Positions 1 to 64,000 are shown, numbered from the stretch's first letter. The stretch: 64,000 nucleotides of DNA from an uncultured Chloroflexia bacterium (GCA_963739395.1 CAVUAE010000001.1:710056-774055); one strand, 5' to 3'. Made by a program: numbers and translations. The notes: generated by a model not told the origin, from the sequence alone.

Positions 1-140
1 ACACAAACAGCGATACAAGAGCCGAGTCCAATACAGGTTAATATAGTATCCGGTAAAGCGGATACGACAATTTCACCCATGCCCACGACTATTACTCCTT
101 TTTCTTGAGCAACTGTTTCTCTAGTAATCGAATTTGTCAT
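1..140 (-). CDS. cheD: Chemoreceptor glutamine deamidase CheD, N-terminal fragment (gene continues off the window)
   Basis: Hand translation from ATG (cat at 138-140): MTNSITRETVAQEKGVIVVGMGEIVVSALPDTILTCIGLGSCIAVC. The GLGSCIAV motif is typical of CheD. Sits in a che cluster. Confidence 0.6.
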   Translation of the reverse strand, partial: MTNSITRETVAQEKGVIVVGMGEIVVSALPDTILTCIGLGSCIAVC

Positions 141-143
141 ATA

Positions 144-728
144 TTAGTCTTTTTTCAAAATAGGAAGAGGCATTGCCAAGAAAGTACCGGCAACCTGCCT
201 GTTATTAGTTCCAAATACCGCCTCTATCACGAATGTTTCGTCGCTATAAATAAGGATGCTTGCCAATGTAGCATCTAAAACTGCCCCAGCCATATCCATC
301 ATTACTGCCGGTGGTGAAGGTTGGAACCTATGCCCGGTAGTATCCGATAGGTAGTTTAAGAAAAACGACCCCATAACGTTGCCAACTTCACCCAGTACGG
401 AACGCGCCATATCAGATAGTTCTTTAGTAGTACCGCTGGGTTGACTAAGTAACATATCAATCAAGTCGAAAGCAACTTTGGGCTCGTATACTACAACTAT
501 ATGTCCATTAGTATCGCTGATTATCTCCAAGTAGACTGCGATAATTATGTTCTCCGGTCCGCCGAATAGACCAACAATGTCTTTTACCGGGACTTTCTTA
601 ATCTTAATACTCACAACTTTGATTTCCTGCCCTGACATCTGGGAAAGCCCCACTACGGCGTAATTGACACCCTTGCTAATAAGCTCTACATTACCGCCCT
701 GTTCTGTTTCTTTAAGATTATTTTCCAC
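144..728 (-). CDS. CheC/CheX-family CheY-P phosphatase
   Basis: C-terminal half carries the CheC-type site S-x3-E-x2-N-x22-P (SVLGEVGN...P). The N-terminal site looks degenerate (KGVN), so it is CheX-like. Next to cheA/cheW/cheD. Confidence 0.7.
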   Translation of the reverse strand: MENNLKETEQGGNVELISKGVNYAVVGLSQMSGQEIKVVSIKIKKVPVKDIVGLFGGPENIIIAVYLEIISDTNGHIVVVYEPKVAFDLIDMLLSQPSGTTKELSDMARSVLGEVGNVMGSFFLNYLSDTTGHRFQPSPPAVMMDMAGAVLDATLASILIYSDETFVIEAVFGTNNRQVAGTFLAMPLPILKKD

Positions 729-773
729 AATTACTTTATCTCCCTCCTTTGCTAATAATTAGATTACGTGTTA

Positions 774-2831
774 TCAAGACTCGATATTACTCACCACTGT
801 ATCCTGTTCGACATTATCCTGGTTTTCGGCGACGACGCTCCTGATAAGCGCGGCGATATCAAGGATAAGCACTACTTTGCCATCTCCCAAAATACTGGCG
901 CCAGAGATACCGTTACTAACACCGATAAATTCATCCATTGATTTCACTACAAGTTCTTGCTGCTCCATTAAACCGTCGACGATGAAGCCGACCTGTGTGC
1001 CGGAGTATCTTACGACCACGACATAAAGGGTATCATTAATATTTATCTCTTTGGCTTCCCAACCAAAGATTTCATCCAGCCGTAATATTGGCAACACGCC
1101 ACCACGTAAAAACGCTACTCTCTTACCGCGGATAGTTCTGATTTCCTTTGCCTCTAACTTGCTTGTTTCGACAATGGTGGATAGCGGCACGGCATAAATG
1201 GTTTGTGCCACGGTTACCAGCATTGCCGGGATTATCGCCAGCGTCAGCGGTAATGATATTGTAAATGTTGTACCCTGGCCTACTATAGAGTCGACATGTG
1301 TCGAACCGCCAAAGGCTTCAATATTTGTTTTTACAACATCCAATCCTACTCCCCTGCCCGATACTTCAGTTACTTTTTTTGCTGTAGAAAAACCAGAAGC
1401 AAAAATAAGGTCGATTACCTCGGCATCCTGGAGTTCGGCCGCGTTCTCTGCGGAAAGTACGCCTTTATTCACTGCCACATTGCGTAATTGTGCCGGGTCA
1501 ATACCTTTACCATCATCGCTAATTTTAATCATAATATTTTCATGTTCATGGTAAGCCGAAAGTCTAATTGTCGCTACCTCCGGCTTCCCTGCCGCAAGGC
1601 GTTCCTCCGGAGATTCCACACCATGGTCCACAGCATTTCTCAATAAGTGAACCAGCGGGTCGCGGAGGTGTTCTATCATGCTGCGGTCCACTTCGGTTTC
1701 CTGTCCTTCGATAATGAAATTGATATTTTTATTCATCTTGCGGGCGATATCCCGTACCATACGCGGCAGAGTATTAAACACTATTTCAACCGGCAGCAGA
1801 CGTATCGACATCACATCCTGCTGAAGCGTGCTGATTATTTTGGCTATCTGTGAAACGGAGGAATAAAGGCTGCTGATCACTTCGTCATCCCGATATCTTT
1901 CGCTAAGTATCCTGCTTATCTGGGTAATTCGGTTTCGGTTAATGACCAACTCACCGACCTGTTCCATAAGAGTATCAAGACGGCTAACATCCACTCTAAC
2001 CGTCTGGCTAAGTTTAATTTCCTCCTTTTTAACAGTAGCGGCTTCTTTCGTCTCTGCTTTAACCGCTACCGGTGCTGGCTCTTCAGCGTTGTAGTCCCTA
2101 ATTTGAATATCTTGTATTTCCGATACAGAATTTATAACCTTTTTAATTTCTTCTTGGCTTTTCTTACTGGCAACCACCAGCTGGCAGGAAGTACCGGCAT
2201 TACCCTTTTCTATCTCTTCCTGCGATGGTAAGGAGGCGATGATGTCCGCAATTGGCGATATTCCCTGGATTATCTGAAAACACCTTACCGATACCCAACT
2301 GCTTTCTTGTTCAAAGTTAATTCTTATACGGTAGGCTTGCTTGCCTTTCTTACAAACTTTCTCTAATTTCTCTTTAGCGGCATCATCCAGTAAAAGAGGT
2401 CCAGCCTGATTATCACTCGAGGCACCGGAATTCATGCCCCCACCGATGGAGGCATTTAGTTCTGCTACTGTAACTTTTATATCCGTAGTGCTATCACCAG
2501 AAGAGACCATTTCCTGGCGAAGCACTCTCATAACATCGAGTCCGTGGAGAAGCGCATCGATAATTGAGGAGGTAACCGATATCGTTTTCTTACGGATGTT
2601 ATCCAGGACGTTTTCCATGGCGTGGGCTAGTTCTGAGAGACGTTGATTCCCCACCACGGCCGATGAGCCCTTAAGCGTATGGGCTGCCCGGAAGATTTCT
2701 TGCATCAGGTCTGGATTATCAGCTTCTTTTTCCAGCCGAATGATATCTTCATCGAGCAACTGTAATTGCTCATCAGCTTCCTGTAAAAATAACTTTAAAT
2801 CTTCCGGGGTGATACCGCTGGCTAGCTCCAT
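774..2831 (-). CDS. cheA: Chemotaxis histidine kinase CheA
   Basis: Hpt motif AAHTLKGSSA, HATPase motifs (DDGKGID, GRGVGLDVV) and a C-terminal CheW-like domain. Confidence 0.95.
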   Translation of the reverse strand: MELASGITPEDLKLFLQEADEQLQLLDEDIIRLEKEADNPDLMQEIFRAAHTLKGSSAVVGNQRLSELAHAMENVLDNIRKKTISVTSSIIDALLHGLDVMRVLRQEMVSSGDSTTDIKVTVAELNASIGGGMNSGASSDNQAGPLLLDDAAKEKLEKVCKKGKQAYRIRINFEQESSWVSVRCFQIIQGISPIADIIASLPSQEEIEKGNAGTSCQLVVASKKSQEEIKKVINSVSEIQDIQIRDYNAEEPAPVAVKAETKEAATVKKEEIKLSQTVRVDVSRLDTLMEQVGELVINRNRITQISRILSERYRDDEVISSLYSSVSQIAKIISTLQQDVMSIRLLPVEIVFNTLPRMVRDIARKMNKNINFIIEGQETEVDRSMIEHLRDPLVHLLRNAVDHGVESPEERLAAGKPEVATIRLSAYHEHENIMIKISDDGKGIDPAQLRNVAVNKGVLSAENAAELQDAEVIDLIFASGFSTAKKVTEVSGRGVGLDVVKTNIEAFGGSTHVDSIVGQGTTFTISLPLTLAIIPAMLVTVAQTIYAVPLSTIVETSKLEAKEIRTIRGKRVAFLRGGVLPILRLDEIFGWEAKEININDTLYVVVVRYSGTQVGFIVDGLMEQQELVVKSMDEFIGVSNGISGASILGDGKVVLILDIAALIRSVVAENQDNVEQDTVVSNIES

Positions 2832-2875
2832 AGTAGTTTACTCCAGTGCTTTTGAGCTTACGTGGATTATCACAA

Positions 2876-3382
2876 CTATTTCACGCCAGCAAGCTCTTGT
2901 TTTTCTCCGTTGGCCTTTGCAGTGATAGACGCTAATTTTTTATCTTCTGATAGGAACTTATCTAGAGCCAGCAGTATTACCATCTTCTCGTTCACTTTGG
3001 CGATACCTTGTAGGTAATCCAGATGGCCGTAGGTGACAATACCTGTGACTGGTTCAATCGCTTCTAATGGTATGCGCATTACCTCGGTGACCGCATCAAC
3101 GATGATGCCAAGTATGGCGTCCTGGATATTGACCACTACGATGCGGTTGTTCTTGCCCCTCTCAACCTTATCCATTCCGAATTTCTTGCCTAAATCTAAC
3201 ACTGGAATAACCTTACCCCTTAGATTAATGACTCCTTCTACGTAAACGGGGGCTTTAGGCACTTTAGTTACCGGCTGCATTCGTATAATTTCATGAACTG
3301 CGGCGATATCCAGTCCATAGATTTCGCCATTAAGTTCGAATAACACTACTTGTCTTTCAGCTACTAACGTATCTTTTGCCAT
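2876..3382 (-). CDS. cheW: Chemotaxis coupling protein CheW
   Basis: 168 aa with typical CheW sequence (VEGVINLRGKVIPVLDL). Confidence 0.9.
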   Translation of the reverse strand: MAKDTLVAERQVVLFELNGEIYGLDIAAVHEIIRMQPVTKVPKAPVYVEGVINLRGKVIPVLDLGKKFGMDKVERGKNNRIVVVNIQDAILGIIVDAVTEVMRIPLEAIEPVTGIVTYGHLDYLQGIAKVNEKMVILLALDKFLSEDKKLASITAKANGEKQELAGVK

Positions 3383-3440
3383 TTTTCAACTCCTCTTCGA
3401 TACGGGCTTTACCCCGTATGTTGAATTACGTATTTCATTT

Positions 3441-3473
3441 CAGTGGGGCTGGAGTGTTCCTCCAGCCCCACTG
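3441..3473 (-). promoter_or_regulatory. Intercistronic 14-bp perfect stem-loop between mcp and cheW
   Basis: cagtggggctggag (3441-3454) pairs with ctccagccccactg (3460-3473), 5-nt loop. No U-tract follows on the minus strand. Confidence 0.4.
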
Positions 3474-3481
3474 GTTGGTGC

Positions 3482-5620
3482 TTATACTACTATCGCTGCT
3501 TCGACTTCAGCCTGGGTCTTTTTACCATTACCATGGCCGGAGCTTGGCGCAACTTCAGCGCTGGAACTATTACTTTCGGCAGTCAGTTTAAACAGTGATA
3601 CTGCCTGCTTCAGTTCTTTGGATATTCCTGCAACCGACTTTGAAGATGCCACGGTCTGTTGTACCTGTGCCGTCATTTGCTGCGCTGAAGCTGACATCTG
3701 CTCTGTGGCTGCGCTGTTTTCCTCGATAGTAGCTGCAACAGCGCTGGCAGATTCGCTTACTTTCGCCCGGCTGGTAGACATATCCTTGGTCGTCTTCAGG
3801 TTCTGCTCGGCTATCTTGCTGACGCCGTCAACAACCTTGACCATTTCGCCGGCAGAGGCACTCATCTCTTCAGCCGCTGCCGATATCTGTTCAATCTGTG
3901 AGGTCATGCTAGTGATAGATTCGAGAATTTGTCCGAGGGCAGCACCAGCTTCATTGGCTAAGCTTGAGCCTTGTTCTGCCTGCTTGGCGCCTTCGATTGA
4001 GGCATTAATAGATTCGCTGACGCCTTTTTGTACGCTATTAACCAGGTTGGCAATTTCCTTGGTTTCTTTAGCGGTACGTTCTGCCAGTTTCTTGACTTCA
4101 TCAGCCACGACGGCGAAACCGCGACCCTGCTCGCCAGCTCTTGCCGCCTCGATAGCCGCGTTAAGAGCTAACAGGTTGGTTTGTGATGCGATATCATCGA
4201 TGACGGCGATCATGCCGCCGATTTCCTCGGAATGCTTGCCCAGTTCGGTAACTTTCTTAGCTATATCCTGCATGCTGGTATTAATCTTTTGTATACCAGC
4301 GATTGTCTTTTCAACTGTTGATGTGCCTTTCTTAGCGACATCTGCCGCTTGGGTGGCGGCGGTGGCAGCTTCCTGAGCGCTAGCCGCCGTTTGTTCTGCA
4401 GCGCTCGAGACCTGTTGTACGATGCCAGTCGCCTGTTCTACGGCTTTAGACTGTTCAACGCTACCACTACCAACAGTTTCGATAGCCTTGGTTAGGTCAG
4501 TAAGGGCATTATTCACTTCGTCAATGCCTTTAGTCTGCTCGACGGCGCCTTTAGCTATCTGCTGGCTGACGCTGGCAATCTGTTCGGTTGCCGAGCCGGA
4601 TTGCTCCGATGCCGAAGCTAACTGCTCACTGGCTGTAACCATACTCTGCGTATTAGTATCAACTTTACTCACTAAACCACGCAGGTTTTTAATCATCTTA
4701 CTGAAAGCGTTGCCCAGCGTATCTTTATCTGATTTGGGCTCAACAGCCATCGTCAGGTCACCTTCCGAAATACGGTCAGCAACCTGTGACATCTCCCAGA
4801 GATAATTAATTACGGCGCTCATGGCTTTACCCATATCGCCGGTCTCATCGTTAGACTTGACATCAATTTTCTGTTTAGTATCACCAAGAGCCAACTTATT
4901 CGCAATATTGGCTACTTTCTTAGTGTTTCGAGAAATCGCTCCGCCAACCACGAATAACAACACTAAACAGGTAACTGCCATTACCACGGCAAGGATTATA
5001 TATTGAATTCTCATGCCAGCTACTACTTCATCGATATCTACAATATATATACCAGTACCGATTACCCATCCCCATGCTTGAAAGCCTTTTACATAGCTTA
5101 TTTTCGGCTCAATCCTGCTAGTATCGGTACCATATTGCCACATGTAATTGACATAGCCCCCGCCGTCTTTCTTGACTATATTTGCCATTTCCACAAATAT
5201 GGCTTTACCGGTGGGGTCTTTGTACCCAGTTTGGTCTTTACCGTTCATTTCAGGCTTATTGGGATGCATAACCATGAAAGCATTGACATCACTGATCCAG
5301 AAGTAGCCCGCATTATCGTCTTGATAATGAAGTTTACTTACTTCTTTCATGGCAAGCGCTTTAGCTTCATCCATCGTGATATCTCCAGCTACCGCCTGCT
5401 GGTATACTTGGTCGACCACATTCCAAGCAATCTGTACCTGTTCTTTGGTTTTAATTTGTTTTTCATTGACTAGTGAGTTCTCTTGACTTGGCAAGATGTA
5501 GAAAAAGGTCATGAAACAAAAGATGGCAATCACAGCCAAAATCATCATGGCTAATTTCCACTGGATAGTGAATCTAAATCCCCCCTTGAAATTCCCTAAC
5601 TTTTTTAGGATTTCTGTCAT
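3482..5620 (-). CDS. Methyl-accepting chemotaxis protein (N-terminal TM, single-Cache-like sensor, HAMP, MA domain)
   Basis: Highly conserved signalling hairpin [40 protein letters not shown]. Periplasmic region has a Cache-like YFWISD...MHPN motif. Confidence 0.9.
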
Positions 5621-5875
5621 TTATCTACCTCCTTATTGACAGTTATCTCAAAATAAAAATACGCAACCTTAAAGACATAGGTAAACTAGGCTTTTTAACA
5701 AAATTCTTCCTTGTGATGATTTTTGTGGCTACGAAAATTTTAGCCGATTGGCGAATAATCGCAGAAGTGGGTCAGCCACCAAAAGCACTAAAAATGAACC
5801 CTTAAGAAGTTAACGTTTTATACGATATCACGAATAGCTTCGTTATATTGGAGGGGAATTTGGCATATATTTTAT

Positions 5876-5904
5876 AAAAAACGCCCCAGCGATTATCTGG
5901 GGCG
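5876..5904 (-). terminator. Rho-independent terminator after the NrfD-like gene
   Basis: cgccccag/ctggggcg 8-bp stem with 7-nt loop, followed on the minus strand by a U-run (plus-strand aaaaaa 5876-5881). Confidence 0.6.
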
Positions 5905-6002
5905 CATTTTATAAATTGATATCAATTTGGTGGGGCGAAGGACTCCGCCCGTCCGTAGCTGTATTACATAAATTAGGTATATATATTAAGGACTTTTTCT
6001 TG

Positions 6003-6884
6003 TTATTCGCCGCTGGTTAAAGGAAGATAGATGCCACCTTTAAGTATGACATAGCGTAACGATAAACCGCCTATAATTTCGGTGACTACTGCCGTGATTA
6101 GCCAGGCGGTAGATGCTTCAGCGATAAAATAGGTGGTAATGGATACGGCCAGAGGTATAATCACGCCGAGCAGTACTACGCCAGCCCAGAAGATTGCCCC
6201 AATCGCGCCGCCCATGATTCTGGTGACGGCGTCCTTGGCAGCGCTGCCGCTATAAGTAGCATTCCACAGGTACACAATCAGGATAACGGCGAAAGCTATC
6301 AGGGTAACGCGGGTAACGTTTTCGATGCCCGCTAACACCGATTCGCTGCCACCCAGGCTGATGCCCATCAGTATAGCCAGACCGCCGGAGAAGCCGCAGA
6401 CCACGAAGAGGATGGGCAGGATGGCGGAATTCCAGAGCTTGATGGCGCTAACGTAGCTAACCGCAAAGCCGGTATAGATTGATTGGGCGAAGGCGAATAT
6501 CCCGCCTAATATCTTGAAGGTGGTAACCGCGGTGGAATATTGCGGGAACCAGTAATCCAGGATGATGGCGATGATGGCAAAGCCGGCGTAAAGGAAGATA
6601 AACAAAAAGCCGCGTGATATCCAGGATGTCTTTGGTTTCGATAACATGCGCCAGAACTGCATCGGCTGGCCCAGGTGTATCATGTAGGAGATGCCCATGA
6701 GGGCAGAAATACATACGGCGAGAAGCATGCCTAATATACTGTCGAAATAGGCAGCCGCCAGGAAAAGACCGCCACCGATGCCGCCCAGGAAGAAGGCAAA
6801 GGCGATGAAGTTACCACGGCCGTCAATCCAGTTTTTCTGTTGAGTGTACTTGACCATATATTCAAACGGTTGTCTTTGAATCAT
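6003..6884 (-). CDS. NrfD/PsrC-like polytopic membrane anchor subunit (module 1)
   Basis: 293 aa, about 8 hydrophobic helices. Directly downstream of the Mo and FeS subunits. Confidence 0.7.
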   Translation of the reverse strand: MIQRQPFEYMVKYTQQKNWIDGRGNFIAFAFFLGGIGGGLFLAAAYFDSILGMLLAVCISALMGISYMIHLGQPMQFWRMLSKPKTSWISRGFLFIFLYAGFAIIAIILDYWFPQYSTAVTTFKILGGIFAFAQSIYTGFAVSYVSAIKLWNSAILPILFVVCGFSGGLAILMGISLGGSESVLAGIENVTRVTLIAFAVILIVYLWNATYSGSAAKDAVTRIMGGAIGAIFWAGVVLLGVIIPLAVSITTYFIAEASTAWLITAVVTEIIGGLSLRYVILKGGIYLPLTSGE

Positions 6885-6943
6885 TACTTAGTACCTCCCT
6901 GTCATTTTGCCGTTCATATACATTTCATGTTCCTGCTGTTACG

Positions 6944-7597
6944 TTAAACCTTGAAATAGAAGACGGAAGGTTCCGTATCGAACTCGGGATGGAGCGGCTG
7001 GGCTTTCTTTTCGGCTATCAGGCGCGATACCTCGCTGAAAGGGTCATCCAGGTCGCCAAAATACCTGGTCTTGGTAGGACAGGTAATGAGGCAGGCCGGC
7101 GTCGCCTCGCGGTCTACCCCCGGTTTGAGTCCCTTTTTAATTCCTTCATCGATTCTTTCCATGCAAAAGTTGCATTTTAACACAGTGCCCGGTTTATAAG
7201 GAAATAGCTGCTTGCCCAGTTCCTCGTAAGGTGTAAAACCTTGTCCGGGGAAGTATTCCAGCTTCGGGTCTTCAAAACGAGTGCGCTGCTGGTAAGGGCA
7301 AGCCACGGCGCAATAACCACACCCGACGCATTTTTTATCGTCCACGAGCACAATGCCGTCCTCGCGTGTATAGGTGGCGCCGGTGGGGCAGACCTTAACA
7401 CAGGCGGCCTCTTTACAGTGGTTGCACTGCACCGGTAGAATAGTTTTCTTTATTGTCGGGTAATTACCGTTTTCGCTTATCAGCACACGGTTGAAGTAAA
7501 TTCCACGCGGCACAAAATGCTCCTGACGACAGGCAATCACGCAGGAGTAGCACCCAATGCACCGGTGCATATCGATAACCATTCCCCATCTAGCCAT
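6944..7597 (-). CDS. 4Fe-4S ferredoxin-type electron-transfer subunit (DmsB/PsrB-like, module 1)
   Basis: Repeated CxxCxxCxxxCP motifs (CIGCYSCVIAC, CNHCKEAACVKVCP, CVGCGYCAVACP). TAATG overlap with the upstream gene. Confidence 0.85.
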   Translation of the reverse strand: MARWGMVIDMHRCIGCYSCVIACRQEHFVPRGIYFNRVLISENGNYPTIKKTILPVQCNHCKEAACVKVCPTGATYTREDGIVLVDDKKCVGCGYCAVACPYQQRTRFEDPKLEYFPGQGFTPYEELGKQLFPYKPGTVLKCNFCMERIDEGIKKGLKPGVDREATPACLITCPTKTRYFGDLDDPFSEVSRLIAEKKAQPLHPEFDTEPSVFYFKV

Positions 7598-10230
7598 TAT
7601 TTTCCCTCCTTGGCAGGATAAATTTTAACTTTCACACAGGAATCGGCGCTGAGGCTTACCGGGTCCACGTGGTCTTTATCTATCTCCAGCAGGTCGTTGA
7701 AGTGTACGCCTTTACCCCTGCCTACCTTCAGATATTTTGACCAGTGCCCGTTGATGCCCGCCACCGCCACCATCTGGGGGTGGAGGCCCTTGATAAGCGA
7801 AACCGGCCCCTTGATTTTCCTTCCCCTATCGGTTTCTACCCAGATTATCTGCCCGTTCTTAATGCCTTTTTTCCTGCCTGTTTCCTCGTTGACATTGATG
7901 TAGTAGCTGTACGGGTTCGTATCCGACAAAGCGTCAATCTCGGGATGCATTTGCGTGCTGCTGCCGACATGAAGAGTATCGCGATAAATCGCGGTATACA
8001 GGTCATATTGCGGGTCTTTGACTTCATGGGCTTTGATGGGGAAGTACGAAGGCAGTGGCGTGAACTGTTCCCATTGCATGTGCACACCCTTCGGCTCGCA
8101 GATGGCTTTGGCTTTCTCACCCATTGTCAAGACGAATTCCCAGTAAAGCGGTACCCGAGCGGGGACATCATAACGCCAGAAGACTTCTTCCGGTTTCTTC
8201 GGCCAAGTTATCCCGCCGTTTTTCTTGAACCATTCCAGCCCGTGTTTTTCGCCGAAGAAGTTCTTGAAGACACTGTCGCTGACTTTTGCATAAGTAGTTT
8301 TCTTGGTGAGGTCAAGTCGGTATTTTTTATCTATTGCCCAGAAATTATTTAAAGATTCGACAAATTTGGCATAGAAATCCGGCCCAACTCTCCAGGCGAC
8401 GTCTAGCAGGACGTCCGGCATGGGTCTTCTTTCTCCCACGAGTTCGCATACCGGCTGGCGGAAGAAAAACGACCAGTCGTTCATGCCCACCGGACCGTTG
8501 AAACCGGTCTGCAGGTTTTGGTCAGGGCATAAGGATTCCAGGTAGCTGGCATCCGGGAGAACGATGTCACAAAATTCGGTAATTTCGGTGAGATACAGAT
8601 CAAAGGTAAAGAAAAACGGAATTCTTTTCAGTGTATCTTCCATGTTGCTAAGGTTGCCGCCGGACATAATCATGTTGTTGCCCCAGTTCATCCATGCCTT
8701 GGCTTCTTTGTAGTCCGGCCCTAACTTTTCATGCATTTCATCGCGGTCCGATGAGAAGTAGAAAGGAGAATCATTTACCCAGCTCCAGATTTTTTTCAGT
8801 CCCAGTGAGGTCTCTGGAGTCGTCGGCATATCCAAAGGCCACATCTTATGGCGTACCATCTTGCCCCGTGAGGTCTCTCCCCACCACCAGCCGGACTGTA
8901 GCATCCCTTCTATTGGGTCAGCAGAAACTATAAACTCCGGCCTTCCCGTATCTTTATAGCCGTAGCATCGCGTCGGCCAACCGAGACTGCCTCCCGGCAC
9001 ATCCATGGCGCCGACAACCATGTTAAGCATATGCATCGCGGCAACGCTGTTAAAAGCATTCCGGTGATTATTCAGTCCGCTGAAGGTGATGGCTGCCACC
9101 GGTCTGAAGGGATATTCTTTGCCCTCTATTGTTATCGTGCTACCAATCCTGGCCTCGGTGACAAACTCTTTGGTGACGGTGCGTATAGTTTCTACTGGTA
9201 CGGAACTTAACTTAGAAGCCATTTCCGGAGTATATTTCTTGACATGCTGGCGGAGTAACTGGAACGCCGGTACGGCTTTCTTACCATTTACTTTATACTC
9301 GCCTTCGAGGGCGAATTCTTTAATTGTTTTATCGTCCCAGGTTTTAGCCTTTTTGGCTACAGCATCCCAGACCAGCGGTTTTCGTGTTTTGGGATCGCGG
9401 ATGTAGTGTCCATCCGGTCCGATGAGGTATGGCGCGTTAGTTTTGGTCTTAACAAAAACATCGTCCCAGGTTTCCATCTCGTTCAATATAATATTTAACA
9501 TTGACAGAATAACGGCAACGTCTGTTCCCGGGATGATGGGCACCCACCGCGACGCCTTGGCGCCGACGAAGTTGCACATGGGGTCGAAGACAACCTGCTT
9601 CATGCCGCGTGCTCTGGCATCGGCGAAGCTGCGCATCATCTGGTTGGAGCTGTGACCCGCAGCATGCCCTTTGGAGGCGCCGAAGTGTATTAAGTAGTTA
9701 CAGCGTTCGAGGTCTGCCGAATGAGACCATGACCCGTAAGTCAGTCCGGCGACAAAGTGGGCGGCGTTGCCGCATAACATGCCGCCGGCGCCGGCCGATT
9801 CGTTAGTGCAGCCGAGGGCGGCGACCAATGCCCAGATGGGCGGGTGATTATATGACCCCTGCGACGGCATGACGTTGATTTTCATCTGCCGCCCGTCGGT
9901 TTTATAAATTTCGCGTATTTTATCGGAGATAGTGGTTAAGGCTTCTTCCCAGGAAATTCTTTGCCACTTGGGGTCAACGCCGATACCTTTCACCGGATTG
10001 GTGCGCTTCACCGGGTAATTTAGACGGTTCGGGTCGTTGACCACCGTCAGCGAACCCACGCTCTTACCGCAGACAGAACCTTTACTGGTAGAGGCGCGCG
10101 GCTGGCCTTCTATCTTCACCGGAACGCCATTAATGACGCGTACCCTGATGGGACATGACGCATAACAAATACCACAGCAGGTATCATACCATTTATCTTC
10201 TTTGATTACACTCGTATTTAGTTCAGCCAT
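7597..10230 (-). CDS. Molybdopterin (bis-MGD) oxidoreductase catalytic subunit, 877 aa, no visible Tat signal (module 1)
   Basis: N-terminal FS0-type cysteine motif CGICYASC...C. Size and overall MopB-like sequence fit. N-terminus MAELNTSVIKEDKWYD has no RR motif. Confidence 0.8.
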   Translation of the reverse strand: MAELNTSVIKEDKWYDTCCGICYASCPIRVRVINGVPVKIEGQPRASTSKGSVCGKSVGSLTVVNDPNRLNYPVKRTNPVKGIGVDPKWQRISWEEALTTISDKIREIYKTDGRQMKINVMPSQGSYNHPPIWALVAALGCTNESAGAGGMLCGNAAHFVAGLTYGSWSHSADLERCNYLIHFGASKGHAAGHSSNQMMRSFADARARGMKQVVFDPMCNFVGAKASRWVPIIPGTDVAVILSMLNIILNEMETWDDVFVKTKTNAPYLIGPDGHYIRDPKTRKPLVWDAVAKKAKTWDDKTIKEFALEGEYKVNGKKAVPAFQLLRQHVKKYTPEMASKLSSVPVETIRTVTKEFVTEARIGSTITIEGKEYPFRPVAAITFSGLNNHRNAFNSVAAMHMLNMVVGAMDVPGGSLGWPTRCYGYKDTGRPEFIVSADPIEGMLQSGWWWGETSRGKMVRHKMWPLDMPTTPETSLGLKKIWSWVNDSPFYFSSDRDEMHEKLGPDYKEAKAWMNWGNNMIMSGGNLSNMEDTLKRIPFFFTFDLYLTEITEFCDIVLPDASYLESLCPDQNLQTGFNGPVGMNDWSFFFRQPVCELVGERRPMPDVLLDVAWRVGPDFYAKFVESLNNFWAIDKKYRLDLTKKTTYAKVSDSVFKNFFGEKHGLEWFKKNGGITWPKKPEEVFWRYDVPARVPLYWEFVLTMGEKAKAICEPKGVHMQWEQFTPLPSYFPIKAHEVKDPQYDLYTAIYRDTLHVGSSTQMHPEIDALSDTNPYSYYINVNEETGRKKGIKNGQIIWVETDRGRKIKGPVSLIKGLHPQMVAVAGINGHWSKYLKVGRGKGVHFNDLLEIDKDHVDPVSLSADSCVKVKIYPAKEGK

Positions 10231-10440
10231 ATTTAGTCCTTCCTCCTAATGAATAAAGAATGGTGTTTTGAAGCTGATTACGTAATAATTTTTTTATATA
10301 TATATTTAAAAAAATATGCTTCTAATATCATATTAATACAATCATGAAAAACAAGTCAACAAAAATTATAAAGGATTAACCAGGATTTTTCTAATGACTG
10401 AAAGTTTTGGTAGGCTTAGTTTTTAAGAAGGTCAATAAAA

Positions 10441-11130
10441 CTATTTAGGTTGCTCCTTCCAGGCGATACCCAGCTCTAACAACCAGGGATAAAACGTTAT
10501 ACGGGCATCTTTTAAAGCTGATTTTGTTAATAGCGCCCCAACCTCGCCGAGTGTATAAGACGAACGCATGGCCTGTATCCATAATCGTCGCTGTGCTGAA
10601 TTCATTCCCATCGCCCAGCCAACCAAACTTAGGAGCGGGTTGAGTCTTGTAAGCCTTACGTTATCCCATATTAGGCAATAGCCACCCGGCGCGGTAACTC
10701 TCGAGATTTCCTTGAAGACCTTAAGCGGGTTTTGCCAAAGGTGGAGGGAAGCATGGCTGACTACTAGACCAAAATAGTTGTCGTTGAAAGGTATCGCCTC
10801 CCCTGAACCCCACTGGAATTCAATTTTATCAATTACGCCCCTCTCAATTGCGTTCTGCCGGGCTAGCTCAAGCATATTCTCTGAAACATCGATGCCGGTA
10901 ATCTGCAAGCCCGTATGGGCTTTGGCTAGTTCGATGGCAGGACGACCACTGCCAGTACCGATGTCTAATACCCTATTCCCGGAGAGACTAATTCCAGCAG
11001 CCTTTTTAGCAAACCGACGATACACTAATCCCATGAAACGTCGTGCATGTTCATCATAAAACCGGGCAGTATTAGCATCAACAAATTGCTCTTCATTTAA
11101 GGGAATACGTGCACCACTAATAAATCTCAT
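10441..11130 (-). CDS. Class I SAM-dependent methyltransferase
   Basis: Motif I VLDIGTGSGRPAIELA. ATGA overlap with the upstream radical-SAM gene. Confidence 0.7.
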   Translation of the reverse strand: MRFISGARIPLNEEQFVDANTARFYDEHARRFMGLVYRRFAKKAAGISLSGNRVLDIGTGSGRPAIELAKAHTGLQITGIDVSENMLELARQNAIERGVIDKIEFQWGSGEAIPFNDNYFGLVVSHASLHLWQNPLKVFKEISRVTAPGGYCLIWDNVRLTRLNPLLSLVGWAMGMNSAQRRLWIQAMRSSYTLGEVGALLTKSALKDARITFYPWLLELGIAWKEQPK

Positions 11131-12350
11131 CGCACTATTCTAAACCCACGGTCATTGGTTAAAAAACAAGCCGGGTCTGCTTCTTTATAGTCTCCTGTAT
11201 GGGTAAAAGCCCGACCCCGACAGCCGCCGCAGATGTTCTGGTGGCGACATTCTTGACATGCTCTTTTTAGTTGCCTCGGCTGGCTGCGGAATTCCTGCAA
11301 TAAAGGTGAGTTATTCCAGATATCCAGGAATGTTTGCTGACGCACATTGCCCGCGGGGAGTGGAATAAAGTTGCAGGGCCATACGTCGCCATCAAAGCGG
11401 ATATAGCTGAAGCCGCTGCCAGCACCGCAACCAGAAAGGGTTTTCCTCTGCAGGCTTTCGCCAAAGGAGAACCGCTTCTGTTCCACCAACCACGCCCAGT
11501 ATTCAGGGCTGCAAACCGGTATAATAAGGGCGCGGCTTTTTTTCTGTTTTTCTGAAATTACCTTTATTAGCTGTATTTGTTCTTCCGGATTTAGTTCAAG
11601 AGCTCCCCTATCCTGACGAGGCGGAACAGCCTGGAAAACCATAATGATATCAGTTTTTAGTTCCTCGGCTAAGTCTATCAAGCCTGGGAGTTCCGCCAGG
11701 TTCTGCCGCATCGTTGTAAAATTGACTTGCAGGCAAACACCGGTTCGAGCAGCGGCTTTAATACCATCAATAGCGCTTTGAAAACAGCCTGATTTACCGC
11801 GGATAGACTCGTGGCATTCCCTGGTATATCCATCCAAACTAATAGAAAAATTAGCCACACCTAATTTAGCCAGGTCTTTAGCTGTATCCGGCGTTAACAA
11901 CGTCCCGTTGGTACTGAAGACAATATGAAATCCCAGTTTTCCGGCGTACTCCACCAGTTCAAAGATATCGTTGCGCAGCAGGGGTTCGCCGCCGGTGATA
12001 ACTATCATACGTATATCTTCAACCTCGGCGATTTGTTCCAGAAGTCGTTTGCCTTCGCTAGTTGTTAATTCTGCTTGTGCGGAGTCTACAGAACTTGCGA
12101 AGCAATGAATACAATCCAGATTACAGCGAGTGGTAACTTCCCAAACTACGTGATATGGATAGCCAGTACAGCCGATGGCTGTAGCGCCAGCGGCAGTGGT
12201 GAGGACTTTTTTACCCTTAAGCATCCAAAGAGGTAGTTTTGTCCAACTGGTTAGCCATCCATGATAAACCAGTGAAAAGGCTTGTTTGAGCACTAGAGAG
12301 GGCGGGTTGTAGAGTGATATTACCCTCCTTATCGGCTTAGATTGTACCAA
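11127..12350 (-). CDS. Radical SAM enzyme with C-terminal SPASM/twitch cysteine cluster
   Basis: CNLDCIHC (Cx3Cx2C) core. C-terminal CQECRHQNICGGCRGRA cluster. Confidence 0.8.
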   Translation of the reverse strand: MVQSKPIRRVISLYNPPSLVLKQAFSLVYHGWLTSWTKLPLWMLKGKKVLTTAAGATAIGCTGYPYHVVWEVTTRCNLDCIHCFASSVDSAQAELTTSEGKRLLEQIAEVEDIRMIVITGGEPLLRNDIFELVEYAGKLGFHIVFSTNGTLLTPDTAKDLAKLGVANFSISLDGYTRECHESIRGKSGCFQSAIDGIKAAARTGVCLQVNFTTMRQNLAELPGLIDLAEELKTDIIMVFQAVPPRQDRGALELNPEEQIQLIKVISEKQKKSRALIIPVCSPEYWAWLVEQKRFSFGESLQRKTLSGCGAGSGFSYIRFDGDVWPCNFIPLPAGNVRQQTFLDIWNNSPLLQEFRSQPRQLKRACQECRHQNICGGCRGRAFTHTGDYKEADPACFLTNDRGFRIVR

Positions 12351-12359
12351 AGAATTCTC

Positions 12360-13295
12360 CTAAAAGAACAGGAAAACACAAAGTAGCATAAACACGCGGG
12401 CGACTAGCATAAAATAGGTGGCGAAAGTAAAAGCTTGAATGCCTTTGGTGAAATTTTCCGAATCCTGCATGAACCTGAAGCTAATAACCAGAGCGACAAG
12501 CGCCATTAAGGCGGTCGGTATTAAGTAAAGCAAGCCCAGGTTGAAAAAGAAGCCTAAATAGAAGCTTACCGCGGCAGCCAGGCATAAAAACAGAAAGCCT
12601 AATATAGTTGCCGCCTGTGGCGACGTTCTCTTGATGAAAGCTGGTACTTGTGTAAGTTTAACCCCTTTGACGTGCTGGATGGGATGCAGTGGAGAATAAA
12701 CCATAATATGCCCCGCCTGCCACGTAGCGGAAAACGCCCAAAGTATCCACGGCGCCCAGGAGTTGAATAAAGTATCTGGTGAAAAAGCCGTCCAGCCGCA
12801 CAGCCAGAGCATCCCCTCGATGGGAGGGAGGATAAGATAGCCCACTCGGTCCCTCAAATAGCCGGAGTAAAGGCAACTTAATCCTATAGCCACTGCCGAC
12901 ACAGTGAAGCAAATTGGATTAAAGGCGAACCATACAATAATCAGGGCAATTGTGAATGAGCCTACCGCTAAAAGCAGAGCTTGCGGCGCCGCTAATCGTT
13001 TACTTGGTATCGGACGGCCAGGCCAGCAGACTACGTCCCGACGCCGATCGACAAAATCGTTAAAGGAATGAATACCGGCAAAAGCGAGTAGAGCGGCAAT
13101 AACGCCAACCAAACATTCGCTCCAGGCGGGAAAACCTCCGTAAGCCAGGGCGGCTCCGGCGCCGACACCCAGTGCACCCATCGTGGAAAGGATGGGTCGG
13201 GTGACGTCTAACGCTCCAGCTAATCGGTCGCTGATGGTATAGCTTGGTTTGACGACATTCCCCTGCCCCATCCACCGCTGCATGATACTAGTCAT
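12360..13295 (-). CDS. UbiA-family aromatic prenyltransferase (polytopic membrane protein)
   Basis: NDFVDRRRD (NDxxDxxxD) motif and multiple TM helices. Start placed at the ATG sharing TAATG with the upstream stop. The ORF track extends to 13340. Confidence 0.7.
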   Translation of the reverse strand: MTSIMQRWMGQGNVVKPSYTISDRLAGALDVTRPILSTMGALGVGAGAALAYGGFPAWSECLVGVIAALLAFAGIHSFNDFVDRRRDVVCWPGRPIPSKRLAAPQALLLAVGSFTIALIIVWFAFNPICFTVSAVAIGLSCLYSGYLRDRVGYLILPPIEGMLWLCGWTAFSPDTLFNSWAPWILWAFSATWQAGHIMVYSPLHPIQHVKGVKLTQVPAFIKRTSPQAATILGFLFLCLAAAVSFYLGFFFNLGLLYLIPTALMALVALVISFRFMQDSENFTKGIQAFTFATYFMLVARVFMLLCVFLFF

Positions 13296-14410
13296 TATTC
13301 TTTTTCGCCGGTTATTTGTGTATATTCCCGGCTGAACCATTGCTTATATTTTGATTTTAACATCTTACCGGTAAACATTACCGTATTCACCGGGAAGGCA
13401 GAGGTTTGCAGGTGACCGTAATACATATGCACGATGAGAATAAATCCGACGGCAAGAATCGCCTCGTCGCGATGAGCCGTAGCTACGACTGCGAACCACT
13501 GACCGCCTACCCACTGACTGAAAAATGCGGGGAACATCATGATTATACCTGTGATTACCATCACCGGCATGCCCCAGAATATCGCCCAGTAATCAATCTT
13601 CTGACCGTATTGAAAATGGTCGTATTCCGGCTCTTTTTTATAAAAACCGCCTATCCATAACATCGTATGAATTATGTCTTTCAGGTCTTTCCAGCGGGGG
13701 AACATCGCCGCCGGACTTTTGTGTTTCACGAAGTACCCATAAGCGAGATAGCCGAGGTGATAGATGCCGTCGACAATCATGACGAAAGCAGCGAAATCAT
13801 GGACCAGGCGTAATACATCGGGACCGCCGAAAATGCTGGTAAACCATTGGAAGGTAGGCCAATCGGGGAAACCCCTCAATAAACCGGTTACCGCCAGCAC
13901 GATGAATGAACCCATTAAAGCATAGTGTTGGATACGCTGGTGTATATCGAAACGTTTGACATAGTCGCCCTCTACTCGTTTTTTCTCGTCGGCGGGCAGC
14001 TTGGGCTTTTTATCCAGCTTTTCCAACCATCCAAAATCGTCATCCCAGCCTTCGGCTTCGCCGCGTCTCCAATTTATAAAGCGTCGAGTGATTTCTAAAA
14101 TGATAAGGATAGTTGTAGGTATAAGGACGCTTGCCGTAAGTAGGAAGAAAAACCATTTGGTGACGGTTACCGCCAGTTGCGTGACGTCACTGGCACTTAC
14201 ATAGGCGCCATACTGCGCATAAGGGTATATCTGGAAAACATGAGTGGGCACCATATCGAAGAGGATGAAACCCAAGGCAACAGCTTCGGCTAAGACGATA
14301 ACGATTATTAGCGGAAAATAGAAGCGAGGCAAACCCTTTTTCTTCGGCACGCCGATGTTTTCCATCTTCGTGCTATCGAAGATGATTTCGTTATTCTTTA
14401 CCAAGCCCAC
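13295..14410 (-). CDS. b-type cytochrome membrane subunit (formate dehydrogenase gamma / NiFe-hydrogenase cytochrome b-like) with extra N-terminal helices
   Basis: Conserved His in predicted helices (HQRIQHYAL, HDFAAF, VHMYYGH). Hydrophobic profile fits. Confidence 0.55.
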   Translation of the reverse strand: MGLVKNNEIIFDSTKMENIGVPKKKGLPRFYFPLIIVIVLAEAVALGFILFDMVPTHVFQIYPYAQYGAYVSASDVTQLAVTVTKWFFFLLTASVLIPTTILIILEITRRFINWRRGEAEGWDDDFGWLEKLDKKPKLPADEKKRVEGDYVKRFDIHQRIQHYALMGSFIVLAVTGLLRGFPDWPTFQWFTSIFGGPDVLRLVHDFAAFVMIVDGIYHLGYLAYGYFVKHKSPAAMFPRWKDLKDIIHTMLWIGGFYKKEPEYDHFQYGQKIDYWAIFWGMPVMVITGIIMMFPAFFSQWVGGQWFAVVATAHRDEAILAVGFILIVHMYYGHLQTSAFPVNTVMFTGKMLKSKYKQWFSREYTQITGEKE

Positions 14411-16596
14411 GGTTTACCCCCATGTTCTTTGGTAAATATACCGGCATAATCTGGATTTTTCAACTCTTCTGGTGTGCATTTATAGACCTTGCAGAGCAGG
14501 CAGGTCAAATCCGGCGAGCCGTACATCGGGTCTTGATGATTATTATTCGTCAGGACGTTTGGATTGGAGATGTATACACCGCGGAAACCCTGTGCCGGCG
14601 CTTCCGGATAAAACCAGTTAGCTGTCGCCGCCACGACTCTCGGGTCGATGCCCGGGAACAATCTAGCTTTTTGTATAATCTTGCCGCGTGGCGATTCTAT
14701 CCAAACGAAATCGCCGTCTTCAATGCCTAGCTTTTTCGCTGTTTCCGGGTTAATCTGCATCGTGGGATATTCCATGAAACTGCGCAGCCAGGGGATATTC
14801 CGGTACTGCGCCAGGAAGTAGAACGGCGAGCGGAAGCCGGTAGTTAACACCAGCGGGTATTCCTTGGCTATTTCGGGAGTGGAATAGGGGCTTTCGCCGG
14901 GTTCGACGAAGTAAGGCAACGGGTCATAACCAAGATTCTCCAGCACGGTTGAATATAGTTCCATCTTACCGGTGGGGGTTGGGAAACCGCCACCCTTACG
15001 CCAGTAGTCGGTCTTATATTTATAATATACCTGGTCGGGACCGAAGCAGCCGGAGATGACATTCTCGCTGAACTTCTTCCAGGTAATCGGCGCTTTTCTC
15101 AACTCATAGTCCAGTAGAGTCGGCACATCTTTGAACCAATAATTCGGCGCCGCCCGACGTCCGATTTCGTTGAAAATCCAGGCATCGGACATAGCCTCAC
15201 CCGGCGGGTCAACGCACTTATTATGCGCTTCGATAAACCAGCGCGGGTGCATATCGTAAATATCGTCCAATTCCAGCCAGTGGGCCGCGGGTAAAACGAT
15301 ATCCGACATTTCGGCCATGGGACCCCAGAATTGGTCGAGTTGTACCATGAAATCGACCTTTTTCAAACCTTCGACGACCTGTTTCGTATTAGCCATGTGG
15401 ACAATCTGCTGGCCGCCGACGCTAATCCAAACGCGGATGGGATTTTCTCCTTTATTGAACTCACGAATGATGGTATCGGGATTGCAGGTACGCGCCGCTC
15501 CCATTTTAAATTTATCCCCGCCATAAATATGCGACCGCATTTCGTCGGTCAGTGGGATTTCATTAAAAACATCTTCAATCAAGCCGGTTTCCGGCAGCAC
15601 CCAGCTAATCATACTGCCGGGCCGTTCGATATTACCGGTAATGCCAAGTAAATCTATAATCCCCCGCAGGGTCTGGCCGCAGTTAGCTTGCCGTTCTAAT
15701 GAGGAACCAATCTGTATACAGCCGGGGGTATCGACAGCGAAAAGCCTGGCAGCTTGAATTATCTTTTCCTTAGGGACCCAGGTGATTTCCGCGACTTTTT
15801 CCACCGGGTACTCTGCGGCTCGTTCTTTTAGTTTATCGAACCCATAGGTCCAGTTCTCGACAAACTCTTTATCCCAGAGTCCTTCTTGAATAATAACGTT
15901 AATCATGCCCAGCGCGAGAGCAGCGTCCGAGCCTGGACGCGGCTGCAGCCAGAGCGTCGCCCTAGAAGTATAAGCTGTCGCGCGCGGGTCGATAATAATC
16001 AGGTTTTTGCAGTAATCCAGCGACTTCATGTACCAGTAGCACATTTCGGAATCGGCGCTGCTGATTTCCAGCTGTTTCGCCCAGGATATCTGTGTTTTCG
16101 GGAACACGCCACCCCACCCATGATAATCGCAATATAGTCTTCCGTAACCGGTAATCAAGCCATAAAGGCCGATGCGGGGACTATGACAAATGTAGCCGGG
16201 TGATATCACATTCGCCGAACCCATCGAGCGGGAAAAACGATGGGTATAGCGGTTGTAGCCCCTGCCCGTCCCCTGCGAGGTAGCTACCGTATGCGCGCCG
16301 TACTTTTCGGTGGCATCTTTTATCTTAGCGGCAATCGTATCCAGCGCCTCATCCCAGCTTATTTGTTTCCATTTACCTTCGCCTTTTTCGCCAGCCCTTT
16401 TATACGGATGGGTAATACGATAAGGATTATCGATATGCTGGATGCTGGATAAACCTTTAGCGCACATCGTGCCGCGAGTAGTTGAGTCCGGATTTCCTTC
16501 GATATGTGTGATTACGCCATCGGTGACTTCGACCAAAACGCCGCAGCCGCCGTGGCAGCTCTTGCAGGTTGTTTTTATAATCTTCTTTTCAGCCAT
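14398..16596 (-). CDS. Molybdopterin oxidoreductase catalytic subunit, no visible Tat signal (module 2)
   Basis: CKSCHGGCG...C (Cx2Cx3Cx27C) motif. Start moved to MAEKKII (ATG at 16596), which has GGAG 8 nt upstream. The ORF track start at 16623 overlaps the NrfD gene. Confidence 0.8.
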   Translation of the reverse strand: MAEKKIIKTTCKSCHGGCGVLVEVTDGVITHIEGNPDSTTRGTMCAKGLSSIQHIDNPYRITHPYKRAGEKGEGKWKQISWDEALDTIAAKIKDATEKYGAHTVATSQGTGRGYNRYTHRFSRSMGSANVISPGYICHSPRIGLYGLITGYGRLYCDYHGWGGVFPKTQISWAKQLEISSADSEMCYWYMKSLDYCKNLIIIDPRATAYTSRATLWLQPRPGSDAALALGMINVIIQEGLWDKEFVENWTYGFDKLKERAAEYPVEKVAEITWVPKEKIIQAARLFAVDTPGCIQIGSSLERQANCGQTLRGIIDLLGITGNIERPGSMISWVLPETGLIEDVFNEIPLTDEMRSHIYGGDKFKMGAARTCNPDTIIREFNKGENPIRVWISVGGQQIVHMANTKQVVEGLKKVDFMVQLDQFWGPMAEMSDIVLPAAHWLELDDIYDMHPRWFIEAHNKCVDPPGEAMSDAWIFNEIGRRAAPNYWFKDVPTLLDYELRKAPITWKKFSENVISGCFGPDQVYYKYKTDYWRKGGGFPTPTGKMELYSTVLENLGYDPLPYFVEPGESPYSTPEIAKEYPLVLTTGFRSPFYFLAQYRNIPWLRSFMEYPTMQINPETAKKLGIEDGDFVWIESPRGKIIQKARLFPGIDPRVVAATANWFYPEAPAQGFRGVYISNPNVLTNNNHQDPMYGSPDLTCLLCKVYKCTPEELKNPDYAGIFTKEHGGKPWAW

Positions 16597-16609
16597 CTTA
16601 AAACTCCAA

Positions 16610-17554
16610 TTAATACGCGCCAACTTTAGGTAATAAAGGCCGGTATATTCCCACCTTTAAAAGACAATATTTAAGGGCAAAGGCACCAAGCGTATGCGCT
16701 GCGATTGCCACAATCAAGAGAACACTGGAAGCCTCTATGTCGAAAAGACCGAGCACCGATATCGCAGCCGGAATCGCCAGGCCGAGAATTATCAAACCGC
16801 CCCAGAACATAAAAGCCGATGGCCCCTTGAGCAGTTCTTGAATCGAAAGCTTGGCTACCGCAGAGGTGTACCCGGCGCTAATTAAATAAGTGACTATTAG
16901 CAGCACATTAATCAACAATAGATATCGACTTCCTGTTTCCGCCCAGGCAACACTGGCGTCCCCTCCCGCCAAGGCAATGCCCATTATTAAGCCGAAGCCA
17001 TCGGCGACTCCAGCCAGCATAACAACCACTGGCAAAAGCCCCTGGTTCCAGAAGGGAATCCCTTTGACGTAGTTCATAATGAAACCACCGTAGATACCAA
17101 CTCCCAAAGCGTTTAGTCCGGCCAGTACGCCGAAGGTATAATAAATAGGATTGGTTATGGAATGCCCTATTAAGTTAGCCAGGTCTGGTTGACCAAACAC
17201 AAGCTGAATAAAACCGAAAGTACCGAAAAAGACGGAAAATAAAATGCCGCGGGCGAACCACGAGGTTTTCCAGGCGTTGGAAAAAGGCGGTAATGTACGG
17301 TAGAACCGCCAGGGTTTGCCGAAGTATGCCAGGTGGATAGGCAGCTTTAAGAACATGATAATCAGCCAGCCGATGAGAAGTCCCCACCAGCTGTTGATAA
17401 AGAGAGAGACCAGGTACAAACCGGCGCCAAGACTGGTAAAGGTCTCGGCAATCCAAATCATGATGCCGCGTCTCTCTATCCATTCTCTTTGATGCATTGG
17501 TTTGACCATCCACTCATGGGTGATCATCCATTGGCGCGTCGCCATCTGGGGCAT
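16610..17554 (-). CDS. NrfD/PsrC-like membrane anchor subunit (module 2)
   Basis: 314 aa polytopic protein between the FeS and Mo subunits. Confidence 0.7.
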   Translation of the reverse strand: MPQMATRQWMITHEWMVKPMHQREWIERRGIMIWIAETFTSLGAGLYLVSLFINSWWGLLIGWLIIMFLKLPIHLAYFGKPWRFYRTLPPFSNAWKTSWFARGILFSVFFGTFGFIQLVFGQPDLANLIGHSITNPIYYTFGVLAGLNALGVGIYGGFIMNYVKGIPFWNQGLLPVVVMLAGVADGFGLIMGIALAGGDASVAWAETGSRYLLLINVLLIVTYLISAGYTSAVAKLSIQELLKGPSAFMFWGGLIILGLAIPAAISVLGLFDIEASSVLLIVAIAAHTLGAFALKYCLLKVGIYRPLLPKVGAY

Positions 17555-17566
17555 TGTTGTCCCTCC

Positions 17567-18328
17567 TTACTTTTTCCCGAATATCTGCTTCGCCCTGGCT
17601 TCCATAGTGCTTAAGTGCTGCATGTGCGAAGCTGTCTGCTCCTCACGTGGAGCGACATTAGAAGGCGCGTTACCTATCTTACCGTCGATATAATAAACCG
17701 AAGGCTCGGTGCCGTATTCAGGATGAAGTTGAAAAGCATTTTTTTCTTTGATTAATTTCGATATTTCGGAATTTGGGTCGTCTAAGTCGCCGAAGGTTAA
17801 AGCTCTTGCCTGACAGGTGTTGACGCAAGCCGGCGTAGCCTCTCGGTCTTTGCCCGGCACCAACCCTTTAGCCATCCCCGCATCGATTCTTTCCATACAG
17901 AAATCACATTTTTCCGTTGTCCCGGCGATATGGGGGTAAAGCTTATGACCGGCTTTCTCAAAGCGTGTCCGCGGATGACCGGGGAAATAGCCGGTGTCTT
18001 TATCGCGGGAGAAGAAGGTGCGGTTCTGATAAGGGCAGACGACCACGCAATAACGGCAGCCGACACAGATATTATTATCCACGTATACAATGCCGTCAGG
18101 CCGTTTCTTAGTGGCTTCGGCAGGGCAGACCTCGACACAGGGGGCTTCTTTACATTGATTGCACCGTACAGGGAGCGTTGTCAGTTCTTCTCCGGGTACG
18201 TTGGTTTCCCAGGCAATCAGGCGCGGCCAGGTCATCCCCAAAGGTAAAAAGTGTTCAATCCGGCAAGCGGCGATGCAGGCGTGGCAACGAGTACATTTTA
18301 CCAGATTAATTACCATACCCCATCTCAT
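17567..18328 (-). CDS. 4Fe-4S ferredoxin-type subunit (DmsB/PsrB-like, module 2)
   Basis: CTRCHACIAAC, CNQCKEAPCVEVCP and CVGCRYCVVVCP motifs. Paralogue of 6944-7597. Confidence 0.85.
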   Translation of the reverse strand: MRWGMVINLVKCTRCHACIAACRIEHFLPLGMTWPRLIAWETNVPGEELTTLPVRCNQCKEAPCVEVCPAEATKKRPDGIVYVDNNICVGCRYCVVVCPYQNRTFFSRDKDTGYFPGHPRTRFEKAGHKLYPHIAGTTEKCDFCMERIDAGMAKGLVPGKDREATPACVNTCQARALTFGDLDDPNSEISKLIKEKNAFQLHPEYGTEPSVYYIDGKIGNAPSNVAPREEQTASHMQHLSTMEARAKQIFGKK

Positions 18329-18501
18329 AAGAACTGCTCCTTTTTAGGTTTCTAAATATAAAATACCAAAAACGAACCATTAAGTCAAACAAGTATGCGC
18401 AATGCATGAATTAATACCATGATTATACTGCAAACTTCATGATATCACTATATTATTTACGCATTATCACGAGACAAAACCAAATACGTCCTAGTTTTTT
18501 A

Positions 18502-18535
18502 CGCAAAATAAAAAGGAGGGATATAATATCCCCCC
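18502..18535 (-). terminator. Rho-independent terminator after the PII gene
   Basis: ggagggata/tatcccccc hairpin (one mismatch), followed on the minus strand by uuuuauuuu. Confidence 0.5.
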
Positions 18536-18576
18536 TTTACCTTGAAGTTTTGTTTTTAGACTACATTAATTATGTT

Positions 18577-20150
<1,574 letters not shown>

Positions 20151-20304
20151 AGACCTCCAGATGGAGTAGGTGTCTAGAATTAACTAAAGGATGGTAAGCA
20201 CGGAAAGAGATTAGTGCCGCTTACAACCAGGAGGATAACCTGTTAAGTACACACCCCCTCGTTTCCGTGCTTTTCCCGCTTAATTAAAAACTTATATACT
20301 TCTA

Positions 20305-21975
20305 TTATTCGTATGACCGGTGTTTAAGGGAAGAGATATCGTGACGCTTTATCGAAGAGCCGGGTTCTTCATGCCCATTATGATGTTGTTCAAGGATATC
20401 CATAGCCTCTTCAAGATAAGCTTCCATCAGGTAAGGTATACCGGTTACTTTAGCGCACTCCTCGGTTAACGACATCAGGTCTCTGCGGCTGATAACCGGC
20501 AGACTGAAGCATCGGGCACCAGCCATTATCTGCTGAAGTCCCACTCTTATCTTTTCACCGAAGCTGTAAACGCCGAGAGCACCGAGCGGGATGTTCTTCA
20601 TCTCTTTAGCCCCGACGATGTTTTTAACATCTTCATAGCAGATGAAAATTTCTTCCGGGGTCGTGCCGAACTGGCTTACGGTATTGGGCAATTTACCCTC
20701 TTTGATCCAGAGACCAATGTTCTTGCCGACCATACCTGGAATCAGCAAAGCCCTTCCCATACAAATTGCTTTTACAAAAGGCGCCCCAAGTGCTAGTCCC
20801 TTGAAAATGCCGTCTTCACTGCTAAAGCCGCCGGCAAAAGCGATATCCGGCACTCGTTCGCCCTTATCAGCTAACTTTTTGCAGAAATTATACGCGGCAG
20901 CGTGTAGATAAAGACTAGGCATACCCCATTCTTCCATCATGCGCCAGGGACTCATACCCGTACCGCCACCGGAGCCATCGATAGTAAGCAGGTCGATTTC
21001 GGCATTGGCGCCCCACTTAATTGCCATAGCCAACTCACGCAGTCCATATGCGCCCGTTTTTAAAGTGATGCGTTTAAAGCCCATATCGCGAAGCCGTTTT
21101 ATTTCTTTGTAAAATCCTTCTTCATCGATAAAACCAAGACGACTATGACGCTCGAACTCTTTTAGCGAGCCAGCTTTAAACGCCGCCTGACTTAACGGAC
21201 TCGATGGGTCGGGGGTGACAATATAGCCGCGTTTTTGAAGCTCCAAGGCGCGTTCCAAGCTATTGACTTTAATCTCACCACCGATACATTTGGCTCCCTG
21301 CCCCCACTTAAGCTCGATAGTATCCAGACCGTGCTTTTTGCTGACGTATTCGGCAACGCCCAGTCGCGTATCTTCGACGTTCATCTGTACGAGAATTTCA
21401 CCATACCCTCGATGATAGCGTTTGTAAATTTCAATACGTCGGTCCATATCCGGCGAGGAAGTAATTTTTCCTTTTTTATCAAGCTCAAGCTGCGGGTCGA
21501 TACCGCAAACATTCTCGCCACAAACAAGGGTGATGCCGCTTAAAGCGGCGCCAACGGCAAAATGCTCCCAATTTTTACGGGCAATTTCCGTCGAACCCAG
21601 TGCGCCGGTGAAAATCGGCATTCTCATTTTAACTTTCTTGTCCCAACCATAATCCGTCTCGGTGTTAACCGATGGGAATGTGGCGGTATCCGAATCGCCT
21701 TTTACGCCTTTGGGCAATCCGTTTGCGCCGAGGGCATACCCCTGGATATTCAGGTGCGAGTAATCGACAGGATAGTCTTTGTCGCCACCAGCGGTAATCT
21801 CACCGAATGGTCCCGGGTAGATCAACTCCCGGCTGCGAAAGGTGGCTTTAAACACCTCGCAATTGCCGGTACAACCGTCAATACACCGGGAACATATCCC
21901 GCTTTGCGGAACTACGCTCCGGGAACGGTTAACCGTCCTAGTGGCATCATTAGAATTGGGTCTTTGCAGGTTCAT
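20305..21975 (-). CDS. FMN-dependent glutamate synthase-related protein (GltB domain-2 type) with N-terminal Cys cluster
   Basis: CSRCIDGCTGNCEV cluster. TIDGSGGGTGMSP and GGFSSEDG motifs are typical of the GltS FMN domain. Confidence 0.75.
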   Translation of the reverse strand: MNLQRPNSNDATRTVNRSRSVVPQSGICSRCIDGCTGNCEVFKATFRSRELIYPGPFGEITAGGDKDYPVDYSHLNIQGYALGANGLPKGVKGDSDTATFPSVNTETDYGWDKKVKMRMPIFTGALGSTEIARKNWEHFAVGAALSGITLVCGENVCGIDPQLELDKKGKITSSPDMDRRIEIYKRYHRGYGEILVQMNVEDTRLGVAEYVSKKHGLDTIELKWGQGAKCIGGEIKVNSLERALELQKRGYIVTPDPSSPLSQAAFKAGSLKEFERHSRLGFIDEEGFYKEIKRLRDMGFKRITLKTGAYGLRELAMAIKWGANAEIDLLTIDGSGGGTGMSPWRMMEEWGMPSLYLHAAAYNFCKKLADKGERVPDIAFAGGFSSEDGIFKGLALGAPFVKAICMGRALLIPGMVGKNIGLWIKEGKLPNTVSQFGTTPEEIFICYEDVKNIVGAKEMKNIPLGALGVYSFGEKIRVGLQQIMAGARCFSLPVISRRDLMSLTEECAKVTGIPYLMEAYLEEAMDILEQHHNGHEEPGSSIKRHDISSLKHRSYE

Positions 21976-22033
21976 TTTCTTTCTCCTCCTTCGTAATATA
22001 TACAGAATACGGTAACTGTTTACCGTATTTTAA

Positions 22034-22062
22034 ATAATAACATGGACTTTTTAGTTTGTCAA
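22034..22062 (-). promoter_or_regulatory. Sigma70-like promoter for the glutamate-synthase-like gene
   Basis: Minus strand TTGACA-17 nt-TATTAT (plus-strand tgtcaa 22057-22062, ataata 22034-22039). Confidence 0.45.
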
Positions 22063-22103
22063 TACCCTTTTAGGGGATTTTTAGGAAAATATTTTGGATA
22101 AAT

Positions 22104-22134
22104 AAAAAAGCCCCGGCTTATTATCACCGGGGCT
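22104..22134 (-). terminator. Rho-independent terminator after modC
   Basis: agccccgg/ccggggct 8-bp stem followed on the minus strand by uuuuuu. Confidence 0.6.
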
Positions 22135-22294
22135 AATATTATGTCTTTTTAAGGTGCGGGAGAGATAGACTCCATCTCACCTACTTGTCTTAAGCTTGTT
22201 TATATAGAGATATGCGAATAGTAGTGTTATTTATTCTCCCCTATTTTCCGCATTATCTCGTTCTTTTTGCTTTCAAATTCTTCTTTGGTGATAA

Positions 22295-23380
22295 CTAACC
22301 CTGGTCCCTGATAATGATGATATTTTTCGGCGGCAGATATACGTAATAAGCATGGCCTTTTTTGATAAGCGGCGCATGGGCTTTATGTAGGGATACTTCA
22401 ACCCAATGTCCTCTAGCTTTTTCACTAACAGCATAGAAAAAACAGTTAATAAGGGAAACACCTTCCACAATGCGTTCAGCCTTGTATTTAAAAGTATTTT
22501 CACCGGGTCGGTCGACGATGTGAATATATTCGGGTCTGATGCCGATAGTGACAGACTGGTTTACGGCAAGACGTTTAGTGTTATCCTTGATAATTTTAAG
22601 ACTCACACCCAGTTCGGGAACCATTACCCGAACCGTCGTGCCCGTTATCTTCTCAATGGAGCCCTGCATAATATTTCTGACGCCGGTTAATCTGGCGACA
22701 GTACGATTAACCGGTGATTCAATCACCTTGTTTTTATTATCGCACTGGACAACGCGCCCGGACTCATAGACAGCGATTTTTGAAGACAGTTTGTAACCTT
22801 CGGTGAGGTCGTGTGTAACAAAGAGTATATTTCCTTTGTAAAAATTTTGTAGATTTATTAGTTCCAGTTCCAAACGCTCTTTAACCTGGGAATCCAGCGC
22901 GGAAAACGGCTCATCGAGCAGTAAAACTTCCGGTTTAGGCGCGATAGCACGGGCTAAAGCGACCCTCTGTTGCTGTCCAGCAGAAAGTTCTCGGGGGTAA
23001 CGGTGCCCTAGGTTAGATAAGTGCATTTTCTCCAGCAATTCCGATACTCTTTCAGTTATATCCTGCTTGGGTAAGTGGCGTATACCGTAACTTATATTAT
23101 CGCGGACATTAAGATGGGGAAACAGAGCGTAATTCTGGAACACAAAACCAACTCGTCGGAATTGCGGTTTCATATTGATTTTCCTGGCGGTATCCAGCAA
23201 TATCTTATCGTTAAGTTTGATATAGCCTGTATCTGGCTTGAGTAAACCGGCGATGCATTGCAGCGTCATCGTCTTACCGGAACCTGATGGTCCCAGGATG
23301 GCGAGTATCTCCTGATGAATGGAGAAATTAACGTCCAGATGGAATCCCGGTAGGGATTTTTTTACTTTGACTTCGAGCAA
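22295..23380 (-). CDS. modC: Molybdate ABC transporter ATP-binding protein with C-terminal TOBE-like domain
   Basis: Walker A GPSGSGKT, signature LSAGQQQRV, Walker B LLLDEP. Context with modA/modB. Confidence 0.85.
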   Translation of the reverse strand: MLEVKVKKSLPGFHLDVNFSIHQEILAILGPSGSGKTMTLQCIAGLLKPDTGYIKLNDKILLDTARKINMKPQFRRVGFVFQNYALFPHLNVRDNISYGIRHLPKQDITERVSELLEKMHLSNLGHRYPRELSAGQQQRVALARAIAPKPEVLLLDEPFSALDSQVKERLELELINLQNFYKGNILFVTHDLTEGYKLSSKIAVYESGRVVQCDNKNKVIESPVNRTVARLTGVRNIMQGSIEKITGTTVRVMVPELGVSLKIIKDNTKRLAVNQSVTIGIRPEYIHIVDRPGENTFKYKAERIVEGVSLINCFFYAVSEKARGHWVEVSLHKAHAPLIKKGHAYYVYLPPKNIIIIRDQG

Positions 23381-23422
23381 TAGTTAGCTCCTTTAGAATA
23401 TGTTGAAAAGCGCCCATTTAAA

Positions 23423-24112
23423 TCAGCCGGATACAAAAATGCCCGTCGTTTTGGGAGATTTACGCTTCCAATATGCGAGCGCCGCCAGTGAAGCAAAAGA
23501 TATCACCAAGACAATCCCCACTAATATCAGCGCTTGGTCGTTATGGCCACTTTCGATACTAAAGTAAATCGCCACCGGAATAGTGGCTGTTTTGCCGGGG
23601 ATATTGCCGGCCAGCATTAGAGTAGCGCCGAACTCTCCCAGTGCGCGGGCGAAGGTTAGAATAGTGGCGGCAACTACCGAAGGCCAGGCCATGGGCATCG
23701 TCACCGTCCAGAAAACGCGCCACTCACTGGCGCCCAATGTCCTGGCGGCATTTTCGACATTGGTATCAACCTGTTCGAACCCTGCCCTGGCGGCCATATA
23801 CATCAATGGAAAGGTCATAACGACCGCAGAGATGACCGTCGCTGGCCAAGAAAAGACGATGGTTGTGCCAAGCCAAGAAAAAAACTCCCCAAGCGGTCCG
23901 TTTTTGCCGAACAACAGTAGCAAACCGAAGCCCACTACTGTCGGCGGCAATACTAATGGTAATATGAATACACCGTCGATAATGCTTTTAAATTTGCCGG
24001 TATACCTTGCCATCCACCGGGCGGCGGCAATGCCTATAAAAAAGGTAATTACTGTCGTCGCGAGGACAGTTTTACACGATACCCAAAATGGTGCCAGGTA
24101 CGATTCCATCAT
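23423..24112 (-). CDS. modB: Molybdate ABC transporter permease
   Basis: 229 aa, MetI-like permease with an EAA-type loop (ENAARTLGAS). Confidence 0.85.
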   Translation of the reverse strand: MMESYLAPFWVSCKTVLATTVITFFIGIAAARWMARYTGKFKSIIDGVFILPLVLPPTVVGFGLLLLFGKNGPLGEFFSWLGTTIVFSWPATVISAVVMTFPLMYMAARAGFEQVDTNVENAARTLGASEWRVFWTVTMPMAWPSVVAATILTFARALGEFGATLMLAGNIPGKTATIPVAIYFSIESGHNDQALILVGIVLVISFASLAALAYWKRKSPKTTGIFVSG

Positions 24113-24148
24113 TCTTCTCCCGTAAGACCTTCAGCCAGTATAACTTTT

Positions 24149-24940
24149 TTACTTATTTACCACAACAAAACCATATTGTTCAAAAATAGACTTCGCCTCG
24201 CCGCTTAAAAGGAAGTTGATATAAGCTTTAGCGGCTTCTATATTCTTACTCGCTTTGATAACAGCAACGGGATAAACTATCTTACTATTAACTTCATCAG
24301 GCGCATAAGCGACTATCTTGATATCATCCGCGATGGCTGCATCGGTGGAATAAACGATACCGACTTCTACATTACTACTCTTAATCAAGCCTACTACGTG
24401 CGGCGTGTCAATTTGTAGAATAAGTTTTGCTTGTATTTGTTCGTAAATTCCAAACACCTCCAAAGCTTGCTTCCCATAGATTCCTGAAGGGACGAATTCA
24501 GGGTCTCCAATAGCTATATGTTGAATATCGTCGTTCATTAAGTCCATAAAACCAGAGATAGAAAGCGTGCTATCAGTGGGTACTACCAGCACGATTTTAT
24601 TATTCAGCAAATCCCGACGGGTCTCATCGATTATTAACTTACCTGCCTGCAAAGTATCCATTTGTTTAGCCGCTGCGGAAATAAAAACGTCCGCCGGGGC
24701 TCCCTGCTCAATCTGTTTTTGCAGGATTCCCGACGAGGCGAAGTTCGCCACTATTTTAACGTAATCATTTTTTTCCATGTACTTTTTATTGATGGCTGTA
24801 AGAGCGTCGGTGAGACTGGCCGCTGCAGAAACGTTCAACTCTACAGAGGCTGGCTTGGAACAACCAGACACAACCAGAATAACTAACAATAAACTTACCA
24901 AACCTATGATGGTGAAATTACGCTTATTAAGAAGATTCAC
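24149..24940 (-). CDS. modA: Molybdate-binding periplasmic lipoprotein
   Basis: Lipobox VVSGC. ModA-like AAASL...FISA motifs. Confidence 0.85.
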   Translation of the reverse strand: MNLLNKRNFTIIGLVSLLLVILVVSGCSKPASVELNVSAAASLTDALTAINKKYMEKNDYVKIVANFASSGILQKQIEQGAPADVFISAAAKQMDTLQAGKLIIDETRRDLLNNKIVLVVPTDSTLSISGFMDLMNDDIQHIAIGDPEFVPSGIYGKQALEVFGIYEQIQAKLILQIDTPHVVGLIKSSNVEVGIVYSTDAAIADDIKIVAYAPDEVNSKIVYPVAVIKASKNIEAAKAYINFLLSGEAKSIFEQYGFVVVNK

Positions 24941-24984
24941 GTATCTAATATCCTTTCATTGATTAATACATTTGAGTATGGGAT

Positions 24985-25021
24985 AAAAAAAATAGCGCTA
25001 CTTTTTATAAAGCGCGCTATT
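24985..25021 (-). terminator. Intrinsic terminator between the putative Moco aptamer and modA (expression platform)
   Basis: aatagcgc/gcgctatt stem followed on the minus strand by uuuuuuuu. Confidence 0.5.
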
Positions 25022-25042
25022 TATAAAATAGACTTTAAACAT

Positions 25043-25156
25043 TTTTCTCCTTTCCTATTCCGGGAAGCATTGCCGTTTCCAGCCATGCCGTCGAGATTTC
25101 CATCTACCGGCTATTCACCATAGATAAGTCTTTAGGTGAAATAGCTCCGGAGAAAC
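25043..25156 (-). promoter_or_regulatory. Putative molybdenum-cofactor (Moco) riboswitch aptamer
   Basis: Minus-strand RNA has closing stem UUUCUCC...GGAGAAA, CUCCGGAGC near the 5' end, CCCGGAAUAGGAAAGGAG near the 3' end and internal hairpins. Lies upstream of modABC. Confidence 0.5.
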
Positions 25157-25287
25157 TGGCTTATATTAGCATAATAGATATATTGCTGTCAATATTGCGC
25201 CTAACCAGCATAAAAATATCCTCCTATCTAGCACTTTTAGCTTAGTAAGTATATAATTATTGATAATAATACGTGCTCTAATATAAT

Positions 25288-26115
25288 ATGGAAGCTAAAC
25301 CGTATCTAATTATTCAACCCCAAAAAGGCTGGAAGCTCATTAATTTTAAGGAGCTGTGGGAATACCGTGACCTGCTATATTTACTCATCTCCCGCAATAT
25401 AAAAGTACGTTATAAGCAGACAGTGCTGGGGGGGTTATGGGCGATAATTCAGCCATTTTTCATGATGATTGTCTTCTCCGTTTTCTTTGGTCTTTTAGCC
25501 AAAGTGCCTTCCGATGGCGTACCTTACCCTATCTTTAACTATTCCGGGATGATAGCCTGGACCTATTTTGCCAACGCTTTAACAGGCGCGTCAAACAGCT
25601 TAATTGCGGAAGCAGGACTGGTATCTAAGGTATATTTTCCCCGCATGATAGCGCCGCTGGCGCCGGTATTCGCTAATCTACTGGACTTCGCCGTATCCTT
25701 TGTTATCCTTATTGCGATGATGTTCTTCTACCAGGTATACCCGAATAGATATGTCCTCTTATTACCGTTTCTGGTAATTCTGGTGATGTTCGCTGCTGCA
25801 GGTACCGGTATGTTCCTAGCCGCTTTAAACGCCAAGTACCGCGATATCCAATATACCGTACCTTTTATAATACAGTTCTGGATGTTTGCTACACCGATAG
25901 TTTATCCGGTCTCTATGTTGCCGGAAAAATATCATCTTATCTACGCTATCAATCCAATGGTTGGCATTATCGAAGGATTCCATTCGGCTTTAATAGGTAC
26001 GGTAACCTTCCCCACCCAGCTAATTCTGGTTTCTGTTGGGGTAAGCATTATACTCTTCATCGTCGGGGCATTTTATTTTAAAAGAACCGAACGATTTTTT
26101 GCCGATATTATTTAG
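25288..26115 (+). CDS. wzm: ABC-2 type polysaccharide export permease
   Basis: 275 aa, 6 TM, typical N-terminal RNIKVRYKQTVLGGLWAIIQP motif. Confidence 0.8.
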   Translation: MEAKPYLIIQPQKGWKLINFKELWEYRDLLYLLISRNIKVRYKQTVLGGLWAIIQPFFMMIVFSVFFGLLAKVPSDGVPYPIFNYSGMIAWTYFANALTGASNSLIAEAGLVSKVYFPRMIAPLAPVFANLLDFAVSFVILIAMMFFYQVYPNRYVLLLPFLVILVMFAAAGTGMFLAALNAKYRDIQYTVPFIIQFWMFATPIVYPVSMLPEKYHLIYAINPMVGIIEGFHSALIGTVTFPTQLILVSVGVSIILFIVGAFYFKRTERFFADII

Positions 26116-26123
26116 GACTCACT

Positions 26124-27419
26124 ATGTCAGACTTAATGATAAAAGTTCACAATCTATCCAAACGCTACCGGATCGGTATGGCGGAAAAAGCTTATAGAGG
26201 TTTCCGGGAAACCGTTATGGATACTATCGCCTCGCCTTTTAGAAACTTTTGGAAGCTGCATAATTTAACCTCATTTAAAAACACCGATGAAAAAGATGTA
26301 ATCTGGGCACTTAAAAATGTTTCCTTCGAGGTTAACCAGGGAGAAGTGCTGGGGATTATCGGCAGAAACGGGTCTGGGAAAAGCACACTCCTAAAAGTAC
26401 TCTCACGTATTACTGATCCGTCTTCCGGATATATTGAAATATATAAAAAAATTTCCAGCTTGTTAGAGATAGGCACCGGTTTTCATCCGGAACTTACCGG
26501 ACGGGAAAATATTTACCTTAACGGCGCTATACTGGGCATGCGTAAAAAAGAAATCGATAGAAAGTTCGATGATATCGTCGCATTTTCTGAAATCGGTAAG
26601 TATATTGATACACCAGTTAAAAGGTTTTCCAGCGGCATGTATGTCCGCCTTGCCTTTGCCGTGGCTGCCCACCTTGAGCCGGAAATTATGCTCGTAGACG
26701 AAGTGCTGGCAGTCGGTGATGCCGAGTTTCAAAAAAAGTGCCTCGGCAAAATGGAGAGTCTGGCCGGCTCTGGTCGGACGTTACTTTACGTTTCCCATAA
26801 TATGGCATCGATTAAAAGCCTTTGTCAAAGAACGATTCTCCTCCATGAGGGAAGCATTATCGATAATGGGCCAACACATAATGTTATCAAGCATTATCTG
26901 GGTTCCGGTTTACACAATGCGGCAGAAAGAAAATGGGATAATCTGATAACTGCCCCAGGGAATGAATCCGTACGTATGTTAGCTGTTCGAGCGCGAAACA
27001 AGAATAGAAAAATCATCGCTGAATTTGATGTTCAAGAACCTATCCAGATTGAGATGGAATTCCAGGTTTTACGTGAAGGCCTTGTAGTGGATAACTCGCT
27101 TACCTTTAAGAACGAAAGCGGACTTCCTATATTTGTCACATTCAATAATTCAGACGATGAATGGCATAAGCGTAAACGCCCGGTCGGACTTTATCGTTCA
27201 GTTTGTTATATACCGGGTAATTTACTGAACGAAGGAACGATTTCCATCAACGCAGCGATTATCACTCAACCTAATATAGTGCACGCCGGCGTAAAAGATG
27301 TGATAAGCTTCCATGTATCTGACTCGGGTCCAGGCGGTGCCAGAGGCGATTATACACGAGAATGGCCGGATTCGGCAGTAAGACCCTTACTGGAATGGAG
27401 AACTGAACAGATAAAATAA
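26124..27419 (+). CDS. wzt: Polysaccharide ABC exporter ATPase with about 180-aa C-terminal extension (glycan-cap-binding-type domain)
   Basis: Walker A GRNGSGKST, signature FSSGMYVRL, Walker B MLVDEV. Extra C-terminal beta-rich domain. Confidence 0.85.
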   Translation: MSDLMIKVHNLSKRYRIGMAEKAYRGFRETVMDTIASPFRNFWKLHNLTSFKNTDEKDVIWALKNVSFEVNQGEVLGIIGRNGSGKSTLLKVLSRITDPSSGYIEIYKKISSLLEIGTGFHPELTGRENIYLNGAILGMRKKEIDRKFDDIVAFSEIGKYIDTPVKRFSSGMYVRLAFAVAAHLEPEIMLVDEVLAVGDAEFQKKCLGKMESLAGSGRTLLYVSHNMASIKSLCQRTILLHEGSIIDNGPTHNVIKHYLGSGLHNAAERKWDNLITAPGNESVRMLAVRARNKNRKIIAEFDVQEPIQIEMEFQVLREGLVVDNSLTFKNESGLPIFVTFNNSDDEWHKRKRPVGLYRSVCYIPGNLLNEGTISINAAIITQPNIVHAGVKDVISFHVSDSGPGGARGDYTREWPDSAVRPLLEWRTEQIK

Positions 27420-27472
27420 GAGAAGTTACGATAATGCCGACTCTGCCAAAGGGAAAGGAGATAGGAAAACGT

Positions 27473-28249
27473 ATGAAAACTATAATTCTTGCCGGTGGTT
27501 TGGGTACAAGACTCGGCCAACAAACTGAAACCGTACCGAAACCTATGGTACTTATTGGCGGCAAACCTATTCTCTGGCATATCATGAAAATTTACTCCTA
27601 TTATGGCTTCAACGATTTCATCATTTGTCTGGGAACGAAAGCAGCCGTTATTAAAAGCTATTTCTATGAATATGAAATTATTAATAATGACTTTACGATA
27701 GATATGTCAACAAAAAATCTACATTACCACAATCAACACAGTGAAAAAAACTGGAAAGTTACTCTGGTGGATACCGGGCAAGATACCCTGAAAGGCGGCA
27801 GGATAAAAAAGGTCGCTAAATACCTGGACTCGGACGTAAATATGCTTACTTACGGAGACGGCTTGGCTGATGTGAATTTAAAAAAATTACTTGAATTTCA
27901 TAAATCGCATGGAGAAATTTTAACCATGACCGGAGTACACCGCCATTCTGGTTTAGGAGAGATAGTTGAGAAAAATGGACAAGTCAACTCTTTTTCCGAA
28001 AAACCGTCACAATCCCGAAGCCTAATTAATGGCGGTTTTATGGTGTTTAACAAAAAGATGATGAACTATCTAACGGAAAAAGATAATTGTGATTTTGAGG
28101 TTGGCCCGCTGGAGCGTTTGGTCAAGGCTGGCGAAGTAATGGTCTACCGGCATGAAGGCAGTTGGGAATGCATGGACCATGAAAGAGATGTAGCTTACCT
28201 TAATCAGCTATGGCGGGAAAATAAGGCATTTTGGAAAATCTGGAAATGA
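27473..28249 (+). CDS. rfbF: Glucose-1-phosphate cytidylyltransferase
   Basis: MKTIILAGGLGTRL...KPMV N-terminus with AAGGAG RBS upstream. The ORF track start at 27434 is probably too early. Confidence 0.85.
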   Translation: MKTIILAGGLGTRLGQQTETVPKPMVLIGGKPILWHIMKIYSYYGFNDFIICLGTKAAVIKSYFYEYEIINNDFTIDMSTKNLHYHNQHSEKNWKVTLVDTGQDTLKGGRIKKVAKYLDSDVNMLTYGDGLADVNLKKLLEFHKSHGEILTMTGVHRHSGLGEIVEKNGQVNSFSEKPSQSRSLINGGFMVFNKKMMNYLTEKDNCDFEVGPLERLVKAGEVMVYRHEGSWECMDHERDVAYLNQLWRENKAFWKIWK

Positions 28250-29355
28250 ATGCATTATTCAATAACGTCTTTAAAGGCAAAACTGTCCTCGTTACCGGGC
28301 ATACTGGCTTTAAAGGCTCATGGTTATCTATCTGGCTTAAAGAGTTGGGCACTAATATTATTGGTTATGCGCTGGAGCCCTATACCAAAGCTGATAATTA
28401 CGTCGTTTCCCAAGTTGGTAAACAGGTTACCAGCGTTATCAACGATATACGCGACTACGAAAAACTGAAAAAAGTCTTTGATGATTATCAGCCCGAAATC
28501 GTTTTTCACCTTGCAGCCCAGCCGCTGGTTAGATTATCTTACCAGCAGCCGAAATTGACCTACGATACCAATATCGGGGGAACCGTGAATGTGCTGGAAT
28601 GCTGCCGCCTTACGGACTCGGTGAAAGTCATTATCAACATTACGAGCGACAAATGTTATGAAGAAAACAATCTTAATCGGGGATATAAAGAAACCGACCG
28701 GCTGGGAGGTTACGACCCGTATAGCTCGAGTAAAGCTTGCTGTGAAATTATAACCTTGGCATACAGAAATTCATTTTTCAATGTCAAGGAATTCAGAAAA
28801 CATAAAATAACACTATCTTCCGTCAGGGCGGGCAATGTTATCGGTGGCGGCGACTGGCGAGAAGATAGGCTAATCCCGGATTGCATCCGTGCGCTTAAGA
28901 AAAACGAGCCCATAGGACTTCGCTCGCCGCGGTCGGTAAGACCATGGCAATATGTGCTTGAACCTCTAGGCGGTTATCTATTGCTTGCGTCAAAAATGTG
29001 GCAAGACGGCGTTAAATATTCGGGCGCCTGGAATTTCGGACCCGAAAATACGTCTAATATTTCCGTAGAAGAAGTAGTCAAAAAAGTTATCAAGAATTGG
29101 GGAAGTGGGGAGTACAAGGATTTATCTAAAAACCTACCAAATGAGTTGCATGAATCAAAAACATTAACGTTGGATATTTCCAAAGTTAAAGAACAGCTGG
29201 GCTGGAAACCCGCCCTAAATATTGATGAAGCTATTGAATACACCGTTAACTGGTACAAAGCGTCTAAAATTGATTATAACTTCTGCGCCAAACAGATTAG
29301 TGCTTATAGCAGCAAGGCGGCCGAGAGATGTGGTTATGGCAGTGGTAAAGGGTAA
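28246..29355 (+). CDS. rfbG: CDP-glucose 4,6-dehydratase
   Basis: GHTGFKGSWL Rossmann motif and YSSSK catalytic motif. ATGA overlap with rfbF. Confidence 0.85.
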   Translation: MNALFNNVFKGKTVLVTGHTGFKGSWLSIWLKELGTNIIGYALEPYTKADNYVVSQVGKQVTSVINDIRDYEKLKKVFDDYQPEIVFHLAAQPLVRLSYQQPKLTYDTNIGGTVNVLECCRLTDSVKVIINITSDKCYEENNLNRGYKETDRLGGYDPYSSSKACCEIITLAYRNSFFNVKEFRKHKITLSSVRAGNVIGGGDWREDRLIPDCIRALKKNEPIGLRSPRSVRPWQYVLEPLGGYLLLASKMWQDGVKYSGAWNFGPENTSNISVEEVVKKVIKNWGSGEYKDLSKNLPNELHESKTLTLDISKVKEQLGWKPALNIDEAIEYTVNWYKASKIDYNFCAKQISAYSSKAAERCGYGSGKG

Positions 29356-30595
29356 GTACTTCCTGCCACAAACTACTGGTAAATGTTTGGGATGTGGTCG
29401 AAAATTGCCGCGTCCTTTTCTTGATCTTGGTGAAACACCTCTCGCCAATAATTACTTGACGTCGGAAAAACTGAAGACGGATGAACCAGTCTACAAGCTT
29501 GCTGTCGCTTTCTGCCCCTCATGTTATCTGGTGCAAATCACTCATAGAGTCGTCCCTAGCGACTTATTCAGTAACTACTTATATTATTCATCTGTTTCTG
29601 ACGCTTTCGTTAAACACGCAGCGGAAATGGCGGATAACTTGACCTATCGTCTGGCTTTAAATACTAACAGCTTGGTGATAGAAATCGCCAGCAATGACGG
29701 CTACTTGCTCCAGTTCTTAAGGCAAAAAGGTATCCCTATCCTGGGCATTGAGCCGGCAAAAAATATTGCTAAAGTCGCTAAAGAAAAAGGGATTCCTACT
29801 CTGGATATATTTTTCGGTCCCGATTCCGTCAATGAAATTCTCCAAAAAAAAGGTCCGGCAGATGTAGTAATCGGCAATAACGTTTTAGCGCATGTGCCTC
29901 AGATAAATGATTTCCTATCTTCTGTTAATCGGTGTTTAAAGCCAAAGGGCAGTGCGGTATTCGAGTTCCCATACTTGAAAGACCTTATCGACCACACTGA
30001 GTTCGACACGATATATCATGAGCATGTTTTCTATTACTCACTGCATGCCGTTAAAATCCTCGCTGAACGGGCTGGATTACAGCTTTACGATGTCCTACAT
30101 CAGGATATCCACGGCGGTTCGCTGCGGGTCTTTCTACAAAAGGATAAACGTTTTGAAATATCCGGAAACGTAAAACGAATGCTGGCGGAGGAAGAAGAAG
30201 CCGGACTGACCAATCAGGCTTTATATAAAAGCTTCGGCAAGAAGGTGGCTGAATTGAAGGAGGGGTTAGTTCAATTTTTACGGGGATTAAAAAAAGACGG
30301 TAAGACTGTCGCCGCTTATGGCGCCGCTGCCAAAGGCAACACTCTTTTGAATTACATAGGGATCGATAACCACATCATCGATTTCGTAGTTGATAGGAGT
30401 CCTTATAAACAGGGTCTTTTCATGCCTGGTACGAGAATCCCGATTTTACACCAGGACGAGCTGCTTAAGAAAATGCCAGATTATACTTTGCTTCTGGTTT
30501 GGAACTTCGCCGAAGAGGTAATAAAGCAACAGGATATATACCGTAAACGCGGGGGCAAGTTTATCATCCCAGTACCGGAGGTTAAGGTGGTCTAA
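29336..30595 (+). CDS. NDP-hexose C-methyltransferase (Zn-ribbon N-domain, class I SAM domain, C-methyltransferase C-domain)
   Basis: CLGCG...LDLGETPLANNYL N-terminus and the overall TylC3/EvaC-like layout. Start uncertain. Confidence 0.65.
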   Translation: MAVVKGKYFLPQTTGKCLGCGRKLPRPFLDLGETPLANNYLTSEKLKTDEPVYKLAVAFCPSCYLVQITHRVVPSDLFSNYLYYSSVSDAFVKHAAEMADNLTYRLALNTNSLVIEIASNDGYLLQFLRQKGIPILGIEPAKNIAKVAKEKGIPTLDIFFGPDSVNEILQKKGPADVVIGNNVLAHVPQINDFLSSVNRCLKPKGSAVFEFPYLKDLIDHTEFDTIYHEHVFYYSLHAVKILAERAGLQLYDVLHQDIHGGSLRVFLQKDKRFEISGNVKRMLAEEEEAGLTNQALYKSFGKKVAELKEGLVQFLRGLKKDGKTVAAYGAAAKGNTLLNYIGIDNHIIDFVVDRSPYKQGLFMPGTRIPILHQDELLKKMPDYTLLLVWNFAEEVIKQQDIYRKRGGKFIIPVPEVKVV

Positions 30596-30596
30596 G

Positions 30597-31124
30597 ATGA
30601 TATTTAAAGAAACTGGACTTAAAGGGGCTTATATCATCGAGCTGGAACTGCAAGCAGACGAGCGGGGTTTCTTCGCCCGTACGTTCTGTCGCCAGGAGTT
30701 CGAGGAGTATGGGTTGAATCCTCACATCGCCCAAGGGAATATATCCTATAATAAAAAGAGGGGGACACTCCGCGGCATGCATTTCCAAGCAGCCCCCTAT
30801 GAGGAAGTTAAAGTCATTAGTTGTACAAGAGGTTCAATTTACGACGTAATTATAGATTTAAGGCGTGATTCTCCTACCCGCTGCCAATGGTTTGCCGTGG
30901 AATTAAGAGCCGACAACTACAAGATGCTCTATGTACCGGAAGGTTTTGCGCATGGCTTCCAGACGCTTAAGGACGATACTGTGGTAAACTATCAAATGTC
31001 CGAGTCTTATCATCCGGATTACGCATGGGGCGTGAGGTGGAACGACCCGTCTTTCGGTATCAAGTGGCCTTTAAAACCGACGATTATCTCGGATAAGGAC
31101 AAAAACTTCCCCGACTATAAATGA
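30597..31124 (+). CDS. NDP-4-dehydro-6-deoxyhexose 3,5-epimerase (RmlC-like cupin)
   Basis: DERGFFAR...RGMHFQ and the PEGFAHGF motif. Confidence 0.8.
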   Translation: MIFKETGLKGAYIIELELQADERGFFARTFCRQEFEEYGLNPHIAQGNISYNKKRGTLRGMHFQAAPYEEVKVISCTRGSIYDVIIDLRRDSPTRCQWFAVELRADNYKMLYVPEGFAHGFQTLKDDTVVNYQMSESYHPDYAWGVRWNDPSFGIKWPLKPTIISDKDKNFPDYK

Positions 31125-31130
31125 ATCGTC

Positions 31131-31976
31131 ATGAAAGTGTTATTGACAGGCGCCACGGGCTTTATCGGGAACTACGTAACTGAAGAGTTGTTGAAACGTA
31201 AGCTCGACGTAGTCGCAACCTCTATTGTACTGAAAAAAGAGATACAGTCCGCCTGGTTAAAAAAGGTGGACTATATTCAAGCTGACTTGAATGATAAGCG
31301 GGATGACTGGTTCGACTTCTTCGGCAAGCCTGATTTAATAATTCACCTCTCATGGGAAGGCTTACCCAATTATAAAGAGCTTTTTCACTTCGAGCGTAAC
31401 CTCCCGAGCAACTATCTATTTTTAAAAAGCCTGATAAAGAGCGGCCTGAAAAAGGTCGTGGTCATGGGTACCTGTTTTGAATATGGTAAACAAGAAGGAG
31501 CTTTGAAAGAGACGCTGGAAACCAAGCCTAAAAATCCTTACGCTCTTGCCAAGGATTGCTTGAGGAAATTCTTGGAGCAGCTGCAGAAGAAAACCCCCTT
31601 CGACCTTAAGTGGATTCGCCTCTTCTATTTATATGGCAAGGGTCAAAAACCCAATACGATTCTCGAGCAACTGGAGGCGGCGCTTCATAAAAATGAAAAA
31701 GTCTTTAATATGTCCGGCGGCGAGCAGTTGCGTGACTACCTGCCGGTGGAAAAAGTTGCGGAGTATGTCGTGAAAATAGCGTTGCAGGATAAAGTCAGCG
31801 GCATCATTAACTGCTGTTCTGGCAAGCCGATTTCTATTAAAGATTTGGTGCAAAATTACCTGACGGAGAATAATAAGAAAATCGAACTGAACCTGGGTTA
31901 TTATCCTTACCCTGATTATGAACCAATGGCTTTTTGGGGAGATGATAGTAAACTAAAGAGAGCGTTAGCAGAATGA
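31131..31976 (+). CDS. NAD-dependent epimerase/dehydratase family protein (likely 4-ketoreductase)
   Basis: GATGFIGNYV Rossmann motif and YALAK catalytic motif. Confidence 0.7.
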   Translation: MKVLLTGATGFIGNYVTEELLKRKLDVVATSIVLKKEIQSAWLKKVDYIQADLNDKRDDWFDFFGKPDLIIHLSWEGLPNYKELFHFERNLPSNYLFLKSLIKSGLKKVVVMGTCFEYGKQEGALKETLETKPKNPYALAKDCLRKFLEQLQKKTPFDLKWIRLFYLYGKGQKPNTILEQLEAALHKNEKVFNMSGGEQLRDYLPVEKVAEYVVKIALQDKVSGIINCCSGKPISIKDLVQNYLTENNKKIELNLGYYPYPDYEPMAFWGDDSKLKRALAE

Positions 31977-32998
31977 AAGCCAAAATAAAACCCCGCATTA
32001 ATCTGGAAGATAGGACACGCCTGGAGAAGGTAATACCCCTCTCCACACCCATGATTCTATTCGTCGACCCATCCAGCGCCTGTAACTTTAAATGTAAGTT
32101 CTGCCCTACCGGTAATCAGGAACTGACAAAATTAACTGGTCGCAAGCAGGGTCTAATGGACTTCGGACTATATAAAAAAATCATCGACGACCTCAAAGAT
32201 TTCGATAAACATCTAAAAGTTCTACGCCTATATAAAGAAGGTGAACCCCTCCTGAATAACCGTCTGGCGGATATGGCCCGCTACGCTAAAGCAAGCGGCG
32301 TTGTAGATTATATCGATACTACTACTAACGCGTCCCTGATGACGCCGGAAAGGATAAAACCAATTATCGAAGCCGGTATGGACAAGATTAATATCTCCGT
32401 CGATGGCATGTCTGACCAGCAGTTTCTAGAGTTCACGGGCGCTAAAGTCGACTTCAAGAAGTACGTAAAGAATATCCAGGCTCTCTATAAAATGAAGGGT
32501 AACTGTGAAATCGTTATCAAGACTACTGGAGATTTCCTGACCGAAGCGGAAAAACAGCGTTTCTACGATACTTTCGGCGACTACGCAGACAGAATTTTTA
32601 TCGAAAACGCCGCGCCTTGCTGGCCGGAATTCGATGTTGAAAACAAGCTCGGAATAAAAATTACCAAAGGAATTTATGACCAGCCGATTGGTAGCGTTAA
32701 TACCTGCCCCTATATTTTTTACTCAATTTCTGTGAATTCCGATGGCTCTGTCAGTGTATGTTTTCTGGATTGGGCGAGAAAACTAATCATCGGCGACGTC
32801 CGTCAGCAGAGCTTAAAAGAAATTTGGGAAGGCGAACGCCTTTTTAAATACCAGATTACCAACCTCCGCGGTAAAAGAAAAGATATCGCCGTATGTGCCG
32901 CCTGTGGGCAACTTTCGCATGGTCAACCTGATGATATCGACCCCTATGTAGATATGCTTGCTGAGCGGCTGTTAGCCGCGCGTAAAAAGGAATCCTAA
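31973..32998 (+). CDS. Radical SAM enzyme with SPASM/twitch-like C-terminus
   Basis: CNFKCKFC (Cx3Cx2C). C-terminal cysteines CPYIF...CFLDW...CAACG. Confidence 0.75.
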   Translation: MKAKIKPRINLEDRTRLEKVIPLSTPMILFVDPSSACNFKCKFCPTGNQELTKLTGRKQGLMDFGLYKKIIDDLKDFDKHLKVLRLYKEGEPLLNNRLADMARYAKASGVVDYIDTTTNASLMTPERIKPIIEAGMDKINISVDGMSDQQFLEFTGAKVDFKKYVKNIQALYKMKGNCEIVIKTTGDFLTEAEKQRFYDTFGDYADRIFIENAAPCWPEFDVENKLGIKITKGIYDQPIGSVNTCPYIFYSISVNSDGSVSVCFLDWARKLIIGDVRQQSLKEIWEGERLFKYQITNLRGKRKDIAVCAACGQLSHGQPDDIDPYVDMLAERLLAARKKES

Positions 32999-34302
32999 TG
33001 CAAATATTGCATCTCACCGCTCATCTGGGGGGTGGGGTAGGTAAGGTCCTGAGCGGGCTGGTCGGGCAAGCGCGTCTGACGGATTCGGAATGCAAGCATG
33101 TCATCGTCTGTCTAGAAAAACCGGAAAAAAATCAATTCATAGATAAAGTCCTCGCTAGTGGTGGGAGAGTTTTCGTCTGCCCGGATTATCGAAGGCTTGA
33201 AAAACTTTTAAAAGACGCCGATGTCGTACAACTTGATTGGTGGAACCATCCCGCAACGATAAAATATCTCTGTTCTATGGCAATACCACCCATCCGCCTC
33301 CTAACATGGTGTCATACATCCGGACTGTATAACCCCATCATTCCTCCGGATCTGATGAAAACTTCGGAGAAATTCGTATTTACCTCAAAATGTTCTTATG
33401 AAGGCAAAGAGGTTAAAAGCCTCCTACCTGCTTTCCAAGACCGGTTTGATGTTGTATCCAGTTGCGGGGGATATGATGGGTTACCCGAAACCAATCTTGC
33501 GATGGAAAAATCCATGTCTGTGGGGTATATCGGCAGCCTGAATTTCGCCAAGCTGCACCCGCGCTATGTCGACTACCTCGCCACGGTAAAAATACCAGCC
33601 TTTAAAGTACGGATAATCGGCGACCTTATGAACCAGGACGTGTTAAATCGGCAGTGTGAACAAGCGGGTAAACCCGGTATGCTGGAATTCACTGGATACA
33701 CAAATGATATTGTAGCCGGGCTAGCTCCAGTTAATGTTCTGGCATATCTTTTAAATCCGGAGCACTACGGTACGGCAGAAAATGCCCTCCTCGAGGCGAT
33801 GGCGATGGGTATTGCGCCTATAGTTTTAGATAACCCGGCCGAGCGCCAGATTGTTGAAGACCACGAGACGGGATTGATTATCCATTCCCCTACTGAATTC
33901 GCTCAGGCTATCGAGTGGCTGGCGGAAAATCCCGCCGAGCGACAAGAACTAAGCAGGCAGGCGGCAAAATCAGTGCGTGATAAGTTCTCCGTCGCCAAAA
34001 TGGCGTCAGCGCTTAGTTCACATTACCGGGAAATAATTCCTAAACAAAAGAAAAACATCAATTTCATCGAGATTTTTGGCTCTGACCCGGCGCAGTGGTT
34101 CCTCTCCTGTCAAAGAGATAAACATATTTTTGCTAAAGACGGCAGTATTAACGCGGATAGCACTACGCCGCTCTCTTACGGACTCTTTGAGAAAACGAAG
34201 GGCACGGTATTTCATTTCCACAGTTATTTCCCGAATAGTTTAAAGCTTGCTTCGTGGGCGGAAAAATTGGAAACTATTGGTAAAATGCAGGGTATTTTAT
34301 AA
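32998..34302 (+). CDS. GT4-type (GT-B) glycosyltransferase
   Basis: E-x7-E region GTAENALLEAMAMGIAPIV. Confidence 0.65.
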   Translation: MQILHLTAHLGGGVGKVLSGLVGQARLTDSECKHVIVCLEKPEKNQFIDKVLASGGRVFVCPDYRRLEKLLKDADVVQLDWWNHPATIKYLCSMAIPPIRLLTWCHTSGLYNPIIPPDLMKTSEKFVFTSKCSYEGKEVKSLLPAFQDRFDVVSSCGGYDGLPETNLAMEKSMSVGYIGSLNFAKLHPRYVDYLATVKIPAFKVRIIGDLMNQDVLNRQCEQAGKPGMLEFTGYTNDIVAGLAPVNVLAYLLNPEHYGTAENALLEAMAMGIAPIVLDNPAERQIVEDHETGLIIHSPTEFAQAIEWLAENPAERQELSRQAAKSVRDKFSVAKMASALSSHYREIIPKQKKNINFIEIFGSDPAQWFLSCQRDKHIFAKDGSINADSTTPLSYGLFEKTKGTVFHFHSYFPNSLKLASWAEKLETIGKMQGIL

Positions 34303-34305
34303 ACG

Positions 34306-35541
34306 ATGAAAAAACTGCCTAAGCAACTCTCACAGATACAACACCTGCACCATCCTTGCCCGATATGCCAGTCGGAAGAAGGCGCGGTGCTTGGTACCCT
34401 GAAATACGCTTTATTTGACGGCAGTCCCATAGCTAATACCTATAACGTAGTCGGCTGTGTCCGCTGCGGCTTTGTGTTTTGTGATACGCCTTCTTCACAG
34501 GCTGATTACGACCGGTTTTATAAGGATTACTTTTATAGCTCTGCCTACCTGACCCGCGAGGCTGGTGCCGAAGAGTTGCAATATCTGGAGCAAACCCTGA
34601 ATATAATAAAGCCTTATCTGGCGGATAAGAGTTCGCGTATTTTTGATCTAGGCTGTGGCACAGGAAGTTTGCTGTCAAGACTACATGCCTTTGGTTATAA
34701 AAACCTTTACGGCGTCGACCTTTCATCTTCATGCGTGGAGTTGGTAAATAAAAAGGGAGGCATTCGGGCGGAGGTAGGGTCGCTGACGAACCTGCCTTTT
34801 ACCGGCATAAAAGCCGACGTTATAATTCTCTGTCATCTCCTGGAGCATGTAATCGACCTGCTGACGGCATTGCAAGGTATTGCGGATAAAGTATCGGAAA
34901 ATGGACTGGTTTACATTGAAGTCCCCGATGCCATGAAATATGGGGCGTTTAAAGACGTCAATCCCTTACGCTTCTTTTATCACCAGCATGTTATTCATTT
35001 TGATAAACCTCATTTGCAGGCTTTGTTTGAAAAAAGTGGTTTTAAACAAATAAAAAGCGGTCATCGTATACGTAAAGAAGGGGAACTATTAGTGCACAGT
35101 GTCTGGGGAATTTTCCGCAAATCTGGAAGTAAATCCAAAGCTATTAAACCCGATTTTACGCTTGCTAATCGGGTAAAGAACTGGTTTAATGATATATCGC
35201 TGGATAAAGATGGAATTCTGGAGAACTTGGCTGCCAGCAAGACACCGGTATATATCTGGGGAATAGGTATCCACGTACAAATGATGCTGGCGATGAGCCC
35301 GCTTGGAAAATGTAATATTAAGTATTTTATTGATAAAGACGAGAGGGTCCAGAAGAAAACCATTAATGGTAAAAAGGTCTATCCTTTAGATAAACTGAAT
35401 GAAGCAAATGAGTATGAAGCTATTGTTATCGGTGCGCCAATGCACAGTGAAAAAATGTACCGTTACCTTATCGAACAAGTAGGCTTTAAAGGACAGGTAA
35501 TAATATGCGGCTTCGGGGATGTGTATCTTAAGAGTAAGTAG
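34306..35541 (+). CDS. Class I SAM methyltransferase with N-terminal Zn-ribbon and extra C-terminal domain
   Basis: CPICQS...CVRCGF ribbon. Motif I IFDLGCGTGSLL. Confidence 0.7.
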   Translation: MKKLPKQLSQIQHLHHPCPICQSEEGAVLGTLKYALFDGSPIANTYNVVGCVRCGFVFCDTPSSQADYDRFYKDYFYSSAYLTREAGAEELQYLEQTLNIIKPYLADKSSRIFDLGCGTGSLLSRLHAFGYKNLYGVDLSSSCVELVNKKGGIRAEVGSLTNLPFTGIKADVIILCHLLEHVIDLLTALQGIADKVSENGLVYIEVPDAMKYGAFKDVNPLRFFYHQHVIHFDKPHLQALFEKSGFKQIKSGHRIRKEGELLVHSVWGIFRKSGSKSKAIKPDFTLANRVKNWFNDISLDKDGILENLAASKTPVYIWGIGIHVQMMLAMSPLGKCNIKYFIDKDERVQKKTINGKKVYPLDKLNEANEYEAIVIGAPMHSEKMYRYLIEQVGFKGQVIICGFGDVYLKSK

Positions 35542-35549
35542 ATTGATTA

Positions 35550-36314
35550 ATGCGGATTATGAAGGGATTATCAATGAAATCAAATGACTTGATTTTTGAT
35601 CTTGGCTTTTTTAACGGCGATGATACCGCCTTTTACCTGGTTAAAGGTTTTCGGGTCATAGCGGTAGAGGCTAATCCAAAATTGGTAACCGCTGGAGTAA
35701 AAAGGTTTAAACAAGAAATAAAGATAAAAAAATTGATACTTTTAAACAAGGCTGTTTGCGAAACTTCCGGAAAAGTTAATTTTTATATTCATGCAACTAA
35801 GCCTGACTGGAGCAGTTGTCTGTTGAATATGGCAGAAAGTGACGGCTCAAAATCTACTCGCGTGACGGTGGATGCAACAAATTTACACAAGCTATTTTCA
35901 GAGTATGGAGTGCCGTACTATTTAAAAGTAGATATTGAGGGCTGCGACTTGCTTGTGGCAAAACAGCTATCTGAATGTAAAGTAAAACCAAAGTTCGTTT
36001 CCTTTGAAATATCTCGCAAGGATTATGATGGGATTTTCTCTAATTTAAAAGCTGCCGGTTACTCCAAATACCAGTTAGTCAATCAGGCAAACAACCCAAA
36101 ACGCGTTATTCCGGGGAAGGTAACTGATAATAAGGGTAATAAATTTATCTTTTCAGAGTTTTCAAGCGGTCTTTTTGGGGAAGATTTACCAAAGGATAAG
36201 TGGCTATCATATCATGAAATACTTAGCTGTTACATAAAATATAAAGAACTAAAACAGATTGACAATGTCGAGCTTGCCCTGGGCTGGCTTGATGTACACG
36301 CAAGAATGGATTAA
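35550..36314 (+). CDS. FkbM-family methyltransferase
   Basis: IFDLGFFNGDDTAFY...VIAVEANP signature. Confidence 0.6.
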   Translation: MRIMKGLSMKSNDLIFDLGFFNGDDTAFYLVKGFRVIAVEANPKLVTAGVKRFKQEIKIKKLILLNKAVCETSGKVNFYIHATKPDWSSCLLNMAESDGSKSTRVTVDATNLHKLFSEYGVPYYLKVDIEGCDLLVAKQLSECKVKPKFVSFEISRKDYDGIFSNLKAAGYSKYQLVNQANNPKRVIPGKVTDNKGNKFIFSEFSSGLFGEDLPKDKWLSYHEILSCYIKYKELKQIDNVELALGWLDVHARMD

Positions 36315-36400
36315 CATGATTTAAAAAGGTCTATTATCTTTCCAGCATGCTTGCCTATTCTTCATGCGATATATGGTAATTATCTTGGAGGATAATCAAT

Positions 36401-37165
36401 ATGACCCAGGCTAGTAATTATTCCGACGAGGTTCGTAAAAATCTGGAGTTAGTATCACAAGACCGCGATTATTTAGGATTAAGCAATGTCTGGGTAAGGG
36501 AGTCTATCAGGCATAAATACGCTTATGGTTTTACCTGGCTTGGCCGACCGATTATGCAAATTCCGCAGGATATTTACGCTATCCAGGAAATCATCTGGGA
36601 AGTTCAACCGGATTTAATAATCGAAACCGGCATCGCACACGGCGGCTCTTTAATCTTAAGCGCCTCTCTTCTTGCCTTGCTGGACTTCTGCAATATGGGG
36701 AAAATACCTGCAAAATCAAACAGATGCGTTATAGGTATCGATATTGAAATACGACCGCATAATCGCAAGGCAATCCAGGCACATCCTTTATCTAAATACA
36801 TCGAAATGTATGAAGGCTCGTCCATATCTCCAGAAATCGTTAAAAAGGTCAAGGAGCGGGCGAAGGATTTTAAAAAGATCGTGTTGTTTTTTGATTCTAA
36901 TCATAGCCATAAACATGTTCTGGCTGAATTGAAGGCTTATGCTATGCTAACGTCCGTGGGCAGTTATTGCGTTGTCTGGGATACGGGCATCGAGGACCTG
37001 CCCGAAGATTTCTACCCCAACCGTCCCTGGGGCAAGGGTAATAACCCGAAAACCGCTGTCGATGCATTCTTAAAAAACACCGACAGCTTTATAATAGATA
37101 AGTCCTTTAACTATAGATTGATGATTACTGCCTCCCAAGACGGTTTTCTAAAAAGAATAAAATAG
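36401..37165 (+). CDS. CmcI (cephalosporin hydroxylase-like) family sugar O-methyltransferase
   Basis: WLGRPIMQIPQDIYAIQEIIWEVQPDLIIETGIAHGGS is typical of the CmcI family. Confidence 0.65.
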   Translation: MTQASNYSDEVRKNLELVSQDRDYLGLSNVWVRESIRHKYAYGFTWLGRPIMQIPQDIYAIQEIIWEVQPDLIIETGIAHGGSLILSASLLALLDFCNMGKIPAKSNRCVIGIDIEIRPHNRKAIQAHPLSKYIEMYEGSSISPEIVKKVKERAKDFKKIVLFFDSNHSHKHVLAELKAYAMLTSVGSYCVVWDTGIEDLPEDFYPNRPWGKGNNPKTAVDAFLKNTDSFIIDKSFNYRLMITASQDGFLKRIK

Positions 37166-37203
37166 GTCTGGAACAACAAACAGATTCTTTGGTAGGGACA
37201 TGA

Positions 37204-38262
37204 ATGTCAGATTGCAGCATTATAATTCCAACTCTTAATCGCCCAGGCTACTTGAAACGCTCGCTGGGTTACTACAACGATTGCCGGATTCCCTACCGGA
37301 TAATAGTCGCGGACGGCAGCTCGGAAGAGGTAAGAAAAGTTAACAAAGCAACAATTTCTTCGCTGCCGGCCCTAAAGATTCTTCACCTGGACTACTATGC
37401 TCCGGAAGTTGGACCCGTCGAAAGAGTCATCGATGCTTTAAAGCATGTAGATACTAAATACAGTATATTCTGTGCTGACGATGATTTTATTACGCCAAAC
37501 GGTATCGACCGCTCGGTAGAATTTCTTGAGAACCATTCTGATTTCGGCGTTGCCCACGGTAGATATATCTCTTTTCATCTGGAAGACGATAAAAAAGGTA
37601 GCAGCAAATTTTGCTGGCGAGCCTTGTACTCACCAGAATCAAATGATGACGACGACCCAGCTGTACGAGTAGTCAATCAGTTATCGCAATACCTACTTCC
37701 GACCTTTTATGCCGTATACAGGACCAAACTCTGTTTGAAGGTTTGGGAAGAGACCGCCCCGTTCTCCATAACATCAGACCGAATTTTCTGCGAATTACTG
37801 GCTTCAATGCTTACCGTACTCTACGGCAAGATGAAATGCCTGGACGTGTTATATAACGCCAGAGACGCAACCTCAACCAGAATGGAAAGTGTCCTAGATA
37901 TGTCGGGTTATAATAAAGAAGGAATGTATCAAGAACTATATGCCAAGTTCAGGGAGTGTTTATCAGCGCATTTGAGCCAGCAAACTCACATGAGCCTTGA
38001 TAAAGCCAAATCAATAATCGATGAAGCCATGGCGACATATATAAAAACACACTATAATAATCTTACTTTCCTCGATTGGCTAGGGAAGGTGTTCAACCAA
38101 TTGAAACTGCCTTTATGGCTCAAAAAAGGGATACGAAAATCTTATCATAGTTTAATGGAGTTAGGACATGCTAAAAAGCCTCTCGGTGATTTAACACCGT
38201 CATCACCGGATTATGACGATATCAACAAGATACGACAGCATGTATTATCTTCTAAAGTTTAA
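37204..38262 (+). CDS. GT2-like glycosyltransferase-domain protein (paralogue A)
   Basis: IIIPTLNRPGYLKRSL...IIVADGS...FCADDDF GT-A-like motifs. Confidence 0.5.
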   Translation: MSDCSIIIPTLNRPGYLKRSLGYYNDCRIPYRIIVADGSSEEVRKVNKATISSLPALKILHLDYYAPEVGPVERVIDALKHVDTKYSIFCADDDFITPNGIDRSVEFLENHSDFGVAHGRYISFHLEDDKKGSSKFCWRALYSPESNDDDDPAVRVVNQLSQYLLPTFYAVYRTKLCLKVWEETAPFSITSDRIFCELLASMLTVLYGKMKCLDVLYNARDATSTRMESVLDMSGYNKEGMYQELYAKFRECLSAHLSQQTHMSLDKAKSIIDEAMATYIKTHYNNLTFLDWLGKVFNQLKLPLWLKKGIRKSYHSLMELGHAKKPLGDLTPSSPDYDDINKIRQHVLSSKV

Positions 38263-38283
38263 TGATAAGAAATTGGATAATTT

Positions 38284-39369
38284 ATGAAACAAAATAAATC
38301 TATCACTATCTTTGTCCCTACCTATAACCGACCTGGCTATCTGAAGCGATTATTAAGTTACTATAACGACTATCAGATACCTTATAAAATAATTATTGCC
38401 GATGGCAGCATAGATGAGATAAAGCGAGCGAACCGACAAACTGTGTCATCATTTCCTGCTCTGAATATACTCCATCTGGATAATTATTCCTCTGAAACCT
38501 CCTCAATCGTTAGAGTAAATGACGCGATGAAACATGTTGATACGAAGTATATTGTGTTCTGTGCCGATGATGATTTTGTAACGCCAAATGGTATCGAACA
38601 ATCAATGGACTTTCTTGAGGCTAACCCCGATTATACGATAGCACACGGCAGATACATTTCCTTTCAGCTTGAAAATGATACCCAAGGGAGAAAAACATTC
38701 CGGTATGAAATTTGCTATTCGCCCGAAATATTAACATCCGATGACCCAGTCGAACGTTTACACCAGCATTTGTCCCGATATACAATGCCCACACTCTATG
38801 CTGTGCATAAAACAGAACTTCTCCGAATGATCTTGGTGGAAAACTACCGATTTTCTGATGTTAAAGAAAGCCTCCTCCCAGATTCGCTGGGTACTAATCT
38901 TGATGTAATCACTGGCAAGATGAAATGCCTGGATATACTGTATTGCGCCAGGGACGGAGAATCCGGCAGAACTGGTAGTTTCACAAATATTAAAGAACTA
39001 ACCAAGGCAGGCCTATACGACAAATTATATGCCGAATTTATTAAGTGCATGGCGATCTACCTGAGCAAAGCATCTAAATTAAGCCTTGATGAATCAATCA
39101 GATTGGTGAATAAATGGGTGAAAGCTCATAATAAAAAGTATGGGTCTAAAAAACCGTTGACTTTAATGATAGCATGGCTGGGGAGAATGTTGGATAAGGT
39201 AGCGCTACCGCACTGGCTTAAAAAGCTAATAAGAAAAACGTACGCAATTCTTACTGGGACAATGAAGCGAAAAAAACAGTCCGAATTTCAACCTCAATCT
39301 TCTCTTGAAGATGAAGATATTGACAAAATACGCCAGCATGTATTGAGTTTCTCCACGAAAAGCAACTAA
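38284..39369 (+). CDS. GT2-like glycosyltransferase-domain protein (paralogue B)
   Basis: Collinear with 37204-38262 along the full length, including the C-terminal DKIRQHVLS. Confidence 0.5.
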   Translation: MKQNKSITIFVPTYNRPGYLKRLLSYYNDYQIPYKIIIADGSIDEIKRANRQTVSSFPALNILHLDNYSSETSSIVRVNDAMKHVDTKYIVFCADDDFVTPNGIEQSMDFLEANPDYTIAHGRYISFQLENDTQGRKTFRYEICYSPEILTSDDPVERLHQHLSRYTMPTLYAVHKTELLRMILVENYRFSDVKESLLPDSLGTNLDVITGKMKCLDILYCARDGESGRTGSFTNIKELTKAGLYDKLYAEFIKCMAIYLSKASKLSLDESIRLVNKWVKAHNKKYGSKKPLTLMIAWLGRMLDKVALPHWLKKLIRKTYAILTGTMKRKKQSEFQPQSSLEDEDIDKIRQHVLSFSTKSN

Positions 39370-39401
39370 AGTTAGAGTTGTTATTTAGTAAAAAACAAGT
39401 A

Positions 39402-40139
39402 TTATCCTAACAAATTGAGATGTTTTAAACCGCAGTACATGATCGTTTCTGGTACATCAAAAATCGCCGCCATTTTACTAATATCTTTAACTTCTGCCCA
39501 TTTGTTCGAGAGTATATCTTTAGGTAATATTATAACTGCGGAAAAAAGGTCAGCCAGCAATTCGTTGAAAGTGCCTTCTCTTAGATACGGTTTTTTTCTA
39601 AAAACTGGACTGGCATTACAATGAGCAAGAATATGGAATAGTTCATGATACAGAGTAAATCTTCTTCTCGCAGGTGAATCTTCGCTATTAAGATGTATTA
39701 CCCAACCGTCCTTCTTTAATCCCCATACGGCACCATGGGTAAATTTCAATGGTACAAGACGGACCTCAACTGGTTGATCGAGGTCAACTTTACCACTTAT
39801 AACAGTGGATACCGGAATTTCTTTTAAGCCTAATTTTTGGGAATAACTGCGAGCTAATTGTATTATTAGTTTGAAAATTCGACTATTAGCTATACATGAA
39901 GGTGTTTCTGGTAGTGTTTTTAAAGATGGTGGCAGAATTAGAGAATCACTATCGAGAAACTTATGCATTACATCGACATATTCAAGATCTTTACTTAAGC
40001 AGTGATTACCATTTTCTCGATATTTACATGACTCATATAGCGGGCAATTTATACCATCACTATTGTTAATAAGCGACCAAAGTTCATTCTCCCAGTCTCC
40101 GTTTCTTCGCTTTATATTTTTTAACTCTACGTCGCTCAA
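39402..40139 (-). CDS. ImmA/IrrE-family zinc metallopeptidase
   Basis: HEXXH motif HELFH. Overlaps and follows an XRE HTH gene. Start uncertain (56-nt overlap). Confidence 0.7.
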   Translation of the reverse strand: MSDVELKNIKRRNGDWENELWSLINNSDGINCPLYESCKYRENGNHCLSKDLEYVDVMHKFLDSDSLILPPSLKTLPETPSCIANSRIFKLIIQLARSYSQKLGLKEIPVSTVISGKVDLDQPVEVRLVPLKFTHGAVWGLKKDGWVIHLNSEDSPARRRFTLYHELFHILAHCNASPVFRKKPYLREGTFNELLADLFSAVIILPKDILSNKWAEVKDISKMAAIFDVPETIMYCGLKHLNLLG

Positions 40140-40470
40140 TTAAGTCCTCTATCATCGTTATTAGGTCTTCATCTAACTCTTCTGGATACATTTTCCGGGC
40201 ATATTCACGAAATTCAGGCCATTCCGTAGATTTCGCTTCAGAGACTCTCGATATATGGCCGACAATGGATAGTATGTTTTCAACCGGAACACCGCTATAA
40301 TCGGCTAATTTTTGACATGAACTAGTATTAGGAATATCATCACCGGATAGCCAACGACTAACTGTTGCATGGCTGATACCAAGGTCAGCCGCTAGCTGAC
40401 TTGGCTTACGTTTACGCCGGCGCATCACCTCCTTTAAAAATATGGAAAAGGAGGTATTTTTTAAATTCAT
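40084..40470 (-). CDS. XRE-family helix-turn-helix transcriptional regulator
   Basis: QLAADLGISHATVSRWLSG HTH. Confidence 0.8.
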   Translation of the reverse strand: MNLKNTSFSIFLKEVMRRRKRKPSQLAADLGISHATVSRWLSGDDIPNTSSCQKLADYSGVPVENILSIVGHISRVSEAKSTEWPEFREYARKMYPEELDEDLITMIEDLIERRRVKKYKAKKRRLGE

Positions 40471-40538
40471 AGATACATCTTAGCATAACTTTTAACCTGA
40501 TTCATAAATTTTTCATTAAATTTTGTTAATAAAACATA

Positions 40539-40560
40539 CTTCTTTAGTATTAAATACTAT
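40539..40560. repeat. 22-nt repeat copy 1 (cttctttagtaTtaaatactat) containing the inverted repeat TAGTA-N5-TACTA
   Basis: Identical apart from one base to 42301-42322. Lies 70-90 nt upstream of the XRE start. Confidence 0.7.
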
Positions 40561-40617
40561 GGCTATAACTCTAGGTTTTCCCGAATTTTATCGGAACGAT
40601 AACTGACTTGTGTCATT

Positions 40618-42288
40618 TTATTTACTCTTCAAATATTCATATTTACGGATTATTTTAACGTCTCCAAGTAGTTCAAAATGGTTAGCATATTTTTCCCAGT
40701 CTTTGTTAATTTTCACTAAATGAGTAAAGACAGCCATATGTTTATCGACCAACTCATTGTCATAATTCATCCGTTCATATACTTTTGATAGAAAATAATG
40801 AGCAAAAGCATGTTCTGGATATTTCTTTGCAATATTATTAAAATACGCTGCAGCCTTTTCGTACTCCCCATGAGACATATTATGATTATTCACGAAATTA
40901 ATGGACAGGTTCATAAGATATGCAATTTCTTCTATTTTATCAGGGTCTACTCCAGGAGCTTTAATGTTTGCCCTAGAAACTATATGGTTATTCATGTCGT
41001 CGTTTATCAGATAGTTATTATCAACACAAATATCATATAGCCTGCTTCCAACAATAGGGGTCGCAATAAAAATATGTACCCAGTCAAATCCAACATCCTT
41101 AAGCATATTCATAGTTTCAAGTCTATGTTCATCCATTTCTCCAGGAAGCCCAACAATAATAAAGGCGTGGACTTGAATATCGTTGTTCTCAAGTATTTTT
41201 ACTTTGTCTTTAATCATGCTAACTTTAAGTGGTTTATTAATGATATTCTGCAAAACATAATCTGATCCTGACTCCACGCCTAAACAAACAATAGTCGCCC
41301 CCGCTTTCTTTAGTAGATACCCTATTTCTTCATCAATTGCATACACCGCAAGCCCATTCGGGAATTCGATTCGTAAACCATATTCACTAATCCTTTTTAA
41401 AATTGCTTTCGCTCTTTCTTTGTCAGCTAAGAAATGATCATCTTCAATCATTAGAACGTTTAATCCAAAGATTTCTTTCATCATTTTCACTTCGTTGATA
41501 ACTTTTTCAACACTCATGAATCTTACTGTTTTACCATGTAACTTCGTATTTGCACAGAAAACGCAGTTGAATGGACAACCTCTGGAAGTATGGATACTCA
41601 TCTCCCTTTTCCCTATTTGTTCAGAGTAACGTTTGTCTAACGATCGCGTATTGTAGTCGTTAAGGTTAACCAACTTATAATCAAATCCAGGTATTTCATC
41701 GAGATTATGGACAAATGAGTTAACCAGTTCTTTTCCAGAATTCAACGTTTTTCTATTAATCCATGATTGATGTTCTTCAATCAGTTTTTTCTGATCTGTA
41801 GCATTTATTAAATCCGCCATAGGTATTTCGCCTTCCCCAAAACATACTGCGTCGATATTAGGAATTTCTTCTAGAATTTTTCTGTATAAATTTGTGGGCA
41901 CCCCCCCTCCGATTACAGTTAAAACAGATTCTGATTGCTCCTTTACAGCAGTTGTAATGGGCTCAATATAATTATATGAAGTATTGAACAAGGCAGAAAT
42001 TCCAACAATATCAGGTTGAAAATAGTGCACTTTATCTTTTACCAGTTCTGTTAAATAAGAAGGACTATATTCACGTTCTCCTAATATAAATTTCAATGCT
42101 TCTACGTTTATATCTAATAAAACTGTTTCAATTCTTATTTTGGCGTTATCTTTAATGAAAGCGTCTATTGACAGCACACCATACGGGATGGTAAATACCG
42201 GCTTGGTGAGTAATGTTGAATTATTCAGATAATCTTCAACTTTAAAGTACGGGGGAATAATAAATAATATTCTTTTTCTGTTACCCAT
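40618..42288 (-). CDS. B12-binding-domain radical SAM enzyme (class B) with TPR-like C-terminus
   Basis: N-terminal cobalamin-binding-like domain, CPFNCVFC (Cx3Cx2C). Very AT-rich coding sequence. Confidence 0.75.
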   Translation of the reverse strand: MGNRKRILFIIPPYFKVEDYLNNSTLLTKPVFTIPYGVLSIDAFIKDNAKIRIETVLLDINVEALKFILGEREYSPSYLTELVKDKVHYFQPDIVGISALFNTSYNYIEPITTAVKEQSESVLTVIGGGVPTNLYRKILEEIPNIDAVCFGEGEIPMADLINATDQKKLIEEHQSWINRKTLNSGKELVNSFVHNLDEIPGFDYKLVNLNDYNTRSLDKRYSEQIGKREMSIHTSRGCPFNCVFCANTKLHGKTVRFMSVEKVINEVKMMKEIFGLNVLMIEDDHFLADKERAKAILKRISEYGLRIEFPNGLAVYAIDEEIGYLLKKAGATIVCLGVESGSDYVLQNIINKPLKVSMIKDKVKILENNDIQVHAFIIVGLPGEMDEHRLETMNMLKDVGFDWVHIFIATPIVGSRLYDICVDNNYLINDDMNNHIVSRANIKAPGVDPDKIEEIAYLMNLSINFVNNHNMSHGEYEKAAAYFNNIAKKYPEHAFAHYFLSKVYERMNYDNELVDKHMAVFTHLVKINKDWEKYANHFELLGDVKIIRKYEYLKSK

Positions 42289-42300
42289 AATAACGTTTAG

Positions 42301-42322
42301 CTTCTTTAGTACTAAATACTAT
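42301..42322. repeat. 22-nt repeat copy 2 (cttctttagtaCtaaatactat)
   Basis: Direct repeat of 40539-40560. Lies 13-34 nt upstream of the radical-SAM ATG. Confidence 0.7.
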
Positions 42323-42525
42323 CTCCTGATTAAACAGATGTATTATCTGTAACATGTAGAATATCATGTCCGTATACGTACTGTCAATGGCCTTATAGGT
42401 AACTTTTACACGCAAAAAAGGGGGAGGGATGAGTAAAGTCAAGAAAAATAGATAATATGTTTTATTTACTTAAAAATTACGTTTTACTATCGTTTACTAT
42501 TCTATTCGCAGGATGATCGTTTTTA

Positions 42526-44262
42526 CTACTCATTAAAGTATTTCATTATATCGTACCCGTGCAGCGGGCGGGCGAAGGCGCCTAAAGGTGTTAAGTGCAC
42601 ATCGCCGGTCCCGTCCGGGCTATCGCCGATGCCAAAGAAGAAACCACCATCGTGCATAATCCAGGGGTTCAGTATAAACGTGCCCTGATTACCGTTGCAG
42701 GTGTCCTCCGTCCAGCTCATTAGATATGCATCGTCCCGTAACTTAACGTAGAGACAAGGTGAACTCCACATCCAGCCGCCCGCGTTTTTATCGAGCATAA
42801 TCGTCCACGAATATGAGTTGGGCGTGCTGTAGACGTGGATTGACTGCATCATCGCTCCGTAAGTCCAGGAGAATGCCTTGCCGACCAGCTCCGTGGTGAA
42901 GCCATGCCGCTCTACCACTGGGGGCGTCAGCCCTCCTCTAAGTTCTAGGACGCCGAAAATCGCTTTATGCCCTACTTCCCAGGGCTTACGTCCGTTGCCG
43001 AGCTGCGCGTCCACACAAGTCGTCAACGCTTTGGAAAAATCGATTGCCTGTGTCAGGTTGCGCAGCGGATTGCTCCCCGTGCAGATATGGGAAAATAGAA
43101 TAATATCCTTAGCGGCTTCAAAGCCCTCGTAGAGTTCGGCGTGCCAGGTCTTTTCACCCTCGACGCGCCATTTTAAATGGTTAGTGTCGATGATATCGTA
43201 TTCCCAGGCTGGACCATCGTCATAACGGAGTGTGAATTTCTTCCCAACCATATAGTCGGACACTTCCATTGTATTGAAGCTCGACATGATAGACTGCCCT
43301 TCAAAAACCTTACAGTTCTTCTTGACAACCTCGTCCACCTCAGCCTGGGTATAGTCCTTATGCATAAACCTCGGGCGATAAGAAGGTCTTGCGCCCTTGT
43401 TTTTAGGGTTAATCATCTTACGGTGTTCTTCACTAAAAGGAATCTCCGTGCCGTAATCACCCAGCGGCTCTAAGTTGGTCGATTGCCCGGTGATTTCGCC
43501 TTCGCCGTAGTACATTGTATAGTCCAGTGCGTCGTTCTTATCAAAGCCGAGCCGCATGCCGATGTGCCGGACCGTAAACAGGTCGATTACTTCCAGTGTA
43601 AAAGTGCCGGAATATTCCTGCTCGACGCGGGAGTAGATATAGAGCCTATCGTTGATTTTAATATAATCGGACGGCGCCGTAATGGTAATCCCGTCAAGCG
43701 GGTCGCTTAACTCAACAAAAGAAGACCAAACGACTGATGGGAAGAAATAAAGCATCTCTACTCCATTATCGTTCTTCCAGTAGGTGCCTTTACCTTCAAT
43801 GCGGTTGGTGAGAGTATGACGTTTTTCTGGTTTTTTAACGCCGGTGTCAACATAGCCGAACATGAAATGACGCCACACTTCGCGTTTATCTTGTTCGAAG
43901 CCGCAAAACCACAACTCGAAGGCAGTAACAAGACTCATCTTAGTATCATAGACAATGCCATAACCGCGGACCGTATCCGGTATCATGTGCGTAAAGAGGA
44001 TGATTTCGTCAAGTTCTTTGGCTGAATATGGCGCTGTTACAGCCTTAGCTCCACCTTCCGTAAGCGTGAGTTTTTCTTTAGATGTGAAATTGTACTCAAG
44101 TGTCGGTCCCTGATCGAGCACGATTTTCAAAGATTTTCCGGATAGTGCCCCAGAAAGCGGCGAGGTACTTCCGGCTTTGGGCGCTGGTTTTAGTTTGGCT
44201 GAAATTTGCGTAGCGGTCAGCGGTGTGTACTTGTTGTAGAAAGTTGACTTAAAGAAATTCAT
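42526..44262 (-). CDS. Hypothetical protein with two tandem MoaF-like (calycin-type) modules
   Basis: Internal duplication is visible: GKSLKIVLDQGPTLEYNFTSKEKLTLTEGG versus GKKFTLRYDDGPAWEYDIIDTNHLKWRVEGE. The family assignment is from memory of MoaF N-domain sequences. Confidence 0.35.
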   Translation of the reverse strand: MNFFKSTFYNKYTPLTATQISAKLKPAPKAGSTSPLSGALSGKSLKIVLDQGPTLEYNFTSKEKLTLTEGGAKAVTAPYSAKELDEIILFTHMIPDTVRGYGIVYDTKMSLVTAFELWFCGFEQDKREVWRHFMFGYVDTGVKKPEKRHTLTNRIEGKGTYWKNDNGVEMLYFFPSVVWSSFVELSDPLDGITITAPSDYIKINDRLYIYSRVEQEYSGTFTLEVIDLFTVRHIGMRLGFDKNDALDYTMYYGEGEITGQSTNLEPLGDYGTEIPFSEEHRKMINPKNKGARPSYRPRFMHKDYTQAEVDEVVKKNCKVFEGQSIMSSFNTMEVSDYMVGKKFTLRYDDGPAWEYDIIDTNHLKWRVEGEKTWHAELYEGFEAAKDIILFSHICTGSNPLRNLTQAIDFSKALTTCVDAQLGNGRKPWEVGHKAIFGVLELRGGLTPPVVERHGFTTELVGKAFSWTYGAMMQSIHVYSTPNSYSWTIMLDKNAGGWMWSSPCLYVKLRDDAYLMSWTEDTCNGNQGTFILNPWIMHDGGFFFGIGDSPDGTGDVHLTPLGAFARPLHGYDIMKYFNE

Positions 44263-44380
44263 TGGGCATACTCCTCTTAAAAATTTTGATTTAACCTTTA
44301 TGCCATATTATCATATTATCAATACAATTTTTAATCAAATCAAAACCCCGGGGCTTAAACCAAGGGGCTAATCTTATTAT

Positions 44381-44406
44381 TGATGGAGATAGGGGAGGGT
44401 CGAACT
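44381..44406 (-). repeat. ssrA 3'-end copy 5 (most degenerate, distal boundary)
   Basis: tgatggagataggggagggtcgaact. By hand alignment, 23 of 27 positions match tggtggagacgggggagggtcgaactc. Confidence 0.6.
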
Positions 44407-44419
44407 GTTACTGGGGGTA

Positions 44420-45202
44420 CTACGAAACCTCATCAAGCGCAAGCCTCAGCTTCCTTACGAAACGGCTAAGGGAGACGAAATTATCTTCAGCCTCCATAAG
44501 TTGAACTATTTTACTGCCAACAATCACGCCATCAGCTATCTTGGCTACCAATTTTGCCTGCTTGGGATTAGATATCCCGAAGCCAACACAGAGCGGCTTG
44601 GTGGTTACTTTCCTTACCCTGGCGACAAACTCTGCTAGATTCGCAGGCAATTTGCTTCTAACACCGGTAACTCCTGTAAGCGAAACCAGGTAGATAAACC
44701 CGCGTGACTTATGAGTTACCAGGCTGATACGCTCTTCGGTACTGGTTGGCGCCAGCAGGTAAATGAGATCAAGGCTATACCTCTGGGTGATAGCTTCCAG
44801 ATCTGAGGCTTCATCAGGAGGCAAGTCCGGGATAATTAAACCGCTGATACCGGATCTGGTACAGTCCTGGCAAAATTTCTCAAGCCCGTAACTATTAATC
44901 GGATTATAATAAGTCATGAATACCAGTGGTACATTCACCTTCTGGTTCAATTGCCGGGCGACCTCTAGGCAAAGTAGCGGAGTAACCCCGTTTTCCAAGG
45001 CATGGAAACTCGCCTTCTGTATAGTCGTACCATCAGCCAGAGGGTCGGAGAAGGGTATCCCCAACTCGATGATATCGCAACCACTGGCGGCAAGAAGAGG
45101 GACAACCTTCAAAGTAGCTTCAATAGTAGGATAGCCTACGGTGACATAGGATATAAGAGCACGGTGATGCATCGTACCGAAAACGGAACCGATTTTGCTC
45201 AT
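44420..45202 (-). CDS. trpA: Tryptophan synthase alpha chain
   Basis: [13 protein letters not shown] and GFGIS motifs. Confidence 0.9.
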
Positions 45203-46386
45203 GCCTTCACCTGTAATGCTTTAGATACGGTATCTATATCCTTGTCACCACGCCCGGATAAGTTAACGATGATAATTTGCTGCTTATCCAGAGAGCCTGC
45301 TATCTTCGCGGCATAAAATATGGCATGAGCCGATTCTAGAGCCGGGATAATGCCCTCGGTGCGACATAGTAACTGGAATCCCTCTAGCGCTTCCTTGTCG
45401 GTTACGGCAACATATTCAGCTCGCCCGGTGTCCTTGAGATAACCATGTTCGGGACCAACACCTGGGTAGTCAAGACCGGCAGAAATACTATGTGTCAGTT
45501 GAATCTGACCATGCTCGTCTTGCAGAATGTAGGACTTCGTTCCATGGAGCACACCAACTCTACCTGCTAACAGTGAAGCCGCATGTTTTCCGGACTTTAA
45601 TCCTCTTCCAGCAGCTTCCACGCCAACAAGTCTAGTATTTTTGTCGTTCAAGAAGGGGTAGAAAATCCCTATAGAGTTACTCCCGCCGCCGACGCAGGCG
45701 ATTATATAGTCGGGCAAGCGGTGGCATTTATTCAAAATCTGCTCTCTTGCCTCCTTGCCAATTACCGATTGAAAATCCCGCACCATCATGGGATAAGGAT
45801 GGGGTCCAACCACTGAGCCCAGAAGATAGTAGCTATCCCCAGGATTGGTAACCCAGTCTCTTATTGCCTCATTAATAGCGTCTTTTAACGTCCGGCTACC
45901 GCTGCGAACTGACCTCACTTCAGCACCCATTAGCTTCATTCGGAAGACATTTAGCGACTGGCGGCGCATATCTTCTTCACCCATATAGACGATGCAGTCC
46001 AAACCAAACCTGGCGCAAACCGCGGCAGTCGCTACCCCATGCTGCCCTGCCCCAGTCTCAGCAATGATTCTCTTCTTTTTCATTCTACGGGCAAGAAGGC
46101 CTTGCCCCAAAGCATTATTAATTTTATGGGCTCCGGTGTGAGTTAAATCCTCTCTCTTAAGAAAGATTTGAGCGCCGCCACAGTGTTTGGTTAGTTTCTC
46201 CGCAAAATAGAGCGGAGTCGGCCTGCCTGAATAATCACGGGACAAAGAATCGAATTCAGCCCAAAAAGCAGGGTCAGCCTTCGCCTCATTATAGGCAACA
46301 ATCAGCTCATCCAGGACTGGCATCAGAGTCTCTGGGACAAACCGGCCTCCGTAATTGCCAAAATATCCTCTGTTATCGGGTAACAC
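45199..46386 (-). CDS. trpB: Tryptophan synthase beta chain
   Basis: [19 protein letters not shown]-lysine motif and GGGSNSIG. Confidence 0.95.
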
Positions 46387-47437
46387 CTTTGTCCTCCTTC
46401 TGAATAGATTTAGGCTTGTTTTTCACCATCTCTTGCTCTGATTGGCTGGTCAAACGATTTATCTCGCTCATTAGCGTGGCGAACTGTTCTGGATAGAGGG
46501 ACTGCATACCATCAGATAAGGCGTGCAAAGGGTCATTGTGCACCTCAACCAGGATACCATCCGCACCTACCGCTATCGCTCCCCGCGAAAGGGGTATAAC
46601 ATACTCTCTTCTCCCGGCAGCGTGGCTGGGGTCAACTATAACTGGTAAGTGACTGACCTCTTTAATGGTAAGCACGGCACTTAAATCCAGAGTATTCCTG
46701 GTATTGTCGGAAAAAGTACGGATTCCGCGTTCACACAGGATAACGCGAGCATTCCCTTCAGCCATGATATATTCAGCCGACATCAGCAGCTCTTCAATCG
46801 TTGCCGCAAAACCGCGTTTCAACAGGACTGGTTTTTTGCTGTTTCCCACCCGGCGGAGCAGGGAATAATTTTGCATGTTCCTGGCGCCAATTTGTATGAT
46901 ATCGGCATATTGCTCGACGAGTTCAATATTGTTATGGTCGGTCGCCTCGGTTACAATCAACAGTCCCGTCTCTTCACGGACCTTCCTGAGTATTTTTAAT
47001 CCTTCTTCGCCTAAGCCTTGAAAACTATAGGGTGATGTCCTTGGTTTAAAGGCGCCGCCGCGAAAGACCTGTGCCCCGCATTGTTTCACGAGACGAGCTA
47101 TGGTAAGCGCCTGTTGTTCGCTCTCTATGGCACAGGGTCCGGCCATAATTACCGGCTTACTCCCGCCAACCATAACGTCCCCGATGGTGATGATTGTAGG
47201 CTGTGGATGCGTTTCCCGACTCACCAGTTTATAGGGTTTCGTTACACGGATAGTCTCTTTAACACCATCCAATACAAGCAGATGCGAATCATCTATTGGT
47301 CCCGGATTACCAACTATGCAAACAGCGGTGCGCTGGACACCAGGGATGGGAATGCCCCGATAGCCCAAGGCTTCAATTTCATGAATAACCGCTTTTACCT
47401 GTTCCTCCGTAACATCGTTCCTCATAATAACAAGCAT
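46373..47437 (-). CDS. aroF: 3-deoxy-7-phosphoheptulonate (DAHP) synthase, type I-beta with N-terminal ferredoxin-like regulatory domain
   Basis: [18 protein letters not shown] and DPSH motifs. About 70-aa N-terminal extension. Confidence 0.85.
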
Positions 47438-47488
47438 ATATTTACCCCTCCCTTATCGACTTCACAACTTGAATGAATTCCTTGATTT

Positions 47489-48094
47489 TCAATATATCTT
47501 TTTGCCATTTGTTTCTACGCCGGAAGAGACATCGACCCCCCAAGGGTGGACATCCTTAATAAGTTCGCCGACGTTGCCAGGCGTCAGACCTCCGGCAATC
47601 ATGAGAGGGAAAACAGTTTTAATCTCCCTAGCTAATCGCCAGTTGAATGCCTGACCGGTCCCACCATAAGCAGCACTAAACTTCGAGTCCAAAAGAAAGA
47701 TTAGCTCTTGCTTTTGGTAAACCTCGCATCCTCTTTTTATCTCGGTTAAAATTTGTTCGGCTTTCTTATCTGCTGATACATGAAGAGCTTTTATAATTGG
47801 ATACTTAATATCCCGGCAATAATCCCAGGTCTCGTCACCGCTGAGCTGTACCCGGTCCAAGTGACAGAGTTCGGCAATATGATTCACTTCTTGAGCTGCT
47901 GCATTCACAAAGACGCCGACAAGCGCCGGTCGCGGGTTCAAGCCACGTACTGCTGACGCAATCTGTAACGCTTTTTTGGGGGAGATGTAACGCCGACTTG
48001 GTGCGAATACCAGACCCAGGAAATCAGCGCCAGCCTCGGCAGCGACCAAGGCGTGTTCTATCTCAGTTAGCCCGCAGATTTTGACTTTGGTCAC
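47489..48094 (-). CDS. trpF: Phosphoribosylanthranilate isomerase
   Basis: [11 protein letters not shown]-terminus and the GVDVSSGVE motif. Confidence 0.85.
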
Positions 48095-48867
48095 AGTAAC
48101 TCCTTCATCTTAGCTTTGATATCAGGCGCTGCCATTAAAGCTTCACCAATTAGAACGGCATCAATACCCCACTTTGCCATCTTTTCTATATCATTGCGGT
48201 CCTTGATGCCACTTTCAGCGACTATTATTTTATCTTGCGGTATAAAGCGTGCGAGACGCTCGGTATTATTGATGTCCACGGCAAAGGTTTTCAGGTCGCG
48301 ATTATTGATACCGATAATGTTAGCCCCGCTTTGTAGAGCAATTTTAAGTTCCGCTTCGTCATGCACCTCAACCAAACAACTCATACCCAACTCGTGGCTT
48401 AATCCGATTAAGCCTGCTAATTTCTCGGCTGTCAGGATAACCACGATAAGAAGTATGGCATCGGCACCATAAGCTCTGGACTCGTAAACCTGGTAGGGAT
48501 CATTAATGAAGTCCTTCCTGAGCAAAGGCAATCTCTTGTTTCCGAGACTATCGCTTATACCTTTTAAATGGCTGAGACTGCCGTGAAAATATTTGGGTTC
48601 GGTCAGTACCGATATCGCTGAAGCACCGTTATTGGCATAGATTCCGGCTATCTCTACCGGGTCGAAGTCGGGACGGATAACACCCCTGGATGGAGACGTT
48701 TTCTTCACCTCGGCAATAAGCCGAATTTGCTCATCATTTATTGCCGCAGCAAAGTCGAGCGGTGGGGATTGTTCCAGAGCCAGTCTTCGCATTTCTGTCA
48801 GAGGAACAGCTTGTTTCCTCGCTTCAAGTTCCGACCGATTGTCAGCGACTATCTGTTCTAAAATCAT
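48091..48867 (-). CDS. trpC: Indole-3-glycerol phosphate synthase
   Basis: [18 protein letters not shown] and GINNRDL motifs. Confidence 0.9.
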
Positions 48868-49889
48868 TTTGGGCTCCCGATAGAACTTTGACTAATCTTG
48901 ATTAGCTGCTCCAGTTTAGCAATGGCACGACCACTATCAATTATTTCTCTAGATAGAGACACCCCTGATTGAAGCGTTTCCACCCTGTCTCCGGCAACCA
49001 GGGCAGCAGCGGCATTCATCAATACGACGTCTCGCCGGGGTCCGGGACTACCGGCGAGAACACCGCGTAATATAGCGGCATTTTCTGCGACGTCGCCACC
49101 TCTTAGACTGCTCAAATCGGCCGGCGCTAAACCGAAGTCTTCGGGACAGATGGAATAGGTTTTGATATTACCGTCTTTTAGCTCGCAGATTTGAGTTAGA
49201 CCATTAATGGTTATCTCATCCAAGCCATCCTCGCCGTGAACTACCAGTGCGTGATGACATTCCAGTGCTTTCAGCGCTAAAGCCATTTTCTCTACCAGAG
49301 TTCCGTCGGCCACGCCCAGGACTTGTGCCTTAGCGCCAGCGGGGTTGGTTAACGGACCAAGTATGTTAAATACAGTTCGGATGCCGATTTCGCGTCTTGG
49401 CGCTGCCGCTTGCTTCATCGCCGGGTGGAACATTGGAGCAAACATAAAACCAATGCCCACTTGTTCCAAACATTTCTGCACCTGTTCTGCGTTCAGTTCA
49501 ATCCTGACCCCTAGTGCTTCCAGCACATCAGCGCTACCACACTGGCTGCTGGCCGCACGATTGCCGTGCTTGGCTACCTTCAGTCCAGCGCCAGCAACAA
49601 CGAAAGCAGCCGCAGTAGAAATATTGAAGGTATTAAAACCGTCACCGCCTGTGCCTACGATATCAAGCACCGGTTCAGTTATAACCACCTGTGTTGCCTT
49701 GGCTCGCATGACACCGGCCAGTCCGGCAATTTCTTCCGCTGTCTCCCCCTTCATTCTCAAGGCTGTGAGAAAGGCACCAAGTTGCGCCGGGGTAGCTTTG
49801 CCCTCCATTATCTCTTCCATGACCGAGGCGGTCTCCTTGGTTGTTAGTTGACGACCTGATACCAAGATACCGATAGCTTCTCTAATCAT
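48864..49889 (-). CDS. trpD: Anthranilate phosphoribosyltransferase
   Basis: DIVGTGGDG and KHGNRAASS motifs. Confidence 0.9.
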   Translation of the reverse strand: MIREAIGILVSGRQLTTKETASVMEEIMEGKATPAQLGAFLTALRMKGETAEEIAGLAGVMRAKATQVVITEPVLDIVGTGGDGFNTFNISTAAAFVVAGAGLKVAKHGNRAASSQCGSADVLEALGVRIELNAEQVQKCLEQVGIGFMFAPMFHPAMKQAAAPRREIGIRTVFNILGPLTNPAGAKAQVLGVADGTLVEKMALALKALECHHALVVHGEDGLDEITINGLTQICELKDGNIKTYSICPEDFGLAPADLSSLRGGDVAENAAILRGVLAGSPGPRRDVVLMNAAAALVAGDRVETLQSGVSLSREIIDSGRAIAKLEQLIKISQSSIGSPK

Positions 49890-50475
49890 GACTGGTTCTC
49901 CTTAATTTTAGAAAGTTTCTCAGTATATCTTTCCCGCACTGAGTCATAAACGATTCAGGATGAAACTGAACACCCTCGACCGGGTTTTGGCGGTGTCGCA
50001 GTCCCATAATAGTGCCATCATCCGTCCACGCCGTTACTTCCAGACAATCGGGGAGTTTGTCACGCCCTACCATCAGGGAATGATAGCGAATGGCGGAGAA
50101 GGGATTGGGCAGTCCAGCGAATACCCCCTTGTTTTTATGATGTATCTCCGACGACTTACCGTGCATTATCACAGGGGCTTGCTGGATAAAGCCACCGTAA
50201 CTATAGCCGATGCACTGGTGGCCCAGACATACACCGAGTATCGGCAACCTGATACCAAAATGTTTTATAACCTCGTTGGAGATGCCTGCCTTTAGCGGTG
50301 TGGATGGGCCGGGTGATATCACTATTCGTTCCGGATTCATCCGGTCGATATCCTGTAGAGTAGTTTTGTCATTACGTACCACCAATACGTCTTCGCCCAA
50401 CTCACTTAAATACTGGAACAGGTTATAGGTGAAGCTGTCGTAATTATCTATCAGTAATAACATCGCTCCTCCCAT
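49882..50475 (-). CDS. trpG: Anthranilate synthase component II (glutamine amidotransferase)
   Basis: LLIDNYDSFTYNL, GVCLGHQ and FHPES triad motifs. The start may be the internal MLLLIDN (50463). Confidence 0.9.
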   Translation of the reverse strand: MGGAMLLLIDNYDSFTYNLFQYLSELGEDVLVVRNDKTTLQDIDRMNPERIVISPGPSTPLKAGISNEVIKHFGIRLPILGVCLGHQCIGYSYGGFIQQAPVIMHGKSSEIHHKNKGVFAGLPNPFSAIRYHSLMVGRDKLPDCLEVTAWTDDGTIMGLRHRQNPVEGVQFHPESFMTQCGKDILRNFLKLRRTSHD

Positions 50476-51916
50476 CTGTTGTTGAACTCTCAGCCTGACT
50501 TATGGCTTTGAGCAGCACCTGCATTTTATTCATTGATTCTTCGTATTCGCGCTCAGGCACACTATCGTAGACAATACCAGCGCCCGCCTGCATGTAAGCA
50601 ACGCCCTTCGTCATCACCATAGTTCTTATCGCTATGGCCATGTCCATATTACCCGAATAGGAAAAATAGCCAGCGGCGCCGGCGTAGGGTCCCCTTTTCT
50701 CTGGCTCAAGCTCAGCGATTATTTCCATAGCCCGAATCTTAGGCGCGCCAGACACCGTGCCCGCAGGAAAACAGGCGCGAAGGGCATCAAAAGCGGTGAG
50801 GTCATGCCTTAACTTACCCTGGACATGGGTGACCAGGTGCATGACATGGGAATAACGCTCAACATTCATCAGGTCGCTTATTTCAACTGTACCTGGTTTA
50901 CTGACACGCCCGATATCATTACGCCCCAGGTCTACCAGCATAATGTGTTCCGCGCGCTCTTTTTCATTACTGCGGAGTTCCTTTTCTAGCGAAGTATCCT
51001 CAGCCGGATTACTTCCTCGAGGTCTGGTCCCAGCTAAGGGGCGTGTCATTACTGTGCCATCCTCTACCCTAACCAGCATCTCAGGAGAAGCCCCTATTAT
51101 TTGAAAGTGATTGAAGTCGAGGAAAAACATATACGGGGAAGGATTAATGGTGCGGAGTACCCGATAGATTTCAAAAGGGGTGGCTTCGGTATGTAGAGCC
51201 AAGCGTTGGGATAACACCACCTGGATGGCCTCGCCAGCGGTGATGTACTGCTTTATCTTAAGCACACTTTTCTCGAAATTTTCTTTAGAGATGTTTGATG
51301 AAATTTTGTGGTTCTTTCGATGCCGAGCAGGACTGCTGGCAGGCTGGTCGGGCGGCAATGGTTGTTTTAGTCTTTCTATCAGGGCATCAATCTTGTCAGT
51401 CGCCTGTTGATAAGCGGCGTTAATATCGCCGTCAAGATGGACATGACTCAGGACTTTAATTTTATGAGTGACATGGTCGAAAACAAGCATAGTATCGACA
51501 AACATAAATAGCGATTCAGGTAAAGAAAGACTGTCGCCATCTGGTGACGGTAGCTTTTCGAAGCGGGTCACTGTTTCATAAGCCAGATAGCCTACAGCAC
51601 CACCAGTAAAACGCGGCAGGTCGCTGACGGTAACAATTTTATATTTATTTAGTTCTTTGGCAATCAGGGCAAGTGGGTCGACATTATCTGAGCTCCTGGT
51701 TGTTAGGACTTTGTATGGTTTAGTACCGATAAAACTATATCGCGCCACTCTCTGTCCACCCTCGACACTTTCCAAGAGAAAAGAATTACCACCCCGGTTA
51801 ATCTTGAGAAAGACAGACACAGGAGTCTCAAGGTCGGCAATAACCTCACGGTAGATAGGTATGAGATTACCATCTTTCCTGTACTTTTTTACTTCTTCTA
51901 GTGTCGGAAAATACAT
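50444..51916 (-). CDS. trpE: Anthranilate synthase component I
   Basis: Chorismate-binding motifs (GAPKIRAMEII, GGAVGYL). Start moved to the ATG at 51916 (MYFPTLEEV) with GGGAGG 8 nt upstream. The ORF track uses TTG at 51940. Confidence 0.9.
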   Translation of the reverse strand: MYFPTLEEVKKYRKDGNLIPIYREVIADLETPVSVFLKINRGGNSFLLESVEGGQRVARYSFIGTKPYKVLTTRSSDNVDPLALIAKELNKYKIVTVSDLPRFTGGAVGYLAYETVTRFEKLPSPDGDSLSLPESLFMFVDTMLVFDHVTHKIKVLSHVHLDGDINAAYQQATDKIDALIERLKQPLPPDQPASSPARHRKNHKISSNISKENFEKSVLKIKQYITAGEAIQVVLSQRLALHTEATPFEIYRVLRTINPSPYMFFLDFNHFQIIGASPEMLVRVEDGTVMTRPLAGTRPRGSNPAEDTSLEKELRSNEKERAEHIMLVDLGRNDIGRVSKPGTVEISDLMNVERYSHVMHLVTHVQGKLRHDLTAFDALRACFPAGTVSGAPKIRAMEIIAELEPEKRGPYAGAAGYFSYSGNMDMAIAIRTMVMTKGVAYMQAGAGIVYDSVPEREYEESMNKMQVLLKAISQAESSTTDGRSDVITDR

Positions 51917-51942
51917 TGAACTAAGCCTCCCGTCAGACAAAT

Positions 51943-52237
51943 AAAAAACCTCTCAACCCCGTTAGGGGCGAGAGGTTTAACCTTTCGCGGTGCCACCCTA
52001 ATTGATTGCCCGGGAAAAGAAATACTGGCAATCATCTCTTTTGAGGTACGGCCTCAATATTTCTGAAGCGATACCCTGGGTTTCATTAACGGGACCCTTT
52101 CCGTCAAATCCTACTCGGTTTATACCCTTTCGGTTTGCAGCTCCCGAACCCATTCAACCTCTGCGCTAGCACCGGCTCACACCTAACCCGGTTCTCTGAG
52201 CTCCGCTGGAAGCCTACTAGTCTCGTTCCAAGCCTTT
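51943..52237 (-). promoter_or_regulatory. T-box riboswitch leader, Trp-specific, with intrinsic terminator
   Basis: Minus-strand GGGUGGCACCGCG (plus-strand 51986-51998), then the terminator AACCUCUCGCCCCUAACGGGGUUGAGAGGUU plus U6. AGAGA box at 52193-52197. GAAUGGG specifier context with UGG at 52150-52152. Confidence 0.75.
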
Positions 52238-52243
52238 AGAAAA

Positions 52244-52273
52244 AGTATAGTCGATTAGCCAGGTTTCTGTCAA
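52244..52273 (-). promoter_or_regulatory. Sigma70-like promoter of the trp leader
   Basis: Minus strand TTGACA-18 nt-TATACT. Confidence 0.5.
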
Positions 52274-52387
52274 GAAGGAGACAAACACAACTAAAAATCT
52301 CCTGAGCGTATATTGCGTCATATTGTTCATCTAGGTTAAATCAAATCCGTGTTTTAAATGAACCTATAAACGGCTCATCCGTGTTTC

Positions 52388-52415
52388 TGGTGGAGATGGG
52401 GGAGGGTCGAACTCC
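52388..52415 (-). repeat. ssrA 3'-end copy 4
   Basis: tggtggagatgggggagggtcgaactcc. 26 of 27 core positions match. Confidence 0.7.
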
Positions 52416-52461
52416 ACCTGAAATATTGTCTATAAAGAGATTTTAAACAAAATTTATTAAG

Positions 52462-54372
52462 CTAAGGTCTTAGTTTCTCTAGCAAATCATTAAGCCCAAT
52501 GGTGGCTAAACCAATAACCTTATCTCCGCCGCCATAATAGAAGTATAGTGTGTTTTCAATTACTACAGCTCCGCAGGAAAAAACCACATTATTAACGATG
52601 CCGTTTTTCTCGTAGTGCGTCTCCGGTTCCATGATCGTATAATACGTACGCCCGATGACACTTAAGGGGTCGTTTAAATCTAGAAGAGCTGCTTTGATAT
52701 CATAGATTGATTGCTTAACAGTAACACCGTGACAGAGTAAAAGCCAGCCGTAAGGGGTTTCGATGGGGGGACCGGCAATGCCGATTTTCTTATGAACACG
52801 CGGCATGGCTGTCGGTTCCATTAAAACCTGCCCGTAAATCCATCGATTACCATCAAAGTCAAGGCTATCAACAAAGTCAATCCAGATACTGCCGCCGAGA
52901 CGGTGCAAAATAACGTATTTACCCTTTATTTTCTTGGGAAATATAGCCGCATCTTTATCATCCATACCAGGTGGAGAGATTAGCACCGGTTCAGCCCAAT
53001 TCCAATGCTTGTCTAAAAAGTCTGCCAGCTTAATATGGGTAAGAGCTACACGTGGGAGGTCTTTCCCGTTATAAGCGGTATAGCACATGTACAATTTATC
53101 ATCGATTCGGGTAATTCGAGGGTCTTCACAACCCGAATTACCTCCGGGCACATATTTTGCCTCAAAATCTTTGCGGGGGACATATATTGGCTCGGGAAGC
53201 CTCTCGGTAATTCGCATACCATCAGCACTGGAAGCGTAGCCAAGGACAGATGTATTATCATTGGACATGGCTCGATATACTAAATGGACTCTCCCGTTTT
53301 CATAAATAGCCGCGGTATTAAAGGTTGCTTGAGCTTCCCATGTGTTTTGGGGATTAGGTGTTATGATAGGATTATCAAAAAATCTCTTTAGTTTGACGGC
53401 GTTAACTTCAATGCCTAATATTTCACGTAGCAATGACTCGAATTCGATGGTAGCTAAAGCACAGGTAGTATCAGCTGCCCCGTAATACATATGTAATTCT
53501 TTACCTTTAACATAAGCGCCTGTTGGAAAAACTATATTCGGCACCCGTCCGTATCTTTCGTATTGCTCTCTGGGTATCAGCAAAGGTTTTTTCGTGCGGC
53601 CAAGCACCTCGGTTGGATTATTAAAATCCAATAATGCCGCTTCAACGCCGAATGTCGCCGGCGGTGCAAAATAATTCTGGATATGACTATAAATCAACAG
53701 CCATCCATATTTAGTTTTTAACGGCGGCGCGCCAACTTCTATCTGGTCATGAGGCGAACGCTCCAAAGGAATGGCATGAGAATTCAGGGCTTCATACCAT
53801 TGCTGCCAGTATTTCTCCGACCAGATTTGAGCCTCATCATCGAAATAGGCTACGGCGATTTTAACCGGCGGATTGTCCGTATTAGCCGCTAGCACGGCGG
53901 CAATTTTACCATTGATTCTTTCCGGGAAGAGCGCCATGGCTTTAGCATTGAAAGTAGTAACCGGATATTTGGCATCAATTTGGTTAAAATCTCTAGTGAT
54001 AGCCAAACCAACTTTAATGCCGTCTGCATGGAAAGGGTATTTGGATAATGCCGTGTAAAAAATATAATACTTGCCATCAAATTTAGTTACCCTCGGGTCC
54101 TCGCAGCCGAATTGCTCCCAGTCATACTCCGGCCTGATAAGCTGATGACGTTGCTTAAAATGAACGCCGTCTTTGCTTACCGCACAGCCGACGGAAGAGT
54201 TGATTTTTTTCCCCATCCCATCAGCCAGTGATAAAGATTCAGCTCTATATAAGAGAACAACTTTTCCTTTATATATAGCAGCACAACCGTTAAAAGTAGC
54301 CTCTCCCTCCCAGTTATTATCAGGATTAGGCAACAGGATTGGATTTTCTTCCGAACGTTTAAAGATAATCAT
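52462..54372 (-). CDS. Tandem double GH130-family glycoside phosphorylase/hydrolase (two complete domains fused)
   Basis: Two repeats, each with NPIL/ITPNP...WE...FN, the GCEDPR motif (FGCEDPRV, SGCEDPRI) and YYGGAD/YYGGGD. Confidence 0.75.
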   Translation of the reverse strand: MIIFKRSEENPILLPNPDNNWEGEATFNGCAAIYKGKVVLLYRAESLSLADGMGKKINSSVGCAVSKDGVHFKQRHQLIRPEYDWEQFGCEDPRVTKFDGKYYIFYTALSKYPFHADGIKVGLAITRDFNQIDAKYPVTTFNAKAMALFPERINGKIAAVLAANTDNPPVKIAVAYFDDEAQIWSEKYWQQWYEALNSHAIPLERSPHDQIEVGAPPLKTKYGWLLIYSHIQNYFAPPATFGVEAALLDFNNPTEVLGRTKKPLLIPREQYERYGRVPNIVFPTGAYVKGKELHMYYGAADTTCALATIEFESLLREILGIEVNAVKLKRFFDNPIITPNPQNTWEAQATFNTAAIYENGRVHLVYRAMSNDNTSVLGYASSADGMRITERLPEPIYVPRKDFEAKYVPGGNSGCEDPRITRIDDKLYMCYTAYNGKDLPRVALTHIKLADFLDKHWNWAEPVLISPPGMDDKDAAIFPKKIKGKYVILHRLGGSIWIDFVDSLDFDGNRWIYGQVLMEPTAMPRVHKKIGIAGPPIETPYGWLLLCHGVTVKQSIYDIKAALLDLNDPLSVIGRTYYTIMEPETHYEKNGIVNNVVFSCGAVVIENTLYFYYGGGDKVIGLATIGLNDLLEKLRP

Positions 54373-55661
54373 CTGGGTCCTTTCGTCTTCTTTCGTATAG
54401 CTTTTTTCTTAGGCTTAGTTGTTTTTACGAAAGTAATCATCTTCGCCCCACACTTCAGGCAAACTCCTTTGATAATGCGTCGTTTATTATTCAGAGTTAT
54501 AGGATGCTGGTCTTTCATCACTCTCATTTTCTTACATTTCAAACAATACCCTTTGACAAGTTCTATCTCCTCTTCGACTTCATCCGGAGGTTCAGCGTTT
54601 ATGCTTTCACCCGCCGGTTCTCTATGATTGGCGACAAGCTGTTCAATAAAGCCGTTTAGCTTTACCGATGCCACACAAACCACCGTGTCAGCTCCGCCAT
54701 AATAAACAAACAGGCGTTCGTCAATGATTGCCGCTCCACAAGGGTAAATCACCCCTCTTTTCCAGCCCTCATTTTCATACCAGACATCTGGTGCCAGGAT
54801 GGGATTGCTGCTTCGGGCTAAAACTTTAGTTGGGTCTTTTAAATCAAGTAGCATTGCTCCTATTTTATAGTGATATTCTCCGCCATTATGGACAGCCTGG
54901 TAGATAAGCAGCCAGCCGTCTTTCGTTTTTAAAGGGGGCGGACCACAACCGACCTTAAGATTATCCCAATCCGAGCTTGTGGCTCTAACCGGTATTTCAT
55001 ATTGTCCGGTCAGCCACCTTGTACTGCCGTCAAAATCAAGGTCATCGACAAAATCAATCAGTATATTAGGAAAAACGCGATGAAAAATAACATATTTGCC
55101 ATTGATTTTTTCCGGTAGGAGACAGGCATTTTTATCCACAATATGAGGAGGCGAAATAAGGACGGGTTTCTTCCAGTTCCACTTTCTGCTAAGAAAATCC
55201 TTCAGGGAGATAGAACTTAATGCTATCCTCGGTTGAGTATGCCCATCATAAGCAACATAGATGATGTAAACTGTATTATTGATTCTAGTGAGGCGCGGGT
55301 CTTCACAGCCGCCCATCTCCCCACCACCGGAAACGTAAACGCCCGGCATTCCTGGTTTATACTGATAAGCCGGGTTGACTCCTTCAAAAGGCTCTCTGGG
55401 CACATACACTGGATAAGTCAGGCGCTCATGTATATGTAATCCATCAAGACTGGAAGCATAGCCTAATACCGAGACGTCCGTTTCGCCAATTGCACGGTAA
55501 AGAATGTGTATTTTGCCGCTTTCGTAAAGAGCAGCGGGGTTAAAAACAGCCTTGGTCTCCCATGAATGGCTCGAGTTTGGTTTCAATATCGGGTTATCGG
55601 CAAACCTTTCCAGTACCAGCCGGATGTTCGGTATTTTTTGGAGAGTTTTTCTGCCTCCCAC
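54369..55661 (-). CDS. GH130-family protein with C-terminal CxxC-CxxC zinc-ribbon and lysine-rich tail (GTG start)
   Basis: GGCEDPRLTRI and YYGGADT motifs. C-terminus CLKCKK...CLKCGAKMITFVKTTKPKKKAIRKKTKGPR. Confidence 0.75.
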   Translation of the reverse strand: MGGRKTLQKIPNIRLVLERFADNPILKPNSSHSWETKAVFNPAALYESGKIHILYRAIGETDVSVLGYASSLDGLHIHERLTYPVYVPREPFEGVNPAYQYKPGMPGVYVSGGGEMGGCEDPRLTRINNTVYIIYVAYDGHTQPRIALSSISLKDFLSRKWNWKKPVLISPPHIVDKNACLLPEKINGKYVIFHRVFPNILIDFVDDLDFDGSTRWLTGQYEIPVRATSSDWDNLKVGCGPPPLKTKDGWLLIYQAVHNGGEYHYKIGAMLLDLKDPTKVLARSSNPILAPDVWYENEGWKRGVIYPCGAAIIDERLFVYYGGADTVVCVASVKLNGFIEQLVANHREPAGESINAEPPDEVEEEIELVKGYCLKCKKMRVMKDQHPITLNNKRRIIKGVCLKCGAKMITFVKTTKPKKKAIRKKTKGPR

Positions 55662-55999
55662 TTGATGTCCCCTTTAGTAGCTGAAAATATAATTTATAGT
55701 AATTACTTTGAGTATATAGTATGCCTGTAGGCATACAATGGTGCTACCACCGATTCATTCTAGGGATATTTCTTTAATTTATTCCGTAGCTGACTCAACA
55801 CAAATGTAATTTTCATCGCAAATGTTAATAACTAACTAGAAATACTTAACACAATATGATAGGTATTTCTATTTATAATCTTAGAACTCAAATAGTATCA
55901 AAATTATTAAAATTTGACTAAATAAATCACAAAATTACCACATTTTAAAAATTCGGATTTTGATTGTCTTAGATATCGTCCCCGCAAAGGATTACGGCA

Positions 56000-56027
56000 T
56001 GGTGGAGACAGGGGAGGGTTGAACTCT
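56000..56027 (-). repeat. ssrA 3'-end copy 3
   Basis: tggtggagacaggggagggttgaactct. 25 of 27 core positions match. Confidence 0.7.
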
Positions 56028-56067
56028 ACATGAAAAAAGATATCGATAATTGGCTGACAGGGAAATA

Positions 56068-58737
56068 CTACAATTTCACCATCATATATCCCGCCCTGGT
56101 TAAAATGGTCGGAATTCCTCTTACCAAGATACGGTCTTTTTCCTTTGCTTCTTCGGTAAGTTTTTCCCATAGGACAAGGTCCTGGTGGAGTTTTTTCTCT
56201 TTATCCGTTTTTTCAGCATATTGCCAGCCGTCATTGAATTTCTGCTGCATCCATCGTTCATGTTCTGCTACAGCCAAAATTTCAACTTCATTATTAGAGA
56301 AATTACCGGGAGTTTCATTGCCACGCATAGGAACGATAACATATCCCACCTTAGTGAGTTTGCGTTGGATATCCCGTGCATTGCTGCGGTTTTGTTCTTT
56401 CTCATTGTCAGGTAATTCTTGATAAGGCTTTAGTGAACTGTGCTCTTTCCTGTCTTCATGGGTGACCAGACCATAAGTCCAACCCTTTTTACGCATGTCT
56501 TGAACAAACAGCTCATGAACAGTTTCCGCCAGCTTTTCTACAAGAGTGCTGGTAAGTTCCATTCGGTTCATGATAGATGAAAAATCACGACTGTCGACAT
56601 GCATATTTAACTGGGTCTCATATGGTAAGCAGGAGCGTTCAAAGGAAGATTTGCCGGCAAGCTGGCTCATCGAAACGATTGCCTCCATTGACCTGGCGCC
56701 ATGTTTATATTCGTTAGTAAGTAAAAAGGCGAGCAATAATCCCTGGTCAATATTGGCGATTTTCTTATTCCCTTCATTAATGAAAAGACGAGGAGCAGAA
56801 CGTTCGAGAATAGAACGAAGAAGAATCGCTCGACGGATGATATAATAAGGATCCTTAGTTTGTCCCTGAATGTTTTTATCCACTTGCCGGTTTGGTCCGA
56901 GGATATTGAGAAATCCTTTAAGCCTACTGACAAAATCAGGCAATTTGACCAGGATTTGTTCTTTATCGTCAAGGTTTGCACCAAAAGACTCCATGTTATA
57001 GCTAGTTCCTCCGGCAAAGATAAAAATACTACGCCCGATAGGATGAACTATCTGCCCTTCTTGAAATTCTCCATCTTGCATTGGAGCGAGGAAATACCGT
57101 AACCAGCCTAATGGTTGATTCTGCAATTTGGTATCAAATTCATCCCAGAACACCAGCGGGATTTTTCCGATTAGGACTTTATCCCTTACCTGATGAAAAG
57201 CGTCATATAAATCATTAGGTCCGGCCAGTTGCGAAAGATTGAATGTCAGAGTCTCAATTTCTCCGGGCAACACTGATTTGGCAATCTCTTTAACAGTAAA
57301 AGACTTGCCCGACCCTGGCGGGCCAAAAACAGCAATAGACAATGGCGTCTTCTGGTAACGCTGGTGATACTCATGAATAAAACCGCTAATGCTACGCAAG
57401 CCTTCTATTTCTTTTCGGTCTACGGTCTTTAAGTTGCCGAAACTGCCCATCGGGATGTCAGGTATCGCCTGTTCCAGACCTTCAACAACAATTTTTTCGG
57501 CGACACCCTCAAGTAAATTGGGATATTTATCCTCTAGGATAGCCCAGAAACGATTGTCCTGATTATCACCAACGCTCTCGATGGAAGTTGTCAGTCCTTG
57601 TAAAGGCATTTTGATAAAAGTCGAGGCAATTGACTTGTCATTTTCTGCTAACGCACTGGCTATCTTCGATATCGGGAAGGTGAGGTCTATCTGTGATTCA
57701 TTACTATTAACATGACCATATCCTTCTATATGAAGAACGCGAGTGGCATGAATACCAGACTGGATGCCGCGAAAGACATTTGGTTTTGTGGTATTCAACA
57801 TGAGTTCATGAGTAATACCTGCAGTAAGGCATGTATTGTAGCCGACCATATAGCCTTTGTGATTTTGTCCCCATTCACCCTCCATCGCCTTCGGGTCAAA
57901 AAATAACACCGCTTGCGGAACCGATTTCGGGTTGTTCACAACTAATATCGCGCCTGCCGTTCCGAAGGAAACAATAACATGTCCGCATTGCGCCAGACTA
58001 TTTACTTTAGGATTATATAGTAACTCCCAAACCATATCCTGGGCAGTTCTTTCCCAAGACAACCGTCGGCTAATTTGAACTTGACTGCTTCTTAAGTCGT
58101 CCGCCGTCATCACCACAATAAGCTGTTCCGAATGGTGACTAATTAAATATTCCCATAATCTACCCTGCATCACTGGTTTAGCCATTTTAAGAACAATCCA
58201 TGGTTTGGCTTCATTATTCGATAGTACCTGTGGCCATAACTCCGGATTATCACGGAATCCCTGATTGTCATCATTTAGTACAATAATATCTGGCAAAGCA
58301 CGTTCGTCAGTGACTTTTTCAATTTTTTCCTTCATGCTGGATTCTTTATGCAACGAGTTTACCCCTAAAAACTCGCGCACACGCCAGACGCTACCAAGCT
58401 CAGGTTTACGTTCGTCCAATTTATGTGGTGCCCAGATTGAATAGGAATGATGGAAGTTTGTATCAACAGGAGATATCCACCCACGTGGATATTCGACATG
58501 GTGGACTGTAAAACTCCCTTGTCCTGTTTTATGGAGGTTACTGGCGATGGTCTCAATGAGTTCAGCCAATAAAAATGCACCACCGCGCTGACAACAGGCT
58601 GATGTAATTTCATCCGCCGTCCAAGTCTTTGCCACAATATCTTCCTGGAACACGCGGGCTATGTTCCAATCAATAGTCACATCCCCAGTTACGACAACAG
58701 TTTTATTGTCTTGTGTTTTGTTCATCGAGAACCCCAC
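56068..58737 (-). CDS. 889-aa multidomain protein: unassigned N-terminal domain (about 340 aa, weakly PfkB/ribokinase-like), AAA+ ATPase, two C-terminal RyR domains
   Basis: Walker A FGPPGSGKSF and Walker B LVFWDEFD. Two RyR-like repeats: LAETVHELFVQDMRKKGWTYG...LKPYQELPDNEKEQNR...GYVIV and LAVAEHERWMQQKFNDGWQYA...LVLWEKLTEEAKEKDR...GYMMV. Confidence 0.6.
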   Translation of the reverse strand: MGFSMNKTQDNKTVVVTGDVTIDWNIARVFQEDIVAKTWTADEITSACCQRGGAFLLAELIETIASNLHKTGQGSFTVHHVEYPRGWISPVDTNFHHSYSIWAPHKLDERKPELGSVWRVREFLGVNSLHKESSMKEKIEKVTDERALPDIIVLNDDNQGFRDNPELWPQVLSNNEAKPWIVLKMAKPVMQGRLWEYLISHHSEQLIVVMTADDLRSSQVQISRRLSWERTAQDMVWELLYNPKVNSLAQCGHVIVSFGTAGAILVVNNPKSVPQAVLFFDPKAMEGEWGQNHKGYMVGYNTCLTAGITHELMLNTTKPNVFRGIQSGIHATRVLHIEGYGHVNSNESQIDLTFPISKIASALAENDKSIASTFIKMPLQGLTTSIESVGDNQDNRFWAILEDKYPNLLEGVAEKIVVEGLEQAIPDIPMGSFGNLKTVDRKEIEGLRSISGFIHEYHQRYQKTPLSIAVFGPPGSGKSFTVKEIAKSVLPGEIETLTFNLSQLAGPNDLYDAFHQVRDKVLIGKIPLVFWDEFDTKLQNQPLGWLRYFLAPMQDGEFQEGQIVHPIGRSIFIFAGGTSYNMESFGANLDDKEQILVKLPDFVSRLKGFLNILGPNRQVDKNIQGQTKDPYYIIRRAILLRSILERSAPRLFINEGNKKIANIDQGLLLAFLLTNEYKHGARSMEAIVSMSQLAGKSSFERSCLPYETQLNMHVDSRDFSSIMNRMELTSTLVEKLAETVHELFVQDMRKKGWTYGLVTHEDRKEHSSLKPYQELPDNEKEQNRSNARDIQRKLTKVGYVIVPMRGNETPGNFSNNEVEILAVAEHERWMQQKFNDGWQYAEKTDKEKKLHQDLVLWEKLTEEAKEKDRILVRGIPTILTRAGYMMVKL

Positions 58738-58797
58738 CCAATACTCTACGATTAATTGACTTTTTTCAATTTAATTAGCAAGACTCTTGATTCCGAT

Positions 58798-58826
58798 ATT
58801 ATGCTATATGAGCGACTACTAGTCAA
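58798..58826 (-). promoter_or_regulatory. Sigma70-like promoter for the 889-aa gene
   Basis: Minus strand TTGACT-17 nt-CATAAT. Lies between the gene start and ssrA copy 2. Confidence 0.45.
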
Positions 58827-58900
58827 CATTAATAGCATATATGGTGAAAGGAAAAAGAAAAGGAAATGTCAATCAACTATTAGTACTAAAATTTGAAGCT

Positions 58901-58927
58901 TAGTGGAGACGGGGGAGGGTTGAACTC
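58901..58927 (-). repeat. ssrA 3'-end copy 2
   Basis: tagtggagacgggggagggttgaactc. 25 of 27 core positions match. Confidence 0.7.
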
Positions 58928-59079
58928 TCCCTGAAACACGATATATCGTCAATTGGCTAATTAGGTTCGTTCTTGTATATGTGACTTAAAAAATGGTATC
59001 ACTATTGGCGTCACACCAACTTTGACAAGCTGGAATTAGCCTTTTTACTTCTAAAACAATGTTTTAGCAACTGCCCCTA

Positions 59080-59108
59080 TTGACAATTTTTTTTTACCGT
59101 ATTATAAT
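59080..59108 (+). promoter_or_regulatory. Perfect-consensus sigma70 promoter
   Basis: TTGACA (59080-59085), 17 nt, TATAAT (59103-59108). About 150 nt upstream of the 59261 ATG. Confidence 0.55.
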
Positions 59109-59260
59109 TCTGTAAATATTGAAGTGACGCTTGATTATCATATTGATTTTAATATTGTGTGAACATTTATAATTAGTAGAAATAACATAGTTACCAGGCT
59201 AACAGACACATAAATGCGTAGTAAATTATACTGCGCTGTATTTACTAAAGGAGGCAAGCT

Positions 59261-60793
59261 ATGAAAGCAGTACTCGCGCTCGCTATTGTTATTATATTGT
59301 TGGTACCGATGGCTACCACGTGGGGCTGCTCGGGAGATGGCGGTCAAATCCAGGATAAAACTGTCATATCTGCAGATGCCGATACTGATAATTATTTAGT
59401 CTGCACGCCGGAAGATACATACGACGAAGGCGCAATAACCTGTTACGTGGACAGCGTGAACGGGAACGACGAGAACGACGGTCTGTCAGAGGCATCTCCA
59501 GTAAAATCCCAATCGGCCATTGATCCTAGATGCACCGTGGTACGCTTCAAACGCGGCAGTGTCTTCAACGAAAAATTGGCCGTTCGTACTTTCTTTAACA
59601 AACTCGGCTTCGGCTACAACGTAAAAGTGTACACCAACTACGGTCCCGAAAGTGATCCCCTGCCCCATTTCAAAGTACCGAGCGAACCTGGGAGAGGCCC
59701 TGTGGTCCTTACGTTTTCTCCGCTAACCATCGATGGTCTGCATTTCTCGGGAGCCAGGGGCGACAACACCATGGTACATGATTTTGACAACGACGGAGAT
59801 GGGATTACCAAAGGTATCGTCGGAGGTATCGGCGCCTTTCTAGGAGCCGCCACTACATTTATCAACAATGAAATCGACAAATGCGATATCGGCATCATGC
59901 TGGGCGGCCCAGGTTCTGTCGTACGCGGCAACTATGTGCACGACCTCATCATGGGCATCGACGAATCTCCCGGCGTGGATCCGAATCTGGTAGGCGGCGC
60001 TGAAGGTATTTTCGTTAACGCTTCCAACTGTGAGGTGTCGTACAATGCATTTATCAACTGTTCGGGTTATGCCGAGTGGGTGGGTGCAAACGGCAAGTAC
60101 GACGGCGGTGCCACCGAAGTTTCCATAGCATCGGGCGGCACTATCGAAAATGTCCACATCCATCACAACTACGCCTACAACTGTTGCGGCTTTTTTGAAG
60201 TCGCCACGTACTTTGGTAATCAGGGCAAAGGCGTATTTAAGGATTCGTCATTCCATAACAACGTAATCGTCGACAGCGGTTGGATGGGACTGCTTCAGGT
60301 AAACAATACTGACCTTGAAAATATTCGCTTCTACAACAACACCCTCATCCAGCACAAGGGTTCCATTAACGAAGGATATCTTTGGATAATCTTCACCGCT
60401 GTATCATCGGGCATGCAAGGCGGCAGGCTTGTTCCCGGAACTGTGCACCTGACCAACAACCTGTTTGTTCTGGACGGTGTCACCCCCAAGGGCCGATTGA
60501 TTGATCCGGCGTTTGATGCCAATAACAATATCGTTACCAACTACTGGGGTCCTGAAGATACTAAATATGTTGATCTCGGCTTTGCCGACATCACAGGAAC
60601 CTCTGCATCATCTTTTGATCTGGTGAACGCCGACAGCCCTGCAGTGGACGCCGGCGCCGATATAGGCTATAACACACTGGACTACTTCAATCGTAAGCGT
60701 CCCAATGGCACCGCACCGGACATCGGCGCCATGGAATTCGGCTCCGCCCAGACCAAATGCATCCCGCGATTTCGAGCTGAGAGGGATCATTAG
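59261..60793 (+). CDS. Secreted lipoprotein with right-handed parallel beta-helix (pectate-lyase-fold) repeats
   Basis: Signal peptide with a lipobox-like TTWGC. Periodic repeats GNYVHD, VSYNAFINC, IHHNYAYNC, FHNNVIVDS, FYNNTLIQH and LTNNLFVLD. Confidence 0.65.
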   Translation: MKAVLALAIVIILLVPMATTWGCSGDGGQIQDKTVISADADTDNYLVCTPEDTYDEGAITCYVDSVNGNDENDGLSEASPVKSQSAIDPRCTVVRFKRGSVFNEKLAVRTFFNKLGFGYNVKVYTNYGPESDPLPHFKVPSEPGRGPVVLTFSPLTIDGLHFSGARGDNTMVHDFDNDGDGITKGIVGGIGAFLGAATTFINNEIDKCDIGIMLGGPGSVVRGNYVHDLIMGIDESPGVDPNLVGGAEGIFVNASNCEVSYNAFINCSGYAEWVGANGKYDGGATEVSIASGGTIENVHIHHNYAYNCCGFFEVATYFGNQGKGVFKDSSFHNNVIVDSGWMGLLQVNNTDLENIRFYNNTLIQHKGSINEGYLWIIFTAVSSGMQGGRLVPGTVHLTNNLFVLDGVTPKGRLIDPAFDANNNIVTNYWGPEDTKYVDLGFADITGTSASSFDLVNADSPAVDAGADIGYNTLDYFNRKRPNGTAPDIGAMEFGSAQTKCIPRFRAERDH

Positions 60794-61071
60794 AGATGTA
60801 TTTCCCCTCCCTGGACATATTTGATCCGCGGCGAAGCCATTGTTTATCTTTGTTGATATTTCTAATGGTGAATTGAAGCTCCCTGCAGCCCCCGCTCTCC
60901 GAGCGGGGATCTCCACAAAGTTCCGACAAGTCACCGACGGGCCAAAGCCGCCATTCTATAACCTATTTGAAGCGCTCAAGCACATGCCTGATAATAAGGT
61001 TGTAATATTCAGACCGGGCACAAAACAAAAAGAAACAGGCCCCGGAATTACCCGAGAGCCTGATTATGCTA

Positions 61072-61418
61072 TGGTGGAGACGGGGGAGGGTCGAACTCCC
61101 CGTCCAAAAGAAGCTGTCCAGGATATGCTACAAGCTTAGTCAGCTCTTTAATCTTACCGGGCTTACCTCAACTGACCGAGTTAAGCCCAGCCAGCCGATA
61201 AATCTTTCACCGCTTTTATCGACATTAAAGCGGCGGCACCCCAACTTTTCGGCACCCAATCCTGACCCGTCGGGGTGAGGTCAGGTTGGATGGCAACCTA
61301 TGTTAGGCTGCAACCATTACTGGTTCTGCGTTTGTTTTTTGCCAGCGGTTTTAGGAGGGACCGGCACCTCCGCCTGCAGTCCTGTAACGCACCTCCTCTG
61401 TCGAAACCACGCGTCCCC
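61072..61418 (-). ncRNA. ssrA: tmRNA (transfer-messenger RNA)
   Basis: The minus strand starts GGGGACGCGUGGUUUCGAC and ends GGGAGUUCGACCCUCCCCCGUCUCCACCA. The acceptor stem pairs with a G3-U wobble and the T-arm is intact. An internal reading frame ends ...NAEPVMVAA-UAA. Immediately downstream of smpB. Confidence 0.85.
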
Positions 61419-61429
61419 ATATATATATT

Positions 61430-61885
61430 TTAACGACTTTTTATCGTTCTGGCTAGTTCTCTTTCCGCCTCGCGACGGCTGATAGCCTCGCGTTTATCAT
61501 AGAGTTTTTTGCCTTTAGCCAGGGCTATTTCAACTTTAGCAATGCTACCCTTAAGATATAGTCTGGTCGCCACTAGTGCTAGACCCTTTTCTGCTACCTT
61601 GCCAGTCAGGTTCAATATCTCTTTCCGATGCATCAAGAGTTTACGGGGTCGGGTTGGCTCATGACTCATATAGCTACTAGCCTCATAGCGGGCGATGTGG
61701 GCATTATAAAGCCATAACTCGCCGCGCTCGGGTCGTACATAAGCATCGCCGAGGCTAACTTTACCGCCGCGTACCGACTTTATTTCCGAGCCGGTAAGAG
61801 CGATGCCAGCCTCAAAGGTTTCACCAATAAAATAGTTGTGATAAACCTTACGATTGGTAGCGATATTTTTAATAGCCATATCCAT
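61430..61885 (-). CDS. smpB: SsrA-binding protein SmpB
   Basis: 151 aa. NRKVYHNYFI...GIALTGSEIKS and the basic C-terminal tail are typical of SmpB. Confidence 0.95.
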   Translation of the reverse strand: MDMAIKNIATNRKVYHNYFIGETFEAGIALTGSEIKSVRGGKVSLGDAYVRPERGELWLYNAHIARYEASSYMSHEPTRPRKLLMHRKEILNLTGKVAEKGLALVATRLYLKGSIAKVEIALAKGKKLYDKREAISRREAERELARTIKSR

Positions 61886-61948
61886 TAAATTTTACCACAT
61901 CGAAGAAAGTGCAACCTTGAGATATAAAGTGCCTATTGGAATAATAGA

Positions 61949-63733
61949 CTATTCCACAGTGACGCTTTTAGCCAGGTTACGTGGGAAATCTATCGGGCAG
62001 CCGCGTTCTTTAGCGACAAAGTAGGCTAAAAGCTGCAGGGCTACTGAATTTACTACCGGAGTAAAGAGTGGGTCAACGTGAGGTACCTTAATAACGTAAT
62101 CCGCCAGGTCTTTAATGATTTCATCATCTTCATCGACCAGGGCAATAACTGGCGAACTTCTGGCTTTTATTTCTTTGATGCTGGTGACGATGGCTTCGTA
62201 GGTATTATCTTGAGCAACTACTGCCACCACCGGCGTTTTTTCACCGAGTAAGGCGAAAGGACCGTGCTTTAATTCCCCGGCGGCGTAGCCTTCAGCATGG
62301 ATATAGGATATTTCCTTAAGCTTAAGAGCGCCTTCCAGGGCTACGGGGTAGTTGATGCCCTTGCCGATATAAAAAACATTATCGTAAGTCGCCAGTTTTT
62401 TTGCTAAAGTGGCAATTTCATCCTCGTTATCCAATACCTGCTGTACATTCACCGGCAACTGCCTTAATTCCATGGTAAGTTCATCCAGCTTCGCAGCATC
62501 CACCTTAGCGTAAGGCAAGGCTAACCAATATAGAGAGATTAGTTGGGCAATAAATGATTTACTAGCCGCTACGCTTATCTCTGGTCCGGCGCGTATATAT
62601 ATAACCTTATCGGCAAGGCGAGTAATAGAGCTGCCGACAACGTTGGTAACCGCAATAATGCGACTGCCCTTCCCTTTGAGTTTTTTGACGGCTTTTAGTA
62701 TATCACGGGTCTCACCGGACTGCGTGACAACAATAACCTGATCCCCAGCGGATGACTGCCCACTATAATTAAATTCATCGGCAAGCTCAACTCTTACCGG
62801 AATATCCATCAGACCTTCAATGATGTATTTACCTACCAAGCCAGCATGATACGATGTGCCACATCCAAGGATAATCGTATTCTCTAGACTGCCGCCATCC
62901 GCGCTGGCGAGTTCAACCTTTGGCTCTGAAGTTGAGAGATATTCGGCCAGAGTATCCCTAATAACCTTAGGCTGCTCGTGGATTTCTTTAAGCATAAAGT
63001 GCTCGTAGCCGCCCTTCTGGGCATCTTCCATACTCCACGAAATTTTATGCTCTTTTCGTTTAATAGCGTTGCCATTCTGCCTAACTTTTACATCGGAAGT
63101 AGTAACCACGGCGATGTCGTCATCTTCCAGGTAAATGACGCGACTGGTATAATCCAGCAAAGCCGGCACGTCCGAGGCGATGTAGTTCTCCCGGTCACCG
63201 ATGCCGACTACCAGGGGGCTTTCCTTCCTTATGGCGATCAATCTGTTTTCGCCGACCATCATAGCAATCATGGTATAAGAACCCTCAAGCTCCTGCATCG
63301 CCAGCGCCACGGCTTTTTCAAAATCGCCTTTATAATACTTCTCAATCAAGTGCGGGATAATTTCGGTATCGGTTTCGGAAGCTAGAACATGCCCTTCGGC
63401 TTCCAGTTTTTCCCTTAATTTCATAAAATTATTAATCGTGCCGTTATGGACGACGGCAATCCGCCCTTTGCAGTCGCAATGCGGGTGGGCGTTTATTTTG
63501 TTTGGTACGCCATGAGTCGCCCAGCGTGTGTGCCCGATGCCTGTCTTACCATCATGAGGCTTAAGCATTTGTGCCAGGGCTTTTACGCGAATGGCGTCTT
63601 TATAAACTTTAATATCACCATTATCGATGGCGATACCGCAGGAATCATAGCCGCGGTATTCCAGTTTGCCCAGAGAATTTAAGAGAATCGGTTGGGCTTT
63701 TTTATCTCCGATGTATCCGACGATGCCACACAT
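61949..63733 (-). CDS. glmS: Glutamine-fructose-6-phosphate aminotransferase
   Basis: MCGIVGYIG N-terminal nucleophile, two SIS domains, C-terminal KSVTVE. Confidence 0.95.
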   Translation of the reverse strand: MCGIVGYIGDKKAQPILLNSLGKLEYRGYDSCGIAIDNGDIKVYKDAIRVKALAQMLKPHDGKTGIGHTRWATHGVPNKINAHPHCDCKGRIAVVHNGTINNFMKLREKLEAEGHVLASETDTEIIPHLIEKYYKGDFEKAVALAMQELEGSYTMIAMMVGENRLIAIRKESPLVVGIGDRENYIASDVPALLDYTSRVIYLEDDDIAVVTTSDVKVRQNGNAIKRKEHKISWSMEDAQKGGYEHFMLKEIHEQPKVIRDTLAEYLSTSEPKVELASADGGSLENTIILGCGTSYHAGLVGKYIIEGLMDIPVRVELADEFNYSGQSSAGDQVIVVTQSGETRDILKAVKKLKGKGSRIIAVTNVVGSSITRLADKVIYIRAGPEISVAASKSFIAQLISLYWLALPYAKVDAAKLDELTMELRQLPVNVQQVLDNEDEIATLAKKLATYDNVFYIGKGINYPVALEGALKLKEISYIHAEGYAAGELKHGPFALLGEKTPVVAVVAQDNTYEAIVTSIKEIKARSSPVIALVDEDDEIIKDLADYVIKVPHVDPLFTPVVNSVALQLLAYFVAKERGCPIDFPRNLAKSVTVE

Positions 63734-63745
63734 TATGTCAATTCC

Positions 63746-64000
63746 TTAATAAACTAAGCTACGGTCGGGTAAACGACCGCTGATTAATTTCATGAGCTGA
63801 ATCTGGCAGTAATTGCCTACAATTACACCCGGTTGTGCGGTTACATTACTTTCAATCTTACAATCCTCGCCCATGATGACGCCAACATTTATCTTAGGGC
63901 TTTCTTCACTGATTCGAACGTCGCTGGGTCCGCCAAGGGCGGTAAATCTTCCTTTAATGACGCAGCCTTTATCGATTACCGAATCGCTGATAAAGCAGCC
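63746..64000 (-). CDS. Hexapeptide-repeat (left-handed beta-helix) protein, C-terminal fragment; likely GlmU-like sugar-phosphate nucleotidyl/acetyltransferase
   Basis: Hand translation: ...CFISDSVIDKGCVIKGRFTALGGPSDVRISEESPKINVGVIMGEDCKIESNVTAQPGVIVGNYCQIQLMKLISGRLPDRSLVY-stop. [LIV]-G-x4 periodicity. 12 nt upstream of glmS. Confidence 0.5.
   Translation of the reverse strand, partial: GCFISDSVIDKGCVIKGRFTALGGPSDVRISEESPKINVGVIMGEDCKIESNVTAQPGVIVGNYCQIQLMKLISGRLPDRSLVY

Follow-up and report, generated by a model that had tools for sequence, protein, structure and literature searches.

A probable tandem array of integrase-less islands bounded by copies of the tmRNA 3' end, downstream of ssrA in an uncultured Dehalococcoidia bacterium

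Here we describe 17 kb downstream of ssrA in which five copies of the tmRNA 3' end, that of the intact gene included, delimit four modules. Comparison of the sequence with relatives and with known islands leads us to consider it likely, with a probability of about 0.8, that this region is a tandem island array which arose by repeated site-specific integration at the T-loop/3' end of ssrA, that the integrating elements were of the Dehalococcoides DsiB/DsiA type, and that their integration modules have since been lost. The features are listed below; positions are those of the window, which is the whole 64-kb stretch of DNA that we analyzed.

44340-44380, minus: flank and terminator after repeat 5 (terminator-like site 44365-44346)
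44381-44407, minus: repeat 5, core (23/27), the most decayed; nhmmer E 4e-4; arm -15.3 bits
44408-52326, minus: module 4, probable island, 8 kb counting the remnant; trpE-G-D-C-F-aroG-B-A at 44420-51940
52327-52387, plus: remnant of a dsiB-like recombinase gene, roughly 20 codons from its 3' end (tblastn, flank score)
52388-52414, minus: repeat 4, core (26/27); element-side arm 52415-52437, 14.6 bits
52415-55999: module 3, 3.6 kb, two GH130 genes; G+C 44.1%
56000-56026, minus: repeat 3, core (25/27); element-side arm 56027-56057, 12.9 bits
56027-58900: module 2, 2.9 kb, one gene at 56068-58737 (minus); G+C 43.1%
58901-58927, minus: repeat 2, core (25/27); element-side arm 58928-58960, 22.4 bits
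58928-61071: module 1, 2.1 kb, one gene at 59261-60793 (plus); G+C 50.9%
60942-61016, plus: possible degraded remnant of a recombinase C-terminus, weak; PKPPFYNLFEAL...
61031-61071, minus: ssrA terminator hairpin, also the ssrA-proximal end of module 1 (terminator-like site 61057-61040)
61072-61418, minus: ssrA (tmRNA), intact; ARAGORN, Rfam RF00023 (154 bits), alignment with tmRNAs of relatives
61072-61098, minus: recombination core, the last 27 nt of ssrA
61430-61885, minus: smpB, directly 5' of ssrA; Pfam SmpB, 195 bits
61949-63733, minus: glmS, conserved chromosomal flank 5' of ssrA; NCBIfam glmS equivalog, 748 bits

Both ARAGORN and Rfam bear out the intact tmRNA that an earlier note on this DNA had placed with its end at 61072, and show it to be full-length. 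The core consists of 3 nt of the T-stem, the T-loop, the 3' T-stem, the acceptor strand and ACCA. Further same-strand copies of this 27-mer, TGGTGGAGACGGGGGAGGGTCGAACTC, stand at 58901 (2 mismatches), 56000 (2), 52388 (1) and 44381 (4), and our recount matched exactly the coordinates and identities reported earlier. None is expected by chance, as no copy appeared in 100 shuffles. Searches of both strands of the 64 kb with up to five mismatches, together with an nhmmer profile scan, returned these five sites only. All four repeats lie 3' of ssrA in the same orientation, 2.1-16.7 kb away, and every copy is intergenic and brackets the gene set that had been ascribed to it.

The chromosomal side of ssrA is conserved. 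The order glmS-smpB is common to relatives L001 and L100, and the best genome match of smpB, 82% identical, comes from a Dehalococcoidaceae MAG whose contig stops at most 261 nt from smpB. The host of the window is an uncultured Dehalococcoidia bacterium, whose 1.47-Mb contig (1,465,721 bp) also carries chemotaxis genes. On the other side of ssrA, the flank at 61031-61071 resembles the flank after the intact ssrA of L188 (score 33 versus a null maximum of 24), and at the far end of the array the flank at 44340-44380 resembles that after the intact ssrA of the closest relative, L114 (local score 33 versus a null maximum of 26).

Directly 5' of the core, copies 2-4 carry the motif (TCG)TGTTTCAGG, and the same arm stands beside displaced ssrA ends in 12 unrelated metagenome contigs. 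A weight matrix built solely from these 12 metagenomic displaced repeats, all outside the window, gave 22.4, 12.9 and 14.6 bits for the arms of repeats 2, 3 and 4, values equalled by at most 5e-5 of the window's 30-mers (8e-6 for repeat 2), compared with a mean of -6.4 bits on 98 true ssrA flanks. No element-type arm was detected at repeat 5, whose -15.3 bits on this matrix is no better than random. Hence, the proposal that the flanks of copies 2-5 are alike holds for copies 2-4 but not for copy 5. The arm of repeat 2 reads TAGCCAATTGACGATATATCGTGTTTCAGGGA on the minus strand, and an extended AGCCAATT...CGATAT stretch is common to repeats 2 and 3. In D. mccartyi, a conserved motif that is not part of ssrA, TTCAGRSMGMRKCCA, has been published directly 5' of each repeat of the ssrA islands (PMC3146451). 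Repeat 2, which reads TTCAGGGAGAGTTCA on the ssrA strand, matches it at 14 of 15 positions; a motif of this type is present at repeats 2-4 and missing from repeat 5.

Modules 1-3 each have a core at both ends, an element arm at the distal end and cargo genes alone inside, which corresponds to the definition of a cis-mobilisable element, or CIME (flanking att sites, no recombination or transfer functions encoded). The product of module 1 is a secreted or lipoprotein-like protein of 510 aa with a choice-of-anchor Q domain (NCBIfam NF041518) and no Pfam match; its gene has a promoter at 59080-59108 with the consensus TTGACA-17-TATAAT. Module 2 encodes an AAA+/RyR-domain protein of 889 aa, annotated at 885 aa (Pfam RyR, AAA), homologues of which, 50-66% identical, are common in Chloroflexota; one of them adjoins SLATT and TIR genes. 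The genes of module 3 (Pfam Glyco_hydro_130) encode a GH130 protein with DUF5679 (54369-55661, minus) and a double-GH130 protein (52462-54372, minus), with an NCBIfam match to beta-1,2-mannobiose phosphorylase of 449 bits. The G+C content of modules 2 and 3 is 43-44%, versus 48.4% in core genes. In module 4, whose genes have Pfam matches, the trp operon has its own promoter (52273-52244, TTGACA-18-TATACT) and a T-box leader (51961-52239, Rfam 101.5 bits); relatives have the same gene order, and some of them a T-box as well. Repeat 5 is placed 13 nt past the trpA stop codon.

The earlier statement that no module contains a recombinase gene extends to the entire 64 kb. With Pfam, none of the window's 52 large ORFs, all of which were scanned, showed a recombinase, integrase or transposase, and tblastn of the window with the recombinases of relatives gave matches confined to repeat cores and short flanks. 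The integration module (dsiB, dsiA, recF-like, parB-like and tRNA-Gly-like genes) that would stand at an ssrA-proximal end is absent from the window, which has no tRNA genes either. The best 120 DsiB homologues include none from the 1,465,721-bp contig, which still leaves room for one.

In relatives, a large serine recombinase gene lies directly 3' of the core, be it that of ssrA or of a repeat, on the opposite strand at 11 loci. In L130 a 203-aa resolvase follows it, and the large recombinase of this locus, in which Resolvase, Recombinase and Zn-ribbon domains were recognised, shows 60% identity to a D. mccartyi serine recombinase. Beside repeat 4, and near the trp promoter, the stretch at 52327-52387 (plus strand SSRLNQIRVLNEPINGSSVF, then the core) matches the recombinases of L175 (73% over 26 aa, E 4e-8) and L189 (62% over 34 aa) in tblastn, and this flank by itself scores 41 versus a null maximum of 22. 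It overlaps a hairpin of the ssrA-terminator type. On these similarities, the stretch would be the left, ssrA-proximal end of an island. A further candidate remnant, at 60942-61016, ranks top among 2894 six-frame fragments against a recombinase C-terminus profile, in the frame that enters ssrA; with an E value of 0.9 when taken alone, it is suggestive only.

The metagenomes yielded 120 core matches, 102 of which are true ssrA genes and 18 displaced repeats, with tandem repeats in several contigs. Integrase-less, repeat-bounded modules of 1-3.5 kb recur among them, with cargo comprising BrnT/BrnA, ParE, an ArfB-like factor, a reductive dehalogenase and an ABC-F protein. What follows ssrA differs in every relative examined: they share glmS-smpB-ssrA with the window and nothing downstream, except that L114 also has modAB, and all are distant (SmpB at most 82% identical). 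In L114, nothing is shared before modA, and the distance from ssrA to modA is 10 kb there versus 36 kb here.

These observations are accommodated by the following scheme. Elements of the D. mccartyi family, with the large serine recombinase DsiB (a homologue of CcrB) and the small resolvase DsiA, would have integrated in succession. At each integration, ssrA would be rebuilt from the element's own copy of the core, while the previous ssrA 3' end would be displaced outward to become a direct repeat preceded by the element's arm. Because integration would push the old end outward behind that arm, the repeats at 58901, 56000 and 52388 would each be a distal junction, of module 1, 2 and 3 respectively, with the repeat at 44381 the oldest of all; we infer the order of events on this basis, and the trp operon would have entered within the oldest island. 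Every integration module would later have been lost, one of the losses leaving the approximately 20 recombinase codons beside repeat 4. With these modules lost, the array would consist of fixed fossils or of elements that can be moved only by a recombinase acting in trans. Since no recombinase gene is present in the window, the case for this mechanism comes from site homology and from the relatives. The earlier suggestion of a fossil or trans-mobilised tandem island array is supported by the arm motif, the recombinase pair in relatives, the remnant at repeat 4 and the variable content downstream of ssrA.

Module 4 is no more than a probable island, because decay has gone furthest in its distal repeat, which is without the motif. 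It is possible, although in our judgement doubtful, that only modules 1-3 are islands and that the trp operon has long been next to ssrA on the chromosome; in that case repeat 4, with its flank of the terminator type, would mark where the recent array really ends, and repeat 5 would be left from a much older, unrelated event and no longer mark a mobile unit. In L115 (SmpB 73% identical), ssrA and a terminator are followed by trpB (81%) and trpA (72%), with no distal repeat found after trpA, and the trp region adjoins ssrA in D. mccartyi as well (PMC2764846). The absence of an arm at repeat 5 and the G+C content of the operon, which at 48.4% equals that of core genes, point the same way. Moreover, the flank type of repeat 4 occurs without a recombinase in L119, L170 and L101, in the first two after an intact ssrA, and for this reason the flank may be a conserved ssrA terminator rather than a deletion scar alone. 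This account has to contend, however, with repeat 5 truly being a copy of the core (23/27 on the same strand, with an nhmmer E value of 4e-4), so that trp still lies between two ssrA-derived sites, and with its flank, which is like that of the intact L114 ssrA, as expected of a terminal junction. The flank of repeat 4, for its part, has an in-frame coding sequence for a recombinase C-terminus, which is what an island shows at its proximal end, and the trp operon occurs in four different contexts in four relatives, indicating that it relocates. That two core copies bracket the operon holds, but the view of it as island cargo was overstated, given the armless repeat, the core-like G+C content and the gene order in L115.

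A different question is whether the modules are live cassettes, the arm plus core being a functional attP-like site at which DsiB/DsiA, from elsewhere in the genome or brought in by another element, would cut out modules singly or in blocks and insert them again, in the way that CcrAB acts on SCC segments that lack ccr. The nearly perfect arm of repeat 2, the compactness of the modules (gene stops 13-47 nt from the next core), the recurrence of similar small modules in metagenomes and the proposal of cis-mobilisable elements by McMurdie et al. agree with this. Nevertheless, we consider such present-day mobility unlikely: no recombinase was found in the 64 kb, and none among the best 120 DsiB homologues on the contig, although the latter finding is no proof; each core in repeats 2-5 has 1-4 substitutions; from run ERR10755944, two short-read contigs of this organism follow the order of the window through repeats 2, 3 and 5 and contain no variant junctions; and homologues of the module 2 protein and of TrpA elsewhere stand in other contexts without repeats. 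Still more speculative, and in our view improbable, is the wider idea that the ssrA 3' end of many Dehalococcoidia serves as an integron-like gene-capture platform, with short integrase-less cassettes shuffled by DsiB/DsiA in trans. A cassette would comprise a single gene or a few, together with some 40-50 bp of attP-like site (arm and tmRNA core), and the cassettes would span toxin-antitoxin pairs, a ribosome-rescue factor, a reductive dehalogenase and the complete T-box-regulated trp operon; even housekeeping biosynthesis of these streamlined genomes would then travel as a cassette. Finally, instead of being recombination scars, the repeats might have a function at the RNA or DNA level, for instance as a terminator or a tRNA-like 3' stabiliser, or might belong to a dispersed family resembling the tmRNA end. 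Three of them do lie 13-47 nt past a stop codon on the coding strand, and a hairpin comes after the core at ssrA and at repeats 4 and 5. This explanation is very improbable, since RNA folds at repeats 2, 3 and 5 are no stabler than shuffles (z = -0.4, +0.65 and -0.3), the arm does not keep the T-stem pairing, and the core occurs nowhere else in the window and in metagenomes is either true ssrA or beside island features.

On the tandem-array reading, the mechanism of the Dehalococcoides ssrA islands would reach into another lineage of their class, for which this window shows no dehalogenase genes as cargo, and into many relatives from the environment, marine ones included, with an att-site arm conserved over that breadth. 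The array would also exemplify decay, with compact cargo-only modules and a recombinase stub beside one repeat, and it serves as a warning for annotation that tmRNA-end repeats mark island borders even where there is no integrase. Should the trp module truly be an island, integration at the tmRNA site would have placed or moved a housekeeping operon for an amino acid within a 1.47-Mb genome, which would bear on the odd evolutionary history of the ssrA-adjacent trp region in D. mccartyi.

Among other systems, integrons rely on IntI, a tyrosine recombinase, on attC sites that act as folded single strands, and on an attI/Pc platform. As in their arrays, the modules here are short, mostly of one gene and in the same orientation, their site lies a few tens of nt past the stop codon, and new units would enter at one end; unlike integron cassettes, they carry their own promoters, and IntI, attC and attI/Pc are absent. 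An integron was rejected, as the window has no Phage_integrase match and the repeats are tmRNA 3' ends without unusual folding. SCC/SCCmec are composite islands at the 3' end of rlmH (orfX) in staphylococci. They are moved by CcrAB, in which DsiB has its large serine recombinase homologues and a smaller serine recombinase is the partner, and form tandem arrays between direct repeats, in which ccr-less pseudo-SCC segments are movable with help in trans. Shared features are such a pair of recombinases, the 3' end of a single-copy essential gene as target, tandem direct-repeat arrays and recombinase-less segments; the target gene, host phylum and att sequence all differ. The analogy between SCC/SCCmec and ssrA islands has been drawn before (PMC3146451). 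From what is cited there of Pavlovic et al. 2004, the CIMEs and accretion of ICESt1/ICESt3 of Streptococcus thermophilus involve a tyrosine integrase at the 3' end of fda and a functional partner in cis, whereas no partner is visible here.

Closer are the islands of the class itself. The dcpA island of Dehalogenimonas lies directly downstream of ssrA, next to smpB, between direct repeats (PMC13390414, 2026), and is thus likewise an ssrA-associated, repeat-bounded island in a non-Dehalococcoides member; it spans about 23 kb with a recombinase, primase, ParB and 1-2 repeat pairs, as opposed to the four short recombinase-less modules described here. In D. mccartyi, ssrA islands stand in tandem 3' of a single ssrA and are bounded by direct repeats of its end (McMurdie et al. 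2009, PMC2764846; McMurdie et al. 2011, PMC3146451). The earlier note had called the lack of an integrase unusual, which was overstated: McMurdie et al. 2011 had already reported 15 ssrA islands that lack integration modules, for which cis-mobilisable or fixed elements were proposed, so that this kind of system is already known. The likeness includes the tandem modules 3' of ssrA, the direct repeats, the 14/15 motif match and, in the relatives of our host, the DsiB-like recombinase (60% identical) with a small resolvase on the opposite strand beside the core. On the other hand, the host belongs to another Dehalococcoidia lineage (SmpB best genome match 82%), the core shared with ssrA is 27 nt here and 20 there, reductive dehalogenases are missing from the cargo, and all four modules, three of just 2-3.6 kb, are without an integration module. 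The position of the trp operon, lastly, differs: inside the repeat array here, between the start of HPR2 and ssrA in D. mccartyi.

The window holds a single full-length tmRNA gene, ssrA, directly after smpB and glmS. ARAGORN and Rfam agree on it, which confirms the identification made in the earlier note from the sequence alone. On the gene strand its terminal 27 nt, hereafter the core, read GAGTTCGACCCTCCCCCGTCTCCACCA. They run from the final 3 nt of the 5' T-stem through the T-loop and the 3' T-stem to the acceptor strand and ACCA. That note had also reported four displaced copies of the core, and our scans of both strands reproduced its coordinates and match counts exactly. The copies lie in intergenic positions and, as proposed, bracket discrete gene sets, here called modules 1 to 4:

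61072-61418, minus strand: ssrA, ending in the intact core (61072-61098)
58928-61071: module 1, a single gene on the plus strand, encoding a secreted protein of 510 aa that has a choice-of-anchor Q domain, with a perfect TTGACA-17-TATAAT promoter
58901, minus strand: repeat 2 (25/27 matches to the core)
56027-58900: module 2, one gene for an AAA+/RyR protein
56000, minus strand: repeat 3 (25/27)
52415-55999: module 3, two GH130 genes
52388, minus strand: repeat 4 (26/27)
44408-52387: module 4, promoter, T-box leader and trpE-G-D-C-F-aroG-B-A
44381, minus strand: repeat 5 (23/27)

No further copy was found in the 64 kb, either by a both-strand scan allowing five mismatches or with an nhmmer profile; shuffled sequence gave zero matches, and the core pattern had no match in viral contigs. 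We rejected the possibility that the repeats are an RNA element, because they fold no better than shuffles. ARAGORN places the tag of the tmRNA (AVKDLSAGWA) at gene position 206-238, the usual position in relatives being about 90. Alignment with the relatives' tmRNAs gives, at the usual place (tag region 61300-61335), GCA GAA CCA GTA ATG GTT GCA GCC TAA, that is AEPVMVAA, as in the related locus L180; ARAGORN seems to have miscalled the tag here, and locus L100 has a similar miscall.

Repeats 2 to 4 carry the mark of a known family of integrative elements. We scanned a metagenome collection for the core, allowing window-type substitutions. Among the 120 contigs listed as matches, 102 have the core where a genuine tmRNA ends (flank ...TGGACGGG), and 18 carry a displaced core with another flank. 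Among these matches, GTTTCAGG(K)(N), frequently in the form ATATCGTGTTTCAGG, lies directly 5' of the core in 9 of the 18 displaced contigs and in three second copies on other contigs. We call this element-derived motif the arm. In a weight matrix built from the 12 non-window sites only, repeats 2, 3 and 4 score 22.4, 12.9 and 14.6 bits, values reached by at most 5e-5 of all 30-mers of the window, the mean for true ssrA flanks being -6.4 bits. Furthermore, repeat 2 reads TTCAGGGAGAGTTCA on the gene strand, and 14 of 15 positions fit the Dehalococcoides mccartyi motif TTCAGRSMGMRKCCA (PMC3146451). Repeats 2 to 4 thus represent distal junctions, each consisting of an element arm and the core, and the array elements are members of the att-site family to which the Dehalococcoides ssrA islands belong. 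For the flank of repeat 5 the score is -15.3 bits; the string CAG..A.AG found there was considered as an arm and discarded, its weight-matrix score being no better than random.

The same target is used by other elements. Two or more additional flank classes, among them GGTAYGATD and TTGACAGTG, are conserved ahead of displaced ssrA ends (metagenomic loci L101, L132, L174, L193; L086, L087), and in L116 a tyrosine integrase adjoins ssrA and overlaps its 3' end, which indicates that several element families share the target; families unrelated to one another appear to use these 27 nt. Modules 1 and 2 have about 25 nt more in common past the arm, AGCCAATT..CGATAT(AT)C (58936-58960; 56035-56057), which at repeat 2 contain the palindrome CGATATATCG. 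This stretch may be bound by an accessory factor, or may simply mark closely related elements.

No integration gene accompanies the repeats. None of the 52 large ORFs of the window matched a resolvase, recombinase, phage integrase or transposase in Pfam or NCBIfam, ARAGORN found no tRNA-like gene in the window, and tblastn of the relatives' recombinases gave matches limited to the cores and short flanks. D. mccartyi ssrA islands encode a large serine recombinase, DsiB, and a small resolvase, DsiA (McMurdie et al. 2009, PMC2764846; 2011, PMC3146451); none of the best 120 DsiB homologues lies on the 1,465,721-bp contig of the window. PADLOC returned nothing for modules 1 and 2, nor did a PDB sequence search for the module 1 protein. 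Exact-protein look-up gave no record for SmpB and the module 1 protein; for TrpA and for the protein of module 2 it gave short contigs only, and these are identical to the window. Neither ssrA nor the repeats were seen near homologues of TrpA or of the module 2 protein in the contexts examined. L213, a short-read contig from run ERR10755944 of the same organism, differs from the window by one 1-nt indel across 4.7 kb. Where the window has a single 430-aa ORF (54369-55661, in module 3), the GH130 and DUF5679 parts are two called genes in L213 (332 and 104 aa); the difference reflects either an error in sequencing or a genuine frameshift polymorphism.

The recombinase is present in relatives. 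Eleven metagenomic loci have an opposite-strand ORF whose final codons fall within the core or immediately past it and which extends away from ssrA, the position published for dsiB (PMC3146451). The full-length protein of L130/L172 (608 aa; Resolvase, Recombinase and zinc-ribbon domains) shares 60% identity with 'serine recombinase [Dehalococcoides mccartyi]' and 58% with Dehalogenimonas proteins. In L130 it is followed by a 203-aa resolvase-only protein, a pair that mirrors DsiB and DsiA of D. mccartyi. The metagenomic loci are evidence that both the att arm and this recombinase pair are widespread in environmental Dehalococcoidia. The DsiB-like ORFs of L130, L172, L175, L189, L177 and L128 have no stop codon ahead of the att core and read across it into the ssrA body, in a frame that differs between subfamilies; the C-terminus of the recombinase would therefore vary with the integration state.

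A trace of such a gene adjoins repeat 4. The 60 nt on its low-coordinate side are significantly similar to the post-ssrA flank of L175, L189, L170 and L119 (local scores 27-41 versus a shuffle maximum of 22; also by blastn). On the plus strand they read SSRLNQIRVLNEPINGSSVF and continue through the core; L175 and L189 have the matching recombinase tails SDIRIVNEPLNGSSLF and SRIRILNEPLGTSPAGSSVF, respectively. The trp promoter (52273-52244) and then the T-box come next. The view that this flank is purely a deletion scar is weakened by L119, L170 and L101, in which the same flank type is found and the recombinase is absent. The stretch also folds into a hairpin like that of an ssrA terminator, and only this stub may survive because selection maintains such a terminator. 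A second, much weaker candidate, PKPPFYNLFEAL... (60942-61016), adjoins ssrA; it ranked top when 2894 six-frame fragments were compared with a profile of recombinase C-termini (E 0.9), which is only suggestive of a recombinase remnant.

Tandem repeats enclosing small modules without a recombinase also occur in metagenomic contigs:

L086: BrnT/BrnA
L090, 374-1958: 1.5 kb directly after ssrA, ArfB-like RF-1-domain protein (Pfam RF-1, E 3e-22)
L107: ParE
L122, 3597-5216: 1.6 kb after ssrA, one reductive-dehalogenase-like gene (Pfam Dehalogenase, E 6e-9), without recombinase
L144: ABC-F protein
L174: 8.8 kb, ABC transporter

The L122 module looks, from its gene content, like a one-gene rdhA cassette, and in L090 an alternative ribosome-rescue factor is cargo at the tmRNA gene itself.

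The order glmS-smpB-ssrA is common to the relatives, and nothing downstream is. The best protein matches found (SmpB 82%, TrpA 76%, module 2 protein 66%) reveal no close relative, and the two closest contigs obtained from a genome collection with SmpB as query break off at smpB/ssrA, which fits a locus that is variable or repeated. In L114, the closest relative (tmRNA end 88%, ModB 87% identity), the 10 kb after ssrA match none of the window's proteins at E 1e-8; by eye, this stretch appears to encode a flavoprotein, two sulfatases and a radical-SAM maturase. The first common landmark is the Moco riboswitch with modAB that follows it (L114, 1-1495; modABC in the window, 36 kb from ssrA). On this comparison the whole interval between ssrA and modA is plastic, and the 17 kb with recognisable repeats are its younger part. 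In the region 22295-39369, the window has, between modABC and ssrA, a polysaccharide/O-antigen-like cluster of 14 kb with wzm/wzt, rml, methyltransferase and glycosyltransferase genes. Just past the last repeat, 39402-44262 (G+C 35-42%) encodes an M78-peptidase/HTH pair resembling CapP/CapH-type regulators (PADLOC capP, E 2e-12), a B12-binding radical-SAM enzyme (PADLOC candidate PDC-M51A) and a MoaF-domain protein of 578 aa; this stretch is possibly an older island that lacks a detectable repeat. At 144-5620, this apparent 1.47-Mb Dehalococcoidia genome has chemotaxis genes (CheC-like, CheA, CheW and a Cache/HAMP methyl-accepting protein), which to our knowledge are absent from cultured Dehalococcoides.

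Homology of both sites and enzymes shows how the array would have formed: a DsiB-type recombinase, probably with DsiA, would join the element site (arm plus core) to the T-loop/3' end of ssrA, regenerating the gene and displacing its old end. Four or more successive events would have stacked modules 4 to 1, and later deletions would have taken out every integration module. The core provides the entire half-site 3' of the crossover, and hence each internal repeat (arm plus core) corresponds in sequence to an element site and ssrA corresponds to the chromosomal one. A recombinase acting in trans would in principle be able to excise any block of leading modules. Across repeats 2, 3 and 5, two contigs from short reads of the same organism run collinear with the window.

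Whether the trp operon belongs to this history deserves separate consideration. We favour the view, with a probability of about 0.6, that it entered, or became fixed, with the oldest island. It sits between two genuine cores, its proximal end has the island-type stub, and the flank past repeat 5 resembles the one that follows intact ssrA in L114 (33 versus a null maximum of 26), as expected for a terminal junction. Moreover, the T-box-trp unit occurs with the same gene order in four different neighbourhoods in four relatives, which is at odds with the operon being an old neighbour of ssrA. We regard such an old neighbourhood as the weaker explanation, though one with several observations in its favour. 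Repeat 5 lacks an element arm, and in L115 trpB-trpA directly follow ssrA, with no repeat past trpA. The operon has a G+C content of 48.4%, the same as core genes, versus 43-44% in modules 2 and 3; only G+C and GC3 are informative here, as codon-usage divergence does not discriminate at these gene lengths. In D. mccartyi, too, the trp region is next to ssrA, in the stretch from the start of HPR2 to that gene, and its anomalous history has been remarked on (PMC2764846).

Compared with the Dehalococcoides ssrA-island family, the window has all the defining site features, with the arm at repeats 2 to 4, and differs in that the integration module is missing. In D. mccartyi, too, a variable region without repeats extends beyond the last repeat (PMC3146451), like the remainder of the ssrA-modA interval here. 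Fifteen islands without an integration module are already counted in the description of the family, for which cis-mobilisable/accretion and 'fixed' explanations and the analogy with SCC/CcrAB have also been proposed (PMC3146451), and an ssrA island in Dehalogenimonas was reported in 2026 (PMC13390414). Against this background, what is noteworthy in the window is that every module of the array is cargo-only and very compact, that a recombinase stub lies next to a repeat, and that a housekeeping T-box-trp operon stands within the array.

What the first reader, a model, noticed from the sequence alone, without database searches (positions are those of the whole stretch)
56068..58737. Single-gene island: 889-aa protein with an unassigned N-domain, AAA+ ATPase and two RyR domains, a candidate stand-alone conflict/defence protein
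Seen in sequence:
- One large ORF with its own TTGACT-17-CATAAT promoter fills the interval between ssrA copies 3 and 2. It is the sole cargo of a module.
- It combines a clear Walker A/B AAA+ core (FGPPGSGKSF, LVFWDEFD) with two C-terminal repeats that match my memory of the RyR domain (hELW..k...GW.YG...L.pyeeLpe.eK..dR...GY.i).
- The 340-aa N-terminal region has only faint PfkB/ribokinase-like features (QRGGAFLLAE, VSFGTAGAILV) and lacks an obvious DTxGAGD motif.

Inference: island location, a single-gene operon and an NTPase fused to putative ligand-sensing repeats fit the pattern of many recently found anti-phage or abortive-infection proteins. I do not recognise this exact architecture as a named system.
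Basis: partly seen in the sequence, partly recalled or inferred. Interest (0 to 1): 0.75.

Follow-up and report, generated by a model that had tools for sequence, protein, structure and literature searches.

The report
Orphan RyR-sensor ATPase on ssrA island
This is an intact 885-residue protein (sugar-kinase-like domain, AAA+ ATPase, two ryanodine-receptor-type nucleotide-binding repeats) from a large uncharacterised family that in other genomes sits next to TIR immune-signalling genes, so it is probably a part of a Thoeris-like anti-phage signalling system, carried here without its partners on a small island at the tmRNA gene.

Summary
One intact gene (56068-58725, minus strand, 885 aa from the ATG) fills the interval between two repeats of the ssrA 3' end. 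It encodes a ribokinase/PfkB-fold N-domain (structure match only), a classical AAA+ core with intact Walker A and B motifs, and two RyR (R12) repeats.

The "stand-alone" reading is not supported at family level. The family has more than 2,300 members and is spread patchily across bacterial phyla and archaea. In 77 loci, TIR genes make up 13% of immediate neighbours but 1.5% of genes five or more positions away (p=7.5e-8). A SLOG-like gene is coupled directly downstream in 20 loci and is fused to the protein in two. TrkA_N-RyR, SLOG-SLATT and TIR/STAND genes also recur.

A 2026 preprint shows that phage RyR-domain proteins bind or cleave the TIR signals 2'/3'cADPR. Repeat 2 here keeps all four of those ligand and catalytic residues (H822, W825, H847, D864).

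Best reading: a nucleotide-signal-sensing ATPase of a Thoeris-like system, not described in PADLOC or in the TIR survey I checked. The window copy is an orphan: I found no TIR, SLOG-like or second RyR gene in 64 kb. Nothing has been tested by experiment, and the role of the PfkB-like domain is unknown.

The parts
56068..58725 (-). Gene for the 885-aa PfkB-like / AAA+ / 2 x RyR protein. Stop codon at 56068-56070. The mechanical ORF runs on to a GTG at 58737.
   Evidence: (P0001 100% identical, 885 aa)
57601..58725 (-). N-terminal domain (residues 1-375), ribokinase/PfkB-like fold. Conserved D15, D19, G48-G49, D277, E282, W285. The canonical GAGD anion-hole motif is missing.
   Evidence: AF2 model; Foldseek PDB, (all listed hits are PfkB-family or related sugar/nucleoside kinases, best E 3e-10); no sequence-level match; conservation
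56581..57360 (-). AAA+ ATPase module (residues ~456-715). Walker A GPPGSGKS at 57301-57324, Walker B LVFWDEFD at 57133-57156. R601 and R678 are invariant.
   Evidence: Pfam PF00004; invariant columns; Foldseek hit to FtsH 2ce7, E 5e-6
56320..56562 (-). RyR (R12) repeat 1 (residues ~722-802). Pocket residues H737, F740, H762, N779: the aromatic is F instead of W, and the acid D is replaced by N.
56071..56310 (-). RyR (R12) repeat 2 (residues ~806-885). Keeps all four RyDEP ligand/catalytic residues (H822, W825, H847, D864) with the same spacing.
   Evidence: residue roles from PMC13232231
58798..58826 (-). Sigma-70-like promoter pattern TTGACT-17-CATAAT, about 70 nt upstream of the ATG.
   Evidence: pattern only; not above background for this region
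58901..58928 (+). [quoted passage not shown] Boundary between module A and the module that carries the gene.
56000..56027 (+). [quoted passage not shown] Boundary between the gene's module and the GH130 module.
52388..52415 (+). [quoted passage not shown] End of the island array; the core genome (T-box leader at 51961-52239) follows.
61072..61418 (-). tmRNA gene (ssrA), the integration site that anchors the tandem modules.

Best explanation
The gene encodes a three-part switch protein from a widespread, horizontally moving family that works with TIR-type nucleotide immune signalling.

Proposed mechanism:
- The C-terminal pair of RyR (R12) repeats forms a two-pocket module that binds an ADP-ribose-derived nucleotide. 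The most likely ligand is a cADPR isomer made by a neighbouring TIR protein. Repeat 2 has the full binding/catalytic set; repeat 1 is a degenerate, binding-only or structural partner.
- Ligand binding is passed to the central classical-type AAA+ ATPase, which acts as an oligomerisation or activation switch.
- This controls the N-terminal ribokinase-fold domain. That domain sits in the slot where sister proteins carry a TIR domain, so it is the likely output (effector) domain, acting on a ribose-containing small molecule.

In full systems the gene is co-transcribed with one or more of: a TIR-plus-sensor-repeat protein; a SLOG-like protein; a SLOG-SLATT or TrkA_N-RyR membrane or ion-channel-like protein.

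In this Dehalococcoidales genome an intact copy was brought in alone as the sole cargo of a small integrase-less module in a tandem ssrA island array, so it is an orphan component.

Shown: the architecture, conservation of the pocket residues, the gene associations and the island variability.
Inferred: the ligand, the direction of signalling, the role of each domain, and the defence function.

The confidence of 0.55 is for membership of a TIR/ADPR-nucleotide signalling conflict system with the RyR pair as the nucleotide-binding module. The narrower claim that it is the signal-activated effector is less certain, about 0.35-0.4.
For: 1. Domains
- RyR x2 and AAA by Pfam. R12 structures, including ATP- and ADP-bound human RyR3 Repeat12, are the top Foldseek hits to the full model.
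- The N-domain has a PfkB fold. The AAA part hits FtsH.
- Walker A/B, R601 and R678 are invariant in 32 homologues.

2. Function of the RyR domain
- PMC13232231 shows that phage PF02026 proteins bind 2'/3'cADPR at nanomolar affinity, or cleave it using H75 and D117. W78 and H100 contact the ligand.
- I fetched RyDEP gp78 and aligned it. Repeat 2 has H822/W825/H847/D864 at the same spacing. Repeat 1 has H/F/H/N.
- Across 68 two-repeat family members, repeat 2 is HWHD in 40 and keeps both H and D in 57. Repeat 1 is HFHN in 37.

3. Gene neighbourhoods (77 loci; my own ORF calls)
- Canonical TIR is present in 30 loci and adjacent in 18. It is mostly on the same strand with gaps of 27-205 nt.
- TIR makes up 13.3% of +/-1 genes against 1.5% of genes at >=5 positions (Fisher test of within-2 against >=5, p=7.5e-8).
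- A ~196-aa protein lies at +1 in 18 loci with gaps of -35 to +39 nt. It gives weak YpsA/YAcAr/DprA SLOG hits. It is fused to the family protein in L036 and L051, and to weak-SLATT proteins.
- TrkA_N-RyR proteins occur in 16 loci.
- All five closest genome relatives tested have adjacent TIR proteins.
- The 66%-identical P0003 sits in a SLATT - target - TIR-fn3 operon.
- One neighbour matches the PADLOC ThsB1 model at 6.9e-51.

4. Domain swap
- TIR-AAA-RyR proteins share the same AAA-RyR chassis.

5. Island
- Tandem ssrA repeats are present.
- Relatives with 90-94% SmpB identity have different genes at this site.
- This pattern is known from Dehalococcoides ssrA islands, including integrase-less 'cis-mobilizable' modules (PMC3146451).
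Against: - No TIR, TIR-like, SLOG-like or second RyR gene lies anywhere in the 64-kb window. The signal source for this copy is unknown. Only 64 kb of a 1.47-Mb contig is visible.
- 9 of 42 well-flanked loci have none of the partners. At least one close relative is also solitary (P0007).
- No experiment exists for any member. PADLOC has no model for it.
- The RyDEP data come from a preprint on small phage proteins. Retaining the dyad does not tell binding from cleavage, because sponge-type homologues are also highly conserved.
- The PfkB-like domain lacks the GAGD anion hole and has no sequence-level kinase match. It may not be an enzyme.
- Where a SLOG-SLATT protein is present, that protein could be the real effector and this one a regulator.
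- The AAA part of the full-length model has only moderate confidence (pLDDT 71 overall).
- Neighbour calling used a crude ORF finder and home-made HMMs. The loci are mostly MAG contigs.
Confidence: 0.55

Rival explanations
1. Signal-clearing regulator. The protein is the host's own off-switch or threshold setter for TIR signalling, comparable to ring nucleases in type III CRISPR. Repeat 2 cleaves cADPR isomers to ADPR, as RyDEP does, and the ribokinase-like domain processes the product. The real effector is the SLOG-SLATT or TrkA_N-RyR protein.
For: Repeat 2 keeps the RyDEP glycosidase dyad H+D in 57 of 68 members. RyDEP works with NAD-rebuilding enzymes, and its gene sits between two of them. 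Several loci carry separate membrane-effector candidates next to the gene. A ribose-acting kinase fold fits product processing.
Against: Several loci appear to contain only TIR plus this protein (L002, L005, L006, L007). That would leave those systems without an effector. A large AAA+ switch is an unusual addition to a simple hydrolase. Most RyDEP homologues with conserved residues did not cleave. The kinase motif GAGD is missing.
Confidence: 0.2
2. Counter-defence cargo. The island carries the gene to sequester or destroy TIR signals of the recipient cell. That would protect the mobile element or a helper phage from Thoeris-type immunity, as phage RyDEP does.
For: In the window it is the single cargo of a mobile-looking module with no TIR partner. 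RyR-domain proteins are proven anti-Thoeris factors in phages.
Against: Across the family the gene is co-oriented and tightly linked with TIR genes on chromosomes, which is the signature of a partner, not an antagonist. No viral protein shares the architecture. Only small RyR proteins were found in 50,697 phage records. Known sponges and hydrolases are small, not 885-aa ATPases.
Confidence: 0.08
3. Non-immune nucleotide or NAD/ADPR-linked regulator, or a decaying passenger. The protein senses adenine nucleotides (RyR3 R12 binds ATP/ADP) for a housekeeping or stress role. Alternatively, this orphan copy has no function in the host.
For: R12 domains bind ATP/ADP in solved structures (6uhh, 9l9b). 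Some loci show no conflict genes, e.g. the Chlorobiaceae loci L028, L034, L035, L042 and L069. TrkA_N partners suggest ion or NAD sensing. The window copy has no partners.
Against: The distribution is patchy across bacterial phyla and two archaeal MAGs at 37-66% identity. The site is variable in close relatives. Linkage to TIR/STAND/SLATT is significant. All of this argues against housekeeping. The window copy retains every invariant residue of the family and is full length, so it is not visibly decaying.
Confidence: 0.15

Closest known systems
Thoeris anti-phage systems (ThsB TIR signal producer plus a signal-binding effector such as ThsA SIR2-SLOG; types I-XI, Yirmiya et al. 2025 preprint)
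   Same: In homologues the gene is operonic with TIR proteins that carry variable sensor-like C-termini. One matches a ThsB1 model at 6.9e-51. The protein carries a domain family shown to bind the Thoeris signals 2'/3'cADPR. SLOG-like and SLATT partners also occur, as in described Thoeris variants.
   Different: The effector architecture (PfkB-like - AAA+ - 2 x RyR) is not among the effectors named in that study's text or held supplements and is not in PADLOC. No phage-defence test exists. The window copy has no TIR gene nearby.
RyDEP, phage RyR-domain anti-Thoeris proteins (Lopez Rivera et al. 2026 preprint, PMC13232231)
   Same: Same Pfam family, PF02026. Repeat 2 keeps H75/W78/H100/D117 equivalents at identical spacing.
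   Different: RyDEP is a 138-aa single-repeat homodimer encoded by phages that acts against defence. Here two fused repeats form an asymmetric pair (one degenerate) at the end of an 885-aa cellular ATPase linked to TIR genes.
Repeat12 (R12) domain of animal ryanodine receptors
   Same: Best sequence and structure matches: profile E 1e-24; Foldseek E 8e-9 with TM up to 0.65 on the target. Tandem-repeat pseudo-dimer. Adenine-nucleotide-bound structures exist (6uhh, 9l9b).
   Different: There it is a peripheral regulatory domain of a 5,000-residue Ca2+ channel. Here it is the C-terminal module of a soluble ATPase with no channel part.
Ribokinase/PfkB carbohydrate and nucleoside kinases (PF00294)
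   Same: The overall fold of the N-domain matches: 172 PDB hits at E<=1e-3, TM 0.45-0.57 on the target. It has a GG dipeptide and N-terminal Asp residues in the positions where, as I recall, ribokinases bind ribose.
   Different: No HMM-level similarity. The DTxGAGD catalytic/anion-hole motif is replaced by a conserved DPxxxEGxW. Kinase activity is doubtful.
Classical AAA ATPases (PF00004; FtsH-like)
   Same: Walker A GPPGSGKS and Walker B hhhhDEhD are present, as are a sensor-1-like stretch and arginines. Pfam score is above the cut-off. There is a Foldseek hit to FtsH 2ce7.
   Different: The score is marginal (25.6 bits). As I recall the motif, the aromatic pore-loop (e.g. YVG) position reads AGP here, so a threading unfoldase role is unlikely. 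No protease or other classical partner domain is present.
Dehalococcoides ssrA genomic islands (McMurdie et al. 2011, PMC3146451)
   Same: [quoted passage not shown] Contents vary between close relatives. The host is a Dehalococcoidales bacterium.
   Different: The three modules here are very short (2.1-3.6 kb) and have no DsiB/DsiA integration module and no rdhA cargo. They resemble the integrase-less 'cis-mobilizable' or fixed islands discussed in that paper.

Membership tests
RyR / R12 domain family (Pfam PF02026) | Match to the family HMM above the gathering score | tested here: met
   98.3 bits against 27.4, two stretches. Profile against the PDB hits RyR Repeat12 at 1e-24.
RyR / R12 domain family (Pfam PF02026) | Ligand-pocket residues equivalent to RyDEP H75, W78, H100, D117 | tested here: met
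   Repeat 2 is HWHD at identical spacing. Repeat 1 is HFHN, so only partly met.
RyDEP-type cADPR glycosidase or sponge | Binding or cleavage of 2'/3'cADPR | not testable with these tools
   Needs biochemistry. Residue conservation does not separate sponge from enzyme.
Classical AAA (PF00004) | HMM match above the gathering score, with Walker A Lys and Walker B Asp-Glu | tested here: met
   25.6 bits against 21.2. K474, D528 and E529 are invariant.
Ribokinase/PfkB kinases (PF00294) | Sequence-profile match to the family | tested here: not met
   No PfkB hit at E<=1 in Pfam. The N-domain profile finds no kinase in PDB sequences at E<=10.
Ribokinase/PfkB kinases (PF00294) | Ribokinase-like alpha/beta fold | tested here: met
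   Foldseek gives 172 hits at E<=1e-3. All 50 rows listed are PfkB-family or related sugar/nucleoside kinases.
Ribokinase/PfkB kinases (PF00294) | C-terminal DTxGAGD motif (catalytic Asp plus anion hole) | tested here: not met
   The conserved sequence at that position is LFFDPxxxEGxW. There is no GAG. The motif definition is from memory.
Thoeris-like TIR signalling system | TIR-domain gene adjacent to or in an operon with the candidate effector | tested here: not met
   For the window copy, no TIR lies in 64 kb. For the family, it is met in 30 of 77 loci, 18 of them adjacent, with significant distance decay.
Thoeris-like TIR signalling system | Effector carries a domain that binds the TIR-made signal | tested here: inconclusive
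   The RyR pair has the RyDEP binding residues. Binding itself is untested.
Thoeris-like TIR signalling system | Protection against phage that depends on the TIR and on the effector | not testable with these tools
   No experiment was found in the literature searched.
Known or candidate defence systems in PADLOC-DB 2.0 | Match to any system model | tested here: not met
   Only a 23-residue P-loop hit to mad8, E 8e-4.
Dehalococcoides-type ssrA genomic island | Bounded by ssrA and direct repeats of its 3' end | tested here: met
   Four copies where 0 are expected by chance. Alignment.
Dehalococcoides-type ssrA genomic island | Integration module with the serine recombinase DsiB | tested here: not met
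   The only ORFs of >=120 aa in 52416-61071 are the two GH130 genes, this gene (plus a 130-aa antisense ORF inside it, taken as spurious) and a 510-aa ORF with no Pfam family.
Dehalococcoides-type ssrA genomic island | Content differs between close relatives while the flank is syntenic | tested here: met
   L083, L084 and L086 share glmS-smpB-ssrA but have unrelated genes downstream.

The most novel reading that the evidence does not exclude
The PfkB-like - AAA+ - 2 x RyR family is a new class of Thoeris-type effector. In it the RyR/R12 repeat pair is the cellular receptor for TIR-made cADPR isomers. If so, the R12 domain of animal ryanodine receptors descends from a prokaryotic immune-signal sensor. 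Its long-debated link to cADPR would then be testable on a simple soluble bacterial protein. The ribokinase-fold domain would be a new kind of immune output acting on a ribose-containing metabolite.
Probability: 0.35. Interest if true: 0.85.

Novelty: new variant of a known kind. Interest (0 to 1): 0.7.

Why it matters
TIR-made ADP-ribose signals are used in bacterial, plant and animal immunity. Only a handful of receptor domains for them are known (SLOG, Macro and a few others).

This work ties a very large uncharacterised protein family to TIR genes. The family has more than 2,300 clusters at 90% identity and occurs in many bacterial phyla, archaeal MAGs and a fungus. Its C-terminal domain family has just been shown, in phages, to bind those signals.

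If the link holds, it adds a new receptor-effector class to Thoeris-like immunity. It also gives a cellular rather than viral context for RyR-domain nucleotide sensing. And it offers a tractable model for the old question of whether cADPR-type molecules act directly on the R12 domain of ryanodine receptors.

For this genome, it shows that short integrase-less modules at ssrA in a non-Dehalococcoides Dehalococcoidales bacterium shuttle single conflict-system components.

Tried and rejected
- PADLOC and NCBIfam on the protein gave nothing beyond P-loop noise.
- Sequence-profile searches of the N-domain against PDB sequences found no kinase. I therefore could not map active-site residues by sequence; only the fold match stands.
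- I checked Kaur et al. 2020 (NTP-dependent conflict systems) for RyR, ribokinase and TrkA. There was no mention.
- I checked the systematic TIR/Thoeris preprint and its held supplements for RyR, PF02026, AAA, PF00004 and ryanodine (supplements), and additionally for ATPase, ribokinase and PfkB (main text). There was no relevant mention. Some supplement files were cut when stored.
- A literature search combining SLOG, SLATT, RyR and TrkA returned only irrelevant papers.
- tblastn of the RyR pair against 50,697 phage records found only small RyR-domain proteins. None had the AAA or PfkB parts. BFVD Foldseek gave the same result.
- My first single-linkage clustering of neighbours produced one giant cluster that looked like paralogues of the target. 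It turned out to be glued together by TIR and other shared domains. I replaced it with strict clustering and domain HMMs.
- STAND/NLR membership was considered and rejected. The ATPase matches classical AAA, not NACHT or NB-ARC. The STAND proteins are neighbours, not this protein.
- I tried to name the genome record. The exact-sequence look-ups returned no name or accession. The host was placed only as Dehalococcoidales through SmpB relatives.
- The profile of the 196-aa partner against PDB sequences gave no significant hit. Its SLOG assignment rests on weak Pfam hits and on its fusion to SLATT-like proteins.
Full report
**1. What is in the sequence**

The ORF 56068..58737 (-) is real. An identical 885-aa protein exists in public data on a 1,465,721-bp contig (P0001). 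All homologues begin at the ATG at 58725 (MNKTQ...), which is preceded by a G-rich SD-like stretch. The gene is therefore 56068-58725.

Walker A GPPGSGKS is at 57301-57324 and Walker B LVFWDEFD at 57133-57156.

Pfam confirms two RyR repeats (PF02026, E 3e-28, 98.3 bits against a cut-off of 27.4). It also gives an AAA hit just above its cut-off (PF00004, 25.6 against 21.2 bits).

PADLOC-DB 2.0 and NCBIfam give nothing specific.

**2. The unassigned N-domain**

A 42-sequence alignment gave an AlphaFold2 model of residues 1-385 with pLDDT 86 and pTM 0.88.

Foldseek against the PDB returned 172 hits at E<=1e-3. All 50 rows listed are ribokinase/PfkB-family or related sugar/nucleoside kinases: phosphofructokinase-2, LacC, HldA, ribokinase, ketohexokinase and nucleoside kinases. 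The best E-value is 3e-10, TM on the target is 0.45-0.57, and identity is 10-13%.

At sequence level there is no match, either in Pfam or with a 42-sequence profile against PDB sequences.

Conserved positions include D15, T17, D19, G48-G49, D277, E282 and W285. Where PfkB kinases carry DTxGAGD (from memory), the family has a conserved LFFDPxxxEGxW. The fold, and probably a ribose-type pocket, are kept, but the canonical anion hole is not. Whether the domain is an enzyme cannot be decided here.

**3. The rest of the protein**

A full-length model (pLDDT 71, pTM 0.51) matched three things:
- RyR Repeat12 structures for the C-terminus. The best is 6uhi at E 8e-9. The hits include human RyR3 R12 bound to ATP (6uhh) and to ADP plus dantrolene (9l9b).
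- PfkB kinases for the N-terminus.
- FtsH (2ce7, E 5e-6) for the middle.

The ATPase is thus a divergent classical AAA module. K474, D528, E529, R601 and R678 are invariant in 32 homologues. As I remember the classical motif, the aromatic pore-loop position reads AGP here. A switch role therefore seems more likely than an unfoldase role (inference).

**4. Island setting**

The tmRNA gene lies at 61072-61418 (-). Its 3'-terminal 28 nt recur at 58901, 56000 and 52388, where 0 matches are expected by chance. This delimits three short modules:
- Module A: a 510-aa lipoprotein-like ORF with no Pfam family.
- Module B: the gene studied here.
- Module C: two GH130 genes.

(Contents.) None of the modules has a recombinase.

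SmpB places the host among uncultured Dehalococcoidales. Three relatives with 90-94% identical SmpB keep glmS-smpB-ssrA. Downstream they have unrelated genes, no RyR ATPase, and no further ssrA repeat within 10 kb.

This is the pattern described for Dehalococcoides ssrA islands, including integrase-less modules that may be mobilised in cis or fixed (PMC3146451).

The promoter-like TTGACT-17-CATAAT is at 58826-58798. It is well placed, but such matches are common in this AT-rich stretch.

**5. The family**

The protein search found 2,334 relatives among the candidates scored. The best 120 are full length at 50-66% identity and are named, if at all, 'RyR domain-containing protein', 'ATPase' or 'hypothetical'.

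The N-domain alone finds 1,670 clusters at 50% identity, always at the N-terminus.

In one-genome-per-species contigs there are at least 376 relatives. They occur in Chloroflexota, Actinomycetota, Acidobacteriota, Planctomycetota, Chlorobi, Ignavibacteriota, Cloacimonadota, Clostridia and Proteobacteria, and in two archaeal MAGs, at 37-64% identity. This is a patchy, transfer-prone distribution.

Variants without RyR (about 730-770 aa), and variants with extra C-terminal domains (about 1,090-1,190 aa), also exist.

**6. Neighbourhoods**

I called ORFs in 80 loci and clustered the neighbours.

Recurrent neighbours, annotated with Pfam:
- A ~196-aa protein: 20 loci, 18 of them directly downstream.
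- ~600-aa TrkA_N-RyR proteins: 16 loci.
- DUF4062-NACHT STAND NTPases: 13 loci.
- WD40 proteins.
- ~580-aa proteins with weak SLATT hits: 7 loci.
- TIR proteins fused to TPR, WD40, PPC, DctP, HEAT or STAND modules.

Counts with home-made HMMs:
- Canonical TIR is in the flanks of 30 of 77 loci and adjacent in 18. Of the TIR genes within two positions, 23 of 30 are co-oriented, with gaps of 27-205 nt.
- TIR, TIR-like DUF4062 or the 196-aa domain is present in 54 of 77 loci, and in 30 of 42 loci with at least 4 kb on both sides.

The association decays with distance:

| Neighbour type | +/-1 | +/-2 | +/-3-4 | >=5 | Fisher p (within 2 vs >=5) |
|---|---|---|---|---|---|
| TIR | 13.3% | 8.4% | 3.2% | 1.5% | 7.5e-8 |
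| 196-aa domain | 16.1% | 2.3% | 0% | 0% | 2.7e-11 |
| Other RyR proteins | 7.0% | 4.6% | 0.9% | 0.5% | 2e-5 |

The 196-aa protein gives only weak hits to YpsA, YAcAr, DprA and nucleoside deoxyribosyltransferase, which as I recall are all SLOG-type or related Rossmann-like folds (E 0.003-0.09). However, it is fused to the C-terminus of the family protein in L036 and L051. It also forms the N-terminus of the SLATT-like proteins. That reproduces the SLOG-SLATT pairing known from nucleotide-signalling conflict systems (from memory: Burroughs et al. 2015).

All five closest genome relatives tested have TIR neighbours. Among the three nearest database relatives:
- P0003 lies in a SLATT - target - TIR-fn3 operon.
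- P0002 lies after TrkA_N-RyR and an unknown gene.
- P0007 is solitary.

PADLOC on 129 immediate neighbours finds TIR models in 14 or more. These include one ThsB1 match at 6.9e-51 (L032), as well as PDC candidates.

**7. What RyR domains do**

A 2026 preprint (PMC13232231) reports the following.
- Mycobacteriophage DyoEdafos gp78 (RyDEP, PF02026) is a glycosidase that opens 2'cADPR and 3'cADPR, the Thoeris TIR signals.
- H75 and D117 form the catalytic dyad. W78 stacks on the adenine. H100 contacts the phosphates.
- Other phage homologues bind the signals at nanomolar affinity without cleaving them.
- These residues are shared with animal R12 domains.

I retrieved gp78 from MN234187.1 and confirmed that it matches PF02026. 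I then aligned it with the two repeats of the window protein:
- Repeat 2 has H822, W825, H847 and D864 at exactly the RyDEP spacing (+3, +25, +42).
- Repeat 1 has H737, F740, H762 and N779.

Across 68 two-repeat family members, repeat 2 is HWHD in 40 and keeps H and D in 57. Repeat 1 is HFHN in 37. The pair is therefore consistently asymmetric: one complete pocket and one degenerate pocket.

**8. Modularity**

In a Methanobacteriaceae MAG, the canonical gene is followed by a 660-aa TIR-AAA-RyR protein whose AAA-RyR part aligns to residues 400-885 of the query. Two more full-length TIR-AAA-RyR clusters exist (P0392, P0419), beside the query's own cluster P0391. Two shorter TIR+RyR proteins, P0449 and P0460, were also found.

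So the N-terminal slot of this chassis takes either a TIR or the PfkB-like domain. This is the reasoning for treating the N-domain as the output and the RyR pair as the input (inference).

**9. The window copy**

None of the partner families (TIR, DUF4062, the SLOG-like domain, SLATT-like proteins, TrkA_N, a second RyR protein) is detectable in any frame of the 64-kb window.

The gene is full length and keeps every family-invariant residue. It is an intact orphan. It could respond to a TIR encoded elsewhere in the 1.47-Mb genome, or to another adenine nucleotide, or it could be idle cargo. I cannot tell which.

**10. Verdict**

The defence or conflict interpretation is supported at family level by gene linkage and by new biochemistry on the RyR domain. 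'Stand-alone' is not supported.

I found no description of this architecture as a defence component in PADLOC, in the TIR survey, in Kaur et al. 2020 or in the literature searches.

I class it as a new variant of a known kind: a Thoeris-like TIR signalling system with a RyR-sensor ATPase.

Main caveats:
- No experiment exists on any family member.
- The key functional lead comes from a preprint.
- The ORF calling was crude and the loci are mostly MAG contigs.
- The role of the PfkB-like domain is unknown.
- It is unresolved whether the protein is the effector or a signal-processing regulator.

Noticed in passing
window 58929-58960 and 56028-56058: The two inner ssrA repeats share about 30 further bases just beyond the core (CTGAAA..ATATCG..AATTGGCT). 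Neither ssrA itself nor the outer repeat at 52388 has this. The two adjacent modules may derive from related elements.
   Followed up: partly
window 59261-60793 (+): The sole cargo of the module next to ssrA is a 510-aa ORF with a lipoprotein-like N-terminus (..TTWGCSGDGG). It has no Pfam family at E<=1e-3.
   Followed up: partly
window 52462-55661 (-): The third module carries two GH130 (mannoside-phosphorylase-type) genes. The first has a duplicated GH130 region and the second has a DUF5679 tail. The same target-GH130-DUF5679 arrangement is on a 4.7-kb Logan contig from run ERR10755944.
   Followed up: partly
L074:12715-14694 (+), and P0391, P0392, P0419: These are TIR-AAA-RyR proteins: the same AAA-RyR chassis with a TIR domain in place of the PfkB-like domain. 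In a Methanobacteriaceae MAG one sits directly after a canonical family member.
   Followed up: partly
P0462 (Hortaea werneckii, 869 aa): This is a fungal protein, in a cluster of 35 member sequences, annotated as RyR-domain-containing. It aligns at 31% identity over 71% of the archaeal TIR-AAA-RyR query. The AAA-RyR chassis therefore also occurs in a eukaryote.
   Followed up: no
L036 (1115-aa target) and L051 (1072-aa target): The ~196-aa SLOG-like partner is fused to the C-terminus of the family protein (domain at residues 932-1094 and 889-1072). This probably explains the ~1,090-1,100-aa length class seen in the representative search.
   Followed up: partly
window 61072-61418 (-): ARAGORN predicts the tmRNA tag peptide AVKDLSAGWA. 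It lacks the usual hydrophobic ...LAA-type ending. It may be a mis-called resume codon or an unusual tag.
   Followed up: no
window 51961-52239 (-) and 25031-25164 (-): A T-box leader lies directly outside the outermost ssrA repeat, upstream of a 498-aa gene. A molybdenum-cofactor riboswitch lies further away.
   Followed up: no
L083, L084, L086 (relatives with 90-94% identical SmpB): The region downstream of ssrA differs completely in each relative: FAD oxidoreductases plus an ABC transporter in one, NIF3/ROK/amylase/glycyl-radical enzyme in another. This marks the site as a general hot spot in this lineage.
   Followed up: partly
L089:9608-10408 (+): Near a solitary close homologue (P0007, 64% identity) lie three ~76-80-aa ORFs and a HEPN_Swt1-domain gene. 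This is another conflict-type neighbour, not seen in the other loci.
   Followed up: no
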